The notes under the pieces: generated by a model | Databases searched by the model: none | Seen by the model: only the letters and a program-made list of their open reading frames with translations | What the model was told of the DNA's origin: nothing | In this document: positions 1 through 64,000 of the stretch, piece after piece | Position numbering within the stretch: the first letter of the stretch is position 1 | Layout: each line of letters starts with the position of its first letter | Made by a program: the position numbers and the translations under genes | Virus record (IMG/VR): IMGVR_UViG_3300009376_000001 | Length of the DNA stretch: 64,000 bases | Strand: one strand, 5' to 3' | Origin: a virus

Positions 1-147
1 GAACGGTTCTCAACACTACCTAAACGAGTAGTAATACATGAGCGTAATGAACATTTATTGCCGTATCTCTATTCACATGTACCTGATATAGAAGCAGGAC
101 TTGTACTTAGTACTGCAATATGGGAGATGAAATTTCAAAAACCATGA
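1..147 (+). CDS. Hypothetical protein, 5'-truncated by window edge
   Basis: Frame 1 is open from base 1 (ERFSTLPKRVV...WEMKFQKP*); the TGA overlaps the next ATG (ATGA at 144-147). Confidence 0.6.
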   Translation, partial: ERFSTLPKRVVIHERNEHLLPYLYSHVPDIEAGLVLSTAIWEMKFQKP

Positions 148-494
148 AAGTAGAAGTTTATAAAAATTTACATAAAAATTGTTGGTCAGTACGAGATAGT
201 AAAACAGGTAAAGTCATAGACCACGTTAACTATATACATCTAGATGATGCTACATTCGTAGTTAGGCCAGCAGGACGAGCCAAAGTGTTACAAGAGAAGC
301 GAAAAAATGTTCATGCTTTTATAAAAGGTACAGCATCATTTCTATCGGAACACATAAATAAAGTTCCATATGCAACTCAAATTTACTATGACCCGTATAA
401 ATATGAATCATTTGTATATGCTGACTCAGAAGAACCAATTTTTAAATCTAATGCAGTATATTTAAATAATAAAGGTGAAGTTTATGTCTACTGA
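144..494 (+). CDS. Conserved phage hypothetical protein (KNVHAF-motif family)
   Basis: VYKNLH..CWSVR...F.V..AGR.KVL.EKRKNVHAF pattern recalled from many tailed phages; start moved from 120 to the coupled ATG at 144. Confidence 0.7.
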   Translation: MKVEVYKNLHKNCWSVRDSKTGKVIDHVNYIHLDDATFVVRPAGRAKVLQEKRKNVHAFIKGTASFLSEHINKVPYATQIYYDPYKYESFVYADSEEPIFKSNAVYLNNKGEVYVY

Positions 495-669
495 AAGACT
501 ATCTCAGATAGCATTATATTTAGAAGATATTGTGCAATCGATATCAACACTAGCGGAAGCTATGGATGCGATAGCTAAGGAATATTCGCCTACATATAAA
601 GCACAAATAGAAGCTCAAGAACAAGTTAATTTAGAAAAATGCATGACTAGTCAAGACATTTCGGCATAA
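475..669 (+). CDS. Hypothetical protein
   Basis: ORF in tightly packed + strand run. Confidence 0.55.
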   Translation: MKFMSTERLSQIALYLEDIVQSISTLAEAMDAIAKEYSPTYKAQIEAQEQVNLEKCMTSQDISA

Positions 670-679
670 GGAGAATCAA

Positions 680-895
680 ATGAATAAAACAGGAATAGAG
701 TGGGCTGAAGAATTTGGCGTACAGATTCTAGACCCTGATGGATTTGGAGAACGTATCGAAGATAGACCTCATATGAATGACCTTATGGATATCGCCATGT
801 TCAATAAGTGCATGGCACAATCTTCAGTAGAAGTTAAAGATGAAAATAAATGGCGAAATAGATTAGTCATTGGGCGTACTTATCGTGAACGATAA
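680..895 (+). CDS. Hypothetical phage protein
   Basis: AAGGAG RBS upstream; W...FGVQILDPDG motif. Confidence 0.65.
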   Translation: MNKTGIEWAEEFGVQILDPDGFGERIEDRPHMNDLMDIAMFNKCMAQSSVEVKDENKWRNRLVIGRTYRER

Positions 896-1370
896 AAGAC
901 ATAGTCGAGAACGAATCATAGAGTTACGCCGATTACACCCAGAGATGACCCTAGAGTCCATAGGTAATGACGTAGGAGTATCTAAAGAACGAGTACGCCA
1001 AGTCTTAGTACAAGAAAATTTACCTACCGTATCAAAAGGTAGGAGTTCAACAAAGATTAAAAACCCTCTACCTTGTGCAGAATGCGGAACTCTTGATAAG
1101 CAATTTATTACTAAACATTCTCTCTATTGTAGTACGACATGTATCACTAAGGCCCGTGATAAATATTGGATTAGATTTCATAATGAAAATCCAGACCGTC
1201 GTACTACCTATCAATGTGAGTACTGTGGGCTAGAAAAGACAATGCGTACCGGACTGTATCAACGACAAGTTAATACATTTAAAAATATATATTGCAGTCA
1301 TTCTTGTTCCTTAAAAGCACAATGGGATGATAAAGATTCAGCGATACGCAATCAACGACCTACTACTTGA
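870..1370 (+). CDS. Sigma70 region-4-like HTH protein with Cys-rich Zn-binding repeats
   Basis: MTLESIGNDVGVSKERVRQVL HTH; CxxC...YCSxxC repeated twice; paralog of 5042-5494. Confidence 0.75.
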   Translation: MGVLIVNDKRHSRERIIELRRLHPEMTLESIGNDVGVSKERVRQVLVQENLPTVSKGRSSTKIKNPLPCAECGTLDKQFITKHSLYCSTTCITKARDKYWIRFHNENPDRRTTYQCEYCGLEKTMRTGLYQRQVNTFKNIYCSHSCSLKAQWDDKDSAIRNQRPTT

Positions 1371-1395
1371 CTTAACGTAAGATATATGTTATACT
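1367..1395 (+). promoter_or_regulatory. Sigma70-type promoter
   Basis: TTGACT(1367-1372)-N17-TATACT(1390-1395) with extended -10 TG. Confidence 0.8.
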
Positions 1396-1414
1396 AACAA
1401 AGTAAAGTGAACTG

Positions 1415-1708
1415 ATGCATGAATCAATAGCAGACAATCCATATGACGGTATAGTACAAGGCTTAATCTTAGCGTATGAAATGACTTACATTAGGTTAAA
1501 GCATGCAGAAAAACCTGCGGTGGAACATTTTAGTCCTATTTCAAATCGATATGTTCCACCTCCGACTTATGAAACTATCAAAGAAGTAATTAGCATAGTT
1601 AAAACACTTGCTCACAATGTGACTAGAGAAGATTTCATAAGAGCCGAAGTAGAAGCACAACTTACATGTGGATTGGACTCAGATTTCATTCATTGGAAAC
1701 AAAATTAA
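1415..1708 (+). CDS. Hypothetical protein
   Basis: First ORF downstream of promoter. Confidence 0.6.
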   Translation: MHESIADNPYDGIVQGLILAYEMTYIRLKHAEKPAVEHFSPISNRYVPPPTYETIKEVISIVKTLAHNVTREDFIRAEVEAQLTCGLDSDFIHWKQN

Positions 1709-1729
1709 TCAAATACACAGGAGAATCAT

Positions 1730-2116
1730 ATGATAGATACTAGTCTTTGTTTAACGTGCGGAACTGATACTTTATTTTATGGGTATGTAAATCGAATACC
1801 GTCTTTCCGAACTAATATAGAAGGATATATGTGCGGTGGTTGTGCTGAAAGCGGGTATCCTGATTATGAATGTCCAAAGGGAGATGACTGTCCTATATAC
1901 CAGGAAACTGGTGACTGCGAATGTGAAGAACTTAGTGAATTTAGCTTTGAAGCATTCGATGAATTTTGGGAAATTCATGTTCCAGTAATAGATAAATACT
2001 TTCCACAGTCTCCGATATTTAGAGATATGATGGATAACGAAGAGAATTGGACTACTGAAGAATGTACGACAGTACAAAATCTTATAAATAATTATAGAAA
2101 ATCTGAAATAGCGTAA
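1730..2116 (+). CDS. Cys-rich (Zn-binding) acidic hypothetical protein
   Basis: AGGAG RBS; CLTC, CGGC and further Cys clusters. Confidence 0.65.
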   Translation: MIDTSLCLTCGTDTLFYGYVNRIPSFRTNIEGYMCGGCAESGYPDYECPKGDDCPIYQETGDCECEELSEFSFEAFDEFWEIHVPVIDKYFPQSPIFRDMMDNEENWTTEECTTVQNLINNYRKSEIA

Positions 2117-2124
2117 GGAAAATA

Positions 2125-3396
2125 ATGACTAAAACATTTTGTGAACTATTTGCTGGCGTAGGTGGCTTCCGTCTAGGACTAGAAGCAACAGGCTGGGAAG
2201 CCGTATATTCTAATCAATATGAACCATCTACTCAAACTCAACACGCATCTAACATATATACATATAATTTTGGAGAAAAAGGACATTCGAACATAGATAT
2301 TGCCAAAGTAGATACTAATGATATACCAGACCATACGCTATTAGTAGGAGGATTCCCTTGCCAAGATTATAGCGTTGCCAAGCCTCTAGTATATTCCAAC
2401 GGTATTCAAGGTAAAAAAGGTGTACTCTGGTGGGAAATAGTTAGACTTATAGAAGAAAAACGTCCACCCTTCATACTATTAGAAAATGTTAACCGTTTAT
2501 TGGTATCTCCAGCTAATGCACGTGGACGAGATTTTGCAGTGATACTGTCCTGCTTAGAATGGTTTGGTTATATAGTTGAATGGCGAGTAATTAATGCTGC
2601 TGACTATGGATACCCACAACGCCGTAAGCGCATATTCATCATGGCTTATCAGCCGTTTAAGGATGCTTCAGTAGTTAATATCGATACCATAACAGATGGA
2701 ATCCTAGGACAAGCCTTTCCGTGTAATGTAATTGCTGATACGCCTTCATACTATATTGGGACTGAGAAAATCGGCGGTGAAGGTCTGGAAAAAGACTTTG
2801 CTACGTATATCCATTCAGTATCGGAAGCATGGGATAAGATGGCTCATAGAATCTCACCCTTCAAAGATGCAGGAGTTTTCTATAGCGGTGTGATGTATAC
2901 GGCTAAAACCGAACCTGTTTATGGGGGACTAAAGCAAACCTTAGGTGATGTTCTTATAGATGAAAAGGATGTTCCAGAAGAATTCTTCTTGAATGACCTA
3001 GCTAAATGGGAATATCTAAAAGGTGCAAAAAACGAACCACGTACTAGTAAATATACTGGACATCAGTATACGTATCAGGAAGGGGCGATAGCATTTCCTG
3101 ACTCACCTGATAAGCCATCTAGGACTATAATTACAGGAGAGGGCGGTGGTTCTCCTTCTCGTAATAAGCATGTTGTACAAACGCCATCAGGACGGTATCG
3201 TAGATTAACTCCTGTAGAATTAGAACGTCTAAATGGATTTCCTGATGAATGGACAAATATAGATAATATGTCAAATAATAAACGTGCTTTCGTTATGGGT
3301 AATGCATTAGTAGTAGGACTTATCGCTCATATAGGAAAGGTAATAGATAGGGTTATAGATGAATTAGAAACTAAAAAGGTAGCAATACATGCGTAA
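2125..3396 (+). CDS. C5-cytosine DNA methyltransferase, M.Sau3AI-like (probable GATC specificity)
   Basis: ELFAGVGG (motif I), GGFPCQDYS (IV), ENV (VI), QRRKR (VIII), GNA (X); NQYEPS..QHA, GIQGKKGVLWW and SP...RGRDFAV segments match the Sau3AI methylase subfamily as recalled. Confidence 0.92.
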   Translation: MTKTFCELFAGVGGFRLGLEATGWEAVYSNQYEPSTQTQHASNIYTYNFGEKGHSNIDIAKVDTNDIPDHTLLVGGFPCQDYSVAKPLVYSNGIQGKKGVLWWEIVRLIEEKRPPFILLENVNRLLVSPANARGRDFAVILSCLEWFGYIVEWRVINAADYGYPQRRKRIFIMAYQPFKDASVVNIDTITDGILGQAFPCNVIADTPSYYIGTEKIGGEGLEKDFATYIHSVSEAWDKMAHRISPFKDAGVFYSGVMYTAKTEPVYGGLKQTLGDVLIDEKDVPEEFFLNDLAKWEYLKGAKNEPRTSKYTGHQYTYQEGAIAFPDSPDKPSRTIITGEGGGSPSRNKHVVQTPSGRYRRLTPVELERLNGFPDEWTNIDNMSNNKRAFVMGNALVVGLIAHIGKVIDRVIDELETKKVAIHA

Positions 3397-3595
3397 AATA
3401 CTCAATCCTGTCTTTGACGAGATTCAAATACGAGCCATATGTCCATATCCACATGAAAACGAAATATGCTTAGAATGTGATGGTACAGAGTATATTAATC
3501 GTTGGGTTAGTATTCATGATTTATTGCATCAAGTAACACTGGATAACATGCCTGTAAATTTACAATGGCATCCACCACTTATCAATGAACAATAG
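3389..3595 (+). CDS. Small Zn-finger protein
   Basis: CLECDG..YI.RWVS; similar to 4545-4760. Confidence 0.55.
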   Translation: MRKILNPVFDEIQIRAICPYPHENEICLECDGTEYINRWVSIHDLLHQVTLDNMPVNLQWHPPLINEQ

Positions 3596-3603
3596 GTAAT
3601 AAT

Positions 3604-4017
3604 ATGCAGTATTTTCTTAATGAAAAGGGCATAGACCCTCCAAGAATGCGAGTTCTTATCTGCGGAGATAGGAATTATAAGGATTGGATGAAAGTGCGGG
3701 AATATCTAGATACGATTTCTCGTACTACCATTATCATTCATGGCGGAGCAAAAGGGGCTGATAGTATAGCTGGAAATTTAGGTAAATATTTAAATATGAA
3801 AGTTATAAAATATTCAGCAGATTGGGATAAGTATGGAAACGCAGCAGGAATATTACGTAATCAACAAATGCTTGATGAAGAACATCCAGACCTTATAGTG
3901 TATTTTCATAAAGATTTGGAAAATAGTAAAGGCACTAAAGATATGGTAACACGTGCTATTAATAATAAAATTGAAGTAATTAATGGAGAAACAGGAGAAC
4001 CTTATGGCACTATATAA
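3604..4017 (+). CDS. SLOG-superfamily (DUF2493/YspA-like) protein
   Basis: RVLICGDRNY...IIHGGAKGADSIA...ADWDKYG.AAG.LRNQQM...SKGTKDM. Confidence 0.85.
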   Translation: MQYFLNEKGIDPPRMRVLICGDRNYKDWMKVREYLDTISRTTIIIHGGAKGADSIAGNLGKYLNMKVIKYSADWDKYGNAAGILRNQQMLDEEHPDLIVYFHKDLENSKGTKDMVTRAINNKIEVINGETGEPYGTI

Positions 4018-4249
4018 GATTAATGGACATTACATTACATACGTTGAAGGGTACGTTGAAGCTGAATCGGTTGGCGAAGCCCGAAACAAGGCTAAACATG
4101 GTAGGCAATGGAAAACATCTCCTAGCGAACTACCGATTCATGAATTGGCAGTAGACTATGCATTACAGGTAAATGAGATTCGTAGTTCTACACTGTTAAA
4201 GACTAAGGTACATCCCTCCTTTAGCAAAGGAAGTAATGGACACACATGA
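3983..4249 (+). CDS. Hypothetical protein (true start probably ATG ~4004)
   Basis: AGGAG upstream of MALYKING; VEAES..EA motif. Confidence 0.55.
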   Translation: MEKQENLMALYKINGHYITYVEGYVEAESVGEARNKAKHGRQWKTSPSELPIHELAVDYALQVNEIRSSTLLKTKVHPSFSKGSNGHT

Positions 4250-4517
4250 ATTAGATGACATGCCTTCTGACATCTATTTCTGGATTAATGATGAAATAGA
4301 TGGCGGATATCTAGACCCATTTATTCAGTATTATCGAAATAAAGCTAAAGCCCGAAGTGTGGAAGAGCATCAAGAAATTTTCAAGAATAAAGAAGATTTT
4401 ATTAATGGCTTTACACTAGCAATTGCTTATTTACACCATGAAAGATTCACATTAGAAGAACTACGATGGGTACGTATTGCGATGTCGGTAGCGTTAGCTA
4501 GGGCATTGACTTCATAA
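4236..4517 (+). CDS. Hypothetical protein
   Basis: AAGGA RBS, operon packing. Confidence 0.6.
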   Translation: MDTHELDDMPSDIYFWINDEIDGGYLDPFIQYYRNKAKARSVEEHQEIFKNKEDFINGFTLAIAYLHHERFTLEELRWVRIAMSVALARALTS

Positions 4518-4534
4518 TTTACTCATGGTATACT
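4506..4534 (+). promoter_or_regulatory. Sigma70-type promoter
   Basis: TTGACT-N17-TATACT with TG extension. Confidence 0.8.
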
Positions 4535-4544
4535 AGGAGCATAT

Positions 4545-4760
4545 ATGGATGTATTAATACGAGACAGATGTTGGGATTGTTTTGGATTAGAAATAAGTTG
4601 CTCCATTTGTAATGATACAGGCATGATTGAAAAATGGATTTCCTTAATGGAATTAGTCAATGAACTTGAAAAAGCTAATCCGCCCGAATTAACGATAGAT
4701 GAAACTATCCCATTTATGACTATGAATGATTTAGACGATACACCAAATGTAAATATTTAG
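4545..4760 (+). CDS. Small Zn-finger protein
   Basis: CWDC, CSICNDTG..KWIS; AGGAG RBS. Confidence 0.6.
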   Translation: MDVLIRDRCWDCFGLEISCSICNDTGMIEKWISLMELVNELEKANPPELTIDETIPFMTMNDLDDTPNVNI

Positions 4761-4769
4761 GAGAAACTA

Positions 4770-5042
4770 ATGGCAATACAAGTTTATAAAGTAAATCTCA
4801 CAGGATATGTGATACGCAATACGGATATTATGGATGACCCTAATAATATTGATTTCGATACGGTCATCGCAATGACGTTAGATAATCAACATGAATGCAC
4901 AATAGATTTAATTGATTCTACAGGTGATATGGGCTGTGATTGCACCGAATGTACCTGTGGAGCAAAGACTCAATCTACTCCTCTTATGGTCAATCTAGGA
5001 GAGCCTGGAGAATCTGCCAATACAACAGTTGAGGCTTTTTAA
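4770..5042 (+). CDS. Hypothetical protein with CxCxxCxC motif
   Basis: AGGAG RBS; GCDCTECTCG. Confidence 0.6.
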   Translation: MAIQVYKVNLTGYVIRNTDIMDDPNNIDFDTVIAMTLDNQHECTIDLIDSTGDMGCDCTECTCGAKTQSTPLMVNLGEPGESANTTVEAF

Positions 5043-5494
5043 TGAGTTACACGAATGATTGGGTAATAACTCATAAAAATTGGACACCTACTCGTTCTCA
5101 GATTACAGAACTTAGAAAGAATAATCCTAATATGACTCTACAAGAGATAGGAGAGACAGTAGGCGTATCTAGAGAACGTGTCAGACAAATATTACATAGC
5201 GAACAATTAGAAACACGTTCCGTAGATAGAATTCCAGTTCCTATGCCATTATGCAAAACCTGTAATAATCCTGTTCCTTTACGAAAACGTATATACTGTA
5301 GTGCAGAATGTCAACGACCTGAGGGCAAAACTACCCTTAATTGTCATTATTGTAATAAAGAAATAACAGTTATGTCCTCTATTTATAGAGCTAGAACTAA
5401 AAGAGCCACTAATGTACACTGTAGTAGAGTCTGTCGAGATGCTACTAGGCGAGGAAAACCTAGAATAAGGTATAATTTAGAGCATAATGACTGA
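5042..5494 (+). CDS. Sigma70 region-4-like HTH protein with Cys-rich Zn-binding repeats
   Basis: MTLQEIGETVGVSRERVRQIL; CxxC..YCSxxC repeats; paralog of 870-1370. Confidence 0.75.
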   Translation: MSYTNDWVITHKNWTPTRSQITELRKNNPNMTLQEIGETVGVSRERVRQILHSEQLETRSVDRIPVPMPLCKTCNNPVPLRKRIYCSAECQRPEGKTTLNCHYCNKEITVMSSIYRARTKRATNVHCSRVCRDATRRGKPRIRYNLEHND

Positions 5495-5945
5495 AGAACA
5501 ATTAATTAAAGGCATGGAAGTCGCTGCAAAACGTGGTGCTCAGTACAATATTGAAGTTTTATCCGATGAATTAATTCCTACATTAATGGTATTAACTGAA
5601 AATAATAGAGTAGAAGTAGCCCATATAGAGGCTCCTAAAGATGAATTAGCCAGTGCAATTAAAGGCTGGCTAATTAAGAGACAAGCTAAAGCGTATCTAT
5701 TAATACTAGAAGCTTGGTCTACTACGTTTGTAGACAAAGCCGTAGATGTGTACGAGGGGCGTGTAGCGAATATGCCTCTTGATGATAGATTTGAAGTAAC
5801 CAACCTTATTATGGTTAAAAAGAATCAAGGTATTACCAAATATTTATCTGCCAGAATAGATACAAAAACGGACGGTAGTCGCAAACTTAGGAGTTGGGAA
5901 AAGGGAAATGTACAAGAAACAAGGATTTGTGTAACTGAGTGGTGA
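5487..5945 (+). CDS. Hypothetical protein
   Basis: ORF overlapping neighbours; YLLILEAW motif. Confidence 0.6.
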   Translation: MTEEQLIKGMEVAAKRGAQYNIEVLSDELIPTLMVLTENNRVEVAHIEAPKDELASAIKGWLIKRQAKAYLLILEAWSTTFVDKAVDVYEGRVANMPLDDRFEVTNLIMVKKNQGITKYLSARIDTKTDGSRKLRSWEKGNVQETRICVTEW

Positions 5946-6223
5946 TTCATATGCCCACTGGCGAAGATTATCGATTTTTATATGTTATGTTATATAACAT
6001 GGGAAGGGGGTATCACGTAGGAAAGGAAAATGAAACACGGACTATGCAACAGCTATTACTTGAAGAAGAATATGAAATCATTTATGAACCTACAAGTGAC
6101 AGAGATATTGTTGTAGGAAAGAAAGACGACCAGCTTATAGGCATAGCTGACCTTTGGGGGCCGTGGGCTATTAATCTCAGTGAGAGAGTAGACCGTCCTT
6201 CTTTTCCAGATATTAGCAGTTAG
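5939..6223 (+). CDS. Hypothetical protein
   Basis: Packed ORF; C-terminal GPWA. Confidence 0.55.
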   Translation: MVIHMPTGEDYRFLYVMLYNMGRGYHVGKENETRTMQQLLLEEEYEIIYEPTSDRDIVVGKKDDQLIGIADLWGPWAINLSERVDRPSFPDISS

Positions 6224-6234
6224 AAGGTATCAAA

Positions 6235-6417
6235 ATGTTTAAATGGCTAATTAATTTGTTAGCAGATAAAAAACAAGAAACTACTACACCTCGCATAATT
6301 CCTAATGAGTCAGTCCGTCCGAAGGAGACTCCTAGCACCTCTACACGAACTACTAGAGTAACTAAAGGAATAGTGGAAGTTTCTAGAAAAACTAAACGAA
6401 CTATTCGTAATCCTTAA
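6235..6417 (+). CDS. Small basic hypothetical protein
   Basis: AAGG RBS; amphipathic N-terminus. Confidence 0.5.
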   Translation: MFKWLINLLADKKQETTTPRIIPNESVRPKETPSTSTRTTRVTKGIVEVSRKTKRTIRNP

Positions 6418-6433
6418 ACATATGTAGAGTGTA

Positions 6434-6631
6434 ATGGCTAAATGTGATATCCCTACATGCTCAAACGAAGCAGTAGATACAATTAAAGAATTAGCTATTT
6501 CAGTATGTGATTGGCATTCATATGCTCACCATAACGAAATAGGTTGGTTGGGAAAACTCGATGAAGATGACGTTAAAAATACTATTCCAAAAATAAAAGA
6601 TGAAGGCGATGTGCTACGTAACAATGAATGA
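6434..6631 (+). CDS. Small Zn-binding hypothetical protein
   Basis: CDIPTC...CDWH. Confidence 0.55.
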   Translation: MAKCDIPTCSNEAVDTIKELAISVCDWHSYAHHNEIGWLGKLDEDDVKNTIPKIKDEGDVLRNNE

Positions 6632-6968
6632 AGAAACTCACTTAGATAACAATGGAATAAATATTTGGAAATTACCTGATTATCTACAGAATTGCCCTAA
6701 ATGTCATGGTAGTGGTGAAGTTAATACCGAATTACTTCCTTATGAAGATGAGTACCGAGAGAATGCAGGTACATGGGAAGATAGTACTCCCAAATGTCTA
6801 TACTGTAATGGTGCCGGATATGTAGAACGAGAACTCGATACTCAATGGGAAGCTTTAGGCATTACTCCTCAACAAGCTATCGAGGATTGGGATACAGCCC
6901 TAAAAGAAAACTTTGGTGAAGATGTCCTTAAACAAGTACAGGAGATAAGGAAACAACAAGGGTCTTGA
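6600..6968 (+). CDS. DnaJ-type CxxCxGxG Zn-finger protein
   Basis: CPKCHGSG and CLYCNGAG. Confidence 0.65.
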   Translation: MKAMCYVTMNEETHLDNNGINIWKLPDYLQNCPKCHGSGEVNTELLPYEDEYRENAGTWEDSTPKCLYCNGAGYVERELDTQWEALGITPQQAIEDWDTALKENFGEDVLKQVQEIRKQQGS

Positions 6969-6993
6969 CTTCAATAGATTTATATGGTATAAT
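6965..6993 (+). promoter_or_regulatory. Sigma70-type promoter
   Basis: TTGACT-N17-TATAAT with TG extension. Confidence 0.85.
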
Positions 6994-7022
6994 ATTACAA
7001 AAGGTTAAGGAAGAGGTATAAA

Positions 7023-7787
7023 ATGCCCAAAGGAACTCTATCATGGAAAGGTTTTCCCTCTAATGGATTAATAGTTGTTGAGGGACAACGAGGACAAGGT
7101 AAAACTTCTCTAGCTTGGTACATAGCAGAACTTAAACGTGCCGATAAACGTGGGAAACGAGTAATCGCATTTGGTATGCCAGACGTAGCACGAAAAGCAC
7201 TACCGAAATGGATTTCCCATATGAATACGTTGGAAGAAGTCTCAATGGCTAAGCCCTCAATTATAGTAATTGATGAGGCTGCTTTCACTGCTAACTCTAG
7301 ACGAGCAATGCAAGAAACTAATATAGAGTGGCTTAAATTAATTGCTATCTGCCGACACAAAGACCATCTGCTAATCTTTGTTAGCCAGCATAACCGTCAA
7401 CTAGACGTTCAAATACTTGCAGACGCTGACTTGGTAATCATGAAGAAGCCTTCTCTGCTTCATCTACGATTTACTAGACCTGAATTTAAACCAGAACTAG
7501 AAACAGCATATGAAGAATTCCAAGCAATAAAGGGCGATACACGAAAATGGGCTTATGTAGTGGACTATCATAATGGCAATGCCAAAATGCTACGATGTCA
7601 ACTACCCAAATTCTGGTCTGACCGTATCTCTAAAGCCTACGCTGAGATGTCTATAGGCATAGTAGATACAAAATCAATGAACTTGGAACTTCCTAATGGC
7701 ATAGAAGAAAAAGTTTCCGCATATGCTAATCAAACTGAAGCTCCGAAACGAGGCCGTGGTAGGCCACGCAAACAGTCAGCACAATAA
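7023..7787 (+). CDS. P-loop ATPase with C-terminal AT-hook
   Basis: Walker A GQRGQGKT, Walker B IVIDEA, sensor-like RH...VSQ; C-terminal KRGRGRPRK. Confidence 0.8.
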   Translation: MPKGTLSWKGFPSNGLIVVEGQRGQGKTSLAWYIAELKRADKRGKRVIAFGMPDVARKALPKWISHMNTLEEVSMAKPSIIVIDEAAFTANSRRAMQETNIEWLKLIAICRHKDHLLIFVSQHNRQLDVQILADADLVIMKKPSLLHLRFTRPEFKPELETAYEEFQAIKGDTRKWAYVVDYHNGNAKMLRCQLPKFWSDRISKAYAEMSIGIVDTKSMNLELPNGIEEKVSAYANQTEAPKRGRGRPRKQSAQ

Positions 7788-7807
7788 AAAGATACCTATA
7801 TGACAAT

Positions 7808-7848
7808 AAAGCCTCGTATTTGGCTTCTCAGAGCCAGTATGAGGCTTT
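7808..7848 (+). terminator. Imperfect stem-loop after ATPase (possible terminator)
   Basis: AAAGCCTC...TGGCT-loop-AGCCA...GAGGCTTT followed by a short T tract. Confidence 0.45.
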
Positions 7849-7997
7849 TAATCATGTGACCTGATAGTAACCTGTGACCTGAATGAACCATTGCATCGCT
7901 TAGTATCAATGAAATAGAGTGAATCATGTTTGCGTAGAGTACCTCTTTAAAGGAATAAATCAATATACTAGATAATTACATATACCCTGAATGAGCC

Positions 7998-9668
7998 ATG
8001 TTAGTTAAATTTCCATATAACAAAGAATTAATCGAAGAGATTAAACAAATACCTGGCAGGAAATATGACCCTAATGAAAAGGGTTGGGATATTCCTGACC
8101 AGTTTTTACCTATGGCTGCAAACATGATTCAGGAATATTATCCAAATATTGCTGATATTGTTAGAGATTTCCACACACTCACTAATCCCAAACCCGACTT
8201 AGGTAATATTGCTACCGCAAAAGACATCGAAGAATTAGATGTAAAGTACAGTCAAAGAGCAGTACAAGATATTAAAGACCGCTTACAAACTCCATATGAT
8301 TTATATGCGTATCAAGAAATAGCTGTAGCGTTCTTAGAATCTCGTATACAAGATGGTAAAGGAGCATTGATAGGTGACCAACCAGGACTAGGTAAAACTA
8401 TAGAAACCCTAGCTTGGTTATCATTAAATTCTTCTAAACTTCCCGCCTTAGTAATTACTCAAGCATCTATTAAACGTAACTGGTATAGAGAAGTAGAAAA
8501 GTGGCTACCTACTGCTAACGTACAAATGCTCGACCAAGGTAAAGACGTTTTAGATACCAATGCAGATATAGTCATAATAAATTATGATCTTATATGGCGG
8601 AAAGGGATTGAAGAACAACTTCTTAAACGTAAATTCCCTGTAGTTGTTTATGACGAAGTGACATCTATTAAAGAATCCTCAGCTAAAAGAACTAAATCTG
8701 CGAAGAAATTAGGACGTAGAGCAGAATTCACTATTGGTTTATCTGGCACACCTATACTAAACAGACCTATAGAATTTTATAATATATTGAATTTAATAGA
8801 ACCAAAGCAATTTAGTTCCCAATTTAAATTCGGTATGCGGTATTGTAATGGGTACCATAATGGATTTGGTTATGTATTTAAGGGTTCTTCTCGTACAGAT
8901 GAACTGAGAGAACAGATACAACCTTTAATGATACGTAGACTGAAGGATGATGTACTAACGGAACTGCCTGCTAAGAGTCGTAGAACCATATTCATAGACA
9001 TGCCAGGTAAGTATTATCAGGATTATGTCGCTGCTGAAAATAATTTAGTAGAGACTCTTAGAAGTTTGCCATCAGGTAAAGTTTCTAATGAATACGAAGA
9101 AAGTCGAATGTGGCTTCTATCCAAACTTAATTACTTACGTCACATAGTAGGACTGTCTAAAGCAGAAGAAGCTCAAGCTATAATCAAGAATTTCGTAGAT
9201 GCAGGAGAAAAATTAGTGGTCTTTGCTCACCATCATGATGTCATAGACTTAATGGATGAATATCTGACTAAAGATAAGATTTCTCACGTAGCCGTAGATG
9301 GACGTACAGCAGGACCTAATAGACAAGAAGCTATAGATAAATTTCAAACAGATCCAGATTGTATGGTTTTTGTTGCATCCACAGCTATGGGAATGGGCGT
9401 AACATTGACTGCAGCATCCAATGCATTATTTGTAGAACGACAATGGACTCCAGGTATAGAAGAACAGATGGAAGACCGTCTACATAGGATTGGACAAACT
9501 AATGCCGTACTTGTCCATTATATGCAAGTAGAAGGCAGCTTAGACGAAAAAATGGATAAATTGGTAGAGAATAAACGAATAATATTGGATGAAGTTTTGG
9601 ATGGGGAAAAGAAACGAGATAAAGGTGAAAGCGTTATCAACGAATTATTAGCAGAATTAGCTAGATGA
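7998..9668 (+). CDS. SNF2-family (SMARCAL1/HARP-like) helicase
   Basis: N-terminal HARP-like FPYN...IPGRKYD...W; GDQPGLGKT, YDE, LSGTPILNRP, IRRLK, QMEDRLHRIGQ. Confidence 0.9.
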   Translation: MLVKFPYNKELIEEIKQIPGRKYDPNEKGWDIPDQFLPMAANMIQEYYPNIADIVRDFHTLTNPKPDLGNIATAKDIEELDVKYSQRAVQDIKDRLQTPYDLYAYQEIAVAFLESRIQDGKGALIGDQPGLGKTIETLAWLSLNSSKLPALVITQASIKRNWYREVEKWLPTANVQMLDQGKDVLDTNADIVIINYDLIWRKGIEEQLLKRKFPVVVYDEVTSIKESSAKRTKSAKKLGRRAEFTIGLSGTPILNRPIEFYNILNLIEPKQFSSQFKFGMRYCNGYHNGFGYVFKGSSRTDELREQIQPLMIRRLKDDVLTELPAKSRRTIFIDMPGKYYQDYVAAENNLVETLRSLPSGKVSNEYEESRMWLLSKLNYLRHIVGLSKAEEAQAIIKNFVDAGEKLVVFAHHHDVIDLMDEYLTKDKISHVAVDGRTAGPNRQEAIDKFQTDPDCMVFVASTAMGMGVTLTAASNALFVERQWTPGIEEQMEDRLHRIGQTNAVLVHYMQVEGSLDEKMDKLVENKRIILDEVLDGEKKRDKGESVINELLAELAR

Positions 9669-9850
9669 AGATAACACCTAAACGAATTATCATAGCTTTA
9701 GTCGTATTAATCCTAATATGTATACATTTAGGAAGGATGGATTATGAGAAGCGATGGACTCCCAGCAGGCTTATCTCCCCCGCAGGGAAAATGGATCCGG
9801 AAACTAAAGTGCTTATTCAGGAGATGCCAGTGGCAGATATGCGGTTGTGA
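9665..9850 (+). CDS. Small membrane protein
   Basis: N-terminal hydrophobic helix IIIALVVLILICIHL; start abuts the helicase stop. Confidence 0.5.
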   Translation: MKITPKRIIIALVVLILICIHLGRMDYEKRWTPSRLISPAGKMDPETKVLIQEMPVADMRL

Positions 9851-9922
9851 TAATAAGGGTAAACCGATTCACCCAGGAACACCGATGATGGGAGCCATGA
9901 TAATGTGCATATGGTGCCTACG

Positions 9923-9960
9923 AAAAAAACCCCAGTCTTTATGACTGGGGTTTTCTTTTT
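9923..9960. terminator. Bidirectional intrinsic terminator between convergent arms
   Basis: AAAACCCCAGTC-TTTAT-GACTGGGGTTTT perfect stem flanked by A-run and T-run. Confidence 0.9.
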
Positions 9961-9974
9961 GCCAAGATTTATGA

Positions 9975-10853
9975 TTATTTAACTGTGATTGGCGTATCAA
10001 CGATGTTATCCGTCATTACACGGGCTTTCACCGTATCATTTACGACAAAATCGGCTGTGTCGATTCCGTCACCATCACCAAATTTGGATGTATTATCCAT
10101 TGTGAACGACCCAGCTTTAACGTAATCTACGTTCCAACCACCAACACTACAGTCCACATCAGTCATAGCTAGAGTACCAATCACCGCATCACCGCCCAAA
10201 ACAATCAGAACACGGTCAACCACTGAGTTCTGAGCGATGAACTCACCAGAACCACGAGTGGAATTGATTTCCAAATCTGTAATAGTCGAATCGATAGTCG
10301 TTTCCACGGTATGCCCATCGACGTATGGTGCTAGAGACAGATTAGCAATCTCCGCATTAGCGAAATCAGCACTAGGTGCGCTAACACCCGTTGCAGTCCA
10401 GTTGTCCACGTACAGCCAACCTGACGTATTCTGTTTTCTGGTGATTTCGATACAATCTGTTAGCCCAGTTTTTCCCAAATCTAAATTATTTAGTGTAAGC
10501 GAGGTTAATCTAACTCCAGCAGCTAGATTAATTTTTAGAGTTTGGGAAGCTCTGGCTGGATCCTCAGCATCTGGAGCTAATGCAATACCATTGGTATTTG
10601 GCAAACCATATTCAGCACCAGGCTCAGGCCATGTAGGTACATTATCAGTGTTACTAATCACTAATGCGAAAGTACCACCAAAACCTATTGCCACTGTAAG
10701 TAGACCAAGTAGAGCAACTTTTGCTCCACCTACCCTAATCATCTTAGGGATTGGAATACGTATAGCAGTAAGTAACTTCAAGTACGGTAACCCTATTTGG
10801 GGTATACGTGCTGAAGGGATAGAAATCGTCTTCGGCCCTAATTTAAATCTCAT
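9975..10853 (-). CDS. Membrane-anchored beta-rich protein
   Basis: Basic N-terminus, one TM helix (ALLGLLTVAIGFGGTFALVI), Asp/Thr-rich beta-strand repeats. Confidence 0.65.
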   Translation of the reverse strand: MRFKLGPKTISIPSARIPQIGLPYLKLLTAIRIPIPKMIRVGGAKVALLGLLTVAIGFGGTFALVISNTDNVPTWPEPGAEYGLPNTNGIALAPDAEDPARASQTLKINLAAGVRLTSLTLNNLDLGKTGLTDCIEITRKQNTSGWLYVDNWTATGVSAPSADFANAEIANLSLAPYVDGHTVETTIDSTITDLEINSTRGSGEFIAQNSVVDRVLIVLGGDAVIGTLAMTDVDCSVGGWNVDYVKAGSFTMDNTSKFGDGDGIDTADFVVNDTVKARVMTDNIVDTPITVK

Positions 10854-10856
10854 TAT

Positions 10857-11186
10857 TTATTCCCTATCTTTATTTTTTTTATCTTCAGCAAACCTTCCGA
10901 CTACGGCTCCTAGTGCGCCGGATACTGGGTTTGCGAATATCGCAAATGCCACCAAAATTATGTCGAGATGCGGAGCCACTTGGTCTGGATTACTTGTCGT
11001 TTTCCATACAATTATGATACCAAGGATCACGAAAGCAGCAATCACAGGGCCAACCATTAAAAGGGTTAGGAATTCTGTACCACTGAGGGTTGTAGTAGCT
11101 TTAACTCGTAAATTGGCAATCTCCTCTCTAGCTTGGGCTAGCTCTTCCCGCATTTCTTGGATTTGATCTCTCTCATCTCTCGCCAT
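10857..11186 (-). CDS. Holin-like membrane protein
   Basis: Coiled-coil N-terminus, two TM helices, charged C-terminal tail. Confidence 0.55.
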   Translation of the reverse strand: MARDERDQIQEMREELAQAREEIANLRVKATTTLSGTEFLTLLMVGPVIAAFVILGIIIVWKTTSNPDQVAPHLDIILVAFAIFANPVSGALGAVVGRFAEDKKNKDRE

Positions 11187-11598
11187 TAGTATCTGCCTCT
11201 ATCCCTCGTACCGTACCAACACTTAAAGCTAAGAATTCCTGTACCGATATATCCAATTTCCTACTTTCTTCCACTATTTCGGTATATCCCATTTCTTTAA
11301 TTAGTGCAGAAGTTAATGCATCATCTTTACGAATCTTTTTATTAATAAGTTTAGAAATAATTAGAGGTGGAACTAATTCTCCTAAATGCTCACTCATCTC
11401 AGTACGATGATACGGAGAATGGTGCGCTAACATTCCAACTTTTACTTGGTTTCTAAGAGCATCTTCTACAAACACTCCCCAAATTAGAGAAACTTTAGTT
11501 TCTAAGCGTGAAAACTTAACGCCAAAACCATAAACAATTCCAGCAACTGCTAAAACACCTGAGATTGCACCTATTATAGATACTATTTCAGTATTCAT
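11173..11598 (-). CDS. Membrane protein with N-terminal TM helix
   Basis: IVSIIGAISGVLAVAGIVYGFGV followed by a soluble domain. Confidence 0.6.
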   Translation of the reverse strand: MNTEIVSIIGAISGVLAVAGIVYGFGVKFSRLETKVSLIWGVFVEDALRNQVKVGMLAHHSPYHRTEMSEHLGELVPPLIISKLINKKIRKDDALTSALIKEMGYTEIVEESRKLDISVQEFLALSVGTVRGIEADTNGER

Positions 11599-11783
11599 CT
11601 CAAAGTTTTACTCTTTAATTTAAATAAAAGATTCACTGCAATCACTAGTTCTGCAGGAAATGAACGATTTCCGCAATTTATACAGTATACCTCATATGTG
11701 TTGTCCGGTAAAATGCTGTAATCTAATTCAATCCGACCAGCACATTTCGGACAAGAGTGTTTAGTTAGTAGTTCGTTCAACAT
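11595..11783 (-). CDS. Zn-ribbon protein
   Basis: CPKCAG...CINCG. Confidence 0.65.
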   Translation of the reverse strand: MLNELLTKHSCPKCAGRIELDYSILPDNTYEVYCINCGNRSFPAELVIAVNLLFKLKSKTLR

Positions 11784-12195
11784 CTGGCAACGCTTCGAAA
11801 TCTAATAGACGTTTGTACAATTTATCTCTACTCTTTGGAGCTAACTCTTTAGACCAGATTATTAAAGTTTGATAATCACTACGTGCAAACAAATCTATTC
11901 TTTCTTGTTCCTCTTTAGGTAGATGCCATCGTTCTCCATACATTTCAACAATCTTTCGACTTTCAAGATGTATAAAGTCTGGACACATCCCGCTTAAAAT
12001 AAATTGTCCATTTCCCGTATATTTATAAGGTAACCCCAAATAACACATTATCCCGAACAGAGTCATTTCCGCATTGTTTGGCTCTTGTCGGGATAATCTG
12101 TCCCAGAAAGCAGCGGATTTACTTATCTGTCGCTTCTTTCTGGGCTTACTACTAGCAGTAGTCCGTTTTCTAGTTTTCAGTTTCGGCATGTACAC
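11761..12195 (-). CDS. Vsr/DUF559-like PD-(D/E)xK endonuclease
   Basis: PNNAE...CPDF...IVEMYGERWH...TLIIW. Confidence 0.75.
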   Translation of the reverse strand: MYMPKLKTRKRTTASSKPRKKRQISKSAAFWDRLSRQEPNNAEMTLFGIMCYLGLPYKYTGNGQFILSGMCPDFIHLESRKIVEMYGERWHLPKEEQERIDLFARSDYQTLIIWSKELAPKSRDKLYKRLLDFEALPDVERTTN

Positions 12196-12607
12196 CGATA
12201 AAAAGAGGATGCGATTGTTCAGGTAATTTAGATATTACTATTGTTAGTTCATCCTCTGCGACTCTATCTGCAGAATTAGTGATACGACTAGTAGTCAAGA
12301 ACATGTGAAACATCTCCACCCATTGTTGAATGACACTTAATCGTAAATCTAACTTATCCATCCTAGCGTTTAGTCTACTTTCTGAGTTGGCATCCGCTAG
12401 ACGATTAGTACCAGAACCAGAATCAAGAGCAGTTATTCTATTTTTAAGTTCTTCAATCTCTTTTCTAAGTTCTATTACCTCTTCATTAGGCTTATTAGTA
12501 GAACCTGCTGGACGACCTCGTCCTTTTTTAATCTCAATAACAGGTTCTTCTGTTACGCTATCTAGATGCTCTTCAACTTCGTCCTGTACCTCATTATTCT
12601 GTACCAT
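12170..12607 (-). CDS. Coiled-coil protein with AT-hook
   Basis: KKGRGRPAGSTNK followed by heptad repeats; AGGAG RBS. Confidence 0.65.
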   Translation of the reverse strand: MVQNNEVQDEVEEHLDSVTEEPVIEIKKGRGRPAGSTNKPNEEVIELRKEIEELKNRITALDSGSGTNRLADANSESRLNARMDKLDLRLSVIQQWVEMFHMFLTTSRITNSADRVAEDELTIVISKLPEQSHPLFIGVHAETEN

Positions 12608-12629
12608 AACCTTTCTCCTTGTCCGTTTT

Positions 12630-13025
12630 CTAATTACCGTATCCCCCGTAAGTCCTTCGTTCTCCGCTAGGCAACAATCCTGCTTGGCCTAGTTCTTTAA
12701 GAACATCATTGAATCCAGAATGATCAGCCATGATAGTACGCATTTCATTATCAGCTAAAGCTATCTGTTCTTTTAAATTTACAATAGTTTCTTCCTGTTC
12801 GTCAATCTTAGAAGTAAGTTCTCTAAATCTGTTATCCCAGATAGTATGAAGTCGTTCTACTTCACTATCTATCTGTTCGTGAATGCCTGTAACTTCTTCT
12901 TGTAATACATCTATTTGGCTGCCAGTACCTGTAACATCATTACGAAGAGTTAGTACCCAACCAATTAGACCAATCGCTATTATTATTAAAGGTATAACCG
13001 TAGCAATTAAACTTAATTTACTCAT
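12630..13025 (-). CDS. TM plus coiled-coil protein (lysis/spanin-like architecture)
   Basis: N-terminal TM helix then long coiled coil. Confidence 0.55.
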   Translation of the reverse strand: MSKLSLIATVIPLIIIAIGLIGWVLTLRNDVTGTGSQIDVLQEEVTGIHEQIDSEVERLHTIWDNRFRELTSKIDEQEETIVNLKEQIALADNEMRTIMADHSGFNDVLKELGQAGLLPSGERRTYGGYGN

Positions 13026-13426
13026 TACGGTAATCCATAAGTATTTGGTTCACGATCTTCCGCATCTTCCCCACCAATCGCAGATTGCTCTGTACGGTCT
13101 TCTCTACGAGGTCTAGCCTCTTCCTGCAGTTTCCGATTCTGCATTAAAGTTTGAATTGTATTTTGCAATTCAAACAGTAACGCCTTACCATATTCCATTT
13201 TCTCTAGATTTAAAACTAAATTATAAATCTCTAAAGCAGGACCAGAAGACGTGGCAGTATTTACGTCTTCTATTACAACAGCTTCAGATACAGCATCTTC
13301 AGATTTTTGTAAATCAATATGCAAGTCAGGATAATGCACCTGACCTACAGGATGCCAACGACTATAACCATCATGTTGATGGTGTCCGTCTTTTTGTAGT
13401 AATTTAGGTCGTCCTGCCCTACCCAT
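13025..13426 (-). CDS. Hypothetical protein with His-rich N-terminus and DLQKS motif
   Basis: Overlaps end of cca; HHQHDGYSRWHP. Confidence 0.6.
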   Translation of the reverse strand: MGRAGRPKLLQKDGHHQHDGYSRWHPVGQVHYPDLHIDLQKSEDAVSEAVVIEDVNTATSSGPALEIYNLVLNLEKMEYGKALLFELQNTIQTLMQNRKLQEEARPRREDRTEQSAIGGEDAEDREPNTYGLP

Positions 13427-14954
13427 TCACGTCCACCAAATTTAACATGTAATCCACATCATTCAAACCAATATCATGTCCAAGTAAAATATTTAAAGAA
13501 TCTTCTACTAACACACGTTCTAAATCAAGAGACTTTTCTAATTCTTCATCAGCTTTAGTATCAGCTACTATAGGAGCAGCTTCTGATTTTTTAACTAACG
13601 CTTTAACCTTTTTTACTAGATCTGGATCCCAATCCTTACCTTGTTTATGAGCAGCTGCATCCGCTTCCACAAGTTTAAAGAACCTATCGATATCGCCACC
13701 TAAAGTTAAAGCTAATTTCCTATATTCTTCAGGCTGTCCTTTAGTTCCAACTTTACTAACGAAGAGATGATTTTCAACTATATTAGTTACACGCTTTACT
13801 ACTGAAATAGGTATTCCTAAATCAGTAAGAGCCTTTTTAGTTATCTCTGCGCCCTTTTTATCGTGTCCAGGGAATGATTTCTGGTCATCCGTAGCAGTAT
13901 GAGGCTTTCCTATATCATGGAATAAAATAGCTAGATTTAGCACTAAATCATCTGACTGAGCATGTTTTAAGGCAGCAAGCGTATGTCCCCATACATCTTT
14001 CATATGCGTTGGGCCACGTTGCTTAAATCCTACCATTTTTTCTAAATCAGTACAAATATACTTTAATATATCATAATCAGCTAAGAATTTTAGGGATATC
14101 CACGGCTTTTCTGTCTGAATTATCTTAACTACTTCGTAACCAATACGACGTTTTTTAAGAGTTCCTACTTTTTCAGCCGTCTTTTTAACACCTGAAAGGA
14201 AAGTAGGATGCGGTTTTAGGGGATAATCAGCTAAAAATCTAGCTCCTCGTAAAATACGTGCAGGGTCAGATTCAAATGCCGTTACACTATCACTATTAGG
14301 AGAACGTAACCATTTCTTTTTTACATCTTCTAAACCACGAGTAGGATCATAAAACTGTCCAGTTACCGATTGAGCAATAGCATTAATAGTAAAATCTCTA
14401 CTACGGAGGTTTTCTAATAATTCCTCACCAGTAGTAGAGATTAAATCAACACGAATTCCTCCTATCATGAAAGACAATCGTGCGTGAGAGTTATTTTTTT
14501 CTTTAAACTCTATATTTAATTGCTTTAGGATATTTTTCGCTTGTTCTAAATCAACAGTTGCAACTAAATCTAAATCCTTAGATACTTTTTTAAAGAACTT
14601 ATCTCTGACATATCCTCCAACAAAATAAATAGGAAGATAATTACCTAAAGTTCTAATCCAATCAGCAGCCTTTTTCCGCTGCTCTAAATGTTCTGCTACC
14701 TTAGGATTTACCCAAGCAGTCCTAGCTCGTTCAAAAGTACGTCCACCACGATGAACAAGCTCATATATTTTCGTTCTGACTTTGCCTTTAGGGGTTTCAG
14801 GTGAACCTTTTTCACCAGGAGCTTGTTCTTCTAATCGATGTTTTTCGGCTCGTGGGTCATCGGCTGCCTCAGGACGATCATAAGATGGACCTACTTCCTC
14901 GTGTTTAGCGAGGAAGTAGTCCAACTTTAATAATGTGCGGTCAACTGAATCCAT
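13419..14954 (-). CDS. cca: Class II tRNA nucleotidyltransferase (CCA-adding/PAP family) with HD domain and ~95-aa N-terminal extension
   Basis: VGGYVRD, DLD, RDFTINAIA, DPARILRGARF, then H...HT...LFHDIGKP...GHD...H...D HD domain. Confidence 0.9.
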   Translation of the reverse strand: MDSVDRTLLKLDYFLAKHEEVGPSYDRPEAADDPRAEKHRLEEQAPGEKGSPETPKGKVRTKIYELVHRGGRTFERARTAWVNPKVAEHLEQRKKAADWIRTLGNYLPIYFVGGYVRDKFFKKVSKDLDLVATVDLEQAKNILKQLNIEFKEKNNSHARLSFMIGGIRVDLISTTGEELLENLRSRDFTINAIAQSVTGQFYDPTRGLEDVKKKWLRSPNSDSVTAFESDPARILRGARFLADYPLKPHPTFLSGVKKTAEKVGTLKKRRIGYEVVKIIQTEKPWISLKFLADYDILKYICTDLEKMVGFKQRGPTHMKDVWGHTLAALKHAQSDDLVLNLAILFHDIGKPHTATDDQKSFPGHDKKGAEITKKALTDLGIPISVVKRVTNIVENHLFVSKVGTKGQPEEYRKLALTLGGDIDRFFKLVEADAAAHKQGKDWDPDLVKKVKALVKKSEAAPIVADTKADEELEKSLDLERVLVEDSLNILLGHDIGLNDVDYMLNLVDVNG

Positions 14955-14959
14955 TTATC

Positions 14960-15127
14960 TTACTTATCAGTCTGAATGATGTCTTTTACCAAAGCTACAA
15001 TACCGCCAGTGGCTCCAGCAGCTATTTCAGTCTGGGTCATGAACATTGCATACCCAGCTACCCCACCCAAAATCACGACTGCCATAAATGCCTGGGGACG
15101 GATCTTATCTACTAGTTTAGCTAACAT
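14960..15127 (-). CDS. 55-aa two-TM membrane protein (holin-like), not in ORF track
   Basis: GAGG RBS; MLAKLVDKIRPQAFMAVVILGGVAGYAMFMTQTEIAAGATGGIVALVKDIIQTDK*; fills the gap exactly. Confidence 0.7.
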   Translation of the reverse strand: MLAKLVDKIRPQAFMAVVILGGVAGYAMFMTQTEIAAGATGGIVALVKDIIQTDK

Positions 15128-15139
15128 ACAACCTCTTAC

Positions 15140-15553
15140 TTATTTTTTGGCACGAGAATAGCGTTTGCTCTCCCCGCCCTTAATAGTTTGTAATTTATCT
15201 AATTCACGAAGAATTTCCTCGTGATCATCATCTGTAGCTTTCTTGGCTATAAACCCCGCTCCAGTTATAGCATCCAAAGCTTCTTCTTTATCGACATCCA
15301 TAATGACCGCACTATGGGACAATTCCTTCCCATCAGAACCGAGCGGGCGGAGAAATGTAAACATCTCTTCGAAGTACTCATTTCGCTCATCTTTAGTAAT
15401 CTGAGCGTGGAAGTTGCCAGTGGCATTCTCAGCAACTTGTCCTAAATAAGTACCTATCCCATCAAAAATAAACCATATCTCAGGATATTGGTCTTCTTCT
15501 TTTTCATCTTTATCATCATCGGCTTCTTCAGCCTTTAGTAATACGTCTTCCAT
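15140..15553 (-). CDS. Acidic hypothetical protein with N-terminal LLKA motif
   Basis: MEDVLLKAEE; TAATG coupling to upstream gene. Confidence 0.7.
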   Translation of the reverse strand: MEDVLLKAEEADDDKDEKEEDQYPEIWFIFDGIGTYLGQVAENATGNFHAQITKDERNEYFEEMFTFLRPLGSDGKELSHSAVIMDVDKEEALDAITGAGFIAKKATDDDHEEILRELDKLQTIKGGESKRYSRAKK

Positions 15554-15846
15554 TATAGCCCACCTTGCTTCTTTACTAATTCTCTAGCATCGTCAACTGG
15601 CATAATCTGTCCGATACCATGAGGATTCCGATGTATGACATTTAAGAAACCAAATAATTCGCTAGAAGGCATTGGGCCGTCATTTTCTTCAGCCCAAATA
15701 CTATCTGCAGCTTTAAAATCAGACTCTAACATCTCTTTAACACCTTCATGTTTAGAAAGAATCTTTCGATTACCTAAAACTACAGCATCTAATTCTAATT
15801 CAGCATCAAAATTTTTAATACTAGTTAATACCCATACGTCTGCCAT
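15553..15846 (-). CDS. Small protein downstream of kinase 1 (candidate immunity/regulator)
   Basis: GGAG RBS, own promoter; VVLGNRKILSK motif shared with the N-terminus of 28348-30339. Confidence 0.7.
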   Translation of the reverse strand: MADVWVLTSIKNFDAELELDAVVLGNRKILSKHEGVKEMLESDFKAADSIWAEENDGPMPSSELFGFLNVIHRNPHGIGQIMPVDDARELVKKQGGL

Positions 15847-15878
15847 AATTATACACTCCGAGATTTGATAGTACTAGT

Positions 15879-15908
15879 AGTATAACATAAAATACTACTA
15901 TAAGTCAA
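15879..15908 (-). promoter_or_regulatory. Sigma70-type promoter
   Basis: Reverse complement TTGACT-N18-TATACT with TG extension. Confidence 0.75.
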
Positions 15909-15910
15909 TG

Positions 15911-18649
15911 CTACCGTATACGGGGATCATTAAAATCTATGCCCATATCGGAGTCTTCATCGTCATCATCAAAATCATATGCTGACTGTCCACTAGGTCT
16001 AGAGCTAGACCGTCTACGTAAGTCATCAGAGGAAGGTTCTACATCTTCATCAACATCATCTAACTCTGCATCATCTGAAGGCGATCCAGCAGAAGCTCTC
16101 TCCGCACGAGGTACTGACTGTCCTCTACTAGGCTGAGCAGCACTGGCTGCGCCTACAGGCTCCGGTTCTGGCTCAGGTTCTGGAGTAGGTGTCTGTTGTC
16201 TAGGTGCTGATTGTCCACCTAATCCTCTTTCTGCATCGGGGTCATTAACATTAAGTGCGTCTTCCTCTATATTCGGCCTATTGCCTTCATCTTGTTGTGC
16301 TCCTTCTCGCTCTCGTAGTTGTCTTGCTAACTCTCTATCTTCTTCATCACGTAGAGCTTGTGAAGACCACTCAGATCCATCAGAAGACTCTGGAGCAGAT
16401 GCTAAGTCTTCCTCTGGCATTGAAGGTTCTTGATTGGTTTGATTCCAATTAATCTCTTCTTGAGCAGATTGTTCTTGTTCTGGAGGACTAGCTTGTCCGA
16501 AACTTAGACCCCAAACCCTACCTGCTTTATCAAGAAAATCTTGTTTAAATTCTTCAATAGTACTAAGATTATTAGCCTGTCCCATTCCAAATTCTGCTTT
16601 TAGACTTTGGAATTTATCAACAGAGAAGTGGTCTTCAAAAACAGCTTCAAGCTCAGCTTTAAGGTCTTCTCTGGACAAATCTCCAGGTTTTCTACCACTA
16701 TGTTGATTACGAGAAGTTGCTCCACCCCCTGTGGTAGCCATTAACTGCCCACGATTACTAGCTGACCTGGTAGGATCTCCATAATGTGCAAAATCTGAGC
16801 CGAATCCGCTGTCAATCTGGATACCTCTTCCGTTACTATCTACCATCCAGTTACCTGAATGTCTGTCCCAGTTTCCTGTTAACCAGTCATTAATCATCAT
16901 TTTATGCATATCATTACGGAAACCTTCATTGGCATACAAGCCTGACTTATTATTGTGGTTTCCCATATTTACACAATTAGGTTTACAGAACTCTTGGAGA
17001 TGTCCTCCACCACTAGCGATTGCATTACGTAAAGCTGTAGTTTGGGCATCATTAGGACTTAAACCTAATTTTTCAGCAATAGCATCAGCGGATATATTAC
17101 GGTTAATTGCAGTATCAGAGTTAATATTTAAATTAAATATCTTATCAATAGCTTCAGAAACTAATTCAGCCTTTTGCTCATTCTTTACGATTTTATATAC
17201 TACTTCAGAACCGTCATTAAGTTTTAAAGCTATTACTACACCTTCTTGGGCGTTGATACCGCCACCTAGCAATCGTGCTTCGGCGATATCACTATCATTA
17301 ACAGCTTTTAATCTTTCGTGATTAGCTTTTACTTCATCAGAAACACCATGTTTTTCGAACAAACTAACAGCTGCGTCTGCAAATTCCTGATTTATCTTCC
17401 TAGCTGCTGCTTGTTCTGCTTCTGACGGCCCTTCGTCCGGTTGACCTCTTCCTCCTCTCCGTTGTCTTCTTCGGAATAGGTCTTCAACACGCCGTACTTG
17501 TCTTGGATCTCTACGAGCAGGCTCTCGTCGTACAGGTGCGCCTTCTTGGTGAGGTTCTGGGCCTTCTTGTGCCAAACTGCCTTCGGCACCACGAGAAGCT
17601 GCACCAATATGAGGTCTTCTACCACGCATACCCAATGGGTCAGTGTGTGTCCATCGAGCTAATCGGCGGTTAGCTACATCCTCATCACTTATTTCCCCAA
17701 AAGTAATAATCATGGGGTCTTTACGACCTGGAGGCAAACTGATCATTTGTCCCTTTTCTCGTAGTTCTTGTTCCATAGAACCAACAATCCACGGGACTTT
17801 AGGGATTCTAACTAAATGAGCTACTGCTCCTCCGTGCTTATCAAATAATGCCCTATCACGGCGATTCTCACGGCCTGGACGACGAATATTGCCTCCCGCA
17901 GGCATACGTACTATTTCTCCCTTACGTACTTCTGCTTTAGGAACAGCTATAAAACGACGAGCATATATGTTCTGTTTTAGACGAACTCGTTTACCATCTG
18001 GTGTAATACGAGAACTACGTAGGAATTTCTTTGCCTTCTCTCCCTTCTTTAAGTCCATAAAGTTAGGAGCAGCCGGATTACCTTTAGCGTCTTCCCATAA
18101 GCCGTCAATATCATCAAGCTTAGTATCATGTTGTTCATTAAGAATATTACGGATTTCTATAGCTTGACGGTCAAGAACATGTTCCCACTCTTCCGTGCCA
18201 TCTTTTAGACGCTCTGCACGGTCCATATATTCCTGAAGCATGTTCCATTTATCCTGTTTGAACCCTGCATAAGGAATAAAATACGGAAGTTCTCCCATAT
18301 TAATCATGTCAATCATCTGATTGTAGCGATTGTGAATAACATGAGCTTCTGCCCGATATTCATTTAATTTGACTATCAAGTCAGAAAGTTCCTGTTTGGA
18401 CATATTCTGCATTTCTTCTTTAGTAAGGCCCGCACCAGGGAACATGCGTTTAGGATTTACCCAACGAATGGCTCTGGTAACCATAGGACGAGGAACTTTA
18501 CGATGAATAGTCCTATACATAGGAACTAGATGAGGATATCTAGCATGCGCTAATTGCAGTAGTCCTTTCGTAAGAGAAGTTAACTCATTAATAGAGACTT
18601 CAACTGCAAAATCATCAATTTTATTAGTTAAATCTATCGGACTAGTCAT
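15911..18649 (-). CDS. Large multidomain protein with PI3/PI4-kinase-like (HipA-related) kinase domain
   Basis: LGGGIN..VYK..E...D...HLQEF...DWLTGNWDRHSGNWM...IDSGFG; long acidic disordered C-terminus. Confidence 0.8.
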   Translation of the reverse strand: MTSPIDLTNKIDDFAVEVSINELTSLTKGLLQLAHARYPHLVPMYRTIHRKVPRPMVTRAIRWVNPKRMFPGAGLTKEEMQNMSKQELSDLIVKLNEYRAEAHVIHNRYNQMIDMINMGELPYFIPYAGFKQDKWNMLQEYMDRAERLKDGTEEWEHVLDRQAIEIRNILNEQHDTKLDDIDGLWEDAKGNPAAPNFMDLKKGEKAKKFLRSSRITPDGKRVRLKQNIYARRFIAVPKAEVRKGEIVRMPAGGNIRRPGRENRRDRALFDKHGGAVAHLVRIPKVPWIVGSMEQELREKGQMISLPPGRKDPMIITFGEISDEDVANRRLARWTHTDPLGMRGRRPHIGAASRGAEGSLAQEGPEPHQEGAPVRREPARRDPRQVRRVEDLFRRRQRRGGRGQPDEGPSEAEQAAARKINQEFADAAVSLFEKHGVSDEVKANHERLKAVNDSDIAEARLLGGGINAQEGVVIALKLNDGSEVVYKIVKNEQKAELVSEAIDKIFNLNINSDTAINRNISADAIAEKLGLSPNDAQTTALRNAIASGGGHLQEFCKPNCVNMGNHNNKSGLYANEGFRNDMHKMMINDWLTGNWDRHSGNWMVDSNGRGIQIDSGFGSDFAHYGDPTRSASNRGQLMATTGGGATSRNQHSGRKPGDLSREDLKAELEAVFEDHFSVDKFQSLKAEFGMGQANNLSTIEEFKQDFLDKAGRVWGLSFGQASPPEQEQSAQEEINWNQTNQEPSMPEEDLASAPESSDGSEWSSQALRDEEDRELARQLREREGAQQDEGNRPNIEEDALNVNDPDAERGLGGQSAPRQQTPTPEPEPEPEPVGAASAAQPSRGQSVPRAERASAGSPSDDAELDDVDEDVEPSSDDLRRRSSSRPSGQSAYDFDDDDEDSDMGIDFNDPRIR

Positions 18650-18663
18650 AGTGACTCCATATT

Positions 18664-21600
18664 CTAGGCATCGGTCTTAAAAGCATCTGGGCTTCCATAT
18701 TCTCCACTGGAAGGAGTGGCAGATTCTGGAGGCTTAGGAGTAGATTGTGGAGCCTGTGTAGACTCTTTTTTACGAGGTTTTGCAGCTTCTCTAAAAGCTC
18801 TACCCATATGTCCAGCCAAAGAAGCAAAAGGATTACCGCCTGACTTTTCAACGTCATCAGCCTTCTGAGTGCTCCTAGGCTGTACATGACGATCGTAATC
18901 TACGCCTTCTTTAGGCTTTCTTTCTGGCTCTCCAGACTCAATTACACTGGGGGCCGGAGGAGTACCGACTCTAACATCAGGTTTCTTTCCTCCGAAAATG
19001 CCCTTTTCTAATTTCTCAATAGTATTGTCTAAATGTTTAAAAACATCAGATACTTCGGAATTAGACGTAATAGCTATCTCAGAAATATTACTATCTAATT
19101 TATGTAATATCTCAGCTATATGGACTTCTCTATCGTCCTCTGCTCTTCTAGCTTTTACTTCAGCTTCATCAGCTTTAGCTTTAGCTACACGAGCTTGAGC
19201 TTTAGCAGAGCGAGCCTTAGAATGCTGTTGCACACGCTTAGCACTCGCTACTTCATTTTCCATTGCTTTCTGATATTGGTCTTTTTGAGGAGAGGCCATT
19301 TCATTTTCTCCAGCTTTATCTATACGTGCAGGTTGTTCCCGTTGCGGTTCTTGCTCCAGATAAGCTTTGTCTCCACCAGCTTCCTGCATCCGTTGCTGCA
19401 CTGCAGCACGTTGCCCTCTTAATCGCTCTTTTTCTTCCGGTGTAGGCTCTCTTACCGGAGGTGGCGGAGGCGGTGGTGGGTCATCTGGCTCTGGTTTTGT
19501 CGTAGGTTCCGGCTCTGGCTTAGTTGTATCGTCCTTAGTAGGGCCATTTTCTTGCTGGTCACGAACAGCAGCAGCTTCTTTTCTAGAATAATATCTAGCT
19601 CGTTTTCCGTCTTTACCTCTACGCTCTGCTGTATACTCCTGAACGCCTTTAGGAGGCTGATCTCCAGGCTGTAAATATTCACGATCACTAGTAGAAACAG
19701 CTGACTGACTTTTTTCGCCAGTTTCTCTCTGCACGGTACGCATCATCGGCTGCCCATCTGGTCCTATAGCAGGATTACCTTGTGAATCCAATATAGGTTC
19801 TTGTGTCGGAGCAGATAATTCAGGTCGATCTTGAGCATGCAGTCTGGCTTCACCTTGTTCTCCCTGAGATTGTCCAGCCCCTTCACCAGATGCATCCTTA
19901 GAGCGTCCTCGCTCTCCCATCATCCGTTCACCTATGCCTGTAAGAAGTCCTCCAGCCCCTTGAACTTTCTCAGGAACATATTTTTCAATATTTTTATTTA
20001 ATTTACGCCGTAAAATATGACCACCATACCGATCTGGAAAGCCTTCCCCAGGAGGCATGGCATCTTTATTTCCTTTAACTATCTCATCAAGATGTGCTCT
20101 AACAGCGTCTAATGATACTCCAGTTTTATCACGTGCAATGGCTTCAATAGAATCCTCTGCCTTAGCAAAATCAACCATTGCTTTTTCAAGAGCATCACTA
20201 CGAGGATTAACAGGAACTTTAGCTATTATGTCATTCCCATCGTCATCCACTCCAGTACGATAATCCCGTGTGATGACATTCCCTTTGTCATCAACAGCTA
20301 CTTCAGGCATATTCATAGCCTTAGATATAGCATCATCGTATTTAGCGTCAGCACGAGCCATCATAGTGACTAATTTTCCACGTTCATTCCAATACCCACG
20401 AGGATCTTGTCTATATAATTCACTATTAGGAGCACGATATTTAACTCCACCTAGTGTATGTGCTCCAAAATATTGCCCTTTTTCCCAACCCTCGTTCCAA
20501 CCTGATGACCATGCCTTACCCCATTCGGAAAACATTCCACCTAAACCACTTTTAGCTTCGGCGTTACCTCTCCAAAAAGAACTTCCAGGCTTCTCATTAT
20601 TAGAACTATCGGCTCCATGTGTGGGATGATTAGCAACCCGCACACTACTTTCTTTCACAACTCGTTTTACATCATCGATACTTCTAACTTTTCCGCCAAG
20701 TACACTAGTAAAAATAGACTTAGCCATACCCCACGGAGAATTAGCAATTACGCTAGGAAGATCGTCTGCCTCATTTGCATCTGATACATCAAATAAATCA
20801 CTGGCATTATGTCTCAATGATTCTTCAATAAAGTTTTCATCAATACCATTTTCTTCTAAATTAGATAAACTATTCTTTTCATATTCAGCTGCAAATTTTT
20901 CTTTATCCTTTGTAGTAGGCTCCATACGGGTCATTGGCCCTCTGAAGTCCTGCTTTACATTCTCATTAAGCCATTTACGTCGATTCTTAGGGGTAACATC
21001 AACTCCTGCAAGCTGAGCATCACGGCCCATTGCTTTATCGACGATTAATTTCTCACCATTTCGGACAGCAGCACCAAAATTCTTGACTCGTTCTCCACCT
21101 TTAACAGTCTTGAATTTACCTTTACCACCTTCACGTTGCTCTATCTTGAAAGATTTACCATCAGGATTCATCTTAATACGGACTTGAATATCAACGCCTG
21201 CATCTTTACCGACGTTCATACGCAAACCATTACGAGGAAACGCTTGTCCTACTATTTCACTAGTAGACTTACCTTCCGCCACTGCCGAAGCAACCGCATC
21301 AGCTTGCTGAGCAAAGGCACTCATTAATTGTTTTACAGGCTTAGGAGGTGCGCCTTGAGTACGTTGTCTACGTCCTCCTCCCTCAGGAGCAGGTTGGTCA
21401 AAGCCCAATCCTTTCATCATGTCATTATAAATAGGTTGTAAGAAATCTAGATTCTCTCCTACTTTGACATGTTCTTTCTTTAAATTATTATAAACATCTC
21501 TTACGCCTCTAGCATAAACAGCCCGTTCTTGTTCTGCAGGAGTAAGACTATTAGGGTCAGCATTAACGAGTGCCTCACCCTCAGAACTTAATTCAAGATC

Positions 21601-21792
21601 GTCTTTCTTACGTCTAGCAGCTTTATCTAAATAATTATCAGTTATTAATGGAATGCCAGCTTCAGAATACGGAATATTAATAATATTCTCAAAACGATCA
21701 ATAACGTCATTAAGAGCAGAAAAAACTAAAAGCTCTTCCTGCTCTTTAGTAAGCAAATCTAATTTATGTAAAATTCGCTCTTCAGTCGTCAT
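18664..21792 (-). CDS. Large portal-adjacent protein, probable internal head/ejection protein
   Basis: 1042 aa, coupled to portal stop; low complexity, poly-Pro; several LxK[AGS] sites; shares YL.P...PP...RRG...YY module. Confidence 0.65.
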   Translation of the reverse strand: MTTEERILHKLDLLTKEQEELLVFSALNDVIDRFENIINIPYSEAGIPLITDNYLDKAARRKKDDLELSSEGEALVNADPNSLTPAEQERAVYARGVRDVYNNLKKEHVKVGENLDFLQPIYNDMMKGLGFDQPAPEGGGRRQRTQGAPPKPVKQLMSAFAQQADAVASAVAEGKSTSEIVGQAFPRNGLRMNVGKDAGVDIQVRIKMNPDGKSFKIEQREGGKGKFKTVKGGERVKNFGAAVRNGEKLIVDKAMGRDAQLAGVDVTPKNRRKWLNENVKQDFRGPMTRMEPTTKDKEKFAAEYEKNSLSNLEENGIDENFIEESLRHNASDLFDVSDANEADDLPSVIANSPWGMAKSIFTSVLGGKVRSIDDVKRVVKESSVRVANHPTHGADSSNNEKPGSSFWRGNAEAKSGLGGMFSEWGKAWSSGWNEGWEKGQYFGAHTLGGVKYRAPNSELYRQDPRGYWNERGKLVTMMARADAKYDDAISKAMNMPEVAVDDKGNVITRDYRTGVDDDGNDIIAKVPVNPRSDALEKAMVDFAKAEDSIEAIARDKTGVSLDAVRAHLDEIVKGNKDAMPPGEGFPDRYGGHILRRKLNKNIEKYVPEKVQGAGGLLTGIGERMMGERGRSKDASGEGAGQSQGEQGEARLHAQDRPELSAPTQEPILDSQGNPAIGPDGQPMMRTVQRETGEKSQSAVSTSDREYLQPGDQPPKGVQEYTAERRGKDGKRARYYSRKEAAAVRDQQENGPTKDDTTKPEPEPTTKPEPDDPPPPPPPPVREPTPEEKERLRGQRAAVQQRMQEAGGDKAYLEQEPQREQPARIDKAGENEMASPQKDQYQKAMENEVASAKRVQQHSKARSAKAQARVAKAKADEAEVKARRAEDDREVHIAEILHKLDSNISEIAITSNSEVSDVFKHLDNTIEKLEKGIFGGKKPDVRVGTPPAPSVIESGEPERKPKEGVDYDRHVQPRSTQKADDVEKSGGNPFASLAGHMGRAFREAAKPRKKESTQAPQSTPKPPESATPSSGEYGSPDAFKTDA

Positions 21793-23666
21793 TCTTCATC
21801 ATCTTCTGAGAGAGGAATTCCTGCTTCAGACATCTCTGGCCCAGCTATTGGCGGAGGTGCAGGTAATTGGTCTACACCAGCAGGCTGTCCTTCCGCAGGT
21901 TGTTCCTCCATTCCAGGCATCATAGCGGGAGCACCAGGAGCACCAGGTGCGCCTTCAGCCCCAGGCATTCCAGGCATACCTGGAGCTTGCTCCATCTTTT
22001 TAAATTTAAATCGAATATCTTTACCTTTTTCTTTAATAGGCTCATATCCTAACTGGAGCATCATACTAGCATTCTCAAGTCGCAGTTTTTCAATAGACAA
22101 CTGAATTTCTTCAGTCTCCTCCTGCGGAGGCTGTAGATGAATAGTCCAATCAGAAATCTCTAATTGTTTAAGCATGAATGGAATAACGTTTTCGTTAATT
22201 ACATTTTGATACGATTCAATTAATTTATTATGCATATCAGTCTGAGCAGACTCTCTAGTCAGACCGCCAACACTAGATGCATCTCCTGAGAACAGAGGAG
22301 TCACGCCCCATAGCATAGCTACACGGTCACGAATCTCCTGCCTAACAGGTAGATAGTCCAGTTCTTGGAAGGTATATGCTAACTTAACGAAGTCAGTTTT
22401 ACCTCGATTATTTCTAGCCGATGCTGCAACCCACGGGAACGTATTCGGGTCATTAAGCATTTGAGTCTTAATACGCTCGATTTCCGTTTCTAAGGATTCA
22501 GGATCATCGGTATAAGTAATTAATAACCCCGGTGGAATTCTCCGTTCATACCAGTATCTATAGAGCGTCCTGTCTGCCCCTACAAGGGACAGAACTTTCT
22601 CAAAGACTGTAAGAACGGGAGAATATCCATAAGTTTTAGATGGATTAAAGAAAGAGGCGTGACAGATTTCATCAGCTAGATAGTAACGATAACGTCCACG
22701 CCAATAATACCTAAACATAGCTGGCAGTAAGGTAGCGTTACAACGGAACCCTTCTGCCGCTACTACATCGCACTTGCCAGGAGATGTGTGAGTCTGTTGC
22801 TCTCTATGAATAGGACATAAGAAATGAGAACGTTCTGGTAGACCGTCTTTCCTATCTATATCATATTCAGTTAAAGCCGGATGTAATCGGGTGACTTCAA
22901 AAATCTTTGATTTACTAATTTTCCCAGTTACTGGGTCTATTTCATATTCTTTGTTAAATAGTAAGAAGCCATCATCCGCAATTAAAATGTCTGTCATAAA
23001 CTCATTTAAGACATCTAAGAGCGACTGATGGAAACTATTGGCATTACCGATTAATACATCAAATGATTTTTGTTGGGTAAAATCGGGAATACTAGTCCCT
23101 ACAGGAACTTTATCCCCAGTTTGTGAATCTCTTTTATATCTACGTACATTTTTAGTGATGATTTCATCGTATTCTTTGTCATAGACTTCTTGTTGTACTA
23201 TTTCAAAAGCAAAACAAGAATCACAATGTTCATCTTCATCTTCTTCAAATTCTTTACCACATTGAACACATTTACGAACATATTTTTGTTGCCAGTTAGA
23301 AAAGCCTTTACGGAAAACTTCACGCAATATTGCTAATACAACTGAGCGTATCTCAGTAACTTGATAGGCTAATACGTAAAGATCTTGTAATATGCTACGT
23401 CGATAAATAAATTGTTGGCGAACCCAGTCTTGAATAATTGCATCAAGACCCAAAGGAGACATACGTCCCGTGGCACCATTAGCACCTTGAGCCGTTTCCG
23501 CAGCCTTAACCAACGAATCTAATGTACCTATTAGTCCATTAACTCGTTGATATTGGTCTAAATTACTAGGAATTTCGCCAGCTGCTAAATTACGACTAGC
23601 CAATGAGGCAGCCCCAGGACTACCTGGCTCTCCGAACACACCAGCTAATGAATCAACTAAACCCAT
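21789..23666 (-). CDS. Portal protein with Cys-rich insertions
   Basis: Directly after terL; EICH...YGYSPV...PPGLL...DYLPVRQEIRDRVAMLWGVTP portal core; Pro/Gly/Met-rich tail. Confidence 0.85.
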   Translation of the reverse strand: MGLVDSLAGVFGEPGSPGAASLASRNLAAGEIPSNLDQYQRVNGLIGTLDSLVKAAETAQGANGATGRMSPLGLDAIIQDWVRQQFIYRRSILQDLYVLAYQVTEIRSVVLAILREVFRKGFSNWQQKYVRKCVQCGKEFEEDEDEHCDSCFAFEIVQQEVYDKEYDEIITKNVRRYKRDSQTGDKVPVGTSIPDFTQQKSFDVLIGNANSFHQSLLDVLNEFMTDILIADDGFLLFNKEYEIDPVTGKISKSKIFEVTRLHPALTEYDIDRKDGLPERSHFLCPIHREQQTHTSPGKCDVVAAEGFRCNATLLPAMFRYYWRGRYRYYLADEICHASFFNPSKTYGYSPVLTVFEKVLSLVGADRTLYRYWYERRIPPGLLITYTDDPESLETEIERIKTQMLNDPNTFPWVAASARNNRGKTDFVKLAYTFQELDYLPVRQEIRDRVAMLWGVTPLFSGDASSVGGLTRESAQTDMHNKLIESYQNVINENVIPFMLKQLEISDWTIHLQPPQEETEEIQLSIEKLRLENASMMLQLGYEPIKEKGKDIRFKFKKMEQAPGMPGMPGAEGAPGAPGAPAMMPGMEEQPAEGQPAGVDQLPAPPPIAGPEMSEAGIPLSEDDEE

Positions 23667-25633
23667 TAAATCGTTCCTATTATTTCTTTTAGTGAGTATT
23701 CATCGGGTGCACGAGAAATTACCCAATCTGAACCTTGTTTTTCCCATTTAGAAGCACAAACCAAACACATTCGCCAATATGCTTCCTCATTATCAAAGAC
23801 TCTATTTTGTAATTCGTCAGTATATTCTATACCACCGACACGGTTACATACAACACATATATCAGAACTGCTACTAACTATGCGTTCTTGGACAGCATCG
23901 CGTCCCCACCCTGCATTAGTGGGAGTTTTTAAAGGATTTCTTGCTTTTTCATTTTGAGATGTTTGATTATTATTAGGATTTTCAAAAAATCCATTAACTC
24001 CACCCATACTTCGCATACTAGTAAGAGTACTATGTTCTTTTAATACACCATGAACCGCTCCTACTACCGCATCTGCTCGATCTTTCTTCATTCCTGGCCT
24101 AGCTTCGATTTTATCTCCATAAACAACATCTAAGCCAAGAATCTCTTCTATAGTCTCTTTATCAAAATATCCATCTAATTTTTCTTGATAAATTAAATCC
24201 TTAAAAGTATCGTAAGCTTCACGACTACTTCTACCTATAGATTTATATTTAGCAGGAATACCAAATTTAGCTAACGTCTGTAACGAACTAACGGACTGAT
24301 AGTTATCATACGTTACGCTAACAATTCGGTATCCTTTATCACGTAAGCCTAAGATGAAATTTTCAATAGAGGAAAAATCTACATCATATTCAGGATCAGG
24401 TTCCCAAATCTTTATTAAATCAATTATTACATGTTCTTCGCCCTGATGAGCGATACAGACAGCAGCATTAGCATGTCTTAATCCTAAGTCAACGTGAATA
24501 AAGTATTTAATTCCCGCCTGTAGACCAGCTTCTTCTCTAATTTCTTTCAATCTAGCCCAAGTTATTTGACCTACTTCATCTATATCTGCGTCAAATGCAC
24601 GTAGAATAGGCAATGAATCTTTTATATATGCATCCCGTGCAAATGGAGGGTCACATTCATAACGAGCACGAGCTAGAACAGGATCCGTTTCATAAAAATC
24701 AATAAAGTCTTCTTTCTTCTTAGAAGGATTAAACTCCCAAGTGGCAAAAGGCGTACCTCCTTCTTTACAAGAAACAAAGGTACGATTCTCTGTCTTACCA
24801 TTGGTAAACCGTCGTTGAATAAATGATCCCTTAAAACGAGGCCAAGATAAACAGATAACCTTACCAACACCTGGGAAACGAGACTGAATCAAAGCCTTAG
24901 CGGTGTTATACACACCTTCGGCTCCCTCACTACGCAAAGAATGACTACGTTGTAGCTCTTGTTCACTCTTAAATGCATCAATCTCATCAAGAATAATCAA
25001 GATAGGGGTATAACCCTGCCAAGACTCATTTTCAGAGTTACCCGAAATAAGGCGTATATTCTTAGGAAATGTAACAGTCTGCTGAGTAATACGAGAGGAA
25101 ATATACTGAGGTAAAGTATCGTCAGTAAATAAAGGAGCACTACGTAAAATATTAGACAAAGTGCTGAAGTAAATGTTACGGGCGATATCCGCATTCTGGG
25201 CCACATTTATCGAATCAATAAAGCTGTTACTGTCCATCCCAAAATATACTTGAGGATTCTTAAGACAGTGAAGTAAATACACTATACGTAAACCAATTAA
25301 TATAGAACACGTATCCTTACCAGAGCCTTGACCTGCCATTAACACACTTTCAGTAAAGAAAGGCGGGTCAAATATATTAGATGTGTTATAAACAAAATCA
25401 ATCTGAGGCTGAGACAGTCTCATAGTTAGATTCAAATACTCTTCGCCATAGAGAAAAGTTTCTAAATCAACTGGAGTAAAACTCCAAATATCATCTTCGG
25501 ACTCGCTAACAGTATCCTCAGTAGCTACAAGACTAGGATCGTTAAGCAGAGAGCCTAGTATTGTAAAGTCTACCAAGGGCTGTGAGTTTGACTCCGAGCC
25601 TTTGGAGGGTTTCTTGGTCTGTAACTTCTTCAC
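23666..25633 (-). CDS. terL: Terminase large subunit
   Basis: Walker A GQGSGKD, Walker B IILDEID, LSWPR motif III, RNase H-like HVDLG...YDNYQS...KDRADAV; C-terminal CxxC...CxxC; true start may lie a few codons downstream. Confidence 0.9.
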   Translation of the reverse strand: MKKLQTKKPSKGSESNSQPLVDFTILGSLLNDPSLVATEDTVSESEDDIWSFTPVDLETFLYGEEYLNLTMRLSQPQIDFVYNTSNIFDPPFFTESVLMAGQGSGKDTCSILIGLRIVYLLHCLKNPQVYFGMDSNSFIDSINVAQNADIARNIYFSTLSNILRSAPLFTDDTLPQYISSRITQQTVTFPKNIRLISGNSENESWQGYTPILIILDEIDAFKSEQELQRSHSLRSEGAEGVYNTAKALIQSRFPGVGKVICLSWPRFKGSFIQRRFTNGKTENRTFVSCKEGGTPFATWEFNPSKKKEDFIDFYETDPVLARARYECDPPFARDAYIKDSLPILRAFDADIDEVGQITWARLKEIREEAGLQAGIKYFIHVDLGLRHANAAVCIAHQGEEHVIIDLIKIWEPDPEYDVDFSSIENFILGLRDKGYRIVSVTYDNYQSVSSLQTLAKFGIPAKYKSIGRSSREAYDTFKDLIYQEKLDGYFDKETIEEILGLDVVYGDKIEARPGMKKDRADAVVGAVHGVLKEHSTLTSMRSMGGVNGFFENPNNNQTSQNEKARNPLKTPTNAGWGRDAVQERIVSSSSDICVVCNRVGGIEYTDELQNRVFDNEEAYWRMCLVCASKWEKQGSDWVISRAPDEYSLKEIIGTI

Positions 25634-26117
25634 GTATTATCTTCGCAACATCTAATAAAAATTCTTGAGATAAATCCGCACCTAACAGTGCTACTTGTCC
25701 TTTTAGACTTTCTAGGTATGCATCAGTTGCTTGTTTTTTATCTTTAAATTTAATGTTGTCATTTAAAAGAGCATCTTGAGCAACATTGGTAACTAATTTA
25801 TATCCCTCTAATAATCTATCCGTGGCCTCCTGATTAAGATCAGCAGGTGTAATATCATAAATAGAGTCTTCTTTCTTTTCTATAGCCTGAAGGGCTGTAG
25901 GGAAGGCATCTTCGCCTATTATCAACGTTTCCGGCAGTACATCCCACTGCTCCGTGAATTGCCAAGTAGTGAGCAACTCAAGCGGTACGCCAAGTTGCTC
26001 ACTAATCTCTAAGAGTTCGGATCCTCGTTCATAGAGCTTTTTTGCTTCTTCACGGAGTTTTTCCGTCCAGTCTTCTTGGGAGTTTCCTTTAGACTTTCCA
26101 TTATTTGTTCCTGCCAT
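25542..26117 (-). CDS. Probable terminase small subunit
   Basis: N-terminal HTH (AKKLYERG.EL.EISEQLGVP...TW..W); immediately upstream of terL. Confidence 0.7.
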   Translation of the reverse strand: MAGTNNGKSKGNSQEDWTEKLREEAKKLYERGSELLEISEQLGVPLELLTTWQFTEQWDVLPETLIIGEDAFPTALQAIEKKEDSIYDITPADLNQEATDRLLEGYKLVTNVAQDALLNDNIKFKDKKQATDAYLESLKGQVALLGADLSQEFLLDVAKIIREEVTDQETLQRLGVKLTALGRLYNTRLSA

Positions 26118-26350
26118 GTATCTATCACCGTCGAAGCATATTCTTTAGTAATGGGCGGTTGACTATCATTAGCATGCAAAGAACGATTAATTTGGGGTAT
26201 TGCGTCTAATAGACCATTTACCCACTCATTGAATTCTCCAATATCATCAAATGCAATGATAGGTGCAGGACAAACTAAAGCAACACGTCCTGTGAACGGG
26301 TCTACCATTAACGAAAAATCGTCATCACCATATTCAGGATATTTCGGCAT
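26009..26350 (-). CDS. Hypothetical protein
   Basis: GGAG RBS; extended -10 TGATATAAT upstream. Confidence 0.6.
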   Translation of the reverse strand: MPKYPEYGDDDFSLMVDPFTGRVALVCPAPIIAFDDIGEFNEWVNGLLDAIPQINRSLHANDSQPPITKEYASTVIDTWQEQIMESLKETPKKTGRKNSVKKQKSSMNEDPNS

Positions 26351-26400
26351 CTTATCTCCATATTATATCAAATTATTAAATATTTAGGTAATTTTAAAAA

Positions 26401-26829
26401 TTATCTTTGAGCTTGTGCTACTTTTGCCCAATCTATAGCATTCTCACGCCAACGATGTGCAAAAGTTTTACATCTAGGAACCTCCTTTCGTTCCAGTTCA
26501 TCAAATGCTACTGTCCAATCTATATATAAATTCTCATTATGTTTAACTTTATCGCATGTTGTAGGGTCTATAAAGTACTTACAACGTTCTTCTAAGCACT
26601 GAAATTCTTTAGTCTCTTCAGCATTATAACTACCACATACTGCTAAAACTTGTTTAGTATGTGGACTACGAGCAGTAGTAGCCTCTATTTTAATGGATTT
26701 AAACGCACATTGCCCTGTATATTCATCAGTTTTACCAATTGGCTTAAATCCAGGTTTATTTTCCATATGATGAACTTCCTTTAAAGGAAGCCAATTTTTG
26801 CACTCAGTAATATTGCAATAAACCGTCAC
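26401..26829 (-). CDS. Cys-rich protein (DUF1540-like repeats)
   Basis: VYCNITECKNW...C...C.SY; second repeat C.EERCKY...C...C.TF. Confidence 0.6.
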   Translation of the reverse strand: MTVYCNITECKNWLPLKEVHHMENKPGFKPIGKTDEYTGQCAFKSIKIEATTARSPHTKQVLAVCGSYNAEETKEFQCLEERCKYFIDPTTCDKVKHNENLYIDWTVAFDELERKEVPRCKTFAHRWRENAIDWAKVAQAQR

Positions 26830-27131
26830 TCTTGTTCCACCTTTTTCTCTTTAATAGTATCTACTAATTTTCGTGACCATCCTACAAACCACTCATATTT
26901 AGAATTACTTGTAGAAAATTCACTTAATTGTCTAAAAACATCAATAGCTATAAGTTCTATATCTTTTTGAATACCTTTACCTCGTAAAAATGAAACTATA
27001 CTAAGTCTAGTTAAGGCTGAAAAAACAGACGGTGTAGGGTATTCATACACTGTTATAGTTTCAAGTATATGACATAAGATGTTTTCAACATCTATTGTAG
27101 TTAATTCAACTTCTTTAATAGTACGTGGCAC
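26826..27131 (-). CDS. Hypothetical protein
   Basis: GGAGGG RBS before GTG start. Confidence 0.6.
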   Translation of the reverse strand: MPRTIKEVELTTIDVENILCHILETITVYEYPTPSVFSALTRLSIVSFLRGKGIQKDIELIAIDVFRQLSEFSTSNSKYEWFVGWSRKLVDTIKEKKVEQE

Positions 27132-27186
27132 AAATCCCCTCCAACCCGCACAGGATGCTTAATACTATAACATAATAATATATTAT

Positions 27187-27966
27187 TTAGACCTTACTAT
27201 TTAATGTACTGTAGGAAGGAAGACCATCTATTATTTCTACTTCATAATCCGCAAATAAATTAGGCCACCGTTCTATTGCTGTTTCTGCCACTTTAGAGAA
27301 AACAACACGAATTTCTTCTTCTGCCCAAGGTTTAGTACGCATTTCAATAACATGTCGTAAAGTACGCATATTACACGACCACCCTATATTAGTGGCTAAA
27401 CCAATAGGTGCTATACGACGCATAGCAGAAGTAATTTCCTTTTTAATATCAAATTGATTAGTATCGTCTAATTCATATATCTCTGCTAAATCTTTCTGAA
27501 GGTTAGAAAGACCTTCCATAGTCTTAGTAAAGATATGCATTGCATTCTCATTTTCTTGAATGCACACAGGAGCATACCAATCTAAATCAGTTAACCGTAC
27601 AAAACGTAGGGATTCTTGCGACATAGCCGTTCCTACACGATGACGTACTAATTCATGCGTAAAAACACGACTAACATCGCAGAAAAAGAAATTAACTACT
27701 CCATGTTCTAAAACAGACCCATCCCCTTTTGCTATAACATTAGAAATATAAGCTTCATTTGAATTACGAACACGAGTGAGATTAGGGTTTAAATCAGTAC
27801 CAAATGACTTATAGCATGCCCTACCGTATACCTCAGTTAAAAGTTCTATATCAGTAGGAGCGTTAGAAGTCCACTCTGGTACGCCCAAATGATTAAGGAA
27901 GGCACTAAGTCCTTCCTTATTCACAGTTGATTCGCCGATTAGAAAAACCTTAGGTTCTACAATCAT
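27187..27966 (-). CDS. thyX: Flavin-dependent thymidylate synthase
   Basis: GRACYKS, SVLEH, VSRVFTHELVRHR...SQESLR ThyX motif, EIR. Confidence 0.95.
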   Translation of the reverse strand: MIVEPKVFLIGESTVNKEGLSAFLNHLGVPEWTSNAPTDIELLTEVYGRACYKSFGTDLNPNLTRVRNSNEAYISNVIAKGDGSVLEHGVVNFFFCDVSRVFTHELVRHRVGTAMSQESLRFVRLTDLDWYAPVCIQENENAMHIFTKTMEGLSNLQKDLAEIYELDDTNQFDIKKEITSAMRRIAPIGLATNIGWSCNMRTLRHVIEMRTKPWAEEEIRVVFSKVAETAIERWPNLFADYEVEIIDGLPSYSTLNSKV

Positions 27967-28169
27967 TAAGTACTACGTCGCCTATCTAAAAATGCCTCAA
28001 ACTCTTCATCAGTCATCATACCTAATTGTTGCTCAGGCGTAAGCTCAGGAACATAGTCTTCATCGTCATCAGGATCAGTCTCATCTTCATCTGCACTGGT
28101 ATCTACTAATTCTTCTGAATAATGAACTGTATCAAATAGGTCTTGTAAAGCTTTATTGTCCTGAGTCAT
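27966..28169 (-). CDS. Very acidic small protein
   Basis: AGGAG RBS; 23 of 67 residues D/E. Confidence 0.65.
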   Translation of the reverse strand: MTQDNKALQDLFDTVHYSEELVDTSADEDETDPDDDEDYVPELTPEQQLGMMTDEEFEAFLDRRRST

Positions 28170-28189
28170 ACGTTCTCCTATTACCCTGC

Positions 28190-28219
28190 ATTATACCCTA
28201 AATACTATTCCGAAGTCAA
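28190..28219 (-). promoter_or_regulatory. Sigma70-type promoter for acidic protein-thyX
   Basis: Reverse complement TTGACT-N18-TATAAT. Confidence 0.75.
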
Positions 28220-28348
28220 TACTTTTCGGGCTTCTCGTCGTTCTTTTCTACGCTTATCGGCATCACATGGGCCACACAATGCAGGCAAATATCGCTTTGA
28301 CTGCTTACGTCCACACTTCTGACACTTCTTCCAGCTTGTAGGAGCCAC
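28205..28348 (-). CDS. 47-aa basic Zn-finger protein, not in ORF track
   Basis: GTG overlapping topoisomerase stop (TAGTG): MAPTSWKKCQKCGRKQSKRYLPALCGPCDADKRRKERREARKVLTSE*. Confidence 0.6.
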   Translation of the reverse strand: MAPTSWKKCQKCGRKQSKRYLPALCGPCDADKRRKERREARKVLTSE

Positions 28349-30339
28349 TATTTCTTCTTCCTCTTAACAGGTTTACGCTTGCCTTTGGCTTTAACCGGAG
28401 CCTTATCTTTATTCTTTAACTTTTGCTGAGCAACTTTAACATCAGCTGCAGGGAACCTAGAACGTAATAGCTTATCTACATCCCCATCAAATGAAATATC
28501 CCAATCTTTAAAAACTTGAGGATCAATATATTGAGCTACACAAACTTGTTTAGTATTACTTAATTGGTCTGAAATAGGCTCACCAATTACATCTAATTTA
28601 AGTTTATTACGTTCTTTTAATGCCCATAAAAAAGCTTCTTCTTTCCACTCTTGGGCATTAGTAATAGCTCCGTTATTAACCCGTCGCTTCATGAAAGCAT
28701 CAAATTTCTTTCTATCTAACTTAGGTATCTTAGTCTTCGACACTAAATCGGCTGCTAATCGAGTAGCATGATAAGTACGGAAGTTCTTTACACTAAAATC
28801 ACCATCCGCTGCTTGCTTTAAATAAGCATTAACCGCAGGAGGACTAACATTTAGCACCGTAGCTGTCTTATCTTTACCTGCTGCTTTACGGCGAGCAATC
28901 AATTCATTCTTAACTAATGGGTCAGTAACTTCCACATTATTTAATTTACCGGATTTACCTAAGAAATTAAGATAAACTTTCTTACCTTTAATTATTATAT
29001 GCTGCGCCTGAAAGCTAGTTACTCCAAAAGTAGAAACATATTCTCGTATAAACTTGCCATCTTTATCTTTTTTAGGGCCAGGTCGTCCTTCTTCTCCGTC
29101 CCAAACAACTTTAGATTCACCACTACCGACTCGACGATAAGTATTATGAATCAGAGCAAGAGCTAATGCTGCTTCTTTATTACGTCCGTTATTCTGGATA
29201 TCTTGTTTACAACTCTTTTCAATACGAGAGATACTTTTAGCTAATTTTTTAATCTTCTCAAATTTCTTAATAGCTTGACCTTTAGTATGCTCTACACTGT
29301 AGCCAGCATGTTGTCGTCCTTTACCATCAATCCAAGCTACTTGAACCTTATCATCTGAATCGGTACTAAAGAATAAGTGCTGCTTGCCTCCACGGTCAGG
29401 ATTCTCTGGGTCAAACTCCTGAACGGCCTGTAATTGTCCGTCAGCGGTGGTTATATTAACCACTTTACCGTCTTCATTAACTACCGCTATATTAGGAGTA
29501 ATAGGAGTTGCATCTGTTTGTGGGCCTTTTCCTTCCAAGGCTGCCTGTCTAACTAATTCTTTTTTCTGGTCTACAGAAATTTTAGGTAATGTTTGAATTA
29601 AGTCATCTAATGGACGGAAGCCCTGTTCTTTCATTTTTGCAATAAAAGATTCAGCATCAATCTTATCGCCAATAATGCCTTGCCCTTCATTCTCGTCTTC
29701 ATCGTCATCTACGTTTTCATCAACATTTACCATTCCAACGTCTTCAGGAGCTTGTACACCTTCAATAGGTCGAGCAGCTTCTGGCTCTAAAGGACGCTCT
29801 AGTGTACCTAATTTGCCTATCTCAGAAGGAAAATATCCTCGTGCTCCACGACGAGTTGTGTGTACTTGTGTATTCTCTGGAGGTTTTTCACCAGAGCCTA
29901 AGTATTCTAATCGCTCTCCCCGTTCTGCTTTAACTAAATATTCTAAAGCAGTCTCAAGTACTAATAACTTCGATAAATCCGCACTCTTTTGTATATCAGA
30001 ATTAGTTAATTTATCTACTTGCTCATCCGTAATAAAGTACGCACGGAATACGGGATTCTGAAAGCGAGTATATGTCTGATATAAAAAGAATCCATCAGAC
30101 ATCTTGCCTTCTTCATCCGACATGCTAAGGTCTGTTCCTAGTTGCTTGGAATGCTCTTTAAAGAAAGCATCACCACTAGCTTGTAGACGTTCTCGTAGGC
30201 TTTTATCTACCCAAGATATATGATTCTCTGCCTTGGAAATGGAACGAGCGATTTCATCCGGCTCTTTAGATAGAATCTTACGAGAAGGCAAGACAATATA
30301 AGCTAAGTCTTTTTGGTTATATATAGTAACAGCAGGCAT
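28348..30339 (-). CDS. DNA topoisomerase IB (bacterial/poxviral type) fused to N-terminal extra domains
   Basis: RRVGS(R), FGVTS, FLGKSGK(K), KNFRTYHAT(R), LSNT..VC..QYIDP(N,Y) catalytic pentad; start reassigned to ATG 30339 (TAATG coupling). Confidence 0.88.
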   Translation of the reverse strand: MPAVTIYNQKDLAYIVLPSRKILSKEPDEIARSISKAENHISWVDKSLRERLQASGDAFFKEHSKQLGTDLSMSDEEGKMSDGFFLYQTYTRFQNPVFRAYFITDEQVDKLTNSDIQKSADLSKLLVLETALEYLVKAERGERLEYLGSGEKPPENTQVHTTRRGARGYFPSEIGKLGTLERPLEPEAARPIEGVQAPEDVGMVNVDENVDDDEDENEGQGIIGDKIDAESFIAKMKEQGFRPLDDLIQTLPKISVDQKKELVRQAALEGKGPQTDATPITPNIAVVNEDGKVVNITTADGQLQAVQEFDPENPDRGGKQHLFFSTDSDDKVQVAWIDGKGRQHAGYSVEHTKGQAIKKFEKIKKLAKSISRIEKSCKQDIQNNGRNKEAALALALIHNTYRRVGSGESKVVWDGEEGRPGPKKDKDGKFIREYVSTFGVTSFQAQHIIIKGKKVYLNFLGKSGKLNNVEVTDPLVKNELIARRKAAGKDKTATVLNVSPPAVNAYLKQAADGDFSVKNFRTYHATRLAADLVSKTKIPKLDRKKFDAFMKRRVNNGAITNAQEWKEEAFLWALKERNKLKLDVIGEPISDQLSNTKQVCVAQYIDPQVFKDWDISFDGDVDKLLRSRFPAADVKVAQQKLKNKDKAPVKAKGKRKPVKRKKK
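29815..29985 (-). repeat. Duplicated 57-codon leader/module, copy 2
   Basis: SADLSKLLVLETALEYLVKA...TQVHTTRRGARGYFPSEIG; 40/57 aa identical to copy 1. Confidence 0.9.
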
Positions 30340-31892
30340 TAACGACGTACTCCTTGTCTTGGCCCACCCTGTAGATGTGCAGGAGTATCGCCACCCCATC
30401 CCATTTCTCCATCATCTACCGGATCTGCACCTTTCCAATCCCTATTTCGATCCCTATCTCCAGGCTGGGAACTAACAGGGAAGCTTTCCCACCCAAATCC
30501 ATCAGGGGAGAATGGGGTTGAACCATAACCATAGCCTGCTCTTCCGCTAACAGCATCTCCCATTAATCGATTAACTTGGATTGTATATAAATTTTTAAAC
30601 CTATCGATATCTAAATTATCTGCTTCCCAATTAACTGCGCCTAAAGCAGCAGAGAGAGTATCTTCATCAAAATATTTATCAAATACATCTAGAGCTTCTT
30701 GTTCTAATCCGGTACGAATTTGTATCTTTTCTTCGTCCGTAAGAAGCTCATCCAAATGATCCCTATATCTATAAGGAAAATCTAAGCCAACATCTCTAGA
30801 AATTTCATGTAATTCGATATGTGCTGTTCGATCATGAGGGAAAGAATGAGCCATACGTCCCGCAAATCCATTATCAATAGCTAAAATCTTATGATCAGCT
30901 GTAATCATATAATTACCAGTATGCCTATCAGGATTACCTGTAATAGCATCTAATAATATAAGTTTAAGAAATTCTTCTCGCCCCTCTTTACTAGCTAACA
31001 TTTCAGCAACAGCCGAAATAGAATCATCTCTAGAAAGACAATTTTCACAAAACTCTTGAAAATGTCCGGCAGCCTGAGAACCTAAAGAATTCTCTTTTAT
31101 CTTATCGACTTCGGCTCTATCCAACCCACCTGGATCACCCCATTCGTCAACAGATGTCCCATGATCAGGATGAGTATCCGTAAATACTTTCAATAACCGC
31201 TCAGGATCTATCGAATGCGGTTGTACATACGGAACTAAATTCAACCCCAACGCTCTATCAACACTATATGCAAGCATCTCAGACCTGTTATCGCCTTTAT
31301 CATGAGAAGCTTTAAATATAAACTTTTTACCTGCTACTTCAACAGTAAAATTAGCATATGAAGTGATTCCCAGACCTGAATCCGTCGCTGAACCTTCATC
31401 TGAACCATCGGTAAATCCCGCTTTAGTTAAATTCTCAGAGGTTAAATCCGCAGGATCAATAGAACTTCCTAAGAATGGCTGATGTTCCCCAATAGCGTCC
31501 CTTAAATCCGCATACATATTTTCAAATTGGGCATTAACTTGCTCTCTAGTTGCCCAAGCCGAATCTCTCGTATCATCAGAGGAACTATCAGGAGTAACTA
31601 CTTCAATCTCTCGTTCTTCTTCAGGCAACTCAGCTAAGCGACGGACTTCTTCACGAATACCTTCTTCTGTATCAGGCGGTATAGTAAGTCTATCTAATGC
31701 GTCATCTATTTCTGTAGTGCCAACTTCAGAGGGATAATATCCACGAGCACCACGACGAGTAGTATGCACCTGTGTATCTTCTGGAGGACGTTGAGTAGGA
31801 CTAAGATACTCAAGTTTCTCCCCAGGTGTAGCTTTCAACAGATGCTCTAATACCGTCTCAAGAGTTAAAAGTTTTGTTAAATCGGTAGACAT
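30339..31892 (-). CDS. PI3/PI4-kinase-like (HipA-related) kinase with N-terminal leader module
   Basis: GLGIT...FIFK...SEMLAYSVDRALGLNLVP...HFQEF...DAITGNPDRHTGNYM...AIDNGFA. Confidence 0.85.
   Translation of the reverse strand: MSTDLTKLLTLETVLEHLLKATPGEKLEYLSPTQRPPEDTQVHTTRRGARGYYPSEVGTTEIDDALDRLTIPPDTEEGIREEVRRLAELPEEEREIEVVTPDSSSDDTRDSAWATREQVNAQFENMYADLRDAIGEHQPFLGSSIDPADLTSENLTKAGFTDGSDEGSATDSGLGITSYANFTVEVAGKKFIFKASHDKGDNRSEMLAYSVDRALGLNLVPYVQPHSIDPERLLKVFTDTHPDHGTSVDEWGDPGGLDRAEVDKIKENSLGSQAAGHFQEFCENCLSRDDSISAVAEMLASKEGREEFLKLILLDAITGNPDRHTGNYMITADHKILAIDNGFAGRMAHSFPHDRTAHIELHEISRDVGLDFPYRYRDHLDELLTDEEKIQIRTGLEQEALDVFDKYFDEDTLSAALGAVNWEADNLDIDRFKNLYTIQVNRLMGDAVSGRAGYGYGSTPFSPDGFGWESFPVSSQPGDRDRNRDWKGADPVDDGEMGWGGDTPAHLQGGPRQGVRR
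31719..31889 (-). repeat. Duplicated 57-codon leader/module, copy 1
   Basis: STDLTKLLTLETVLEHLLKA...TQVHTTRRGARGYYPSEVG. Confidence 0.9.
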
Positions 31893-31902
31893 ATCACATT
31901 TT

Positions 31903-31995
31903 CTACATGAAGACTAAAATCCAACAAGCAGCAGCGGTAAGAACATCCGCTGCTGCTGCGATTACCATTCCGATGGCGATAATTTTTTCATTCAT
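31903..31995 (-). CDS. 30-aa hydrophobic peptide, not in ORF track
   Basis: MNEKIIAIGMVIAAAADVLTAAACWILVFM* fills the gap between nrdJ and the kinase. Confidence 0.45.
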   Translation of the reverse strand: MNEKIIAIGMVIAAAADVLTAAACWILVFM

Positions 31996-32002
31996 GGACA
32001 CG

Positions 32003-34264
32003 CTACCCGCATTTAGAGTACCCGCACTCCATGCATGAAGAACATCCTTCAGACATAGAGAGTGGTCCATCACACTCTGGACACCGTGACCCCCCTACAA
32101 CTATTTCGCTAAAATTCTCTAATGTAGTAGCATCTCCATGCCCATTAGCATGTATAGACACTCCTACCGAGCCTGATAGCACCTGTCCTATACCATCAGC
32201 AAGTGACAATACCATTTTACCGTCATTCCATACCGGACAACAAGTAATTCCTAACAATTGTTTTGTAATAACATCTACAGGTACTCCATATTGAATAGCC
32301 GTAGATATCAAACGTCCCATTGCCTCAGTATCGGCTGCCTGACACTTGCCTGTTTTTCCAGTTTGTGCCAAAACTTCATAAATTTGATCTTTATCATAGT
32401 TAACAGTGACATACATTTTGCCATGACCTGTATTCACTGAAGTAGTAGAACCAACTAACTTAGTCGCTCTAGCTTTTACTCGTGGAGCAGGAGATACAGT
32501 TTCTGTCGTATTATTCGCCGTGGATACTAAAACTTCTCGTTCTCTAGACCCACGTCGGTATACTGTGATTCCTTTACACCCCGACTCCCACGCCTGACTA
32601 TACGCCATAGCAATATCATGCTCAGTTGCTTCATTAGGAAGATTAATGGTCTTAGATATGCCTGAGTCCACATATTGCTGGAACGCTGCTTGCATCTTTA
32701 TGTGATCTTCATGGCCTATTTCATCACTAACTGTGAAAACTTCACGGAGTTTAGGATCCATTAAACCATCAATACTATGTCCATCTTCAAGATATTCTTC
32801 AATATCCTTATAGGACATACCTAAACTATTCTTTAAATCATCATTTATATAAAAGAGTTCTAAGTTCTCTAAGGCAGCTGACATATTATGCTTCTTATAG
32901 GCCAATGCAAACAGAGGCTCAATGCCACTAGAACAGTTAGCAATCATACTAATCGTGCCTGTAGGCGCAATAGATAACCGCCACGCATTACGCATAGTAT
33001 CCCACTCGCCACCGTTTATTTGATTAAGCGGTGATTTGTCAAAAGCAGGAAAACTACCTTTATGCTGTGCTATGCCCGAAGAAGTCTTATCTGCTTCTGA
33101 TTTAAGAATAGAACCTACTTTATCGGCTAACTCTAGAGCTTCAGTACTATCATAAGGAATATTAAGACGTACCAATAAATCAGCAAAGCCCATTATGCCT
33201 AGACCAATCTTACGAGTAGATTGATTCATAGATGTAGTGTACTCAGTAGGATGCCTATTAGCATCTACAACGTTATCCAAGAAACGAGTACATGTTGCTA
33301 TAACATTCGTAAAACGCTCTTCATCAAAATAATTATGTTTAATGAAATTGCCAACGTTGATACTACCTAGATTACAAGACTCTCCTGATAGTAATGGCTG
33401 TTCTCCACACGGGTTAGTCGCATTTATCTGACCAAGCATCGGAGTAGTGTTATCCTGATTGATACGGTCAAGCCATACCATACCAGGTTCGCCATTCATC
33501 CAAGCACCTTTAATAATTTCACTATATAACTCAGCAGCCTTTACAAAACGACCATCCATTGTCGCATCAGGAGCATCATAAAATTGATTATCAAGAGGCC
33601 ATGCTAGACGAATATATTTATCTTGCCTAACCGCCTCCATGAAATTACTATCTGCCCCTATTGAGATATTAAAGTTCGTTATTTGTCCTTCAGTATTCTT
33701 ACAATGAATAAATTCTTCAATATCAGGATGATAGACTTCCATGATAGCCATATGTGCGCCATCACGTTTTCCGCCTTGCGTAATCATCGTGCCAACTTGA
33801 GAGAGCACCTTAAGCACATGAATAGGCCCACATGCTTTACCTTGGGTAGTAGCAATACCTTCCCCTTTAGGACGTAATGCTGAAAGGCTAAAACCAATGC
33901 CTCCCCCAAATTTTTCAATCATAGCCTGATCATGCGCCACACGCATGATATCTTCCATGCTATCGGGAATATCCATTACATAGCATGCTGACATAGTTCC
34001 TTGACCTGTGCCTGCATTCATGAGTGTAGGACTATTAGGCACAAAGTCCAAATTCCACATCAAGTCAAAGAAATTACTTTCTAATTCTTTAACTTGATCT
34101 TCTGTAGCCCCATACTTATATTCTACTTCTGCCATAGTACGGGCTACTCTAGTAAACATACCTTCGGCATTTTCAATAGGTACGCCTTGTTCATCCTTCA
34201 GATAATATCGCTTCTCCAAAATCTTAAGTGCATTATCCGTTAGATTTGATACAGCTGCTTTCAC
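32003..34264 (-). CDS. nrdJ: Class II (adenosylcobalamin-dependent) ribonucleotide reductase with C-terminal TSCPD and Zn-ribbon
   Basis: PNSPTLMNAG, SACY, TNPCGEQPL, ESCNLGS, IAPTGTIS, ISKTINLP, KGITVYR, terminal CPEC...CMECGYSKC; no class I beta subunit nearby. Confidence 0.93.
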   Translation of the reverse strand: MKAAVSNLTDNALKILEKRYYLKDEQGVPIENAEGMFTRVARTMAEVEYKYGATEDQVKELESNFFDLMWNLDFVPNSPTLMNAGTGQGTMSACYVMDIPDSMEDIMRVAHDQAMIEKFGGGIGFSLSALRPKGEGIATTQGKACGPIHVLKVLSQVGTMITQGGKRDGAHMAIMEVYHPDIEEFIHCKNTEGQITNFNISIGADSNFMEAVRQDKYIRLAWPLDNQFYDAPDATMDGRFVKAAELYSEIIKGAWMNGEPGMVWLDRINQDNTTPMLGQINATNPCGEQPLLSGESCNLGSINVGNFIKHNYFDEERFTNVIATCTRFLDNVVDANRHPTEYTTSMNQSTRKIGLGIMGFADLLVRLNIPYDSTEALELADKVGSILKSEADKTSSGIAQHKGSFPAFDKSPLNQINGGEWDTMRNAWRLSIAPTGTISMIANCSSGIEPLFALAYKKHNMSAALENLELFYINDDLKNSLGMSYKDIEEYLEDGHSIDGLMDPKLREVFTVSDEIGHEDHIKMQAAFQQYVDSGISKTINLPNEATEHDIAMAYSQAWESGCKGITVYRRGSREREVLVSTANNTTETVSPAPRVKARATKLVGSTTSVNTGHGKMYVTVNYDKDQIYEVLAQTGKTGKCQAADTEAMGRLISTAIQYGVPVDVITKQLLGITCCPVWNDGKMVLSLADGIGQVLSGSVGVSIHANGHGDATTLENFSEIVVGGSRCPECDGPLSMSEGCSSCMECGYSKCG

Positions 34265-34291
34265 TTTACTCTACTCCATTATTATAAAATA

Positions 34292-34331
34292 AAACGGCTT
34301 CTGTGCCTCAGATACAAACCAGAAGCCGTTT
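34292..34331 (-). terminator. Stem-loop between resolvase and nrdJ
   Basis: 12-bp perfect stem AAACGGCTTCTG/CAGAAGCCGTTT, 16-nt loop, T-rich run downstream on - strand. Confidence 0.55.
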
Positions 34332-34368
34332 GTTTAACAATACTTAAATTGTATTAATTTTCCATTGG

Positions 34369-34824
34369 CTATACACGTATTTGGCCCCATTTAGCTATCA
34401 TCAAGGCATCTATTGAGTCCTGTGATAATTTACTAACGTCTTGCCCCAAAATCTTAATAGCCATCGCCTTTACCTTATCCTTATCGGCTCCGCCATCGCC
34501 GACTACGTCTTTCTTCCAAGTCTTTACATTAACCGTAAAGATTTCCATGTCATGATGCATAAATACAACACGACACATAGCTAATACATGTACCAACTTA
34601 ATCAACGATTGTCGATTCTGAACGAGAGGAATATCCTCAATACAAACTAAATCATCAGAAGAAACATTTGAGGCTACCCAAGGAAGAAGTTGAAGATAAA
34701 GGTCTTTAAGTCGTGTTTCCCAAGATTTTGATTTAGAGATCAATTCTACCACATCGAACCCTTCCGAGGAAAGTTTAGCGATAGCTATTTTCGATGTGCT
34801 AATGTCTAAGCCATAGATACTCAT
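34369..34824 (-). CDS. RuvC-like Holliday junction resolvase
   Basis: YGLDIS, VCIED, WKK.VVG.G.ADK..V, DSIDAL.IA. Confidence 0.85.
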   Translation of the reverse strand: MSIYGLDISTSKIAIAKLSSEGFDVVELISKSKSWETRLKDLYLQLLPWVASNVSSDDLVCIEDIPLVQNRQSLIKLVHVLAMCRVVFMHHDMEIFTVNVKTWKKDVVGDGGADKDKVKAMAIKILGQDVSKLSQDSIDALMIAKWGQIRV

Positions 34825-35300
34825 ATCTTAAAACGTTCTTGTCCACGACGTGTAATTACACGACTAATAGTCTCAAATTGAGAATCATAAAGACTAAGCC
34901 GACCTTTTAATAGCTTCAACTCTCCATTAATCTCAATAGTACGAACTTTGAGTTGCTGTAATTGATCATCTTCTGCTAGAGCTTGACCTTTCAACGAATC
35001 TTTAAGAAGACGTTTCTCTGATTCTTTCTCTAACGTGGCTACCTTAGCAGACAAAAGTAAATCATAGCCCTCAGCAAGAACAGCATACTCTCCATCTAAA
35101 CGAGATATCTGATAACTCAGATAACTTCTCCATGCTCCTAAGAATAGAAGCCAACTATCTATTTCAACATCAGTTAGGCGGTCTGCATTAATAGGAAATG
35201 TGTAATGATGATTGCCTTCAGGCCGTTCCGGCACCGGATACTGTATATCAACATTATGTAATTCCGCTGCTTTATTTAAAAATGTAGATACTTTTACCAA
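34821..35300 (-). CDS. Helical protein, possibly UvsY-like recombination mediator
   Basis: Coiled-coil ending in ISRVITRR; lies between exonuclease and resolvase. Confidence 0.5.
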   Translation of the reverse strand: MVKVSTFLNKAAELHNVDIQYPVPERPEGNHHYTFPINADRLTDVEIDSWLLFLGAWRSYLSYQISRLDGEYAVLAEGYDLLLSAKVATLEKESEKRLLKDSLKGQALAEDDQLQQLKVRTIEINGELKLLKGRLSLYDSQFETISRVITRRGQERFKI

Positions 35301-35301
35301 T

Positions 35302-35994
35302 TTAGATGCCTCTTATAAAATAATTTTGCTCACACGTAGCTTTATAATTACACCAATCATGTTTCCATTCCGGTTGATATGGAAAATGTTCATCACGTGC
35401 TAGATAATCTTGTACTTGTCTGAACTTCTCTAATGTAGTTTCAATGATAGAATCATTACGTTCTGTTTCACAGATAATATATTGTTGATTATTTTTATTG
35501 ATATAAAAAATAATTCCTTCATCTAAGCCAGTCATTAAGGAATATAGATTCCATTGAATCAAATGCTCATGTCTAGGCAGATATTGAGCATACTTAGGAT
35601 TCTTAGGCTCCGCCATACTTTTAAGTTCTAATAAAATCTCTTTGTCATCTGTAGGACGCTTAATAATAGCATCATAAAATCCACGTATGGGCGGGTCATC
35701 ATAGGTAACTTCTTGTTCGGAGGACACCATCAATCCAGTTTCAATCAACTTCTTCTCAATAAATTCATGAAACACTGTCCCAATGCCCATACGACGAAGA
35801 CTTTGAGAAGCAATAGGGTCTTGCTCCTGCCCCAACATATAATAATATAAAGCTCGTGGACATAGATGAGCTTGTGACGGACTGAAAGAAGTCCGTTTAT
35901 ATGATGCTCGTTGTTGAGTTAAATCATAAGTATCAAAAGCTGATTCTATCCAGTGTTTTTCTCTGTCTTTTATTACTTGACTAAGTTTAGGCAT
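35302..35994 (-). CDS. Cas4-like PD-(D/E)xK exonuclease
   Basis: SPS...CPR..YY, GT.FHE, G.YDA, ELKS, Q.NLY, C-terminal WCNY..TC. Confidence 0.85.
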   Translation of the reverse strand: MPKLSQVIKDREKHWIESAFDTYDLTQQRASYKRTSFSPSQAHLCPRALYYYMLGQEQDPIASQSLRRMGIGTVFHEFIEKKLIETGLMVSSEQEVTYDDPPIRGFYDAIIKRPTDDKEILLELKSMAEPKNPKYAQYLPRHEHLIQWNLYSLMTGLDEGIIFYINKNNQQYIICETERNDSIIETTLEKFRQVQDYLARDEHFPYQPEWKHDWCNYKATCEQNYFIRGI

Positions 35995-36307
35995 CTACTT
36001 GCTCCTGGGCATATAAAATTAATCTATTTATAAACTCTTCTTTTAGAGATGTTTTAACTTCCTTTAAAGGAAATCTCCATATATCTATTTTATAATTATC
36101 TTTTATATATTCATCTCTAATAGCATCCCTACGTTTCATATGATATGGGCCATCAATCTCTAACCCTAATAATAAATCAGGAATATAAATATCTACCACA
36201 TATGGTTCAAAATCTTGCTCTAAAATACTTCCAAATCCAGCTTCTCTAACCCATTCCGCCATCTTAAGCTGTTCTGGGGTATCTTTCTTTCTAGGTTCGG
36301 GCCTCAA
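35987..36307 (-). CDS. DUF559/Vsr-like endonuclease
   Basis: TPEQ...PYVVDIYIP....LEIDGPYH..RDAIRDE. Confidence 0.8.
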   Translation of the reverse strand: MRPEPRKKDTPEQLKMAEWVREAGFGSILEQDFEPYVVDIYIPDLLLGLEIDGPYHMKRRDAIRDEYIKDNYKIDIWRFPLKEVKTSLKEEFINRLILYAQEQVDA

Positions 36308-36768
36308 CTGCCAATACGTCGCATAGTAGGATTATTAGTATCCCAACTAGAAGTAGCAGGAGCACCAGAGCGGTCTGTAACACGAGTATTATTAAGTAAC
36401 CGTTCTGCTAGTAAATCAACATCACCCGCATCATCCGCATGAAGTAATGTATTTTCATTATCAGGAAGCTCTTCTTGACCAATAGCACGATCGGGTACAT
36501 CACTTTCTGTTTGCTCAATAAGTTCAGCCTTGACCGTCCGACGCTTACGAGGCTTTTTAGCAGGCTTTTTCAAACCTTCACTAATTTCCGCTGTCATTTC
36601 CGCATAAATTGACCTAGCATTTTCACGTAATTTATTGGAAAATTTGTCTGCCATTTCTGCAGCTAGTTCTTCATCTATATGATAAATACCTTCAAGCATA
36701 CTCGCAAAACTTCGAAGAATGCTATCTAAATCTCCTGCTAATGTGCCAACTGACGATTGTGTAGTCAT
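36304..36768 (-). CDS. Hypothetical protein
   Basis: Coupled to recA; basic KKPAKKPRKRR patch. Confidence 0.65.
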   Translation of the reverse strand: MTTQSSVGTLAGDLDSILRSFASMLEGIYHIDEELAAEMADKFSNKLRENARSIYAEMTAEISEGLKKPAKKPRKRRTVKAELIEQTESDVPDRAIGQEELPDNENTLLHADDAGDVDLLAERLLNNTRVTDRSGAPATSSWDTNNPTMRRIGS

Positions 36769-37730
36769 TACGCCATGCTCCTTATTTCTTCTTCAATAGA
36801 AGTCAATAATCCTTCATCATCTTTCATTAATTGTAAGAATTTTTCTCTACCCAATGCTTTATGAAGAACTTCACCAGTTTCTTTATCAGGGAATGAGTAT
36901 TGAGGCCCATTACGAACAACGATTCCTAAATCTGAGGCCATCATGAATGCTTCATAAATTGGATCGGGCATGCCTGTATAGTAAAAAGGTACAGAAGAAG
37001 TCAATAACGGTGTATGCGTCTTATTCTTCTCTGCCTTCATTTCTATAAAGAATCCTTGAGGACTCTTTTGGTCACCAATAGTTTCTCCCTTTCTTACACG
37101 TACCATAATACGTGCAAAGAATTCTTGGCCTTTTCCGCCAGGTAGAGCATCACGAGTTATATAACCGCCTATACCAGCCCTAATCTGGTTTATTAAAATT
37201 ACCGCAGTCTTAGAGTTCACCGGAGCCAGTTTTCTGAACAACTGATTCATCAATCTAGCTTGTAATCCAATGGACAGATGATCCATGCCTTCCTTTGCCT
37301 CTGCAGTAGGCAATAAAGCTGCTATAGAGTCTAAAACGACAATATCTACCCCTTGCTCACAAAGCTTCAGTAAAACGTCTAAGGCTACTTCACCTGTATC
37401 AGGTCTAGCTACTATTAAATCATGAGTGTTAATGCCAACATTAGACGACCATTCGGGATCATAAGAGAACTCTGCATCTATGAAACCACAAGTGTATCCC
37501 AAAGTTTGAGCATGGGCAATGATGCGTTGACTTATATAAGTCTTACCAGATGATTGATAACCAAATAACTCTGTCACCGCCTGTCGAGGCACACCGCCTC
37601 CTAGCATTTGATCCAATGCTGGCATACCTGTAGGTATGCGTAACGTATCTAATGCTTCATCATCGCCAACGACTAAATTAGTCTTTAGTTCCTTATTAAT
37701 ACTACTAACTATTCTATCTATATCAGTCAT
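36768..37730 (-). CDS. recA: RecA/UvsX recombinase
   Basis: IPTG..LD..LGGGVPR, GYQSSGKT, FIDAE, VLDSIAAL, LQARLMNQ, INQIR, PGG, KNK. Confidence 0.95.
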   Translation of the reverse strand: MTDIDRIVSSINKELKTNLVVGDDEALDTLRIPTGMPALDQMLGGGVPRQAVTELFGYQSSGKTYISQRIIAHAQTLGYTCGFIDAEFSYDPEWSSNVGINTHDLIVARPDTGEVALDVLLKLCEQGVDIVVLDSIAALLPTAEAKEGMDHLSIGLQARLMNQLFRKLAPVNSKTAVILINQIRAGIGGYITRDALPGGKGQEFFARIMVRVRKGETIGDQKSPQGFFIEMKAEKNKTHTPLLTSSVPFYYTGMPDPIYEAFMMASDLGIVVRNGPQYSFPDKETGEVLHKALGREKFLQLMKDDEGLLTSIEEEIRSMA

Positions 37731-39486
37731 GTACCAAATCTCCCCACGATACCGTTGACCTTTGTAAATCTACCTTTAATGGAATTTCTGAAGGCATTTG
37801 AAAGTCTTGCATAATAGCCCTTATCTCTTCACCTTGTGCCTCAGTAACATCGTCAAAAAGTATCTGATCATGTACCGTGTTTCGAATTTTGCCTCCTATA
37901 GATTCCACATATTTGGCAGTTTTAAGTAACGCCAACTTTAATATATCTCCAGCAGTACCTTGAATCACATAATTAAACGCCGTAAACGAGCGTTCAGGGC
38001 TTACTGGCAATTTGCGTCCAAACATAGTCTTAACATATCCATCTCGTTCTCCCTGACGTTGCAGATATTTAGATTGAGCACGAAGTTGAGGGAAACTAGA
38101 GTGAAAATAATTAAGAACTGCATCAGCTTGCGTCTTATTCATCTCTAATTTTTCTTGAATACCATCACTACCAGAACCATAAATCACACTAAAATTTAAA
38201 TGTTTACCAATCTGACGTTCTTTGGGAGTCACTTCTTCTATATTTTTGTTTAAAACCATTGAAGAAGTATAACCATGCATATCAGCATTCTCTTTAAACG
38301 CTTGAATCATATTACGTTGTCCAGAAATATCTGCTGCTATTCGTAATTCCACTTGAGAGTAGTCAAAATCAAAAAATTCATTATCAGGAATAAAAATTCG
38401 TCTAATCTTATCTTCCTTCGGAATATTCTGTAGATTTGGGCCACTACTACTAAATCTACCAGTACGAGCACCTGTGGCATTCCAATGTGGATGCACTCTA
38501 CCTTGTAAATCTTTATACGGCTCAAGATAGGTACTAGCTAATTTATTAAGACTACGCCATCGTAGAACTAATTCAGCCACTTTGGTTCCAATAGGATGCT
38601 GAATCTTCTCTAACGACTTTTCATCAACAGAACGTTGTCCTGTTTCTGTCTCTTTAGGGGGATTTATACGTAGACGGTCATAAAAATATTCTTGTAATTG
38701 CTTAGTAGACGCTACTTCAATAGGTTTACCTACTGTTTCGTAAATAGAATCTTGGATAATTCGTTGCTCTACACGAAATTCTTTTAAGAGTTGATTAATA
38801 TATTCAGTATTAATCCTTAATCCACCTTGTTCCATTTTTAAGATTATAGGAATTAACTTATGTTCAACTTTGCAAAGAAAAGCATTCTCTTCCATTACTC
38901 GATCAATATACAAATGAGCTAATGCTTTAGTGAGAACCGTATCTAACACGGCATACGGATCCATAAATTCCGCAGGAACTTGATGATACCCCTTTAGACG
39001 GTATTGTCTAATATATTCTTTAATAGTGTCTTCTGCAGCCCCTGCAGCCTGTCCGAATGCCTCTTCACCTAATTCTTTAAGGCCATGCGGAGGACGAGGA
39101 TCAATCAAATGGGATAAACGCTGAGTATCAAGTATATCCGTAGGCACAATAGTCCCATATGTTTCTCGCATCATATGTAAATCAAATTCAGAATTATGAA
39201 ATACATATGTTTTATGCGTTGCGGAGAATAAAGTATTAATTAATTTGCCAATATTCTCAGCACCATAATCAGTGTTACGGATAAAAATACCCTTATCATC
39301 CCACGATAAAGACACACCAAACGCTCGATCAGTAGTCCAATCCAATCCTGTAGTTTCGGTATCTACCGCAACGAATTTATCGTTACTACTTAGGATTGAA
39401 TCTCTAAGATCATCCAGGTTCGTTGTATTGAATAGGTTGTAAGACGGTAAATTCTTCTGTGCCTGTACCAATTCGCCATGCTCCAT
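37723..39486 (-). CDS. polA: Family A DNA polymerase (3'-5' exonuclease plus polymerase, no 5'-3' exonuclease)
   Basis: DTETTG, HN..FD, YAVLD; TGRFSS..PNLQNIP, DYSQVELR, R..GKHLNFSVIYG, NY.IQG, VHDQ; true start may be ~39420. Confidence 0.93.
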   Translation of the reverse strand: MEHGELVQAQKNLPSYNLFNTTNLDDLRDSILSSNDKFVAVDTETTGLDWTTDRAFGVSLSWDDKGIFIRNTDYGAENIGKLINTLFSATHKTYVFHNSEFDLHMMRETYGTIVPTDILDTQRLSHLIDPRPPHGLKELGEEAFGQAAGAAEDTIKEYIRQYRLKGYHQVPAEFMDPYAVLDTVLTKALAHLYIDRVMEENAFLCKVEHKLIPIILKMEQGGLRINTEYINQLLKEFRVEQRIIQDSIYETVGKPIEVASTKQLQEYFYDRLRINPPKETETGQRSVDEKSLEKIQHPIGTKVAELVLRWRSLNKLASTYLEPYKDLQGRVHPHWNATGARTGRFSSSGPNLQNIPKEDKIRRIFIPDNEFFDFDYSQVELRIAADISGQRNMIQAFKENADMHGYTSSMVLNKNIEEVTPKERQIGKHLNFSVIYGSGSDGIQEKLEMNKTQADAVLNYFHSSFPQLRAQSKYLQRQGERDGYVKTMFGRKLPVSPERSFTAFNYVIQGTAGDILKLALLKTAKYVESIGGKIRNTVHDQILFDDVTEAQGEEIRAIMQDFQMPSEIPLKVDLQRSTVSWGDLVHD

Positions 39487-40510
39487 TAAAAGTATCTAAA
39501 CGCTCTACATAAACTAGGTCTTCCTCAAAAGAAGACAAACACTTGATAAGAAACGGAAGAGAAAAATAAGTACGAGAAAATTCTTTTTCAATATCCGCTT
39601 CTACGAATAATTCAGCTTCAATTATTGCATTTGGTATATAGGCATCTAATCCTGATACGCCAGCAATATCGGAACCTTGAGTCCCACTACTTAAACCTAC
39701 CATGTCTTCTTTAGTAGTTTGTAATGCTAATCTAAAAGAATCTAATAGTTTCCGTTTCGTAGCAGTAAATAACAACTCTCCTTCGGCCTCAATACGATTA
39801 TATAAAGCACTAGGGTACGATTCATCCGCAGTCCTAGTAGAAATCAACGTAGGGCCATCATACATAATTATCTGTTTACGTTCAGAAATCCCAATCTGAA
39901 CGTTAGGAGCAGAGAATAACCGTTCAACTACAGCAGCATACTCAGGGGGTATCACCATCTCAGGGAGAGCCTCTCCTGAATACGGAACAGTAATAGCATA
40001 CTGATAAATAGCTCCTGCTCCTGATATAAAGTATTTTTCATCATACTTATTACCTAGATAAGTATAAGTTAAACTCATATTTTCAAAAGTCTTAGAAACA
40101 AAGTCCTTAGACTTAGTTAATGCCTTAAGAAAATCTCTACCTACAGTACAACTTACTTGAACCGGAGGTTTCTCAGGGATTTCATCATACGGCCCATCAA
40201 AATAAGGTACTGTCACTTTTGAACCATCTGAGACTATAACAATGGCTCCCTTTTTATTGGTAGTTAAATCAATATATTTACTTTTAAATCCACTTATCAG
40301 ATTACGAAAAGTAGATGGGTCTACTGAAAACTTAAATTCATCATCACCCTCAGAGGCCAACCCATCCCATATTGGCATAAAGCTATCTTGCCAAAAACTT
40401 AATTGCCCTTGTACATTAGCCCCTAATAAAGGAAAGGATGAATTAGAACGTAGAGCGGAAGTAATCGTAGTTAACTTCCGCTCTAAATCACTACGGACAA
40501 CAGTAGCCAC
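39410..40510 (-). CDS. Probable DNA sliding clamp (beta-clamp-like)
   Basis: 366 aa, three-domain size and pattern (V.R.DL..KL..I.SA...FPLL; ISTR...YP; FSL.FL..CL.SF; VLQPI); lies between SSB and polA. Confidence 0.6.
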   Translation of the reverse strand: MATVVRSDLERKLTTITSALRSNSSFPLLGANVQGQLSFWQDSFMPIWDGLASEGDDEFKFSVDPSTFRNLISGFKSKYIDLTTNKKGAIVIVSDGSKVTVPYFDGPYDEIPEKPPVQVSCTVGRDFLKALTKSKDFVSKTFENMSLTYTYLGNKYDEKYFISGAGAIYQYAITVPYSGEALPEMVIPPEYAAVVERLFSAPNVQIGISERKQIIMYDGPTLISTRTADESYPSALYNRIEAEGELLFTATKRKLLDSFRLALQTTKEDMVGLSSGTQGSDIAGVSGLDAYIPNAIIEAELFVEADIEKEFSRTYFSLPFLIKCLSSFEEDLVYVERLDTFNGAWRIGTGTEEFTVLQPIQYNEPG

Positions 40511-40818
40511 TAAAACCCTACTTTAGCCTTACCATTCGCTACTGAGGCAAGTTTCTCTTCCATAGAAGACATTCGACGACCTAGTTCGACCAATAGCGAT
40601 TCATTCTCAGTCACATCTGTAGTAGTAATAACCTCGCCCATATGAGCTTCTAACTCAGACCATGCTTCCTTAACTACTTCTAAAGCACGATCAATCTGGG
40701 GCTTAGCTTCTTGTTCTGTATCAATATCAGCGATGGTGATAGAGGGGCGGAAGAAGTTGTATCCGCCCCCTGTAGACATTTTAAGTGTTAAACCTAATTC
40801 CACAGAGACTTTAGACAT
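40510..40818 (-). CDS. Hypothetical protein
   Basis: KVSVELGLTL...YNF.R; coupled. Confidence 0.65.
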   Translation of the reverse strand: MSKVSVELGLTLKMSTGGGYNFFRPSITIADIDTEQEAKPQIDRALEVVKEAWSELEAHMGEVITTTDVTENESLLVELGRRMSSMEEKLASVANGKAKVGF

Positions 40819-40819
40819 T

Positions 40820-41614
40820 TTATAGTTCCTCTATATTAGCCATATTAGCGTAAGCAGCTTCGGCATCATCTTTATTAATTACATTATCTTCTGGAACACT
40901 AAAAGAAGGTACTTCGACTTCAGTAATCAACTTAGCAGCAATTAATTCTAAATCAGGAAGACTATTTTCCATATCAAGAATTTCTTGTGCATAATCATTC
41001 TGTACTTGCGTATCAGACATCTCTAGCGCATATTGAGTGATGTTTGAGGGCCGACTAGAACGATAATCAAAAGTACGATTAAGTAGCGTCGAATAGTTAT
41101 CATACTTCTCTTCAATATTCTTAAACAGAGTAAAAGAAGTATTCAACAATTGAGGCTTCTTAACTGTCTCCCTAAAAAACTGTTTATTGCCTTTAGGAAC
41201 CAAATCCCAAGGCTCTTGCCCATCACGATCAAGGAATGGGTTCTGTTCCAGATGGAAAGTTCCATAATGGAATACCCAAGTTAGATAACGTGAAGTAGTC
41301 TTGGCAATACGTTCATCACCAGAGATACAATGCTCACACGGAGTGGAAATCACTGGCCCTGATTCATTAACGTTTAACCGATTACAGTACTCATAAGAAG
41401 TAAATTGTTGACCTTTGGTAGTAGTCCCTGGAATTCCATGAAAACGAGACATATCACCATTGGTGAAATCCGTTATAAACCGAAGAACTGCATGCTCGCC
41501 AGGTCGAATCCTAATAGTATTCCGCCAGATGGAATTAGGATTGCGAAATTCGCTACTAGCTCCATCTCCAGAACCTGTCGTATTTTGGTACATACCCTTG
41601 CTAATTAATGGCAT
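40820..41614 (-). CDS. Single-stranded DNA-binding protein (gp32-like)
   Basis: AVLRF...H...C...CEHC Zn motif, D...R.....TQY, acidic tail; replication context. Confidence 0.65.
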   Translation of the reverse strand: MPLISKGMYQNTTGSGDGASSEFRNPNSIWRNTIRIRPGEHAVLRFITDFTNGDMSRFHGIPGTTTKGQQFTSYEYCNRLNVNESGPVISTPCEHCISGDERIAKTTSRYLTWVFHYGTFHLEQNPFLDRDGQEPWDLVPKGNKQFFRETVKKPQLLNTSFTLFKNIEEKYDNYSTLLNRTFDYRSSRPSNITQYALEMSDTQVQNDYAQEILDMENSLPDLELIAAKLITEVEVPSFSVPEDNVINKDDAEAAYANMANIEEL

Positions 41615-41615
41615 T

Positions 41616-42527
41616 TTAAGAACGCTCCATCATATATTCTAAATCTTTTTTTAAAGCCTTAAGTTTCCAATAAGAATGATATTCTAATTGTGTGAAATCT
41701 TGTATATCGCCAAAATCTTTGGCTCGTCCAGGCGGAAAAGTGTATTCTACATTTAATCCTAGTTTCATAAGCGTATCAGTAGTCTTATACGCCATTTTTA
41801 GACCACTAGAATCTTTATCAGGACAGATAACTACGGTTCTCGCTAGAGTCCCTAAAATCTTAGCCTGTTCGTGAGAAACATTACCGCCAAATGTACATAC
41901 TGTATTCATCACCCCCTTTTGGTGTGCATTGATAGAATCAAATAAACCTTCTACTATAATAACCTTTCCATCATGGACTTTAACCTTGTCTAACGGAAAT
42001 ATAGCTTTATCTCTATCCATACCCTTACTATTAATATATTTTGGGTTAGTAGAAATATTACGTTGTACACTTCCGATTAATTCCCCTTTCTGGTAAATCG
42101 GAACTATAACACTGTTAAACGCTATGTGATATCGTATGTCAAAATCTAAAATAGTTTGGTTACTTATTCCACGATTCAATAAATAAGAATTATCTACCGC
42201 TGATGGTAATTCTTTTACAACATATTTAACATCGTCTACTGCTTTTGGTTCTGTATGAAACGCATAACTTTTAATATATTGCTGAGGAAATGTGTCTAAA
42301 TAGATTTGATATAGATTCTTATTAGGATTTAACTTTTCAAGTAACCTTTTCAGTCCGTCTCTACCTTTAATACAGCCATTAAAACAATGATATGCACCTT
42401 TCTTTATATTTATCGCTAAAGAAGCATTAGTATCATTATGCCACGGACAATAAGCGACTACTTCATCACCATATGTTTTGGTAAACACAAGTCCTGCATT
42501 TTCTAAAAATTCTACTACAGTGGTCAT
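41616..42527 (-). CDS. dnaG: DNA primase (CHC2 Zn finger plus TOPRIM)
   Basis: CPWHND..ASL...HCF.GC; YL..RGI; PKY.NS; IVEGLFD; PDKD.SG; KD.GD. Confidence 0.9.
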   Translation of the reverse strand: MTTVVEFLENAGLVFTKTYGDEVVAYCPWHNDTNASLAINIKKGAYHCFNGCIKGRDGLKRLLEKLNPNKNLYQIYLDTFPQQYIKSYAFHTEPKAVDDVKYVVKELPSAVDNSYLLNRGISNQTILDFDIRYHIAFNSVIVPIYQKGELIGSVQRNISTNPKYINSKGMDRDKAIFPLDKVKVHDGKVIIVEGLFDSINAHQKGVMNTVCTFGGNVSHEQAKILGTLARTVVICPDKDSSGLKMAYKTTDTLMKLGLNVEYTFPPGRAKDFGDIQDFTQLEYHSYWKLKALKKDLEYMMERS

Positions 42528-42685
42528 GGTCGTTTAATTTGTTGGGCTACCCTTAATGCAAAATACAAAGCAATTGTTGTAAAAAGAGTGCTTGAAATAA
42601 TTCCTACCCATACTCCTAAATAAATAGAATATTCACTTATTCGATATCCTGCATATGCAAATCCTGCGTTTACTGCCAAATACAA
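42524..42685 (-). CDS. Small two-TM membrane protein
   Basis: Hydrophobic C-terminal part of track ORF 42524-42940; TTG just after the dnaB stop is the more plausible start. Confidence 0.45.
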   Translation of the reverse strand: MYLAVNAGFAYAGYRISEYSIYLGVWVGIISSTLFTTIALYFALRVAQQIKRP

Positions 42686-42686
42686 A

Positions 42687-43952
42687 CTAAAAGTCGATAT
42701 TAGCCAAAGACATTGCAGGGACTTCACCAACGGAATTGCCAATATCACCCGAATCGGTGTTAAAAGAAATCGGATAAGATCCCGGAACTGAGCGACCAGA
42801 ACGGATAAGTGGTATAGCAACCTCTCTAATATCAGGACTATTTGCAGACCCGCCGATTGAAACCAATATATCAACAAACCTGTTGAAATCGTAACCGTAG
42901 GCAACCGAGGACGCTTGTGCAGGAGTTGCAGTACTTTCATTATTTTCTCGTTGTCTTCCTGTTTGATTTGTGACCAATACCACTACATTAGAATCAGTAG
43001 ATAAAGTTTTAAGACCTCTACAGATATTACGAATCTGCTCCCAAGACTGCGAACCATGTTCTTCATCTTGCATTAGATAAATACCATCAATAAATACGAC
43101 ATCAGGCTTATCGGTTTTAATAACAGAGGCCACTGAACTAACCGTAAACCTATCAGATGGCGTATTGGAATAGAAAACTAAATCAGAACGATCAATCTTA
43201 TTTAGATATTGTTGATAATTATCCTCTATACCAGGCACTCCATATAGCAATTTTTCATGAGATATAGGAAAACCAGAATCATAAGCTAAAATAGTATCCA
43301 CTCTGGCTTCCATATTGACCTTATTTAACTCTGGAGAAATAATAACTACTTTAAGTCCACGTAAATAGTTAGTTAAGGCAATCTTTAAGCCTAACCAAGA
43401 TTTACCTACCTTAGTATCAGCTATAATACCCACCATTTGTCCACGTAACATCATAACTGGAAAGTTATCAAATGGTTCTATGCCCCACCATAGACGTTGT
43501 TCTGAGATGCCATCAGCCCTTAATTTATATTCTTCAAATCGTTGAACAGCATCAGAATCCATTACAACACGAGAGACATCATCATGACGTTGTAAATTCT
43601 GTAACTGATGGATTAATCCCACTACCGCAGCTTCGGCATCCTTTTCAATAGCATTTTCATGGCCTGTCATAGCCAAGTAAATACCTCGCCGAACAAAATC
43701 CTTTCTAAAGACCTCAGCTATATAGTCAAAACTGTCTGTGGGGGTATATCGAAAGTTGGGGAAAGTAGCGGAAATCAGATGAAGATCTGGTGCTTTGCCC
43801 CATTGGACAATGTAATCCCAAATAAACGTGGCTTGTTCAGGATAGTAAGGAAAATGTCGAGGTGATAATCTATATTTTTGTCTTAATGTATTTAAATGTT
43901 CTGGTGTTTGTAAAGAACTTAATAAAGTACGTTCAATTTCTTCTGGTTCCAT
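42687..43952 (-). CDS. dnaB: DnaB-like replicative helicase
   Basis: ADTKVGKS, ISPEL, VFIDGIYLM, I.R.LK.L, NQ, R.G. Confidence 0.88.
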   Translation of the reverse strand: MEPEEIERTLLSSLQTPEHLNTLRQKYRLSPRHFPYYPEQATFIWDYIVQWGKAPDLHLISATFPNFRYTPTDSFDYIAEVFRKDFVRRGIYLAMTGHENAIEKDAEAAVVGLIHQLQNLQRHDDVSRVVMDSDAVQRFEEYKLRADGISEQRLWWGIEPFDNFPVMMLRGQMVGIIADTKVGKSWLGLKIALTNYLRGLKVVIISPELNKVNMEARVDTILAYDSGFPISHEKLLYGVPGIEDNYQQYLNKIDRSDLVFYSNTPSDRFTVSSVASVIKTDKPDVVFIDGIYLMQDEEHGSQSWEQIRNICRGLKTLSTDSNVVVLVTNQTGRQRENNESTATPAQASSVAYGYDFNRFVDILVSIGGSANSPDIREVAIPLIRSGRSVPGSYPISFNTDSGDIGNSVGEVPAMSLANIDF

Positions 43953-43998
43953 TCAGTGCCTCTATATATGACCTCCAATCTCTTGTGACTGGGTAGCT

Positions 43999-44027
43999 AG
44001 TCTACCAAAAAGTCTAAACCAAGTCAA
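43999..44027 (-). promoter_or_regulatory. Sigma70-type promoter at head of replication block
   Basis: Reverse complement TTGACT-N17-TAGACT with TG extension. Confidence 0.7.
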
Positions 44028-44042
44028 TAGGTAATTTAGTAC

Positions 44043-44297
44043 CTAATCTTCAGGACAAGTAGCAGCTTCAGCTAAAGACTTCAATGCAGTATAAAGCGTT
44101 GCAGCAGCAGTTTTAGCTTCCGCAGATAGTTCATTCCAGTACGGCAAAGTACAAGTAAAACCCGAATGAGTTATAGTTCCACCAGAACCATCAGATACTT
44201 GACTTTGATAATCAATATTTAAGCGAATACCTGTGACAGCATCCGAATCATCTCTTACAAAATCAACTAGACCAACTTTACGATTAATAACTGCCAT
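44043..44297 (-). CDS. Hypothetical protein (end of tail operon)
   Basis: GGTGG RBS; follows tail tip protein. Confidence 0.6.
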   Translation of the reverse strand: MAVINRKVGLVDFVRDDSDAVTGIRLNIDYQSQVSDGSGGTITHSGFTCTLPYWNELSAEAKTAAATLYTALKSLAEAATCPED

Positions 44298-44304
44298 AAA
44301 CCAC

Positions 44305-47300
44305 CTACGGATGATTAATATGATTTTGACTGAAGTGGGTGTTCAATCCTGTAGTGTTCTTACCTGAATTAAAGACTACCATATACATCACACCACCTCC
44401 AATATTTTCCCAATTTCCGCCAGAAGTAGGGTCAATGTACTGACCAGTAGCGGTAACATGTGTATGTTTTAACGGTAACATAAGACCCGCAGTTCCGGCA
44501 CTGCTAACATTTACTGGAATAGTAAATGTCGTACTACTTGTCACAGTAATCTTATGCAATCCATCAATACTAGGACTGGAATTACTACCACCAATCCATA
44601 CAGCTTCATTACTACTGCGGTCATGGTCAAACGTAGTAGTAATTACCGTAGGATTCGCTGCGGAATTACTACTGATAGTGTAGTAACTATTGTAACCATC
44701 AGATGCACTATTCCAAGTTTGTTTTGCATTACGTGTTATTCGGACTTGCATCTGGACATTCGTATATTTACCACCACTTGTAGTCCATCGATATGGGTTG
44801 ATTATAGCTCCAGTATAGCTATTAGGAGTACTTTGACCAGCTACTTCCTCATGTCCACACCACGAAGTAAATACTAATGGTGCCGAATCCAACTCAGGCA
44901 AAACTATATTGAATCTGCCACTACTGTCCATCTGAGTAACATCTACAAACCCAGTAAACCCAGTCATAACCTCTGCATTTATCTTAGGAGTGTCAGTATT
45001 CCACTCATCATAAGTAGTCCCGCTATTAAAGATGTCTCTGTGAGCTATATATAATCCTGAACCTTCTGTAACTGTCCCTGAATTACGTAAATATAAAGTC
45101 GCTTCATCTGTACCAGGGTGAAAATCAGGAGTACCGCTACCTCGCTTATCTCTAGCGATAAATGTTAATCCTGCGCCTCCTTGAGCCACCCCGTCTTCTT
45201 CTGGATTGATACCTAAATGATCTATACGCATCAAATCCGTATCAAGTGTCTCTCTAGTATTATGATTAACGTATAATTTCCTAGTCCAGCGAAATTCATT
45301 CTGATAATTAGCTACGGAACTGCCTCCCTGAGGCATAATGCCTAATTCAGTGCCTAAAGGTGCATACTCTTCTCTACCTACAAACCTACCTGGCCCCTGT
45401 GGCATATAATCTAAGCCGTCTACTACCGCCTTATCGAGAGGTTGGAAGACGGCATTAGCAGTTTCCCGTGTCCGACTGACTAAGTCTCGCATAAGACGAC
45501 GTTCTGCCGACCCAGGTTCAGAGACAGAGGTCATATCTCTGAATAGAATAAGCTCACATCGCCACATTGAAGCTTCCGAATAAGAGCAAGATATGGAGTA
45601 AACTAGCCAAGCCTCATTATCAATAATGGGATCTAATCCAGTTATTTCGACATTAACTCGATCTCCGGCTCGCACCATCCTAGGACGCTTTAGATGTGAA
45701 TACATAGGAGGATATTGAATAGTAATCTTACATTCCCTAAAAAAGGCATTATTTTCAGGCTGTAATTGTGCCAAAAGAGAACGTGCTCTAGTTTCGCACT
45801 GTACCGAAGTAGTCAATGAAGAATCATCTACTACCCGCTCTTTAACTAATCCATAAGCATCAATACTAGTAGTATCTTCAGCTACTCCATATGCCCCACT
45901 ACGTCCACGTACACTTACTTTATTAACAAAATCTACAGGTTTTTCATTTAAAGCATATTCTGATATTGGGATAACTTGTTCTGTTTGTTGTTGATTATCC
46001 GATAAAGTAAGACCATATGTAATAGGTGTCGAATGCCTAACAGTGCCTACTTCCATGCCAGGATGCCAAAAATTCGGCCCGACCCATCCCTGTGAAATCT
46101 TGGCAGCAGATGTAGCAGGACTAGAAACATTACTACCTAGTCTAGCTCGTATATAATACGCCGTTTTGCCGAAACTTTGGTCAGTTGCATTAGCTTCTTT
46201 AATACCTGGCTGACAAGTCTTCCAATTATGAGGCTTATCAAAGGTCACTTCATAAGTACCACTAGCGGTAAAATCCCCAGTTTCATCAAATGAATTGAAA
46301 GTAGTCCAGTTATCAGTACCTTCACCAGCAAAATACTCATAAGTAATACCGGAATATCCAGCAGAGGACGAACTAAGAACGTCAGTAATGTTTAAACGTA
46401 TGGCAGAAAAGGGTTCATCCATGCCAAAGTAGATTGCATCGCCTATTTGCCCATTATCGACAGCATACACTTTTTCAGGAACAACAGTGCCAGCAGTTCC
46501 GGCAGTAGTTACATTCACTGGAACCGAAAAAGTAGAATCGGTTAAAACAGTTACCGTTCTTGTGCCGTCTATTACTGGAGTAGAGTTAGAACTAGCAATA
46601 ACTACCTTATGTCCTGTAGTTAAACCATGAGGGAGCAATTTAGCCACCGTTCCGGCAGTTCCTGCAGTAGTTACTCGTACAGAAATACTAAAAGTAGTAG
46701 TACTTAATACAGTAACCATCCAATGGTCCGAAATACTTGGAATTGAATTACTGTCCTCAATAATTACAATATCGCCAGTAGTTAAATTATGCGCTGCTGA
46801 AGTAGTAATTACCGTTTCTGTGGCAGCCGTGTTACTGCTAATAGTTAAGCTCGGACCAGTAGTAGTGACAACAGTAGGATTGGCAACAGTATTGCCTGTA
46901 ATACGTAAAGTAGTTCCAGAGGTCGATGAGCTAATCTCCTGACTATAATCCGTAAATTTAGAACCCGCACTAGCTGATGTATCATATCGATAACAATATT
47001 GCATGTCCCTTGTGGCAGTAGTTCCTTGAACAGTGGTATTAGCGTTATATACCCACGGTTCCTTGCCTCTATCAAAATATTTAAGCATACCTACCGGAGA
47101 AGTTTGTACGTCACGAAGATCTGCAACATTAGTAGGAGTACCGGAGATATAACAACGTACCCAAAAAAGAACTCTACTGCTAGGAGGAGTAGTAAATGCT
47201 GTAATAGTAGACGTATTACCCGCAGTTGTTACGTTTACAGGGATGCTAAAAGTAGTGGCAGACACCCTAGTAATAGTATGTACACCATCAATAGACGGAG

Positions 47301-49548
47301 TAGAGTTAGACCCTCTAATAAAAATTTTATCTCCTGTCTTTAAATTATGATTTTCAGTACTCCCACCTGCACCATCTGCAGAAGTGATAATAGTAGGATT
47401 AGCTTGAGTAATACTATTAGTACCCTTGCCTTGAAGGTATTTCAAAAATTTAGCAGAACGTCCAGATACCATCCCACTATAGGGATAATCATCTAGCATA
47501 TGGGATTTATCAAATTCGTCTAACTGAACGTCATGGTTAAACGTAGTAGTAGCCGAATCCATGAAAGTATCTGTATCCCAACGAACATCTGCATAATATT
47601 CTTGAAGAAGTCCAGATGCGCCAATATCTTTCTGCCATCCAGCATTGCCAGTACCGCTTAAACCTTGAGATGCAGTAATACGACTATTACATACGACATG
47701 TCCTGCCGTGCCTGCGGTAGTGACATTTACTGCAACGGAAAAAGTAGTAGCACTAATCCGTGTAACCGTATGAGTACCATTAATCGATGGAGTAGAGTTA
47801 GAACCAGAAATAGTAACAGAGTCGCCTGTATCTAAATTATGACGTTCTGTAGTAATGACCGTAGGATTCGCTAATGTATTACTAGAAATGGTCAATCCAG
47901 AAATAGTTTGCCACGGTTCGTTATCCGCTGCAGCACGGTATGCGTCATAATATTGCCATACAACATTTACATTTGAATAATTAGGAACATTTTGCTGTAC
48001 GGCATGGAACTGTACACCATTAAACGGATATTCCGATCCAAAATACCAAGTACTATTCGCATTCCCTAAAAATTTAGTAACTACACTATTAGAATTCCAT
48101 AATGCTCTATTACCTGTACCAGCATTGCCTCCATCCATATTAAGAGCAGTCCAGGTGCCTCCTGGCCCATCTCGACCCGTTGTCCATCCACTTCCAGCAG
48201 TATTATGTGTATATCTCCAGACTTCGGAGAAGAATTCCGGATCGTCGCACCTAATATCATGAAATAAATCAGGTTTAGTATATAATTCTACTGTCTGAAC
48301 TCGTGCAAATGTAGAGTTATTAACAGTACGAACATAGGTACGCACCCAATACCTATTGGTATTACGTCTATCATCGCCATGATCTACCTTAGAGATAGCA
48401 GCACTATTCACATCTTCAACTAAGGTAGTCCCAGAACTAGCCCACGGGGCTGCCCAGTTCTCTGTAGCATCATTAGCCGTATGCATATCCGGCGTAGTGC
48501 CTAAATCCCTTTTGCCCCAATTAGTTAAATTACTAATAGTCCAGTATGTAGAACCATAAGTCTTACCACTATCTAAACCAAACTCAGAATCTGCAGTAGG
48601 TGTAAAATTAGTCCAAGCAGTGCCATTCCAATACTGCCACTGCACAGTTTGAGTCTGATTAGATGCCTGAATAGTATTACCACGAGTTAAAAGTGTATAT
48701 CTTATCCCATCAAACTTAGTATTAGAGCCAAAATATAAGATATCCGTAGTTTCAGGCGTATCCGTATCTTGATATCCAGTTGGACTTACGAAGTGACTAG
48801 ACCCATCTACCACACGACGAGTTAAATCCGTCCAATAAGTACGAGGATATCGTTCAGGGTCTGAAGTATGGTTAGCATGTGAAGGGTCAGTAGGGTCAGG
48901 ATGGTAATAAAAGACCATTAAATCTTGCTGAGGGTCTTCACTAGCTAGATCATGTATCGCTTCCAGTCCTGTTTTAACGCCTCTATAGGAAAAATCATCA
49001 GGAGTATCCGAAGAAACTGTCCTATAGTTGCCTTTTTGGCTGTAATTACGAGAAATAAGTTCACTATAGGCCGACGGATCCATCTTTAACCGTCGAAGTA
49101 AAGTGCGTTCTAAATCTCCACCCGTAGTAGGCTTATAAGTATCATTTTCTAAGATCCTATTAGCTATAAAACTACGAGTAGCAGCAGTTATAGTGCCATT
49201 TGTCTCAACCGCTTCCACGGTACGGTCTGCAATATCGTCTAAAAAGTCTCTACAAGTAAGAACTAGGGTCTGCCTATGAAAATCTTCCTCAATACTGACT
49301 ACTCGCCCTAAAAATGCCACCACACCGTAGTCTTCTAATAAACGAACACGAGTCATTGGTTGATACCAACCTACACGTGACCCCTTAAGATTAGAAACTG
49401 TGACTCTTAGAACTCGACTACGATTACCGATACTATCTATTAAAGAATAATCTTTAAAATTCTTTTCAGTAATCCATTGTTCTTGTTTAGTACGGTCTAA
49501 TTTAACAGACGTAGAAAATTGAAAATTAGTACTAAGAATTGTAGGCAT
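44305..49548 (-). CDS. Large tail tip/hub (central fibre-like) protein with inserted repeat domains
   Basis: N-terminal hub-like FLGRV...LTCRD; C-terminal VNKVSVRG...D..SI..YG...A..LL; five ~65-aa NP.V.T..H.L..GD...SNSTP.IDG...TTF repeats; downstream of tape measure. Confidence 0.8.
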   Translation of the reverse strand: MPTILSTNFQFSTSVKLDRTKQEQWITEKNFKDYSLIDSIGNRSRVLRVTVSNLKGSRVGWYQPMTRVRLLEDYGVVAFLGRVVSIEEDFHRQTLVLTCRDFLDDIADRTVEAVETNGTITAATRSFIANRILENDTYKPTTGGDLERTLLRRLKMDPSAYSELISRNYSQKGNYRTVSSDTPDDFSYRGVKTGLEAIHDLASEDPQQDLMVFYYHPDPTDPSHANHTSDPERYPRTYWTDLTRRVVDGSSHFVSPTGYQDTDTPETTDILYFGSNTKFDGIRYTLLTRGNTIQASNQTQTVQWQYWNGTAWTNFTPTADSEFGLDSGKTYGSTYWTISNLTNWGKRDLGTTPDMHTANDATENWAAPWASSGTTLVEDVNSAAISKVDHGDDRRNTNRYWVRTYVRTVNNSTFARVQTVELYTKPDLFHDIRCDDPEFFSEVWRYTHNTAGSGWTTGRDGPGGTWTALNMDGGNAGTGNRALWNSNSVVTKFLGNANSTWYFGSEYPFNGVQFHAVQQNVPNYSNVNVVWQYYDAYRAAADNEPWQTISGLTISSNTLANPTVITTERHNLDTGDSVTISGSNSTPSINGTHTVTRISATTFSVAVNVTTAGTAGHVVCNSRITASQGLSGTGNAGWQKDIGASGLLQEYYADVRWDTDTFMDSATTTFNHDVQLDEFDKSHMLDDYPYSGMVSGRSAKFLKYLQGKGTNSITQANPTIITSADGAGGSTENHNLKTGDKIFIRGSNSTPSIDGVHTITRVSATTFSIPVNVTTAGNTSTITAFTTPPSSRVLFWVRCYISGTPTNVADLRDVQTSPVGMLKYFDRGKEPWVYNANTTVQGTTATRDMQYCYRYDTSASAGSKFTDYSQEISSSTSGTTLRITGNTVANPTVVTTTGPSLTISSNTAATETVITTSAAHNLTTGDIVIIEDSNSIPSISDHWMVTVLSTTTFSISVRVTTAGTAGTVAKLLPHGLTTGHKVVIASSNSTPVIDGTRTVTVLTDSTFSVPVNVTTAGTAGTVVPEKVYAVDNGQIGDAIYFGMDEPFSAIRLNITDVLSSSSAGYSGITYEYFAGEGTDNWTTFNSFDETGDFTASGTYEVTFDKPHNWKTCQPGIKEANATDQSFGKTAYYIRARLGSNVSSPATSAAKISQGWVGPNFWHPGMEVGTVRHSTPITYGLTLSDNQQQTEQVIPISEYALNEKPVDFVNKVSVRGRSGAYGVAEDTTSIDAYGLVKERVVDDSSLTTSVQCETRARSLLAQLQPENNAFFRECKITIQYPPMYSHLKRPRMVRAGDRVNVEITGLDPIIDNEAWLVYSISCSYSEASMWRCELILFRDMTSVSEPGSAERRLMRDLVSRTRETANAVFQPLDKAVVDGLDYMPQGPGRFVGREEYAPLGTELGIMPQGGSSVANYQNEFRWTRKLYVNHNTRETLDTDLMRIDHLGINPEEDGVAQGGAGLTFIARDKRGSGTPDFHPGTDEATLYLRNSGTVTEGSGLYIAHRDIFNSGTTYDEWNTDTPKINAEVMTGFTGFVDVTQMDSSGRFNIVLPELDSAPLVFTSWCGHEEVAGQSTPNSYTGAIINPYRWTTSGGKYTNVQMQVRITRNAKQTWNSASDGYNSYYTISSNSAANPTVITTTFDHDRSSNEAVWIGGSNSSPSIDGLHKITVTSSTTFTIPVNVSSAGTAGLMLPLKHTHVTATGQYIDPTSGGNWENIGGGVMYMVVFNSGKNTTGLNTHFSQNHINHP

Positions 49549-49558
49549 ATGCTAAAAA

Positions 49559-50887
49559 TTAGCCCCCTGTATCAACTTGACGCATTTGCATTTCATTCTT
49601 TAATACTACAAATTCTGCAGTAAAATTCCAAATATCAGGACGACCTCCCTGATTAACAACAGATACTCTATTAAATAATCCTCGATATCTATGTCGTCCT
49701 TTATAATTTGGAGTAGGATCCCAAGAACTATAAACAGTAGTCCCTAGAGGTGGAGAAGAAGTACCTTGCTCTTCTTGGCTGGAAAAAAAGCCATCAACCT
49801 CATATTGCTTAATACCATTAACTATGTCACCTCTATTGCCAGACGAGGTAATATTCATATTAACAGTAAAAGTAGTAGCACTGGGTACTGACGCAACAGT
49901 ATATTCACCAGATAGAACAGGTGTAGAATTAGTATTTCTAATTTCGGCTCTAAGTCCCACAGCAAGATTATGCGCTGCTGATGTAGTAATCACAGTAGGA
50001 CTAGCTGCCGAAATACCTGTAATACGCAAAGGACTAAAATGTCTTCTATGAGGTTGACGTTTAGCATGCCTACTTTGTTGCCAATGCCATGCATTTTCTC
50101 CACTATGTTCTCGACCACGTGGATCATTGCTAGGCTGATCCCCTTCATACGTAGTATCATCCCCAGCATCACGAGCAGTCATCGGTCCAATAGTTAACGC
50201 TGGAAATTTATTAATATTCAACCAAGCTCTATCTTTAGTATCCTGAAAATTATGTGTAAAACCGTACTGTGCTCTACACATATCCAATAGATGTTGTCGT
50301 CGAAGATGATGACCACTGGTAGACGAAGGATGAAGTCGCCTATCAACTATTAGTCCTTGAATACTGATAACTTCTCGCATCATGCCTAAATCTATAGAAA
50401 GGGCATTTAATTGTTCAGTAACCCTAGTAGTATTTTTAGAATTCTTTCTAATACCCGGCAAAGGCATGACCCCTGTTAATGTTTGCCATGTATGAGTAAT
50501 CATGCTCGCATCAACTTCAAATTCATTAGCTAATATAAGATCTTGAGTATTACGCTGGTCTGTAGTAGCCGTTCCTTTGCCTCCTGGCGCAGAATACCCT
50601 CCTAACGTCTTAGACATAACATGAGGACTAATCGTATCTTGCCAATGATTAGACTTTTCTATGCTAGTCCAATATGTAGTAGAACTAACTTCAAGAGCCA
50701 TAGTAGGGTCAGCAGCAGCTATCGCACTAGGCTGATCCGGATAATCATACGTTCCAGCACTTTTGGCTTTACCATAAGGAGATGTTTGTAAATAAACCTC
50801 ATCCACATCAGGTCGATAAGGATCATAAGGAAAACTTAATATAAGTTTACGAGTAAGATTATTAGCTGTATTTTGATATTGGGTCAT
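49559..50887 (-). CDS. Distal-tail-like protein, paralog B
   Basis: Position after tape measure; DLGM.RE.I.IQG.IVD and YRG...GG.P..W.F..EF.V motifs. Confidence 0.65.
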   Translation of the reverse strand: MTQYQNTANNLTRKLILSFPYDPYRPDVDEVYLQTSPYGKAKSAGTYDYPDQPSAIAAADPTMALEVSSTTYWTSIEKSNHWQDTISPHVMSKTLGGYSAPGGKGTATTDQRNTQDLILANEFEVDASMITHTWQTLTGVMPLPGIRKNSKNTTRVTEQLNALSIDLGMMREVISIQGLIVDRRLHPSSTSGHHLRRQHLLDMCRAQYGFTHNFQDTKDRAWLNINKFPALTIGPMTARDAGDDTTYEGDQPSNDPRGREHSGENAWHWQQSRHAKRQPHRRHFSPLRITGISAASPTVITTSAAHNLAVGLRAEIRNTNSTPVLSGEYTVASVPSATTFTVNMNITSSGNRGDIVNGIKQYEVDGFFSSQEEQGTSSPPLGTTVYSSWDPTPNYKGRHRYRGLFNRVSVVNQGGRPDIWNFTAEFVVLKNEMQMRQVDTGG

Positions 50888-52461
50888 TATTCTCCATTAG
50901 CCTCCAGTTCATCAATATCTAACCCAGCATTCGGATCTATTTCTAATGTAGCAATAATAGCGGAATCATTTGTGCCATGAAAACTTATATATCCTTCACT
51001 ACCGTCATCCCAATAGATAGATTCATTGATTGCTTGACCGTTTATCGTATCGTTTTGAGTATCAGTAAAACAACCAAAACTAGTATTAATTTCATTTAAA
51101 GCACTGAAATTATTATACCGTCCATATGTAGCAATCTCCTCTGCATTACTCGTAGCAGTTGCCATCTGCTCCGCAGATAAAGCAGAATATAAACGAAAAG
51201 TATTAGTATTAGTATCTACTTTATAAATCAAATAACCACCATCAATCTTAGGCGTACTATTAGTATTCATGAGAGTAATAGGTTGAAAATTCACTAAACC
51301 TTCTTCTTCTACTACACTAATATCACCACTACTCAAATTTTTAGGTATGGCTAAATCCTGTGCAGTTCGAATTTCTATTTCAACATCAGGATTAGGACTC
51401 CAACGTTCTGTTTGAGTAGCATAATCTGAATGACCAAAACCTTCTTTAGTTCTCGGATCTCTACCTGTAGGAAAAGCAGTAGGTTCCGTTGCTCCTGTTC
51501 CCCATCCCGCTCCTCCTGTATTGCCAGAATCTGCTTCAACTAATCTAATTCTATTAACACGACATATCCCAGATTGTAAACCTTCAGCAGCAAAATTACG
51601 GCCTTGAGGATGTTCATTTTGAAATACGGTAAATTCCATATTCCAGAACCACCTATTAGGCAATCCTCCATCTTGTCTAAAAGATAAACTCTTAATTAAC
51701 CCACGATATGATAAATTCATACCAGAAGGTTGATCCCCTACGGCCCAGTTCTCTCCTTGATCACCTAACCCAGCATTTAATTCCTGATCATATATAGTCA
51801 AACATGTATAGGCACGAGGATTAAGAGGTCCGCCTGCCCTACCTCCCCACCGATTTCCACTTTGACTACGTCCAGTTTTATAATACTGTAAACGAGCAAT
51901 GTTTAATAAAACTTGTTTACGGGGATTAGTAGCTGAAATCTCTCCTTCATCTACTAAAACACCGTCTAATTTGATGGATTCAGTTCGCATGCCTAAGGCA
52001 ATAACAATATTATGTAATTGCCCAGGAGTACCAGCGTCTTGTTTAGCTCCAGTTGCATTATCAACACCAGGTAACGGAGATACCATTGTGTTGTCAGCAA
52101 CATCATGACTAATAGAATTACAACGTAATTGAAAAGCAGTTGTAGTTGGAGGTCGATGTTGTCCTCTAGCTACTAGTGTAATTTCATTATTTTCTTCTGA
52201 AATCAGCATCTGATGGGCTTTAACTGTATCTTGTGCTACCCCATTCGCATAATTCTCAATCATGCCACTATCAGTAGCTTCTTTTACTAAATCCCAACGA
52301 GGAAAATCTACAAAATATAACTTTTGATTAGACCCTACGTACTGGTTAGGAAGTCCATAAACCTTACGTAAATCTGAATCAGCTAATGCAGTTCCGTCCG
52401 GTGTGCCAGTTTCCGTCATATTAGCGTCACTAGCAGCCTGAATTGTAATCGTAATAGCCAT
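50887..52461 (-). CDS. Distal-tail-like protein, paralog A
   Basis: Directly after tape measure; same motifs as 49559-50887. Confidence 0.65.
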   Translation of the reverse strand: MAITITIQAASDANMTETGTPDGTALADSDLRKVYGLPNQYVGSNQKLYFVDFPRWDLVKEATDSGMIENYANGVAQDTVKAHQMLISEENNEITLVARGQHRPPTTTAFQLRCNSISHDVADNTMVSPLPGVDNATGAKQDAGTPGQLHNIVIALGMRTESIKLDGVLVDEGEISATNPRKQVLLNIARLQYYKTGRSQSGNRWGGRAGGPLNPRAYTCLTIYDQELNAGLGDQGENWAVGDQPSGMNLSYRGLIKSLSFRQDGGLPNRWFWNMEFTVFQNEHPQGRNFAAEGLQSGICRVNRIRLVEADSGNTGGAGWGTGATEPTAFPTGRDPRTKEGFGHSDYATQTERWSPNPDVEIEIRTAQDLAIPKNLSSGDISVVEEEGLVNFQPITLMNTNSTPKIDGGYLIYKVDTNTNTFRLYSALSAEQMATATSNAEEIATYGRYNNFSALNEINTSFGCFTDTQNDTINGQAINESIYWDDGSEGYISFHGTNDSAIIATLEIDPNAGLDIDELEANGE

Positions 52462-52471
52462 TTATGATCTT

Positions 52472-54745
52472 CTATACCCCATTAAAGAACGAAGTTTCAT
52501 CCATATGATCGATACGAGCTAAATCACCTATAATATCCTGCACTGTCGCACGAGTATTAATATTAACGTTCATAACACGAGTGGAACTAACACCGCCTCG
52601 ACGACCAGAACTACCTCGACGACCAGTAAAGTAATCACTTAATGGATCACGGGAATAATAATCATCCATCCATGCAGCTTCGGCATAATTAGGAGTCTCT
52701 TCTCGTTGAAATCCTCCTTCAGGAGGGCCATAATCAGCAAAAGACTCCGCTGAAGGGCCAGAATCACTACCTGAGCCAACTTCATGTATTCCTGAGGGGA
52801 CATCAACTACTGCTGGAGGATCGGGTGGTTCCGGCGGAGTCCATCCTCCGTCATCCTCCTCGTAATACTCTTCTTCTTGGGCAACGGGTGGTACTATCGG
52901 TTTTGTATAACATAATCCATCAGGATTAGTACTTTGCCACGGATGAGTTTCTCCGCATATTACTTCATTTTTCCTAATAAACCCCTTAAGACCTGATACT
53001 TGGCTGGCACCAGCCCCATAATAATTGCCTATTCCTCCATACATCCAACCCCAAGGAGTATCATCATCACTACCTGACCATGTATTCCGCCACTCATCAG
53101 TCCAGGTTACTACTGCTTGAGTCGCCTTTTTAAAAGCAAATTTTGGCTCTGCAAGAGTTGAATTTATTTGTGTCTGGAGAGAATTCATTTCGTCAATCAT
53201 ACTCTGAATTTCTGCAGCCGAAGTATCAGGAATCGCAGGATCCGCTAATGCTTGAATAGCAGTTTCTAGCCTACTAGCAAGACTATTAGCCAGTGCAGCG
53301 GGTGCTCCGCCTAATGCTCGTCCTTGTTCTACTAAGTTATGGATAGCTTCAACATCAAGGATATCGCCATCTACACCCATTTGCACTGCATGAACGCCAT
53401 TTTCAACTAAGTCAGCTAAAGAAGTCCATTGAGCATTTACACATTGATTAGCGATAGTAAAGCAATTATTAATCTCATCTGCAACTGAAGAATCTAATAC
53501 GAAATCTCCTAAACTAAGAGTAGAAAGTGTTCTTTCTATTTCATTTGTAATCTTATCAAATCCAGGATCAAAACCATCTAATGGGTTAACTATATTACCC
53601 GCTGCCATTTCGGCTGCTTTGGCTTCAGTAGCTGTTTCATCTTCCATTTGCTGATAAATACTAGAAATATCATCCCAAGTATTAGGCAAATGTCCTCGGA
53701 TAACTGCATCATCGAATCTAGCTAAATCTCCGCCGGGTCCCATCTGTTTCTGCTCATGTTGAATCGCAAAAGTTTGAACAGCCTCGGCTCCCTCAGCTAA
53801 TGATTGAGTAATATTGCCTAAAAACATCCCAACACCAGCCTGAGCACCTTGCATCTGACCTACTACATCAGAAGGAACTACTAATTCACCACCGTGTAGA
53901 GTAGCTGAAACGGCTGCACCTGGCCCTCCAGGGATTATGCCTCCTAATTGATTTAAACCTGCATCTGTAGTGTCATCATCGCCTCCAAAGCCCAACGCTC
54001 CCGCAATCTTTGTTCCTGCAAACCGTCCCGGTAAAGTCATTGGATTAGCGTAACTAGCTATCTTGCCCCATTTCACAATGGTGTCAGATACATCAACATC
54101 ACCTTGTTCATTAGTGGATGCAACGATATTCTTAGCCGTCCATTTTGTTGCCTCTCTAATGGCTACACCCAGTGCAGGAATAGCGGTAAATAGAAACCAA
54201 TTTTGAAGTTTTCCCAGCAATGGAGACACCGTATTCCAAAAGCCTCCAGTTCGAACATCGGTAATAAATTGTTCTATCCAAGCTGCAGTTTTTGCCCCCG
54301 CTTCAGAGAACATAGGAATATGCTGCATAAGCATCTGCATGCCTCTCATTGCCAAAGGCAAGAAAGGAAGCAAGAATACGTCAGCCATTGCTCCAAATAT
54401 CTTAAAGAAAGAACCTGCTATGCCTTGAAAGACCTTACTACTCTCCATTATTTGTTTTACGAAACCTAGCATGCCGGAAACACCAGCAGTAATCACACCT
54501 ATAGGACCACCTTGCTTAAACGCACCTGCCATACCCTCCATCATGCCTGCACCAGGAAGTTGTTTAGCTATTTGACCTAAACCTTTAACTATTTCTCCTG
54601 GCCCACCTTGCCCAAACATAGCAGTATTTATCCTGCCACCGGAAGATGTTGCCGAACCAGCTAATGCTGTTCCTGCTCCTCCTACCGTACTAGCAGCACG
54701 ACTTACATTTTGTAATATAACGGGTATTGTTATGGGTCCGGGCAT
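52472..54745 (-). CDS. Tape measure protein
   Basis: Gly/Ala-rich amphipathic helices, GGIIPG...ATLHGGELVVP motif; follows frameshifted chaperone. Confidence 0.8.
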   Translation of the reverse strand: MPGPITIPVILQNVSRAASTVGGAGTALAGSATSSGGRINTAMFGQGGPGEIVKGLGQIAKQLPGAGMMEGMAGAFKQGGPIGVITAGVSGMLGFVKQIMESSKVFQGIAGSFFKIFGAMADVFLLPFLPLAMRGMQMLMQHIPMFSEAGAKTAAWIEQFITDVRTGGFWNTVSPLLGKLQNWFLFTAIPALGVAIREATKWTAKNIVASTNEQGDVDVSDTIVKWGKIASYANPMTLPGRFAGTKIAGALGFGGDDDTTDAGLNQLGGIIPGGPGAAVSATLHGGELVVPSDVVGQMQGAQAGVGMFLGNITQSLAEGAEAVQTFAIQHEQKQMGPGGDLARFDDAVIRGHLPNTWDDISSIYQQMEDETATEAKAAEMAAGNIVNPLDGFDPGFDKITNEIERTLSTLSLGDFVLDSSVADEINNCFTIANQCVNAQWTSLADLVENGVHAVQMGVDGDILDVEAIHNLVEQGRALGGAPAALANSLASRLETAIQALADPAIPDTSAAEIQSMIDEMNSLQTQINSTLAEPKFAFKKATQAVVTWTDEWRNTWSGSDDDTPWGWMYGGIGNYYGAGASQVSGLKGFIRKNEVICGETHPWQSTNPDGLCYTKPIVPPVAQEEEYYEEDDGGWTPPEPPDPPAVVDVPSGIHEVGSGSDSGPSAESFADYGPPEGGFQREETPNYAEAAWMDDYYSRDPLSDYFTGRRGSSGRRGGVSSTRVMNVNINTRATVQDIIGDLARIDHMDETSFFNGV

Positions 54746-54808
54746 AATGTCTCACCTAGAACATAATAAAGAGTACTTATATTGTATCAAAAATTGAAAA
54801 AATTACCA

Positions 54809-55186
54809 TTAATCCCCAGCAGGGAAAGGATATCGAACTGCATGCTCAGAAGGTGGAGGAGGTCTTCTCAAACGAGTACGTGGAGGGCGAGTACCTTTAA
54901 TAGTATTAGCATTACCTAAAGAAGGAGGAGCATCTGTTTCTTGAGCAGGAGTAGTAGTGATCTGGTAATCCTGTGGCCTTGCATTCGTAGACGCAGCACC
55001 TTGGATTCCTCCATTGAAAACTCCTATTATCTCAGAAAGAAGATTTTGAACAACAAAAAAACGCCGGAAAACAGATAGATCATCCATTTCATATATCTCT
55101 TCACGAGAATATCCGGCGAATTTTACTAAAATCTCAGCCTTTATGCGAATACTTAACGCATCTTTGCCCTCATCTACGCTTTTTTT
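54809..55186 (-). CDS. Tail assembly chaperone -1 frameshift extension (gpGT-like)
   Basis: -1 frame open from slippery A7 (55180-55186): SVDEGKDALSIRIKAEILVKFAGYSREEIYEMDDLSVFRR..., continuous with track ORF 54809-55087. Confidence 0.8.
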   Translation of the reverse strand, partial: KKSVDEGKDALSIRIKAEILVKFAGYSREEIYEMDDLSVFRRFFVVQNLLSEIIGVFNGGIQGAASTNARPQDYQITTTPAQETDAPPSLGNANTIKGTRPPRTRLRRPPPPSEHAVRYPFPAGD

Positions 55187-55680
55187 ACTTCTTCCACATT
55201 CTGCTCAACAGGTTGTGGAACCAAAGTAATAAGTTTCTCTCCAATAGCTCTATCTAATTGATTAAGAGTAGTTTCTGTAATAGGCTTAATTGGCCCATCA
55301 GTAATCATTCTCGTTAGAGCAGCTGAATAATATTTAGATACTGAGAATTTAAATCCTTCTGTAGCATCCCACTGCTGAGCGTCATCAATGCACTCGTTCT
55401 TTTGGCCCCAACTTAAGTCTTTATACTTAAATTGCCAACGCTGCCCTGCATGTTCAATCTCTAATACCTTCTCTTCACGTCCAGCATAAAGAAATGAAGG
55501 ATCATTACCAAGAGGAAGGGATTGATCTACAGGAGCATCATTAACTTCTGTAGACTCTTCTACGACTATTGGAGATTCCACTGAAGGGATAACTGTATTA
55601 TCGTTTGCTTCAAAACTATTAACCATATTTTCCTCTACAACCTTTCTAGGACGACCTCTACCACGTTTTTCCTGAACCAT
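55174..55680 (-). CDS. Tail assembly chaperone (gpG-like) with N-terminal AT-hook
   Basis: Between tail tube and tape measure; ends GTA AAA AAA GCG TAG; begins MVQEKRGRGRPRK. Confidence 0.8.
   Translation of the reverse strand: MVQEKRGRGRPRKVVEENMVNSFEANDNTVIPSVESPIVVEESTEVNDAPVDQSLPLGNDPSFLYAGREEKVLEIEHAGQRWQFKYKDLSWGQKNECIDDAQQWDATEGFKFSVSKYYSAALTRMITDGPIKPITETTLNQLDRAIGEKLITLVPQPVEQNVEEVKKA
55180..55186 (-). promoter_or_regulatory. Programmed -1 ribosomal frameshift site A AAA AAA
   Basis: X XXY YYZ heptamer one codon before the stop; downstream ORF lies in the -1 frame. Confidence 0.8.
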
Positions 55681-55694
55681 TAACCTTTAACCTT

Positions 55695-55991
55695 TTAGTC
55701 TTCGAATGGAACTTCACTCTCTTTAACAGTATTTTCTTTAGTAATACCTGCTAATTCCAGAGCAATTCCGTAATTAGGAGCTAAAATAGTTACCTTCTGC
55801 CATTCCTCTTCTGCAGGCTTTGTATTAACAGTATATACCATTAAATTCGGCCTGTCAGTATCTTCGACAGCGAAATCAAATGTAGTGTCTGATTTTTTTG
55901 AAGTAGAGGAAGTTTCCGCTTCTTCTACTTCCATCTCAGGGACTACTACGTCGTCTTGTTCATCTTGTGGTTCTTCTATTGGAGTAACCAT
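55695..55991 (-). CDS. Acidic hypothetical protein
   Basis: AGGAG RBS; lies in tail operon. Confidence 0.6.
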   Translation of the reverse strand: MVTPIEEPQDEQDDVVVPEMEVEEAETSSTSKKSDTTFDFAVEDTDRPNLMVYTVNTKPAEEEWQKVTILAPNYGIALELAGITKENTVKESEVPFED

Positions 55992-56002
55992 ACCCGATCT
56001 CC

Positions 56003-57646
56003 TTAGTCGCCTGCTGCGACTCCGTCCATAATTTCCATATGCATTGAAGAAACCATACCTTCAATATCCATTGGAACATGCACACTAGGCGGAGCAGGAA
56101 CATTTAATGGCGCAGACCTGAGCACCATACCTACATCACTTTCACTACCTAGATTACTAGACGTAGTAGAAGGCAACTTAAACTTAATCTTATCATGTGC
56201 ACTTCCAGAAGTACTAAAATCATTGACCTTACGTAATTCGACCTCAATTCCAATACCCTTTAGAGTATCTTGATCTCGAATATCCGAACTTGTCATAGCT
56301 TGATTGAGTAAGTACCGCAAGAACTGAGCATCCGTAGGAGAACTCGACGCTGGATACGCATTTGAGCCATCATCATCCAAATCTAATGACCCACCAAAGC
56401 TGATGTTGCGTCTACCTTCTAGAATCTCATGTAAAATCTGCCGATTGTCACGAGGACTTGCAGCATCATTTTGAGTCACATAGTAACGAGGATCTAATCC
56501 ATTATCAATAGTAATATTAAACCTACGGAAGCGAGCTATAGGCTCGCCTTGGAACGTAAGCTGTACAGAACTATAGAAATATGGTTGCTCAGTAACTCTA
56601 ATATTTTTCATATAATTAGGAGCAAGCGTATTAGTAGCTCCAGTGCCTTCAGCCTTATACTTTAGAGTCCGTGTAGCATTATCATCGGCACCAGTCAAAG
56701 AGTCCTCACCAATATTGTGAGAAAAGTCTCTAGCCATGAAATCCGCCCCGAAGTTAACAGGATTTCCTTCTTCAAAGTTAAAAACAAGTCTAGAAACTTT
56801 ACAACCACTGTAATTAGTAATGAAATTACTGCCGTCATCTGCCCTAAATCGTGCTCCTAAAGTAAACGAAGGCTGAACAAGAGTAGGACGAATCATAACT
56901 AACTTACTAAGGTTAGCATCCCTAGTGACATTTAGTACGTTATTAGCATTACTAGCTGCGGTAGCACTAGAGGCTACTCCAATGCCATGAATACTAAATT
57001 GATGGCTGGCTCCTGAAGGAGGACGAATACCATTCCATCCCGCTTGAGTTAATGCCTGATCTTTAAATACGTTAATGACCGTATTTCCACCGCCTGAACC
57101 GATATAGGCCCAAGTATCTTGAGTACGGTCAGGAGCTTCTCCCAATTTATCCGCTACTATAACGATATGAGTAGGAGGATCGGCTTTGTATGTACTAAAA
57201 TCATCACTACCTACTGTAAAAGTAGTAGCAGCAGTAGTACTAGTGCCTGTAGAAACGGTATATGTTCCTACAGAAGCTGAATAGCTAGCATCCGCATTTT
57301 TACCATTAAATGCCAAGCCTAAACATTGTTCTAAGAATAATCGACTAGCATCATGACAAAGAAGAGTTTGAGATACTCGTCCTTCTAGACGCTCACGGCC
57401 TTGAACAGGGAACAACATGTTCCGATTCATCACACCAAGACCATAGAATGGCTGCCAATCAAAGGTTGGCGTAGGAAGATCAACACCACCCGTCACTAAC
57501 CCCCATTGGCCTCTTAGCATTCCTGCTACAGAAGTGCCTCCGGCAGTTACTAATGAGGCTAATGCTGACGTAGGAGGCACTACCCCATAAGAATGTTCTT
57601 TCGCCCAGGCTACGTCAGCTAAATCTGCTCGGTAACGTGCTGGCAT
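56003..57646 (-). CDS. Major tail tube protein
   Basis: N-terminal VAWAKE.SYG..P; PSFTL...YSGCKV..L.F; F.ITIDNGL...I.EGRR.I.G. Confidence 0.8.
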   Translation of the reverse strand: MPARYRADLADVAWAKEHSYGVVPPTSALASLVTAGGTSVAGMLRGQWGLVTGGVDLPTPTFDWQPFYGLGVMNRNMLFPVQGRERLEGRVSQTLLCHDASRLFLEQCLGLAFNGKNADASYSASVGTYTVSTGTSTTAATTFTVGSDDFSTYKADPPTHIVIVADKLGEAPDRTQDTWAYIGSGGGNTVINVFKDQALTQAGWNGIRPPSGASHQFSIHGIGVASSATAASNANNVLNVTRDANLSKLVMIRPTLVQPSFTLGARFRADDGSNFITNYSGCKVSRLVFNFEEGNPVNFGADFMARDFSHNIGEDSLTGADDNATRTLKYKAEGTGATNTLAPNYMKNIRVTEQPYFYSSVQLTFQGEPIARFRRFNITIDNGLDPRYYVTQNDAASPRDNRQILHEILEGRRNISFGGSLDLDDDGSNAYPASSSPTDAQFLRYLLNQAMTSSDIRDQDTLKGIGIEVELRKVNDFSTSGSAHDKIKFKLPSTTSSNLGSESDVGMVLRSAPLNVPAPPSVHVPMDIEGMVSSMHMEIMDGVAAGD

Positions 57647-57661
57647 TTTACTTAACTCCCT

Positions 57662-58120
57662 CTACGATTCCCTTATTCTATTAGCAAGGTCATCGATGTC
57701 ATCAGAATATTCGGCTAAAACGGGACTAATTATCTCTTTTATAATTATATCTTCAGGAATCGTATCTAAAGTAACAAAATTACCATCTATTTCAAAAGTT
57801 GCCTGATTACTTAAAGTACGAGTATAACCACGAACATCTCGTCCACTACGTTGATGTTGTCTCACATCAACTTCATGTTCTCCTTCAATAGTTCCAAAAT
57901 CTACTTCTATAAATGCCTTTGCCTCAGTGTCAGTTATTTCAAAACGAGTATTAAAATCATAATTAACCGTCTGTCCTGGCAGTCTAGTACCAATCCAATT
58001 ATCTATTTTTGCGGATAATTTATCTTCTATCTCATCTAATAATTCAGGATAGTATTCTTCTGCTACCCTACTTAATATTTGGGTATTAAACTCTTCAGCT
58101 TCTCGTGATTCTTCAGGCAT
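57662..58120 (-). CDS. Neck/tail completion region protein
   Basis: Position; VRQHQR.G..VRGYTR motif. Confidence 0.55.
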   Translation of the reverse strand: MPEESREAEEFNTQILSRVAEEYYPELLDEIEDKLSAKIDNWIGTRLPGQTVNYDFNTRFEITDTEAKAFIEVDFGTIEGEHEVDVRQHQRSGRDVRGYTRTLSNQATFEIDGNFVTLDTIPEDIIIKEIISPVLAEYSDDIDDLANRIRES

Positions 58121-58123
58121 ATT

Positions 58124-59065
58124 TTATGATAACTCTGTAACTACTTCACCATGAGTACGATATTGTCCTCGTAACTCACTAGACCAATATTGAAAATTAT
58201 TAATATTCTCTCTAAATGACTGGTATTGAAAGAATTGAAACTCTCGTGTAGATAAATCTATATGATCAATATCAAACGTTCTATTTGCAGCTAAAGACGT
58301 AAAAGCAACCTCATCTATTAATGTTGGGTCCCAAGTTCCAACAGAAGAAGAAGCTGTTGCATCTAAATTAATCACTTTTTCTACAAAATCGGTACTATCT
58401 ACAGTCACATCCCACGTTCTAGATAATCCTGATCTATTAGACGCATCTCTAAGTGTTACACCTATAACATCAGAACCACTATCAATCTTAACAAAAAATC
58501 TAATTTGTTGTAAACGTCTAGGATAGGGTTTTATTGTAAATGTTGAAGGAAACCCTCTATACGCTTCTCCATTTCCCCCTCCACCTACTACTACACGCAT
58601 AGCATTTGTGCCATATTTACGAGCAGAAGTTAAAAGAGAAAGCGTAGAATTAGTAGTTGTATCTCCCCAAATAGCCGATAGTGCTGTCGTATCAGCATAA
58701 CCTTCAAAGCCATCTAATAAATAATCAACAGGAAATAGACGTTTAGAGAATAAAATACGCCTAATTTCTTCCATATGATCATACATTCTCTGTCGAGACG
58801 TAAATGTATTCAACTCAATAGTCATATTAGCATCAAAAGTACGATGCTGGAAGCCTAATGTTATAAAATTCTCCGTTGTCCCGCCTAATGAAATGATGCA
58901 ATGGTCCCCAGTATTGCGTAAATCGATACGTTGAGCGTCGGCATACGGCTTTTCTATAATAACAGGCTTAGGAATATTACCGCTTCTAGTATCCCAATAA
59001 GAATCTAGTAGATTAGCTAATAATTCCGTAGGCCGTGCGCCTGGAGTATAGGCTAAAGTAGTCAA
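58124..59065 (-). CDS. Tail terminator-like protein with inserted beta-sandwich (CBM-like) domain
   Basis: LLDSYW...IELNT..SRQR....EEIRRI core; insertion LLDGFEGY...IDHIDL. Confidence 0.6.
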   Translation of the reverse strand: MTTLAYTPGARPTELLANLLDSYWDTRSGNIPKPVIIEKPYADAQRIDLRNTGDHCIISLGGTTENFITLGFQHRTFDANMTIELNTFTSRQRMYDHMEEIRRILFSKRLFPVDYLLDGFEGYADTTALSAIWGDTTTNSTLSLLTSARKYGTNAMRVVVGGGGNGEAYRGFPSTFTIKPYPRRLQQIRFFVKIDSGSDVIGVTLRDASNRSGLSRTWDVTVDSTDFVEKVINLDATASSSVGTWDPTLIDEVAFTSLAANRTFDIDHIDLSTREFQFFQYQSFRENINNFQYWSSELRGQYRTHGEVVTELS

Positions 59066-60163
59066 TTAAGGCACCCATAGACGTACACTGCGTAGCTCTT
59101 CCATTCGCTCTTCCGCATTTTCACGCCAATAATTAACTTTTTGTTCTAATGAATACCTATCAGTTCCTTGAGGAACAATAGTTGTGTAATCATAATTAGA
59201 AATTATGTCAGCTGAAGCTAATTTAGTGGTTATGTCTTCAACCATACCTGCAGCGACATCTTCATCAAAGTCCCTGCCCCACACATAGTTAACATTAATT
59301 GCTCGTTTAAACTCCCCAAATCCCCAAGTATAGATAGCAGAACGAGTATAAGTGAAAGGAATACTCAATAATCTAGTTAATGGTATGATTCCAGTCTTCT
59401 CATCTACAAAATAGTCTTGAGCACGACCTTCCAACATAAGAGTGAACGAACTACCGTCCCAAACAGAAAGGTCAATAACCTTTATAGCTGGCTGTCTCTT
59501 AAGAACTAACCCATAACGACTGAATTCATAAGTCTCATCTGGCCTAAAATTAGGCTTCCATGAGTTGGTAGTGTATCTATCAATACGACTTTCTACTCTT
59601 TCAATGATTCTTTCGACTTCTGCAATACTTGGAGCAGTCGTTGTAGAAAAATCTTGACGTAACTGTAAGAATTGAGCAATACGACTAGGAGTAGTGTATC
59701 CATAAGTAGGAAAGGGAAACGACCTCTTCATAGTAGCGACAGTAGTGACCTCTGAAGCAGCCACACGTATCCAGTATTTAGCCGTACCTGCGGATGTATC
59801 TTCAGTTTTAAGTCCAGAATTGGTATTTTCAATACCTGTTAGAGTATTAGCTGTCCAATCGTTAGGAACTCTAAACTGTGTAACTCCAGAAATCGAATCA
59901 AGAACATAATTACGAGAGATTGGGAGATTTTTCCAAGCACTACCATCCCAATATTCCCAATCCAACAATGTGCCGTAGTCTCCTGCAGTATCTAATTCAA
60001 AAAATACAGCATTAAAAGTACGGTCTAGACCTAAATAAATCTTATCTGTCGTTTGACCAATAAGACTAACAGCTGCTCCAGGTATGTCTGAAGCAGCAAA
60101 TTCATGGTCTACAAAAGCCGAAGCACTATTGTCCCAGAGGTAAAATGAATCCCAAACGATCAT
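59066..60163 (-). CDS. Head-tail adaptor with extra N-terminal beta domain
   Basis: YTTP..IA..L...P..AEV..II...E..ID..T..SW...V.Y.WG...KLASADI adaptor pattern; N-terminal IYLG...WEYWDG..W...YWIRV domain. Confidence 0.7.
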   Translation of the reverse strand: MIVWDSFYLWDNSASAFVDHEFAASDIPGAAVSLIGQTTDKIYLGLDRTFNAVFFELDTAGDYGTLLDWEYWDGSAWKNLPISRNYVLDSISGVTQFRVPNDWTANTLTGIENTNSGLKTEDTSAGTAKYWIRVAASEVTTVATMKRSFPFPTYGYTTPSRIAQFLQLRQDFSTTTAPSIAEVERIIERVESRIDRYTTNSWKPNFRPDETYEFSRYGLVLKRQPAIKVIDLSVWDGSSFTLMLEGRAQDYFVDEKTGIIPLTRLLSIPFTYTRSAIYTWGFGEFKRAINVNYVWGRDFDEDVAAGMVEDITTKLASADIISNYDYTTIVPQGTDRYSLEQKVNYWRENAEERMEELRSVRLWVP

Positions 60164-60406
60164 CTAATCATCCTGTATTGTCTCTATGGGTTCTACTTCA
60201 ATCGTGCCAGCATCAGGGGCAGCATCAGGGGCAGCAACACCATCGGCGTTCTGTTTCCCTCGTAGATACATGGCAATTCCATTTAAATTGTGAATTTGTT
60301 GCGTAAGCTGGTCACGTTGAGTATTTAATGTGTTTAATTGACCAACCAAGGTTTCCAATTGTTTATTAACCTGTTCCAAATCGCCTTCCACGTTTATATC
60401 TGACAT
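60164..60406 (-). CDS. Small coiled-coil protein
   Basis: Heptad repeats; GAGG RBS; extended -10 TGGTATAAT upstream. Confidence 0.6.
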   Translation of the reverse strand: MSDINVEGDLEQVNKQLETLVGQLNTLNTQRDQLTQQIHNLNGIAMYLRGKQNADGVAAPDAAPDAGTIEVEPIETIQDD

Positions 60407-60463
60407 CCTCTACCTTACCTCGCCTAGAATTAACATATTATACCATAAATAACTTTATTTTAA

Positions 60464-60766
60464 TTACCCCCGTAACCGCATTAGTTCTTTCAGTTCTTCA
60501 AAGGTGATGCTATCATTTGCTAACTTAGTTTCTAAATCAACTAGACGAGTATTAACAACAGGTGCTTCTTGCCCCACCGTATCGTCATCATTAATTATAT
60601 ATTTCTTGCCGTCTTCTAAAGGAGGGGCATCCACAACAGCATAATCCTCTACACCCCCACCTAATTCAGAATTAATCACATTCTGCAATATCTGTGCTTC
60701 TGGAGTCTTTCCTTCAAAAACATAATCGGCAATAATTTTAGTAGCTTTTTGATATACTATTTTCAT
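60464..60766 (-). CDS. Probable tail fibre assembly chaperone
   Basis: Follows fibre gene; AGGAG RBS. Confidence 0.5.
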   Translation of the reverse strand: MKIVYQKATKIIADYVFEGKTPEAQILQNVINSELGGGVEDYAVVDAPPLEDGKKYIINDDDTVGQEAPVVNTRLVDLETKLANDSITFEELKELMRLRG

Positions 60767-60774
60767 ATCTTCTC

Positions 60775-61623
60775 CTAACCTAAATAAAGGATATAGCCAG
60801 TTACATCTACACCACTATTGCTTTTACTCCATGTGAAAGTAAGACCATTAGAAGTTAATGCAGCCGAAGCATACATTTGGTCACTAGCACTACTATTGTT
60901 TCTAACATTTATAGCGTGGCTTGCTGATAGTGAGAAAATAGTTGTGGTCATAGAACCGTTTTGGGCATTATGGTATATATTTCTTCCACCATCAGAGTCA
61001 TCAACAAAACCCCAAGCAGCACCAGCACCCCCATCACCCGCATAGATAATGGCAGCTTTTGGAGCAAACCCTGCTCCTGTAAGAGCTTGTGTACCAGCCC
61101 CCGCTGAAGCAGTTCTTGTGAAACTTTCAACAGTAGAAGATATGCCAGCAGCAGCCCAAGTCAATCCACCACCTTCTCCTGATTGAGCTTGTAAGAACTG
61201 ACCATTTGTTGGAGCATTACTTACATCCAATTTGGCTTCAACGATAGAATCATCTGCAATTCTTGCAGCGGGAAGTGTGCCAGATGTAATTTGCGTTCCA
61301 TTAAGGGCAGTTAAAGCACCACCATTTAAGGCTGGTAGAGTACCATTAGCCGTAATGTTAGCAGCAGCTAATGCCGTAATCCCTGCGCCACTACCAGTAA
61401 GAGTTGTAGCTGCAACAGTACCCGCTACTGTTACAGTCTCATTCGTAAGAGTAATAATATTAGTATCAGTGGAGATACCGATTCGACCATTTCCACCAGA
61501 ATCTACCAGGATTGTGGAATTTCCAAATCCTGTACCACCTGTGCCATCAAAGATAACTACAGCGTTATCAGTACTGGCTCCAGGAGTACTTATTGATGGG
61601 TCATGACTAAGTGCAGATGGCAT
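60775..61623 (-). CDS. Short tail fibre/receptor-binding protein
   Basis: STDNAVV.FDGTGG anchor, L.A.N.T.GTLP repeats, GQFL...LTW hinge, TG.GF.PK tip domain. Confidence 0.75.
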   Translation of the reverse strand: MPSALSHDPSISTPGASTDNAVVIFDGTGGTGFGNSTILVDSGGNGRIGISTDTNIITLTNETVTVAGTVAATTLTGSGAGITALAAANITANGTLPALNGGALTALNGTQITSGTLPAARIADDSIVEAKLDVSNAPTNGQFLQAQSGEGGGLTWAAAGISSTVESFTRTASAGAGTQALTGAGFAPKAAIIYAGDGGAGAAWGFVDDSDGGRNIYHNAQNGSMTTTIFSLSASHAINVRNNSSASDQMYASAALTSNGLTFTWSKSNSGVDVTGYILYLG

Positions 61624-61652
61624 TTAATAACTTCCTTAGTTTAATCTATCAC

Positions 61653-61904
61653 CTATCTAAATTCTTCAGGCACATTCGCTGCCCTAAAATCAGCAATAAC
61701 CTCTGCTGTATGTACCGCCCTTGCTACATTCTGTACGGTAGCATCTTCACCACTTACATCAGCACCAGGAACAATTACATGTCTGTGGTAGGTTCTCGAT
61801 ATTTCCACACCATCTTTTTCTATAATCGTGTCAGTTCTGACTTGTATCTGTCCGTCAGGTAGAACCTCACAGGAACCAGTTATTGTTTTTTCTTCTAATG
61901 CCAT
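61653..61904 (-). CDS. Tail-fibre-associated small protein
   Basis: GGAGG RBS; IQVR.DT.I..DGVEISR.YHRHV family commonly adjacent to fibre genes. Confidence 0.65.
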   Translation of the reverse strand: MALEEKTITGSCEVLPDGQIQVRTDTIIEKDGVEISRTYHRHVIVPGADVSGEDATVQNVARAVHTAEVIADFRAANVPEEFR

Positions 61905-61913
61905 GTTTCCTCC

Positions 61914-63044
61914 CTATGCATCGGTTTCGTATTGACCAGTAAAAACCATTGAAAATGCCCTATCATCTATATGAGAGTAATTAAGTGGTTGCACACCTTG
62001 ATATGTTGACCATTTATGTAAAATCACATATGCAGTATTAGCATTTACCATACCAGTGATATTTTGACTTGCTGAACCTGTATTAGATAGAGTAGCTCCA
62101 TAAGAATAGGAACAACATATAGCATAATTAAAACCAGTTCCTGTTGAAGCAGCAAATGGTAAACCATCAATTTTTGCTTGGCTACCATCAGCTAATGTAC
62201 TACTGTCTAGATTAGACGCAATATATATTTGAATAGTGACCCATCTTCCTATTTTCACATAACGTCCAACTTGATTTGTGTACGTTTGGCCTTCGCTATT
62301 ACTATAAGACCAATCTTGAAATACAGGTGTAAACGTACCTTCTTCATAGTCATCAAGAGTATTAGCATTTGAAGAAAGAGTAACGGAAGCAGGAAAAGTT
62401 ATGTTTCCAGTACCATTTTGAAAAGTAATATTTTGTGCTGATATATCGGAATTCATAATTAAACCAGCACCAATCGTTAGTTGTTTAGCACCGTCAGCAT
62501 AAAAAGCCAGATTATTGGCAGTTAATTCTTGAATATATGTATTACTGCCACCGTCAAAAAATATCTTGCTTTGTGCAGGAACAGATAAATGTGTACCATC
62601 AAATGTCAGATTGGCTTCACCATTTAACGTATTAGCAGTACCAGAACCAGTTATAACCCTATTATCAGCATTACTATTAATGGTTGTTCCAGCTGCAGCT
62701 GCCCAGGTCAGCACACCTGAGCCATTAGTCTGTAAAAATTCGTCTGCATTTCCGTCGTTTAAGGGCAAAGTAAAGGTATAATCGGCAGCTAAACTAGCAT
62801 TAGTTTTGATAGCAATATAATTTGCACCTTCATAAAACCTTAATTCCTTCTCATCACCAGTTAAATGAAGATAACCAGTAGCCGTGACGTTATTTAGACC
62901 AGTAATATTATTGGAGGCATCAACAAGAACTCCACTATTAACTAACGTCTTTCCACCGGTCCCTGACCACTTAACTACCGCAGTATCGGTACTACTGCCA
63001 GGAAAAGTAGCTGCAGGATCATGATTTATTGCTGTATTAGCCAT
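61914..63044 (-). CDS. Tail fibre/receptor-binding protein
   Basis: STDTAVV.W.GTGG anchor, TLP..DG...L.TNGSG.L.W, NADNRVIT, LDDYEEGTFTP...G.Y.KIG tip. Confidence 0.8.
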   Translation of the reverse strand: MANTAINHDPAATFPGSSTDTAVVKWSGTGGKTLVNSGVLVDASNNITGLNNVTATGYLHLTGDEKELRFYEGANYIAIKTNASLAADYTFTLPLNDGNADEFLQTNGSGVLTWAAAAGTTINSNADNRVITGSGTANTLNGEANLTFDGTHLSVPAQSKIFFDGGSNTYIQELTANNLAFYADGAKQLTIGAGLIMNSDISAQNITFQNGTGNITFPASVTLSSNANTLDDYEEGTFTPVFQDWSYSNSEGQTYTNQVGRYVKIGRWVTIQIYIASNLDSSTLADGSQAKIDGLPFAASTGTGFNYAICCSYSYGATLSNTGSASQNITGMVNANTAYVILHKWSTYQGVQPLNYSHIDDRAFSMVFTGQYETDA

Positions 63045-63047
63045 TAA

Positions 63048-63323
63048 TTATTCCTTAGGTAAGCCTTCGGGCCATTTTGCTTTGAGTTGTTCGGGCGTAT
63101 CGACGCCCGTGGTTATATCGAATGTTTGTGGTATATCTCGGAGGTTTTGTTTCTCGGTTTTAATGGTTGCCTGAGCATCCGCGTTCCCATCTTCGACCGC
63201 CCGCATAAACGTAATATCTTTGGCCGCCAGTTCTCGGTCGCGAATTGCTCTAATATTGTTCATGTGTATCATTCGTGCTTTTGCCATATTCACAGTAATC
63301 GCCAATTTCAACTCCACTCCCAA
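63048..63323 (-). CDS. Tail fibre assembly protein
   Basis: VNMAKAR.IH...IR..R...L...D..F.RA.E...KQ.LRD.P...LKA.WP. Confidence 0.7.
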   Translation of the reverse strand: MGVELKLAITVNMAKARMIHMNNIRAIRDRELAAKDITFMRAVEDGNADAQATIKTEKQNLRDIPQTFDITTGVDTPEQLKAKWPEGLPKE

Positions 63324-63703
63324 GAGTTTCTAAAATACCTGTCCGTTGGAATCTCGGTGTCCTCGGCTATTTGGTATGATGTGCAATCATCCGGTATCGT
63401 AAAATCTGCCATTATCACAATGGCCTCTGATTCGCTTAAACCGCCGCGAACCAAACCTTCGACAAATCTTCTCGCCTTTATTTCTCGGTCGGAACCCTTT
63501 TTAGAAGTTAAAAAGTTTTCCCAACTGACTGCGTATGCTTTTTCTGAGTCAGAATCCGATCCTATCAAATGTTTCGCAATCTCTTGTTCGATTCTTGATT
63601 CTTGTATAAATTCACCACTACCAGTTAAAGCGTCAAGAATGACCGGCGAAATATGCCCAATTGCGACCGAATTATCCTCCCTCAAAAACACTATGACTTT
63701 CAT
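63308..63703 (-). CDS. Tail fibre assembly-associated protein
   Basis: C-terminal IPTDRYFRNSW motif. Confidence 0.65.
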   Translation of the reverse strand: MKVIVFLREDNSVAIGHISPVILDALTGSGEFIQESRIEQEIAKHLIGSDSDSEKAYAVSWENFLTSKKGSDREIKARRFVEGLVRGGLSESEAIVIMADFTIPDDCTSYQIAEDTEIPTDRYFRNSWEWS

Positions 63704-64000
63704 TTATTGATCTCCGAAGGCGGCAAAACCTTGTTGATGATCTGAGGTAATCGAACCCTCTTTCCCCGCAAACAATCGCAGTTTGGAAGCCGTCTTTTGA
63801 TATCCCCAGGAATTATATACAGCGTCATTATCCCCCATCACATAAGTGGCTGCGCCGTAATTAGCAGAAGAAAAAGCGGTCGTATAATTAAATTCAACGT
63901 CGCCGTTTCCGTTGTCCGTTAACGATCCAACGTTATAATTAGCGAGTAAAGTCGCACCGTCGGCGGACGCTTCCCCCCATGCCTTAGCTACCCCAGGAGA
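63704..64000 (-). CDS. Tail fibre C-terminal domain, truncated by window edge
   Basis: Open frame from 64000: PGVAKAW...YNVGSLTDNGNGD...F.SANY...AFGDQ*. Confidence 0.7.
   Translation of the reverse strand, partial: SPGVAKAWGEASADGATLLANYNVGSLTDNGNGDVEFNYTTAFSSANYGAATYVMGDNDAVYNSWGYQKTASKLRLFAGKEGSITSDHQQGFAAFGDQ

Follow-up and report, generated by a model that had tools for sequence, protein, structure and literature searches.

A GATC-free, probably early arm encoding a GATC-family methyltransferase in an uncultured marine phage

The DNA analysed here, a stretch of 64,000 nucleotides (hereafter, the window), comes from an uncultured marine phage of about 141 kb, and the GATC-free block at its left end is probably the early arm of that phage. 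The features of the window are collected in Table 1. The small plus-strand genes of the block, one of which encodes a DNA methyltransferase, are separated from an SNF2-family helicase gene by the longest non-coding gap of the arm (7788-7997), and the gene strand switches at about 9950. Among the genes of the minus arm we identified those for the portal, the terminase, RNR and the DNA polymerase. Position 1 marks the edge of the window only and not the left limit of the GATC-free block, which is syntenic with relatives in which it continues upstream; in L023 and L025 the GATC-poor arm runs 5-9 kb further upstream than the window start, 9 kb being a lower bound for the longer extension, and in L023 it spans at least 17 kb. 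No known anti-restriction protein was found among the small early proteins with PHROGs and Pfam, and megablast of positions 1-9000 against the phage collection gave no match.

Table 1. Features of the early arm, its border and the adjoining minus arm in the 64-kb window.
Feature	Position	Strand	Details
GATC-free block, about 20 small early-type genes	1..7787	+	0 GATC vs 21-24 expected; truncated at window start
Sigma-70-type promoter-like site	1367..1395	+	TTGACTT, 17-nt spacer, TG-extended TATACT
Orphan C5-cytosine DNA methyltransferase, 423 aa	2125..3396	+	PF00145 E = 6e-64; TIGR00675
Second promoter-like site	4506..4534	+	same type as 1367..1395
Third promoter-like site	6965..6993	+	same type as 1367..1395
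Hairpin followed by short T run	7807..7849	+	-30.2 kcal/mol, z = -6.8; at 3' edge of GATC-free block
Four 36-nt units	7856..7997	+	variable + AGTAYC + variable + GAATGAATCA; between early block and helicase gene
SNF2-family helicase gene	7998..9668	+	Pfam SNF2-rel_dom + Helicase_C; GATC returns at 8586, 9351
Terminator-like hairpin	9926..9954		12-pair stem then T run; + and - arms converge
Replication, packaging and virion genes	9975..64000	-	115 GATC sites; partly depleted

Small genes on the plus strand and three strong promoters of the sigma-70 type give the block the appearance of an early arm transcribed by the host RNA polymerase. The three promoter-like sites are near-consensus and of the extended -10 type. 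Their pattern occurs five times in the window, against 0.19 expected, with three occurrences in intergenic gaps of the early block and two in the minus arm. From these promoters and from the gene content we infer that the block acts early in infection. The hairpin at its 3' edge is kept in four relatives, with one compensatory pair, and is probably the terminator of the block. The border also contains the four 36-nt units, which are exactly spaced (7881, 7917, 7953 and 7989) and are present in L024, L100 and L022 as well; their variable parts differ, and Tandem Repeats Finder missed them. The units resemble a mini array of TIGR-type guide RNAs more than a signal at which injection would halt.

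A by-eye reading in the first-pass annotation had reported that GATC is absent from positions 1-8585, in spite of about 100 ATC trinucleotides there, and that roughly 20 sites lie between 10 and 20 kb. Direct counting bears this out: there are 0 sites in 1-8585, the first one being at 8586, together with 118 ATC and 184 GAT trinucleotides, and 21 sites in 10-20 kb. The expected number of sites in 1-8585 is 23.7 under a maximal-order Markov model, 28.2 from base composition and 18.3 if the site density of the remaining window is applied, and 1000 synonymous-codon shuffles of the early genes gave 21.4 +/- 3.3 sites, with a minimum of 12. The same annotation had called the remainder GATC-rich, which proved incorrect. 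Positions 8586-64000 hold 118 sites (about 2 per kb outside the early arm) where about 200 are expected (observed/expected 0.53-0.59), so that the rest of the window is about two-fold depleted. The coding sequence of the minus arm has 110 sites against 209 +/- 9.5 in synonymous shuffles. In the helicase gene avoidance is intermediate (2 observed, 6.4 expected by the same method), and both of its sites, at +588 and +1353 of the gene, are common to L023 and L024. Avoidance in the late genes is uneven and differs from gene to gene, a sign that gene flux also plays a part.

The depletion in the early arm is specific for GATC. All other 4-bp palindromes in 1-8585 are at normal levels, except CGCG, GCGC and CCGG, whose counts are low from one end of the window to the other; general palindrome loss, against which the first-pass annotation had proposed a check, is thus rejected. 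When 2530 words with lengths of 4-6 bases were compared between early and late regions, the strongest contrast was that of GATC (binomial p = 4e-8). A strand effect is likewise rejected, since GATC is a palindrome and sites return inside the plus arm.

Codon usage reveals how the sites are kept out. In the early genes of the window, aspartate before a codon starting with C is written GAT 0 times and GAC 16 times, while the other aspartate codons are divided 108:29 (79% GAT). The corresponding figures for the late genes of the minus arm are 88:70 before C and 799:184 elsewhere. When seven relatives were pooled, their early genes gave GAT 6 : GAC 103 before C versus 809:237 for other aspartate codons (p = 3e-52). 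Base composition and amino-acid content as the cause are excluded by the Markov estimates, these codon-context counts and the synonymous shuffles. GATC loss in the early block is kept by ongoing selection at synonymous sites, and the same selection is far weaker on the rest of the genome.

The pattern is conserved among close relatives from other metagenomes, which have only 2 GATC sites in 34 kb of shared early genes. Although the protein identity of these genes is no more than 45-90%, they are site-free at synonymous positions. Accessory inserts in the early arms of the relatives carry 8 sites in 10 kb, which fits a course of events in which incoming genes introduce GATC sites that are purged later. 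A gradient with fewer sites in the early than in the late arm was found in three lineages, and it is weaker in the two more distant ones. The odds ratios are about 0.02 early versus 0.2-0.3 late in the clade of the window, 0.35 versus 0.93 in its sister clade, and 0.64 versus 1.3 in G001. A methylase of the same family is present in the sister clade, whose early arm, only mildly purged, holds about 3 GATC per kb. In the more distant G001 genome, which is 69% complete, the methylase family was not found, and thus the methylase is not required for the gradient.

The methyltransferase encoded in the block had been assigned to the M.Sau3AI subfamily (GATC, m5C), and its nuclease-linked homologues, tree position, target-recognition domain (TRD) and a published relative all agree with this assignment. 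Motifs I (FxGxG), IV (PCQ), VI (ENV), VIII (QxRxR) and X are intact, and they are invariant in the alignment with nuclease-partnered homologues. No Sau3AI-type or BglII-type nuclease gene was found in the 64-kb window. Of 84 more distant homologues (42-56% identity), at least 51 are partnered with a nuclease, which is a double-MutH Sau3AI-type enzyme in 31 cases and a BglII/BstYI-type enzyme in 20. On the tree the two partner types do not separate, and the phage clade lies in their midst: in a FastTree phylogeny with 93 rows, a 55-row node (support 95) that includes 22 Sau3AI-linked and 12 BglII-linked members also takes in the window clade (support 99) and the sister clade (support 98). The TRD carries a clade-specific insert and can be aligned over its full length with those of partnered homologues at 28-38% identity, the same range as among the Sau3AI-partnered members themselves (24-34%). 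Mhy3 of Mycoplasma hyorhinis, which adjoins a Sau3AI-type nuclease and is 42% identical to the window methylase, is an experimentally shown GATC m5C enzyme (PMC4636357, PMC13736764). The window methylase shares its Pfam family, its catalytic motifs and its place on the tree with M.Sau3AI and Mhy3, and its TRD can be aligned with theirs; these two, however, are enzymes of type II systems, whereas the window methylase is a phage orphan without a nuclease partner in the window. We consider it most likely, on these sequence comparisons, that the protein methylates GATC.

Protection of first-acting phage DNA by the lack of restriction sites is a known rule, and the early block is a further example of it. 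In T5 and BF23, restriction is effective only if sites lie in the first-step-transfer block; sites elsewhere in the genome are present but become protected once that block has acted (PMC10644984). The window phage resembles them in having a block of roughly 10 kb of small, early-type genes, which may be read by the host polymerase, with 0 GATC in it versus 118 in the rest of the window; this T5-type feature concerns GATC only, CGCG being purged throughout. T5 injects its DNA in two steps and has a terminal repeat as well as an injection-stop region, whereas the window phage is known from its sequence. Moreover, T5 encodes no cognate methylase, while the window block encodes a methylase of the family that matches the avoided site. 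Unlike in T5, the rest of the window phage genome is also partly depleted of GATC. A second precedent is Murciavirus (Autographiviridae), whose sensitivity to the type I system Mme2I is set by a motif in the first-injected early region and not elsewhere (PMC12455610). That case, of a T7-like podovirus and a type I motif, was proved by experiment; ours concerns a 141-kb phage and a 4-bp type II site, with evidence from sequence. Selection against GATC at synonymous sites is also shared with phages that are GATC-free as a whole, but these have no site in any part, while the window phage lacks them only in the early arm and retains 118. Staphylococcal phage K is not known to carry GATC anywhere in its genome, and Streptomyces phage Paradiddles has 0 sites in 64 kb, where about 206 are expected, being GATC-free everywhere, its terminal repeat included.

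The explanation which we regard as best for the whole, and to which we give about an even chance of being right, is that the early arm was purged because it is needed before any phage-made protection exists; the absence of sites would hide it from nucleases that read GATC. The remaining DNA would then rely on other early functions, on methylation inherited from the previous cycle and topped up by the methylase of the arm, or on both. The arm may be physically the first to enter, as in T5, or merely the first to be expressed. The methylase may have a protective role for the remainder. Progeny DNA that is fully methylated before packaging would have its early arm protected too, and the model therefore needs either incomplete methylation or an additional threat. 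The mild purge in the sister clade, the gradient in G001 and the uneven avoidance among late genes also count against it. The first-pass annotation had read the locus as a two-tier anti-restriction device. The methylase family, the early-type arm and the GATC-specific, selected avoidance stand in favour of that reading; the lack of a GATC-rich remainder, the gradient in G001 and the mild purge in the sister clade do not, which leaves it plausible but only partly supported. Its strongest form, a programmed design in a phage family unrelated to T5 in which the site-free arm enters or acts first and delivers a cognate methylase that completes methylation of the site-bearing rest within the same infection, we find doubtful.

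The early arm might instead be site-free because it is, or lies within, a long direct terminal repeat that is the first DNA to enter and whose second copy is made at packaging; that copy would escape full methylation, and so only the repeat would have to do without sites. Among cultured phages, the large terminase has its nearest relatives, at about 30% identity, in the Streptomyces BE cluster, of which Paradiddles has an exact terminal repeat of 10,778 bp with about 22 small genes inside. The first-step-transfer genes of T5 and BF23 lie in a 9.7-kb repeat (PMC10644984), and the gene order of relatives crosses the contig start, as it would if a repeat had collapsed or the assembly were circular. 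However, packaging mode is poorly predicted by a terminase at 30% identity, and the GATC-poor arm of L023 is longer than either of these repeats. We consider a terminal repeat improbable. A similarly low probability attaches to the possibility that the early arm is kept free of sites because the phage methylates its own GATC, an arm without m5C being hidden from type IV nucleases or left undisturbed in its early transcription. It would fit the presence of a GATC-family m5C methylase in the same genome and the fact that the purge is strictest in the clade with this methylase lineage, but the sister clade keeps its sites in the early arm with the same methylase family, G001 avoids them in its early arm with that family not found, and sites are missing throughout coding sequence, not only at promoters.

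The co-occurrence of methylase and avoidance might also be a coincidence, with host GATC restriction alone shaping the pattern and the methylase having another motif or purpose. The gradient in G001, the low TRD identity to partnered homologues and a specificity deduced from family context speak for this; against it, TRD divergence is equally large among GATC-partnered members, and the phage clade is nested in a family whose nuclease partners of both types cut a GATC core. We judge a coincidence unlikely. Less probable still is that the early arm was imported from, or exchanged with, a lineage lacking GATC throughout, with selection being equal in both arms. Early arms are indeed variable and contain accessory inserts, and late genes are unlike one another in their degree of avoidance. 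A pure mosaic history is nevertheless rejected, because the diverged early genes of relatives avoid sites synonymously and the GATC sites that occur there are mostly in recent inserts; the recurrence of the gradient in three lineages also argues against it.

The early arm, which we read as purged so that it can act before protection exists, adds a clear, statistically strong and relative-conserved case to the rule that restriction pressure has to be gauged on the early or leading part of a phage genome and not on the whole molecule. It also calls for caution in judging restriction escape by whole-genome site counts. A prediction for metagenomic methylomes is m5C on the GATC sites of the late arm. 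If staged entry is true, the logic known from T5 would also hold in an abundant family of marine phages that are uncultured, and if the two-tier design is true, one part of the chromosome would depend on site loss and the other on self-methylation, and DNA entry might be staged. Both modes of avoidance occur in this one genome, as GATC is purged only in the arm that encodes the GATC-family methylase and tolerated outside it, and CGCG is purged everywhere (4 sites in place of the 31-80 expected, and not in the early arm alone). A CGCG methylase was looked for in the window and none was found; in G001 CGCG occurs 0 times in 105 kb.

A direct count confirmed the claim that GATC is absent from positions 1-8585: we found no site before 8586, where 23.7 would be expected from a maximal-order Markov model, 28.2 from base composition and 18.3 if sites were as dense as in the remaining DNA. 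Of the 2530 words (4-6 bases) that we compared between early and late DNA, GATC showed the strongest contrast (binomial p = 4e-8), and 5-mers containing it ranked just below. The other 4-bp palindromes occur at normal levels in the early block, except for CGCG, GCGC and CCGG, which are low throughout the whole window; depletion of the early block is therefore specific to GATC. The remainder, which the first-pass annotation had described as GATC-rich, is in fact depleted, with 118 sites in the 55.4 kb beyond 8585 vs about 200 expected.

In the genes of 1-7787, Asp codons preceding a codon that starts with C are always GAC (16 GAC, 0 GAT), while all remaining Asp codons are GAT and GAC in a ratio of 108:29. 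Likewise, Ile following a G-ending codon is encoded by ATC in 0 of 27 cases, vs 28 of 162 elsewhere. We compared the observed counts with 1000 synonymous-codon shuffles preserving both proteins and codon usage. The early genes contain no GATC (shuffles 21.4 +/- 3.3, minimum 12), the helicase gene contains 2 (shuffles 6.4) and the minus-strand genes 110 (shuffles 209 +/- 9.5); thus, avoidance is about two-fold genome-wide and complete in the early block. The loss of GATC there is due to selection, and composition does not account for it. Among the late genes avoidance varies gene by gene, and the strong differences within 9975-64000 suggest differing histories or pressures for individual genes. 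For Asp before C, the gene at 30339-31892 has GAT 9 : GAC 0, and the adjoining one (28348-30399) 1:6.

Window 120-9668 is syntenic with contigs from other metagenomes that encode a methylase 75-83% identical to its own. GATC was observed 8 times in L023 (85 expected, 21 kb), twice in L025 (46, 11.3 kb), 6 times in L024 (49, 12.7 kb) and twice in L022 (31, 9.2 kb). In early genes pooled over seven relatives, GAT:GAC is 6:103 before C vs 809:237 at other Asp codons (p = 3e-52). As the early proteins of these relatives are only 45-90% identical to those of the window, the site-free state must be maintained, which is more than inheritance alone. Early genes shared with the window hold 2 GATC in 34.3 kb, and inserts absent from it hold 8 in 10 kb. 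In four relatives (L022, L023, L024, L026), the homologues of window 5939-6223 and of 6434-6631 flank an insertion hot spot of ~1.5 kb; this insert, absent from the window, holds most of their few early-arm sites. In L023 and L025, another 5-9 kb of nearly GATC-free + strand genes precedes the gp82-like gene, among them one for an AAA protein of 520 aa and one for a DUF3150 protein. The contig start is therefore no natural limit, and the site-free arm extends further than was proposed. In G002, a close relative, the 44.8-kb late region carries GATC at about 2 sites per kb, as in the window.

The + strand carries the genes between 120 and about 9944, and the - strand all those from 9975 to 64000. 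The + arm encodes small proteins without known function, a homologue of mycobacteriophage L5 gp82, two paralogous sigma-70 region-4 helix-turn-helix proteins, a SLOG-domain protein, an AAA-type ATPase, the methylase and the SNF2 helicase; the - arm encodes portal, large terminase, ribonucleotide reductase and DNA polymerase. In a sister clade (L001, L002) the helix-turn-helix protein is present in three copies, and the GATC-family methylase is directly preceded by a second, unrelated C5 methylase. A near-consensus extended -10 promoter pattern (TTGACTT, 16-18-nt spacer, TG-extended TATAMT) occurs 5 times in the window vs 0.19 expected. Judged by this pattern, the five copies suggest a host with the standard sigma-70 promoter type.

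Features of the window discussed in the text
Feature	Coordinates	Strand	Remarks
Sigma-70 region-4 helix-turn-helix proteins	870-1370, 5042-5494	+	paralogous
Promoter-like sites	1367-1395, 4506-4534, 6965-6993	+	17-nt spacer; intergenic gaps of early block
C5-cytosine methylase	2125-3396	+	423 aa
Conserved hairpin	7807-7849		-30 kcal/mol, z = -6.8; one compensatory pair among relatives
Four 36-nt units	7856-7997		between conserved hairpin and helicase start codon; last unit overlaps ATG
SNF2 helicase	7998-9668	+
Terminator-like hairpin	9926-9954		convergence point of + and - arms
Promoter-like sites	15879-15908, 28190-28219	-

The final gene of the early block runs to 7787, and the first GATC after the block falls 588 bp inside the helicase gene, at the same position in relatives. 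The units in between, spaced by exactly 36 nt, consist of a variable part, AGTAYC, a further variable part and GAATGAATCA. Such arrays are also found in two close relatives (L024 9150-9256, L022 8864-8962) and in locus L100 (86-254), and they resemble a TIGR-type mini array of guide RNAs.

The methylase is a complete C5-cytosine enzyme with every catalytic motif present. We recovered 84 more distant homologues (42-56% identity) with flanking DNA; 31 of the 84 directly adjoin a Sau3AI-type nuclease and another 20 a nuclease of the BglII/BstYI family, many of the remaining loci having flanks too short to judge. One such Sau3AI-type nuclease (locus L017) is a 508-aa protein with two MutH domains. 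In the methylase tree the two partner types are mixed, even between near neighbours, with the phage clade nested in their midst; this fits one common GATC-core specificity. The variable target-recognition region aligns end to end with partnered members at 28-38% identity, the same range as among those members themselves. The family includes the M. hyorhinis enzyme (42% identical), which adjoins a Sau3AI-type nuclease in the arrangement published for Mhy3/End3; experiments showed Mhy3 to be a GATC-specific m5C methylase, and it groups with M.Sau3AI (PMC4636357; PMC13736764). No partner nuclease gene was found in the 64-kb window. The predicted GATC specificity is well supported by context, since nuclease partners, tree nesting and target-recognition region all agree with the initial placement in the M.Sau3AI-type (GATC, m5C) subfamily.

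As a measure across lineages we used the odds ratio of GAT at Asp codons followed by C, where it forms the site, vs all remaining Asp codons. It is about 0.02 in the early arm and 0.2-0.3 in late genes of the window clade, 0.35 and 0.93 in the sister clade (helicase 67%, methylase 54% identical), whose early arm retains about 3 GATC per kb, and 0.64 (0.13 in one sub-block) and 1.3 in G001, a distant relative (105 kb, terminase 59% identical). Lower GATC use in early than in late genes is a property of the family, and its strength differs by lineage.

T5-like phages are restricted only if sites fall in first-step-transfer DNA (PMC10644984), and Murciavirus evades a type I system if the motif is missing from its leading region (PMC12455610); the early block, known here from its sequence, fits this rule. 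The reading we favour, at roughly even odds, is that an early arm which acts first is kept GATC-free by selection and carries a GATC-family methylase. The first-pass annotation went further, proposing that the arm would enter or be expressed first and, safe through site avoidance, make the methylase that protects the remainder. Purging of CGCG (no site in 1-8585 and 4 in the remaining window vs 31-80 expected; 0 across the 105 kb of G001) extends over the whole genome, whereas that of GATC is arm-specific. The tolerance of GATC beyond the early arm suggests that late DNA is protected in some other way from enzymes cutting at this site, with the methylase as the obvious candidate. However, progeny DNA should arrive already methylated, so this model works only if methylation is incomplete or there is a further threat. 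Moreover, the gradient is also present in G001, which yielded no member of the window methylase family but just two different C5 methylases sharing about 30% identity with the window enzyme; the gradient is thus independent of that methylase. The site-free block may also be a long terminal repeat, though this is a weak lead: a 10.8-kb repeat rich in small genes is present in the cultured phages whose terminases come nearest, at about 30% identity.

Streptomyces phage Paradiddles (NC_042010.1; loci L142, L143, L165) has an exact direct terminal repeat of 10,778 bp full of small genes, and GATC is absent from the 64 kb examined vs about 206 expected.

What the first reader, a model, noticed from the sequence alone, without database searches (positions are those of the whole stretch)
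13025..31892. Candidate head-packaged effector arsenal with shared leaders and LxK|[A/S/G] processing sites
Seen: unrelated proteins around terminase and portal begin with similar helical leaders: MDSVDRTLLKLDYFLAKH (CCA), MTTEERILHKLDLLTKE...YLDKA (1042 aa), MSTDLTKLLTLETVLEHLLKA (kinase 2), DIQKSADLSKLLVLETALEYLVKA (inside topo IB), DLTNKID...SLTKG (kinase 1) and MEDVLLKA. Further sites are LDSLVKA (portal), ELEKS, KLEKG, DVEKS and DLQKS at domain borders. Known: prohead proteases cleave internal head proteins at short consensus sites, and some large phages mature their capsid after Lys. Inference: a 'leader + cut site + targeting module + enzyme' grammar loads a tRNA-repair enzyme, two kinases and a topoisomerase into the capsid for co-injection.
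Basis: partly seen in the sequence, partly recalled or inferred. Interest (0 to 1): 0.88.

Follow-up and report, generated by a model that had tools for sequence, protein, structure and literature searches.

The report
Lysine-flanked cargo tag on phage enzymes
Several unrelated enzymes encoded around this large marine phage's portal gene carry a small, undescribed helix-plus-hairpin tag flanked by lysine sites like the HK97 capsid cut site. The tag probably loads them into the capsid for delivery with the DNA, but no cutting or packaging has been measured.

Summary
All quoted peptides are present, but only part of the "shared leader" claim holds statistically. Kinase 2 and topoisomerase IB share a true 58-residue module of a helix plus a beta-hairpin (z = 36). 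The 1042-aa post-portal protein holds a third hairpin copy. The leaders of CCA, kinase 1, the 137-aa protein and the portal are only weakly alike.

A profile of the module finds 106 protein clusters among 1.8 billion proteins. Most are 600-2000-aa multi-enzyme proteins with 2-5 copies set between TopoIB, PI3K-like or zeta kinases, CCA enzymes, ADP-ribosyltransferases, acetyltransferases and SAM lyase. Five begin with an S78 prohead protease. Cultured haloarchaeal viruses HVTV-1/2 carry the hairpin on gp113, gp115 and gp116, next to the portal.

Hydrophobic-x-Lys-[Ala/Ser/Gly] flanks the module far above background (41% against 3-4%) and has the form of HK97's capsid cut site (FNK|S). It is 2.4-fold enriched in the window's candidate proteins (P 2e-5), but not in replication or tail proteins. 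Elsewhere CCA, kinase and TopoIB are fused pairwise through the module.

Capsid-loaded, protease-cut cargo is the best reading (about 0.5). The capsid and protease genes lie outside the window, and several quoted sites are not conserved. This scan noted similar lysine-cut cargo polyproteins before, in Mx1-like phages.

The parts
30339..31892 (-). Kinase 2 (517 aa), a weak PI3/PI4-kinase-like protein. Its stop overlaps the TopoIB start (TAATG).
   Evidence: Pfam PF00454 E 1.1e-3; orthologs and fused forms; junction sequence
31713..31892 (-). Module copy 1 (kinase 2 residues 1-60): amphipathic helix ending LLK|A, then the hairpin. The natural N-terminus lies in the same register as the internal copies have after K|S.
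28348..30339 (-). Topoisomerase IB, 663 aa from the corrected start (Met 21 of the 683-aa ORF). Order: a small N-terminal domain related to the 97-aa protein, then the module, an acidic linker and the TopoIB core.
   Evidence: Pfam PF01028 E 2e-19; orthologs align from residue 21, and a 663-aa ortholog exists; 97-aa similarity z 4.2
29809..29994 (-). Module copy 2, internal to TopoIB: the IQK|S site, a helix ending LVK|A, then the hairpin.
   Evidence: AlphaFold2 model: helix plus three short strands, core pLDDT 80-92
18664..21792 (-). Post-portal 1042-aa protein of unknown fold. It sits where HVTV-2 has gp113.
   Evidence: no Pfam or PHROG hit; synteny with HVTV-2; no atlas lead
19585..19692 (-). 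Hairpin copy 3, inside the 1042-aa protein (residues 701-736).
   Evidence: general motif HMM, domain E 2.3e-7 against eight window proteins and 3.1e-5 against all ORFs
21789..23666 (-). Portal protein. Its closest isolates are the Haloarcula tailed viruses.
   Evidence: phrog_18178 E 7e-43; tblastn 24-26% identity to HVTV and HCTV portals
23502..23525 (-). Conserved portal N-terminal site LDSLVK|A (residues 48-55), upstream of the conserved portal body.
   Evidence: 5 of 6 orthologs keep the full motif and 6 of 6 keep the Lys
15911..18649 (-). Kinase 1 (912 aa), with a PI3/PI4-kinase-like core at residues 538-616. The N-terminal 70 residues hold a helix and a basic motif shared with CCA, but the LTKG site is not conserved.
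   Evidence: Pfam PF00454 E 2.8e-7
15140..15846 (-). The 97-aa protein (a paralog of the TopoIB N-terminal domain) and the acidic 137-aa protein that begins with LLK|A.
13419..14954 (-). CCA-adding enzyme (PolyA_pol head domain plus HD domain).
   Evidence: Pfam PF01743 E 7e-15 and PF01966; phrog_2244 E 3e-46
14697..14954 (-). CCA N-terminal extension (residues 1-86): a helix ending in Lys, a linker and a basic motif. It occupies the position of a canonical module in homologous fused CCA proteins. It is not itself a significant HMM match.
13422..13547 (-). CCA C-terminal LEK|S site followed by a helix. In relative L003 a full hairpin and a further domain of about 270 aa are inserted here.
13025..13426 (-). 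133-aa protein with a fully conserved LQK|S at residues 39-42 (window 13301-13312).
23666..25633 (-). Terminase large subunit. It has no [LIV]xK[ASG] site and serves as an internal contrast.
   Evidence: phrog_2 E 5e-13

Best explanation
The window belongs to an uncultured siphophage of about 150 kb. Its replisome is bacterial, while its portal is most like those of haloarchaeal tailed viruses.

Three of its proteins (kinase 2, TopoIB, the 1042-aa post-portal protein) carry an undescribed mini-domain of about 55-60 residues. It consists of an amphipathic helix ending in an invariant Lys, followed by a short beta-hairpin of the form basic-x-Tyr-hydrophobic ... Pro ... Gly-x-Arg-Gly-Gly-x-Tyr-Tyr. 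CCA, and less surely kinase 1, carry degenerate versions.

Most likely mechanism:
1. The genes are expressed with the head genes.
2. The mini-domain docks each enzyme inside the assembling prohead, on the scaffold, the capsid inner face or the protease.
3. The HK97-type (S78) prohead protease cuts after Lys at the hydrophobic-x-Lys|Ala/Ser/Gly sites that flank the helix. This separates fused enzymes and trims the tags.
4. The enzymes leave with the DNA and act before any phage gene is expressed.

Shown here: the module, its family-wide spread, the conserved Lys sites, the fusions to prohead protease, and the pairwise fusions among the same enzymes.

Inferred: binding inside the prohead, cleavage, packaging, ejection and the early roles of the enzymes.
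For: 1. Kinase 2 and TopoIB share a 58-residue module (z 35.8). It is conserved in relatives L001, L003, L005 and L008.

2. A profile search of 1.84 billion proteins gave 106 clusters at E <= 1e-3. Many are 600-2000 aa long, with 2-5 copies spaced 300-600 residues apart.

3. Pfam on 60 of these proteins found TopoIB in 12, DUF192 in 11 and PI3/PI4 kinase in 7. It found zeta toxin in 3, ATLF zincin in 3, CCA plus HD in 2, GNAT in 2 and Peptidase_S78 in 2. It also found ART, a portal and SAM lyase. No Pfam family covers the module itself.

4. Five representatives start with an S78 or HVTV-like protease domain followed by modules. P0065 runs protease, module, zeta toxin, module. P0073 runs protease, modules, SAM lyase.

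5. Gene context: the module protein lies directly upstream of protease and capsid genes in L096, near S78 and capsid genes in L097, and just after the protease in L099. In HVTV-2, gp113, gp115 and gp116 next to the portal and MuF genes carry the hairpin.

6. Among 137 internal hairpins, position -2 is Lys in 63% (background 7%), -1 is A/S/G in 54% and -4 is L/I/V in 54%. The full motif lies within 8 residues upstream in 58 of 140 copies, against 2.8% of background windows.

7. Of 29 internal helix-type copies, 12 have a second such site just upstream (background 4.2%). Twelve N-terminal copies start in the same register.

8. The HK97 capsid protein is cut at FNK|S. The sequence is shown, and the cleavage itself is established knowledge.

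9. Enrichment in the window is 31 observed against 13.1 expected, P 1.8e-5, with flat controls.

10. Fusion ('Rosetta stone') evidence links the window's enzymes. P0061 runs module, CCA, module, kinase. P0116 runs module, CCA, module, TopoIB. L008 runs module, kinase-2-like, module, TopoIB. P0120 and P0122 join ART-PolyVal to TopoIB.
Against: - No proteomic or biochemical data exist for any member.
- The window's own capsid, scaffold and protease genes are outside the window and could not be fetched.
- The invariant Lys sits at the C-terminal end of a predicted helix in a compact fold, so it may be conserved for structural reasons.
- The residue after Lys varies within the close family (A, S, M, W, Q).
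- Kinase 2 and TopoIB lie between ribonucleotide reductase and ThyX, away from the portal.
- The CCA and kinase 1 N-termini are not significant matches.
- Two of five unrelated contexts showed no head genes.
- Enzymes of 50-100 kDa would have to unfold to pass through a siphovirus tail.
Confidence: 0.5

Rival explanations
1. The mini-domain is a docking or oligomerisation unit of cytoplasmic multi-enzyme proteins that act inside the infected cell. It might bind DNA, RNA or a common partner. The proteins are never packaged, and the Lys and its neighbours are conserved for folding, not cutting.
For: - The model shows a compact helix-plus-hairpin fold with the Lys at the helix end.
- Kinase 2 and TopoIB sit among nucleotide-metabolism genes.
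- TopoIB, CCA and DNA ligase have obvious intracellular roles.
- L098 and L100 show no head genes nearby.
Against: - Five representatives are fused to the prohead protease, which by definition resides in proheads.
- Module genes cluster with portal, protease and capsid genes.
- The module crosses from bacterial phages to archaeal viruses together with the head module, which argues against a host-specific partner.
- A second Lys site upstream of the helix, outside the fold, is also enriched.
Confidence: 0.25
2. The proteins are packaged polyvalent proteins, but they are separated by associated zincin-type metallopeptidases or delivered uncut. This is what Iyer et al. (2017) proposed for polyvalent proteins. 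On this reading the Lys motif is not the prohead protease's site.
For: - ATLF-like zincin domains occur in 3 of 60 module proteins and in relative L005 just upstream of kinase 2.
- PMC5512222 describes processing by zincin-like peptidases and uncut packaging of the N4 virion RNA polymerase.
Against: - The window has no zincin gene among the proteins scanned.
- The motif has the form of the HK97 S78 cut site.
- S78 fusions are as frequent as zincins.
- PMC5512222 itself assigns assemblin-like peptidases in polyvalent proteins a role in virion processing.
Confidence: 0.12
3. The 'leaders' and LxK sites are chance features of Lys- and Leu-rich helical segments, plus one local duplication between two neighbouring genes.
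For: - Most leader pairs are not significant.
- Several listed sites are not conserved.
- The protein set was chosen after the motif had been seen.
Against: - 106 independent clusters carry the module.
- Conservation is position-specific upstream of 137 copies.
- Arg, Glu and reversed-motif controls are flat.
- The window's enzymes are found fused to one another in other viruses.
Confidence: 0.05

Closest known systems
Polyvalent proteins of phages and conjugative elements (Iyer, Burroughs, Anand, de Souza, Aravind 2017, PMC5512222)
   Same: - Multi-enzyme polypeptides with swappable effector domains (ART, kinases, GNAT, zincins), encoded by phages and proposed to travel with the DNA.
- Some carry assemblin-like (prohead) peptidases.
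- Two module proteins carry the paper's own ART-PolyVal domain, PF18760.
   Different: - The helix-hairpin module and its Lys flanks are not in Pfam, and my term searches of that paper (processing, cleav*, linker, topoisomerase) turned up no such module.
- Here the protease sits at the N-terminus, whereas the paper reports it at the C-terminus.
- TopoIB, CCA enzyme and PI3K-like kinases dominate the domain set.
- In this window the system is split into single-enzyme genes.
T4 capsid targeting sequence and internal proteins (IPI-III, Alt), cut by gp21 at Leu/Ile-x-Glu
   Same: A short N-terminal address followed by a prohead-protease site of the form hydrophobic-x-charged residue. It loads unrelated proteins into the head for injection (background in PMC10052503 and PMC12991175).
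   Different: - The protease family differs (S78/HK97 type against T4 gp21).
- The cut follows Lys instead of Glu.
- The tag is a folded unit of about 55 residues that also occurs internally and repeatedly.
- Nothing has been shown experimentally here.
HK97 capsid maturation by the gp4 (S78) protease
   Same: The cut site FNK|S has the same form as the conserved flank of the module. S78 domains are fused to module proteins.
   Different: HK97 is not known to package enzymes. The protease of this window's phage was not seen.
MuF (SPP1 gp7-like) polymorphic toxins of temperate phages (PMC5576092)
   Same: A conserved head-associated N-terminal part with variable C-terminal enzymes, encoded next to the portal. 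HVTV-2 has a MuF gene between its two module genes.
   Different: No MuF domain was detected in the window's proteins. The tag is much smaller and is repeated.
'Lysine-cut capsid cargo polyproteins' noted earlier in this scan in Mx1-like phages (e1-5699987, e1-5629193, e1-5325393)
   Same: Enzyme modules joined by hydrophobic-x-Lys|Ser/Ala, and a link to the prohead protease.
   Different: - The phage lineage differs: the portal here matches only haloarchaeal viruses.
- Here the site is part of a defined folded module shared with cultured archaeal viruses.
- Those notes were not re-tested here.

Membership tests
Polyvalent proteins (Iyer et al. 2017) | Two or more unrelated effector or enzyme domains in one polypeptide of a phage or plasmid | tested here: inconclusive
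   Met in relatives: L008 kinase-like plus TopoIB, P0061 CCA plus kinase, P0116 CCA plus TopoIB. In the window each gene has a single enzyme. TopoIB does carry an extra small N-terminal domain.
Polyvalent proteins (Iyer et al. 2017) | Domains from the family's repertoire (ART-PolyVal, zincin MPTase, MuF, assemblin-like peptidase, LPDs) | tested here: met
   Among module proteins: PF18760 ART-PolyVal, ATLF zincin, Peptidase_S78, zeta toxin and GNAT. None of these was found in the window's own proteins.
Polyvalent proteins (Iyer et al. 2017) | Delivery into the host with the DNA | not testable with these tools
   Needs virion proteomics or injection assays.
Substrates of an S78 (HK97-type) prohead protease | Cleavage site of the same form as the phage's own capsid maturation site | tested here: inconclusive
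   The form matches HK97 FNK|S. HVTV-like capsid proteins have conserved hydrophobic-x-Lys-Ala near the N-terminus. The window's own capsid gene was not available.
Substrates of an S78 (HK97-type) prohead protease | An S78 protease encoded by the same genome | not tested
   It lies outside the window. An earlier unchecked note (e1-5763164) places it 22-30 kb beyond the window end. Searches of relatives found none.
Substrates of an S78 (HK97-type) prohead protease | Observed cleavage | not testable with these tools
   No proteomic data are available.
T4-type capsid targeting sequence proteins | An N-terminal leader sufficient for head incorporation and removed by the prohead protease | not testable with these tools
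   Only the architecture is analogous. Twelve family members start with the helix in the same register as the internal copies.
MuF polymorphic toxins | N-terminal Phage_Mu_F domain (PF04233) | tested here: not met
   No PF04233 hit in any of the 17 proteins scanned at E <= 0.01. No phmmer hit of HVTV-2 gp114 to window ORFs.
Type IB topoisomerase | Topoisom_I catalytic core | tested here: met
   PF01028 E 2.1e-19, residues 454-578 of the 683-aa ORF.
CCA-adding enzyme / tRNA nucleotidyltransferase | PolyA_pol head domain, RNA-binding domain and HD domain | tested here: met
   PF01743 E 6.7e-15, PF12627, PF01966; phrog_2244 E 2.6e-46.
PI3/PI4-kinase-like kinases | Catalytic-loop region matching PF00454 above the curated cut-off | tested here: inconclusive
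   Kinase 1 scores 31.1 bits against a cut-off of 27.1. Kinase 2 scores 19.4 bits, below the cut-off. Only the catalytic-loop segment aligns.

The most novel reading that the evidence does not exclude
The helix-hairpin unit is a universal capsid-interior address. It would be shared by a lineage of HK97-fold viruses spanning bacterial phages and haloarchaeal or marine archaeal tailed viruses. It would work as a scaffold mimic, binding the capsid or scaffold inner surface, and would then be trimmed at its lysine flanks by the S78 protease. Any enzyme placed behind it would be packaged and injected. That would amount to a natural, programmable protein-delivery code, testable in the cultured viruses HVTV-1 and HCTV-1.
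Probability: 0.3. Interest if true: 0.8.

Novelty: new variant of a known kind. Interest (0 to 1): 0.66.

Why it matters
- Outside T4, P1, N4 and the jumbo phages, few phages have a known rule for which proteins ride in the capsid. A short, recognisable tag with a defined cut-site form would let packaged effectors be predicted from sequence alone in uncultured viruses.
- The predicted cargo here includes a tRNA 3'-end repair enzyme, kinases, a topoisomerase and, in relatives, SAM lyase, ADP-ribosyltransferases and zeta toxins. That points to a pre-made counter-defence kit.
- The tag occurs in cultured haloarchaeal viruses, so virion mass spectrometry could test the idea directly.
- If it holds, the tag could also be used to load foreign proteins into capsids.

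Tried and rejected
- **Complex prediction:** Complex prediction of the window portal with the module returned no verdict. It counts neither for nor against binding.
- **Joining the other leaders to the module:** hhalign of the CCA and kinase-1 N-terminal alignments against the module found only fragments of 5-8 residues. Relaxed HMM searches also failed for CCA, kinase 1, portal, p133 and p137.
- **Looking for capsid and protease genes in the window:** Pfam, PHROGs and PDB sequence searches of candidate ORFs found none.
- **Looking for them in relatives:** PF05065 and the HVTV-2 capsid and protease proteins gave no hits in five related contigs. A neck-protein search gave only one weak hit.
- **Walking beyond the window end:** this gave 6 kb of fibre genes. 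A fibre-like query then returned 80 unrelated loci, and an exact-pattern walk hit another phage's fibre gene.
- **Other searches with no result:**
  - HK97 portal, protease and capsid proteins run by jackhmmer against the module proteins gave no hits.
  - A PDB search with an HVTV-like capsid protein gave none.
  - ESM Atlas look-ups for the 1042-aa protein and the kinase-1 N-terminal region gave no usable lead.
  - tblastn of TopoIB against isolated phages gave only two core-domain hits and none over the module.
- **Capsid N-terminus as a module homolog:** the HVTV-like capsid N-terminus looks a little like the module by eye, but the HMM does not support it.
- **HVTV-1 virion proteome:** the paper (J Virol 87:3248, PMC3592136) is not held, and the GenBank record carries no virion notes.
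Full report
**What the window is.** All genes from 9975 to 64000 run on the minus strand. The order along that strand is:
- tail genes;
- a bacterial-type replisome (DnaB, DnaG-type primase, clamp, PolA, UvsX, Cas4-like exonuclease, RuvC);
- ribonucleotide reductase;
- kinase 2, TopoIB and ThyX;
- small and large terminase, then the portal;
- a 1042-aa protein, kinase 1, a 97-aa and a 137-aa protein, the CCA-adding enzyme, and small ORFs.

The portal's only matches among 50,697 phage records are Haloarcula tailed viruses, at 24-26% identity. A related contig of 105 kb is rated 69% complete, which implies a genome of about 150 kb. No capsid or prohead-protease gene is in the window. DNA just beyond position 64000 encodes fibre proteins. 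Earlier unchecked notes place the head genes 22-30 kb further on.

**Checking the observation.** The quoted peptides are all present.
Kinase 2 residues 1-58 and an internal TopoIB segment align without gaps (score 216 against 27 +/- 5 for shuffles, z 35.8).
- CCA and kinase 1 share a short basic motif (z 3.3, 2 of 500 shuffles).
- Every other pair of leaders is within noise. Profile comparison does not join them to the module.
- A third copy of the hairpin half lies at residues 701-736 of the 1042-aa protein, not at that protein's N-terminus.
- The TopoIB ORF was called 20 codons too long. Orthologs align from Met 21, a 663-aa ortholog exists, and that ATG overlaps the kinase 2 stop as TAATG.
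- So the module is internal in TopoIB. It sits behind a small domain related to the 97-aa protein that follows kinase 1 (z 4.2), and directly after an IQK|S site.
- Kinase 2's natural N-terminus is in the register that cutting at that site would produce.

- [LIV]xK[ASG] occurs 31 times in the nine candidate proteins against 13.1 expected (P 1.8e-5). Replication, metabolism and TerL proteins show 17 against 15.3, and tail proteins 5 against 8.5.
- Arg, Glu and reversed-motif controls show nothing. The protein set was picked after the motif had been seen, so this is supportive rather than decisive.
- Ortholog alignments separate conserved sites from unconserved ones. Conserved: TopoIB IQKS and LVKA, kinase 2 LLKA, portal LVKA, CCA LEKS, p133 LQKS, p137 LLKA. 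Not conserved: kinase 1 LTKG, and the 1042-aa LDKA, VEKS and most other sites in that protein.

**What the module is.**
- In relatives the same genes are often fused. L008 has one 1370-aa ORF reading module, kinase-like, module, TopoIB. L003 has X, DUF192, module, kinase. L005 has an anthrax-lethal-factor-like zincin just upstream.
- A profile of nine module copies, searched against 1.84 billion representative proteins, found 106 clusters at E <= 1e-3. Many are long proteins with 2-5 copies.
- The hairpin half is the widespread part. It reads basic-x-Tyr-hydrophobic, a Pro-rich turn, then Gly-x-Arg-Gly-Gly-x-Tyr-Tyr.
- Pfam on 60 of these proteins shows a varied enzyme set: TopoIB, DUF192, PI3/PI4 kinase, zeta toxin, zincin, CCA plus HD, GNAT, ART, SAM lyase, rubrerythrin, S78 protease and a portal. 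No Pfam family covers the module itself.
- AlphaFold2 with a 41-sequence alignment gives one helix packed on three short strands, with core pLDDT of 80-92. The invariant Lys is the last helical residue.

**The lysine flanks.**
- Upstream of 137 internal hairpins from 70 clusters, position -2 is Lys in 63% (background 7%), -1 is Ala/Ser/Gly in 54% and -4 is Leu/Ile/Val in 54%.
- The full motif lies within eight residues upstream in 58 of 140 copies, against 2.8% of background windows.
- N-terminal hairpin copies begin one residue before the basic residue.
- In the helix-bearing subfamily, 12 of 29 internal copies have a second such site just before the helix (background 4.2%). Twelve proteins start exactly at the helix.
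- The HK97 capsid protein, the textbook S78 substrate, is cut at FNK|S (sequence).

**Link to the capsid.**
- Five module proteins begin with an S78 or HVTV-like prohead protease domain. P0065 continues with a zeta toxin and P0073 ends in a SAM lyase.
- In L096 a four-module protein lies directly upstream of a protease and capsid gene pair that matches HVTV-2 (capsid E 1e-160). In L097 module proteins, one containing a DNA ligase, sit beside S78 and capsid genes. In L099 the module protein follows the protease. L098 and L100 show no head genes.
- In cultured HVTV-2, the genes after the portal are gp113 (hairpins at the N-terminus and at residues 86-140), a MuF protein, gp115 (zeta toxin plus ART, hairpin at 9-50) and gp116 (two hairpins). 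The protease and capsid genes follow.
- The literature held here calls the role of these zeta toxins unknown (PMC4284463) and does not describe the module.

**Link among the window's enzymes.**
- P0061 is module, CCA, module, PI3K-like kinase.
- P0116 is module, CCA, module, TopoIB.
- A 1770-aa ORF in the 105-kb relative is module, CCA, module, unknown, module.
- P0120 and P0122 join ART-PolyVal, a signature domain of Iyer's polyvalent proteins, to TopoIB.
- In these fused CCA proteins a canonical module occupies the place of the window CCA's 86-residue N-terminal extension.
- In L003 a full hairpin and an extra domain are inserted at the window CCA's C-terminal LEK|S.
- The window therefore holds a split-up version of a module-joined enzyme set.

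**Reading.**
- Best explanation (about 0.5): a capsid-loading and processing cassette. The mini-domain docks cargo in the prohead, the S78 protease cuts after the flanking Lys, and the enzymes leave with the DNA.
- Main rival (0.25): a folded docking unit of enzymes that are never packaged, with the Lys conserved for structural reasons.
- Smaller rival (0.12): packaged proteins that are cut by zincins or not cut at all.
- Chance explains only some of the listed sites.
- The portal-module complex job gave no verdict.
- This scan has reported lysine-cut cargo polyproteins before, in Mx1-like phages. Those notes were not re-tested. What is new here is a defined folded tag, absent from Pfam, that is shared with cultured archaeal viruses.

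Noticed in passing
window 30337-30399: The TopoIB ORF is over-called by 20 codons. The real start (Met 21) overlaps the kinase 2 stop as TAATG, which suggests translational coupling of kinase 2 and TopoIB. The two are one fused ORF in relative L008.
   Followed up: yes
window 15553-15846 and 30040-30339: The 97-aa protein after kinase 1 and the N-terminal domain of TopoIB (after kinase 2) are paralogs that share an RKILSK core (z 4.2). So each kinase is followed by the same small domain, of unknown function. In L003 a DUF192 domain sits at the equivalent place, before a module.
   Followed up: partly
window 21789-23666 versus 34369-43952: The portal matches only haloarchaeal Druskaviridae among isolated phages, yet the replisome is bacterial (PolA, DnaB, DnaG-type primase, clamp). 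The genome joins an archaeal-virus-like head module to a bacterial replication module.
   Followed up: partly
L011:1-6298 (DNA just beyond window 64000): At least five consecutive fibre-like genes reuse the same sequence blocks, and one has a Peptidase_S74 chaperone domain. They lie between the neck genes and wherever the capsid genes are.
   Followed up: partly
L102:1-2475: The ribonucleotide reductase of the closest relative appears to contain an intein-like insertion that is absent from the window's reductase (32003-34264).
   Followed up: no
L003:17138-19504: In this relative the CCA enzyme is 789 aa. A full module plus an unknown domain of about 270 aa is inserted at the LEK|S site near the window CCA's C-terminus, and the same short C-terminal tail follows a second IEK|S.
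   Followed up: partly
P0091, P0097, P0093 and the neighbour of P0045: DUF5661 (PF18905) recurs directly after the S78 protease domain in module proteins. It may be a scaffold-related or head-related domain.
   Followed up: no
L009:33342-34715 and L096:9290-10717: HVTV-like capsid proteins share conserved hydrophobic-x-Lys-Ala and Tyr-Leu-Ala-Lys sites within their first 40 residues. These are candidate maturation sites, but no mature N-terminus is known.
   Followed up: partly
window 13025-13426 and orthologs: The 133-aa protein has a His-rich basic N-terminus, a fully conserved LQK|S, and an invariant C-terminal REPNTYGLP. Its function is unknown.
   Followed up: no

Follow-up and report, generated by a model that had tools for sequence, protein, structure and literature searches.

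Few protein kinases are known from phages, and little is understood about them. The gp0.7 protein of phage T7 is an early product, a Ser/Thr kinase that acts on host proteins and has no known dedicated partner protein; it belongs to a kinase family unrelated to the kinases considered here, and the likeness is one of function only. Most of what is known of Hip kinases concerns their action as toxins in bacteria, where the split partner HipS is the antitoxin. The window analysed here, a stretch of 64,000 nucleotides from an uncultured lytic-type marine phage (IMG/VR record IMGVR_UViG_3300009376_000001), encodes two HipA/PI3K-like kinases, each with a similar small domain directly downstream. This arrangement raises the question of what the small domain does for the kinase that precedes it. 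The initial annotation proposed two kinase-immunity pairs. The reading favored here, to which a probability of roughly 45% is assigned, is that the small domain is a trans-docking partner that sets kinase activity, most likely by holding the kinase off.

The two kinases

Kinase 1 (15911-18649, minus strand) is a protein of 912 aa that begins with a conserved N-terminal domain (aa 1-340) and a basic linker; the kinase core (aa ~430-715) comes next, and the tail is acidic and disordered. Its gene directly follows those for the portal and a protein of ~1000 aa. Kinase 2 (30339-31892, minus strand) is a protein of 517 aa in which an N-terminal module of 57 aa, shared with the gene downstream, precedes a linker and the kinase core (aa ~150-440). 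The two proteins are 24% identical over 207 residues (BLASTP, E 3e-15) and possess the same series of motifs (VYK...E, GHLQEFC, GNWDRHSGN, and IDSGFG in kinase 1; IFK...E, GHFQEFC, GNPDRHTGN, and IDNGFA in kinase 2). As judged from their sequences, they are paralogues. Their catalytic motifs are intact, as the initial annotation had it, and both kinases and both downstream genes were confirmed at the annotated coordinates on the minus strand. Residues K486, E495, H550, D588, G592, N593, D595, R596, H597, N600, I612, and D613 of kinase 1 are invariant among six orthologues. The HipA-family motif GNxDxHxxN and the downstream Mg-binding Asp are present in both kinases (GNWDRHSGN/IDSGF and GNPDRHTGN/IDNGF), and the Gly-rich stretches (GGGINAQEG and GLGITSY) show low conservation.

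Kinase 1 (31.1 bits) and its orthologue L001 (35.6 bits) exceed the gathering cut-off of 27.1 bits for PI3_PI4_kinase (Pfam PF00454), which is missed by kinase 2 (19.4 bits) and by L019 and L005 (both at about 26). HipA_C (PF07804, cut-off 30.5 bits) gives just 13.3 bits for kinase 2 (E 0.066) and no match for kinase 1. Among NCBIfam profiles the kinases have only weak matches, to the SCO1664 family and UbiB. Kinase 2 matches the PADLOC family PDC-M03A (E 1e-6), and the catalytic loop of kinase 1 weakly matches that of CtkA (3akj; loop GNFDRHNGNW, E 0.56). No HTH or HipB-like gene was seen beside either kinase. In kinase 2 only ~60 residues separate the leader module from the Gly-rich stretch and kinase core, a gap therefore too short for a HipA-type N-subdomain 1 in cis.

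The small domains downstream of the kinases

At the first locus the small domain is a free-standing "RKILSK" protein of 97 aa (P0001; 15553-15846, minus strand), the candidate partner of kinase 1. Its gene begins 64 nt past the kinase 1 stop and is preceded by a sigma-70-type promoter with an extended -10 element (15908-15879, minus strand), TTGACT-N18-(TG)TTATACT, in which the -35 and -10 elements (TTGACT-N18-TATACT) match the consensus at 10/12 positions, with the TG; the annotation's description of a gene directly after kinase 1 with its own promoter was thus borne out. The family comprises 29 close members and, from a search of 1.84 billion proteins with a HMMER profile, 17 representative clusters; nearly all members are of ~100 aa. 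An apparent fusion to a PP2C phosphatase is probably an assembly chimera. The AF2 model of P0001 (pLDDT 87.5) has the order strand-strand-strand-helix-helix-strand-helix.

At the second locus the small domain forms residues 1-115 of a topoisomerase IB (topoN; 29995-30339, minus strand; AF2 model pLDDT 90.7). The start codon of this gene overlaps the kinase 2 stop in the sequence TAATG, which upholds the earlier claim of translational coupling. An alternative start at 30399 was ruled out, as homologues of 663 aa support 30339. TopoN is followed by an internal copy of the 57-aa module (29815-29985, minus strand), which shares 70% identity with residues 2-58 of kinase 2 (E 4e-23), and then by an acidic linker, the topoisomerase IB catalytic domain, and a Lys-rich tail (28348-29814, minus strand). 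Over residues 454-578 (683-aa reading), the catalytic domain matches Topoisom_I (Pfam PF01028; cut-off 23.7 bits) with a score of 70.2 bits.

Whether the two small domains are the same domain bears directly on the proposal that the kinases have a common type of partner. Pairwise similarity is weak (BLASTP E 0.023, 15/39). The HHalign comparison suggested by the initial annotation, between the small-protein family and topoN, gave a probability of 93.2% (E 3e-7) over 35 columns. Its score of 43.2 compares with a mean of 11.2 (sd 2.2) and a maximum of 24.1 for 200 column-shuffled decoys, and the control, an unrelated neighboring family, had a probability below 1%. The confident alignment is limited to the "VVLpxRKIL" hairpin and the first helix. 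The extended alignment matches up aromatic residues (mostly Trp) where helix 1 ends, as well as a C-terminal "G.M....F...NP" stretch. Both AF2 models have one element order (three strands, helices, strand, helix), and from this agreement equivalence over the whole domain is drawn. The alternative, that the RKILSK hairpin is a convergent short motif in non-homologous domains that would have no common partner, could appeal to the ~35 columns of confident alignment, to the failure of the HMMER search of the same 1.84 billion proteins to link topoN with P0001, and to best PDB matches that differ between the two models. It is very unlikely given the margin over the shuffled decoys, the identical order of elements, and the aligned aromatic and C-terminal positions. 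The two domains are homologous on the evidence of profiles and models, and the similarity is real but local. The simplest origin for a homologous domain after each of two paralogous kinases would be a duplicated kinase-plus-partner pair.

Gene order and co-occurrence

Wherever a relative offers gene context, kinase 1, the promoter, and the small gene occur in that order, even where identity of the small protein has dropped to 28%. The promoter is retained in seven loci whose small proteins are just 28-87% identical. Across an IMG/VR survey and metagenome loci, topoN occurs at 9/9 loci where kinase 2 lies directly upstream and is missing from 3/3 loci that lack kinase 2, one of which (L015) has a topoisomerase body 77% identical. 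The neighborhood survey thus found the co-occurrence of kinase and domain that the initial annotation led one to expect, but within one syntenic phage family, and the adjacency is for this reason not independent evidence. Since kinase 2 and topoN are contiguous, their joint absence is explicable by one deletion, possibly one between, for example, the two 70%-identical module repeats.

The same gene order can be read as incidental. In that case the small gene would be the first gene of an early operon that abuts the late portal-kinase block, its product acting with the next protein of the operon or on a host target, and topoN would serve as a leader or pro-domain for a topoisomerase that is packaged. 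The two domains would then be related by an old duplication with no kinase link. The conserved promoter stands between kinase 1 and the small gene and groups the latter with the gene for an acidic protein of 137 aa (15140-15553, minus strand), and this counts against a partnership with the kinase. The start of the 137-aa gene overlaps the stop of the small gene, and the operon continues with a 55-aa gene and the gene for the CCA enzyme. The 137-aa family is unrelated to the small domain (profile-profile probability below 1%), and in L018 a single ORF joins its C-terminal part to an FHA domain and the small domain, which links the small domain with the 137-aa family and not with a kinase. The whole block is syntenic, such that adjacency by itself says little, and topoN lies within a gene array whose members have variable N-terminal leaders before the shared module. 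However, the same domain after both of two distantly paralogous kinases 14 kb apart is unlikely to arise from position alone, topoN was never seen without kinase 2, and the predicted complex and fold match described below both point to the kinase. Incidental adjacency is regarded as less likely than a partnership and as the likeliest of the alternatives.

The rates of change at these loci are also uneven. Identities are 28-55% for the small protein and 33-62% for the kinase-1 core, in contrast to 62-90% for the flanking portal, 137-aa, and CCA genes; the 137-aa protein is 76-91% identical among relatives whose small protein is 28-55% identical. By these identities the small protein and the kinase-1 core both evolve fast, which speaks for the pairing. 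The comparison at the second locus counts against it: the pairwise-identity matrix of topoN correlates with that of kinase 2 with a Pearson coefficient of 0.82 (Spearman 0.33) and with that of the topoisomerase body with one of 0.37 (Spearman 0.31); L034 is discordant in this comparison.

The predicted complex and the fold

Complex predictions that paired the small protein with aa 1-715 of kinase 1 scored 0.59, 0.65, and 0.56, whereas the best of three controls scored 0.00. At least 76% of contacts agreed between runs, and the pLDDT of the partner was at least 77. The pass mark is reached by 58/80 solved complexes and 2/110 mismatched pairs, and scores of 0.60 or below include only 7/80 solved complexes along with both mismatches that passed. 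The predicted complex lends weak support to binding.

The topoN model was compared with 48,161 PDB representatives (VIA-align), and the best four matches were all HipA N-subdomain 1 or HipS: 4pu3_A (residues 8-109, Z 4.2, rmsd 3.7, 78 aligned), 5k98_A (Z 4.1), 7vkb_B (residues 1-102, Z 4.0), and 7ab3_B (Z 3.7). These matches span the whole HipS chain, with 76-81 residues aligned at an rmsd of 3.7-3.9, but they are weak, as a Z of ~4 does not clear the noise that is usual for this search, and RRM domains, the first unrelated matches below them, reach a Z of 3.4. Foldseek found nothing and did not reproduce the HipS/HipA-N match. The P0001 model had no HipS or HipA-N among its listed matches, the best of which were proteasome fragments (Z 4.5). 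Pfam searches with E up to 10 returned nothing for eight topoN members and nothing relevant for 15 small-family members, NCBIfam profiles matched neither small domain, and PDB profile searches with both domains found no Hip chain.

The kinase-partner proposal gained support from the homology of the domains, the kept layout, the co-presence of kinase 2 and topoN, the weak pass of the predicted complex, and the weak fold lead, with the limit that the adjacency evidence is not independent. The small domain is probably a binder and controller of its kinase, in the manner of HipS.

Comparison with split Hip kinases

Bacterial split Hip kinases include hipJS, with HipS encoded downstream, and hipIN, with a downstream HipN that combines a HipS-like domain with HIRAN (Gerdes et al. 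2021, PMC8262856). The term "undescribed" used for the phage module in the initial annotation was too strong in view of these layouts (PMC8262856). As in both modules, the phage kinase gene comes first and a ~100-aa partner is encoded directly downstream; the partner is free at the first locus, as in hipJS, and at the second it forms the N-terminal domain of a protein that acts on DNA through its C-terminal portion, as in hipIN. Like the hipJS and hipIN kinases, kinase 2 lacks N-subdomain 1 in cis, as judged by residue count. Unlike these toxin-antitoxin-like operons of bacterial chromosomes, however, the pairs described here belong to a phage, the fusion is to a topoisomerase IB preceded by the shared leader module instead of to HIRAN, the domains and kinases lack a sequence-level match to HipS or HipA_C, and the partner at the first locus has its own promoter. 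The principle of a kinase followed by its partner is thus not new, whereas the phage setting and the topoisomerase fusion are.

In HipBST of Escherichia coli O127:H6 and Legionella (PDB 7ab3 and 7vkb), HipS docks near the Gly-rich/P-loop and blocks ATP binding (PMC6581861, PMC10627512, PMC9325769). The phage loci resemble HipBST in having a split Hip-like kinase and a small alpha/beta protein, and the best matches of the topoN model include HipS chains, though only at a Z of ~4. They differ in gene order, with the kinase first rather than hipB-hipS-hipT, and no HTH partner equivalent to HipB was seen at the phage kinases. HipS is built from strands 1-4 at the N-terminus, a subdomain of three helices, and strand 5 at the end (PMC10627512, PMC9325769). 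The phage domain differs in that its three strands are followed by at least two helices, one more strand, and a last helix. In the "Gratiaviridae" gut phages, the gene for a HipA-family kinase is flanked by those for the portal and the major capsid protein (Benler et al. 2021, PMC8008677), and kinase 1 is likewise a phage HipA-like kinase beside the portal in a late head-gene block. No partner domain was described in "Gratiaviridae", which, compared by description only, are another phage family with hosts of another phylum.

By analogy with HipS, the split-off N-subdomain 1 of HipA found in hipBST, hipJS, and hipIN modules, the homologous alpha/beta domain of ~100 aa would dock in trans onto the core of each putative Ser/Thr-type kinase and most likely keep it off. 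At the first locus, the free protein would be made from its conserved host-type promoter independently of the late portal-kinase operon. Three promoters of this type were found in the window against 0.3 expected, and the other two (at 1367 and 4506, plus strand) lie in the putative early region, which fits the suggestion that the small protein is made early. At the second locus the domain, whose translation is coupled to that of kinase 2 and which leads the topoisomerase IB polypeptide, would mirror HipN with its HipS-like and DNA-binding domains.

Binding need not mean inhibition because in HipA the same subdomain belongs to the active kinase (PMC10627512). The domain might instead be a positive or structural subunit that completes the kinase fold, selects substrates, or escorts the kinase into the capsid. 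The location of kinase 1 within the head-morphogenesis block would suit such a role, as would the module common to kinase 2 and the topoisomerase, which resembles a targeting tag, and the translational coupling at the second locus, which suits stoichiometric assembly. A separate host-type promoter is better suited to a factor made at another time than the kinase, however, and rapid change of the kind seen in the small protein is more often a mark of antagonistic pairs. Free HipS proteins studied to date inhibit their kinases (PMC6581861, PMC9325769), and a positive subunit is considered improbable.

Implications for phage biology

A broader scenario, put forward as speculation with a low probability, is that the phage particle delivers Hip-like kinases as host-takeover effectors that are silenced by the HipS-like domain. 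One copy of the domain would be resupplied from an early promoter to time kinase shut-off, and the other would be attached to a topoisomerase IB delivered alongside, making a virion-borne, time-programmed toxin-antidote pair from the parts of bacterial persistence modules. If control by the small domain is correct, phages would have adopted the split-Hip design for their own ends and this family would have kept two kinase-plus-partner pairs, one beside the portal with an independently promoted partner and the other with its partner fused to a topoisomerase. This would be a compact and testable case of phage control over a potentially self-harmful enzyme, and the 17 representative clusters would provide a new family of small candidate kinase-binding domains for structural and inhibitor studies.

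Gene order and phage setting

All genes of the kinase/partner finding lie on the minus strand. Transcription runs from ribonucleotide reductase through kinase 2 (30339-31892, -), topoisomerase IB (28348-30339, -), ThyX and terminase to the portal gene, continues through a gene for a 1042-aa protein to kinase 1 (15911-18649, -) and a 97-aa gene (15553-15846, -), and then passes to a 137-aa gene, a 55-aa small ORF and the CCA-adding enzyme. The DNA comes from an uncultured marine phage: the 97-aa product (the small protein) has a record from a contig of 141 kb, and the sequencing runs with matching DNA are marine metagenomes. The region, the small protein and kinase 2 had no counterpart, as DNA or as protein, among GenBank phages. 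The ThyX homologue of one relative (L012, 3887-5221) is 444 aa long, with two Thy1 hits around a faint intein-splicing hit, and may carry an intein. The CCA-adding/HD enzyme of another (L020, 10876-13218) measures 780 aa compared with 506-511 aa elsewhere and thus has an additional domain some 270 aa long.

The two kinases

The catalytic motifs listed for both kinases in the initial annotation were borne out by the two protein sequences, which align with 24% identity over 207 residues (E 3e-15). Kinase 1 matches Pfam PI3_PI4_kinase at 31.1 bits, above the cut-off of 27.1, and kinase 2 matches it at 19.4 bits, below that cut-off; kinase 2 also has a sub-threshold match to HipA_C (13.3 bits, Pfam). 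The HipA-like kinase CtkA aligns weakly with the catalytic loop of kinase 1, and the kinase-1 catalytic residues are invariant among six orthologues. By sequence the kinases do not qualify as HipA-family members, and "HipA/PI3K-like" is a fair label for both. Residues 1-340 of kinase 1, which matched no family, are 61-75% conserved compared with 33-62% for the kinase core; they contain 'YPHLVPMYRT.HR..PR....RAIRWVNPKRM...' and are followed by a basic Arg-rich linker. A literature search for PI3K-like kinases in virions found nothing relevant.

Homology of the small protein and the topoisomerase leader

Kinase 1 is followed by the small protein and kinase 2 by residues 1-115 of the topoisomerase IB polypeptide (the topo leader), and these two domains had been proposed to be homologous. 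Compared pairwise they are marginally similar (E 0.023), comparison of shallow profiles put the probability at 55%, and a HMMER profile built from the small family, which matched only 17 representative clusters in 1.84 billion representative proteins, did not reach the leader and found no topoisomerase. Such values would suit a chance similarity of the two domains. When the small family was widened with its HMMER matches (consensus 'AVVLPNRKIL'), the leader sequence 'YIVLPSRKILSK' proved nearer to that consensus than to the window's own small-protein copy. An hhalign comparison of 15 small-family with 8 topo-leader sequences gave 93.2% probability (E 3e-7) over 35 columns, with a score of 43.2 against a mean of 11.2 and a maximum of 24.1 among 200 column-shuffled decoys; in the face of this result chance similarity is very unlikely. 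The 137-aa neighbour family, used as a control, gave less than 1% against either family, which also rules it out as a third paralogue of the domain.

The AF2 models are confident (pLDDT 87.5 for the small protein and 90.7 for the leader) and have a common topology, in which three strands at the N terminus lead into helices, a fourth strand and a last helix; the leader model has an extra helical insert. The proposed homology therefore stands for the N-terminal third; for the remainder it depends on this predicted topology, and on that footing the two are taken as homologous. Helix 1 ends in a conserved aromatic residue, in most cases Trp (W51 in the small protein, W43 in the leader), and this position aligns across the two families. 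A search for a stand-alone leader-like protein of 63-202 aa found none, and PHROGs, Pfam, NCBIfam and PADLOC gave no match for either domain.

Association of the domain with the kinases

The gene-neighbourhood survey confirmed that the small gene follows kinase 1 in all relatives with context, among which small-protein identity falls to 28%. The block of portal, ~1000-aa protein, kinase 1, ~70-nt gap, small gene, 134-147-aa gene, 55-aa gene and CCA enzyme is seen in every one of them (L001-L009 and L019-L025), and its fast-evolving parts, in an otherwise conserved block, are the small protein and the kinase-1 core. At the second locus the topoisomerase starts with the leader domain wherever kinase 2 lies directly upstream (9/9 loci) and is missing it in the three loci that have no kinase 2 (L012, L015 and L033), although the L015 topoisomerase body is 77% identical to that of the window.

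These arrangements could also reflect incidental adjacency at an operon boundary. All loci with context come from a single syntenic phage family. Kinase 2 adjoins the leader, and the pair is flanked by two 70%-identical copies of a 57-aa module, one in kinase 2 (31719-31889, -) and one in topoisomerase IB (29815-29985, -), so that a single deletion removes both. The identity matrices of leader and kinase 2 (Pearson 0.82, Spearman 0.33, with L034 discordant) contain no clean co-evolution signal. On the other side, prediction of a complex between the small protein and kinase 1 (aa 1-715) gave weak support for an interaction, with scores of 0.59, 0.65 and 0.56 compared with 0.00 for the best of three controls. 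The runs agreed in at least 76% of contacts, with partner pLDDT of at least 77. Of 80 solved complexes 58 attain the pass mark, as do 2 of 110 mismatched pairs; scores of 0.60 or less were obtained for just 7 of the 80 solved complexes and for both passing mismatches. With the predicted complex and the joint presence and absence of kinase 2 and leader set against the narrow sampling, incidental adjacency is somewhat unlikely.

Promoter and operon signals

The gap that separates kinase 1 from the small gene contains the site TTGACT-N18-(TG)TTATACT (15879-15908, -), in which both hexamers and the TG are retained in seven loci while the spacer around them drifts. Promoters of the type TTGACTT-N-TG.TATACT occur three times in the window, compared with 0.3 expected by chance. 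Two of them belong to the plus-strand block (1367-1395, + and 4506-4534, +), and the copy at 15879-15908 is the sole one within the 54-kb minus-strand block. This predicted promoter marks what would be an early-type unit beginning at the small gene, and because it is conserved, host RNA polymerase could transcribe the small gene independently of the portal-kinase operon.

The highly conserved 137-aa gene (15140-15553, -) starts in overlap with the stop of the small gene; at the second locus the kinase stop and topoisomerase start overlap as TAATG. The 137-aa acidic protein matches no family in Pfam, PHROGs or PADLOC, and across relatives it is 76-91% identical where its neighbours have diverged to 28-55%, a strong constraint that suggests a conserved target.

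Fold and proposed function of the domain

Foldseek against the PDB returned nothing for the small-protein or leader model. Nothing usable came from Foldseek against viral structures with the small-protein model (P0001) alone, from the ESM Atlas by features and by shape, or from further PDB structural comparisons after the main search. An exhaustive VIA-align search with the leader placed Hip chains in all of its first four ranks: Shewanella HipA residues 8-109 at rank 1 (Z 4.2, rmsd 3.7, 78 residues aligned), E. coli HipA residues 2-109 (Z 4.1), Legionella HipS 7vkb_B residues 1-102 (Z 4.0) and E. coli HipS 7ab3_B (Z 3.7). These scores are low, the next unrelated rows having Z 3.4. The free 97-aa model has no Hip chains among the matches listed (best, proteasome fragments at Z 4.5), and no sequence search supports a HipS link. 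A HipS-like fold of the leader is a lead from structural models, notable only because the domain adjoins HipA-like kinases.

Chain B of 7VKB is the 102-residue antitoxin HipS (PMC9325769). HipS is N-subdomain 1 split off from HipA, and neutralises the kinase HipT next to that kinase's Gly-rich loop (PMC6581861, PMC10627512). The kinase-1 locus resembles the hipJS operon, in which a kinase is followed by a free HipS. The conserved helix-1 aromatic may be the analogue of HipS Trp65 (PMC10627512). Our tentative reading, with a probability of about 0.45, is that the domain acts in trans as a HipS-like partner, which would dock on the kinase core and control the kinase, probably by inhibiting it. 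A rival reading is a partner that binds the kinase and activates or escorts it; beside the neutralising action of HipS, this is improbable.

Apparent fusions and the shared module

A fusion of the small domain to a PP2C phosphatase (P0049, L017 100-1239) was rejected as evidence of functional linkage and is read as a probable chimera because, within this 1.4-kb contig, the GC content goes from 0.30 to 0.50 precisely where the two domains meet. P0041, in which glycerol kinase is joined to half a small domain, is a chimera too. A 767-nt contig of even GC (L018, 1-765) carries, within one ORF, a C-terminal piece of the 137-aa family together with an FHA domain and a small domain of RKILSK type, the reverse of the usual small-then-137 order. 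FHA domains bind phospho-threonine. This ORF hints at phospho-threonine signalling in the small-gene operon; on this very short contig, it is the 137-aa family, not a kinase, to which it would tie the small domain.

The 57-aa module also heads further, different proteins in relatives (L026, L029, L030, L012 and L016), where it is followed by an acidic linker and then a conserved 'E.EI.GVQAPE'-type motif. Up to four module-bearing genes stand in tandem, the maximum being in L030 upstream of the topoisomerase (197, 2060, 4277 and 6355), and P0038 and P0039 have two modules each with a different body after each. The central part of the module recurs as a weak third copy in the 1042-aa protein (19588-19680, -; tblastn E 0.013), with the sequence 'EYLQPGDQPP...RRG...YY'.

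Relation to known systems

To our knowledge, the pairing of a split Hip kinase with a HipS partner is known from bacterial operons only. The initial annotation had called the module undescribed, which is too broad in view of these bacterial kinases and would hold for the phage setting and the fusion. The gut 'Gratiaviridae' phages have HipA-family kinases beside the portal gene, as here, but no partner has been reported in them (PMC8008677). If our reading is right, the new features would be the phage setting, two diverged kinase-partner pairs within one genome, a partner with an independent promoter, and a partner fused ahead of a leader module and topoisomerase IB.
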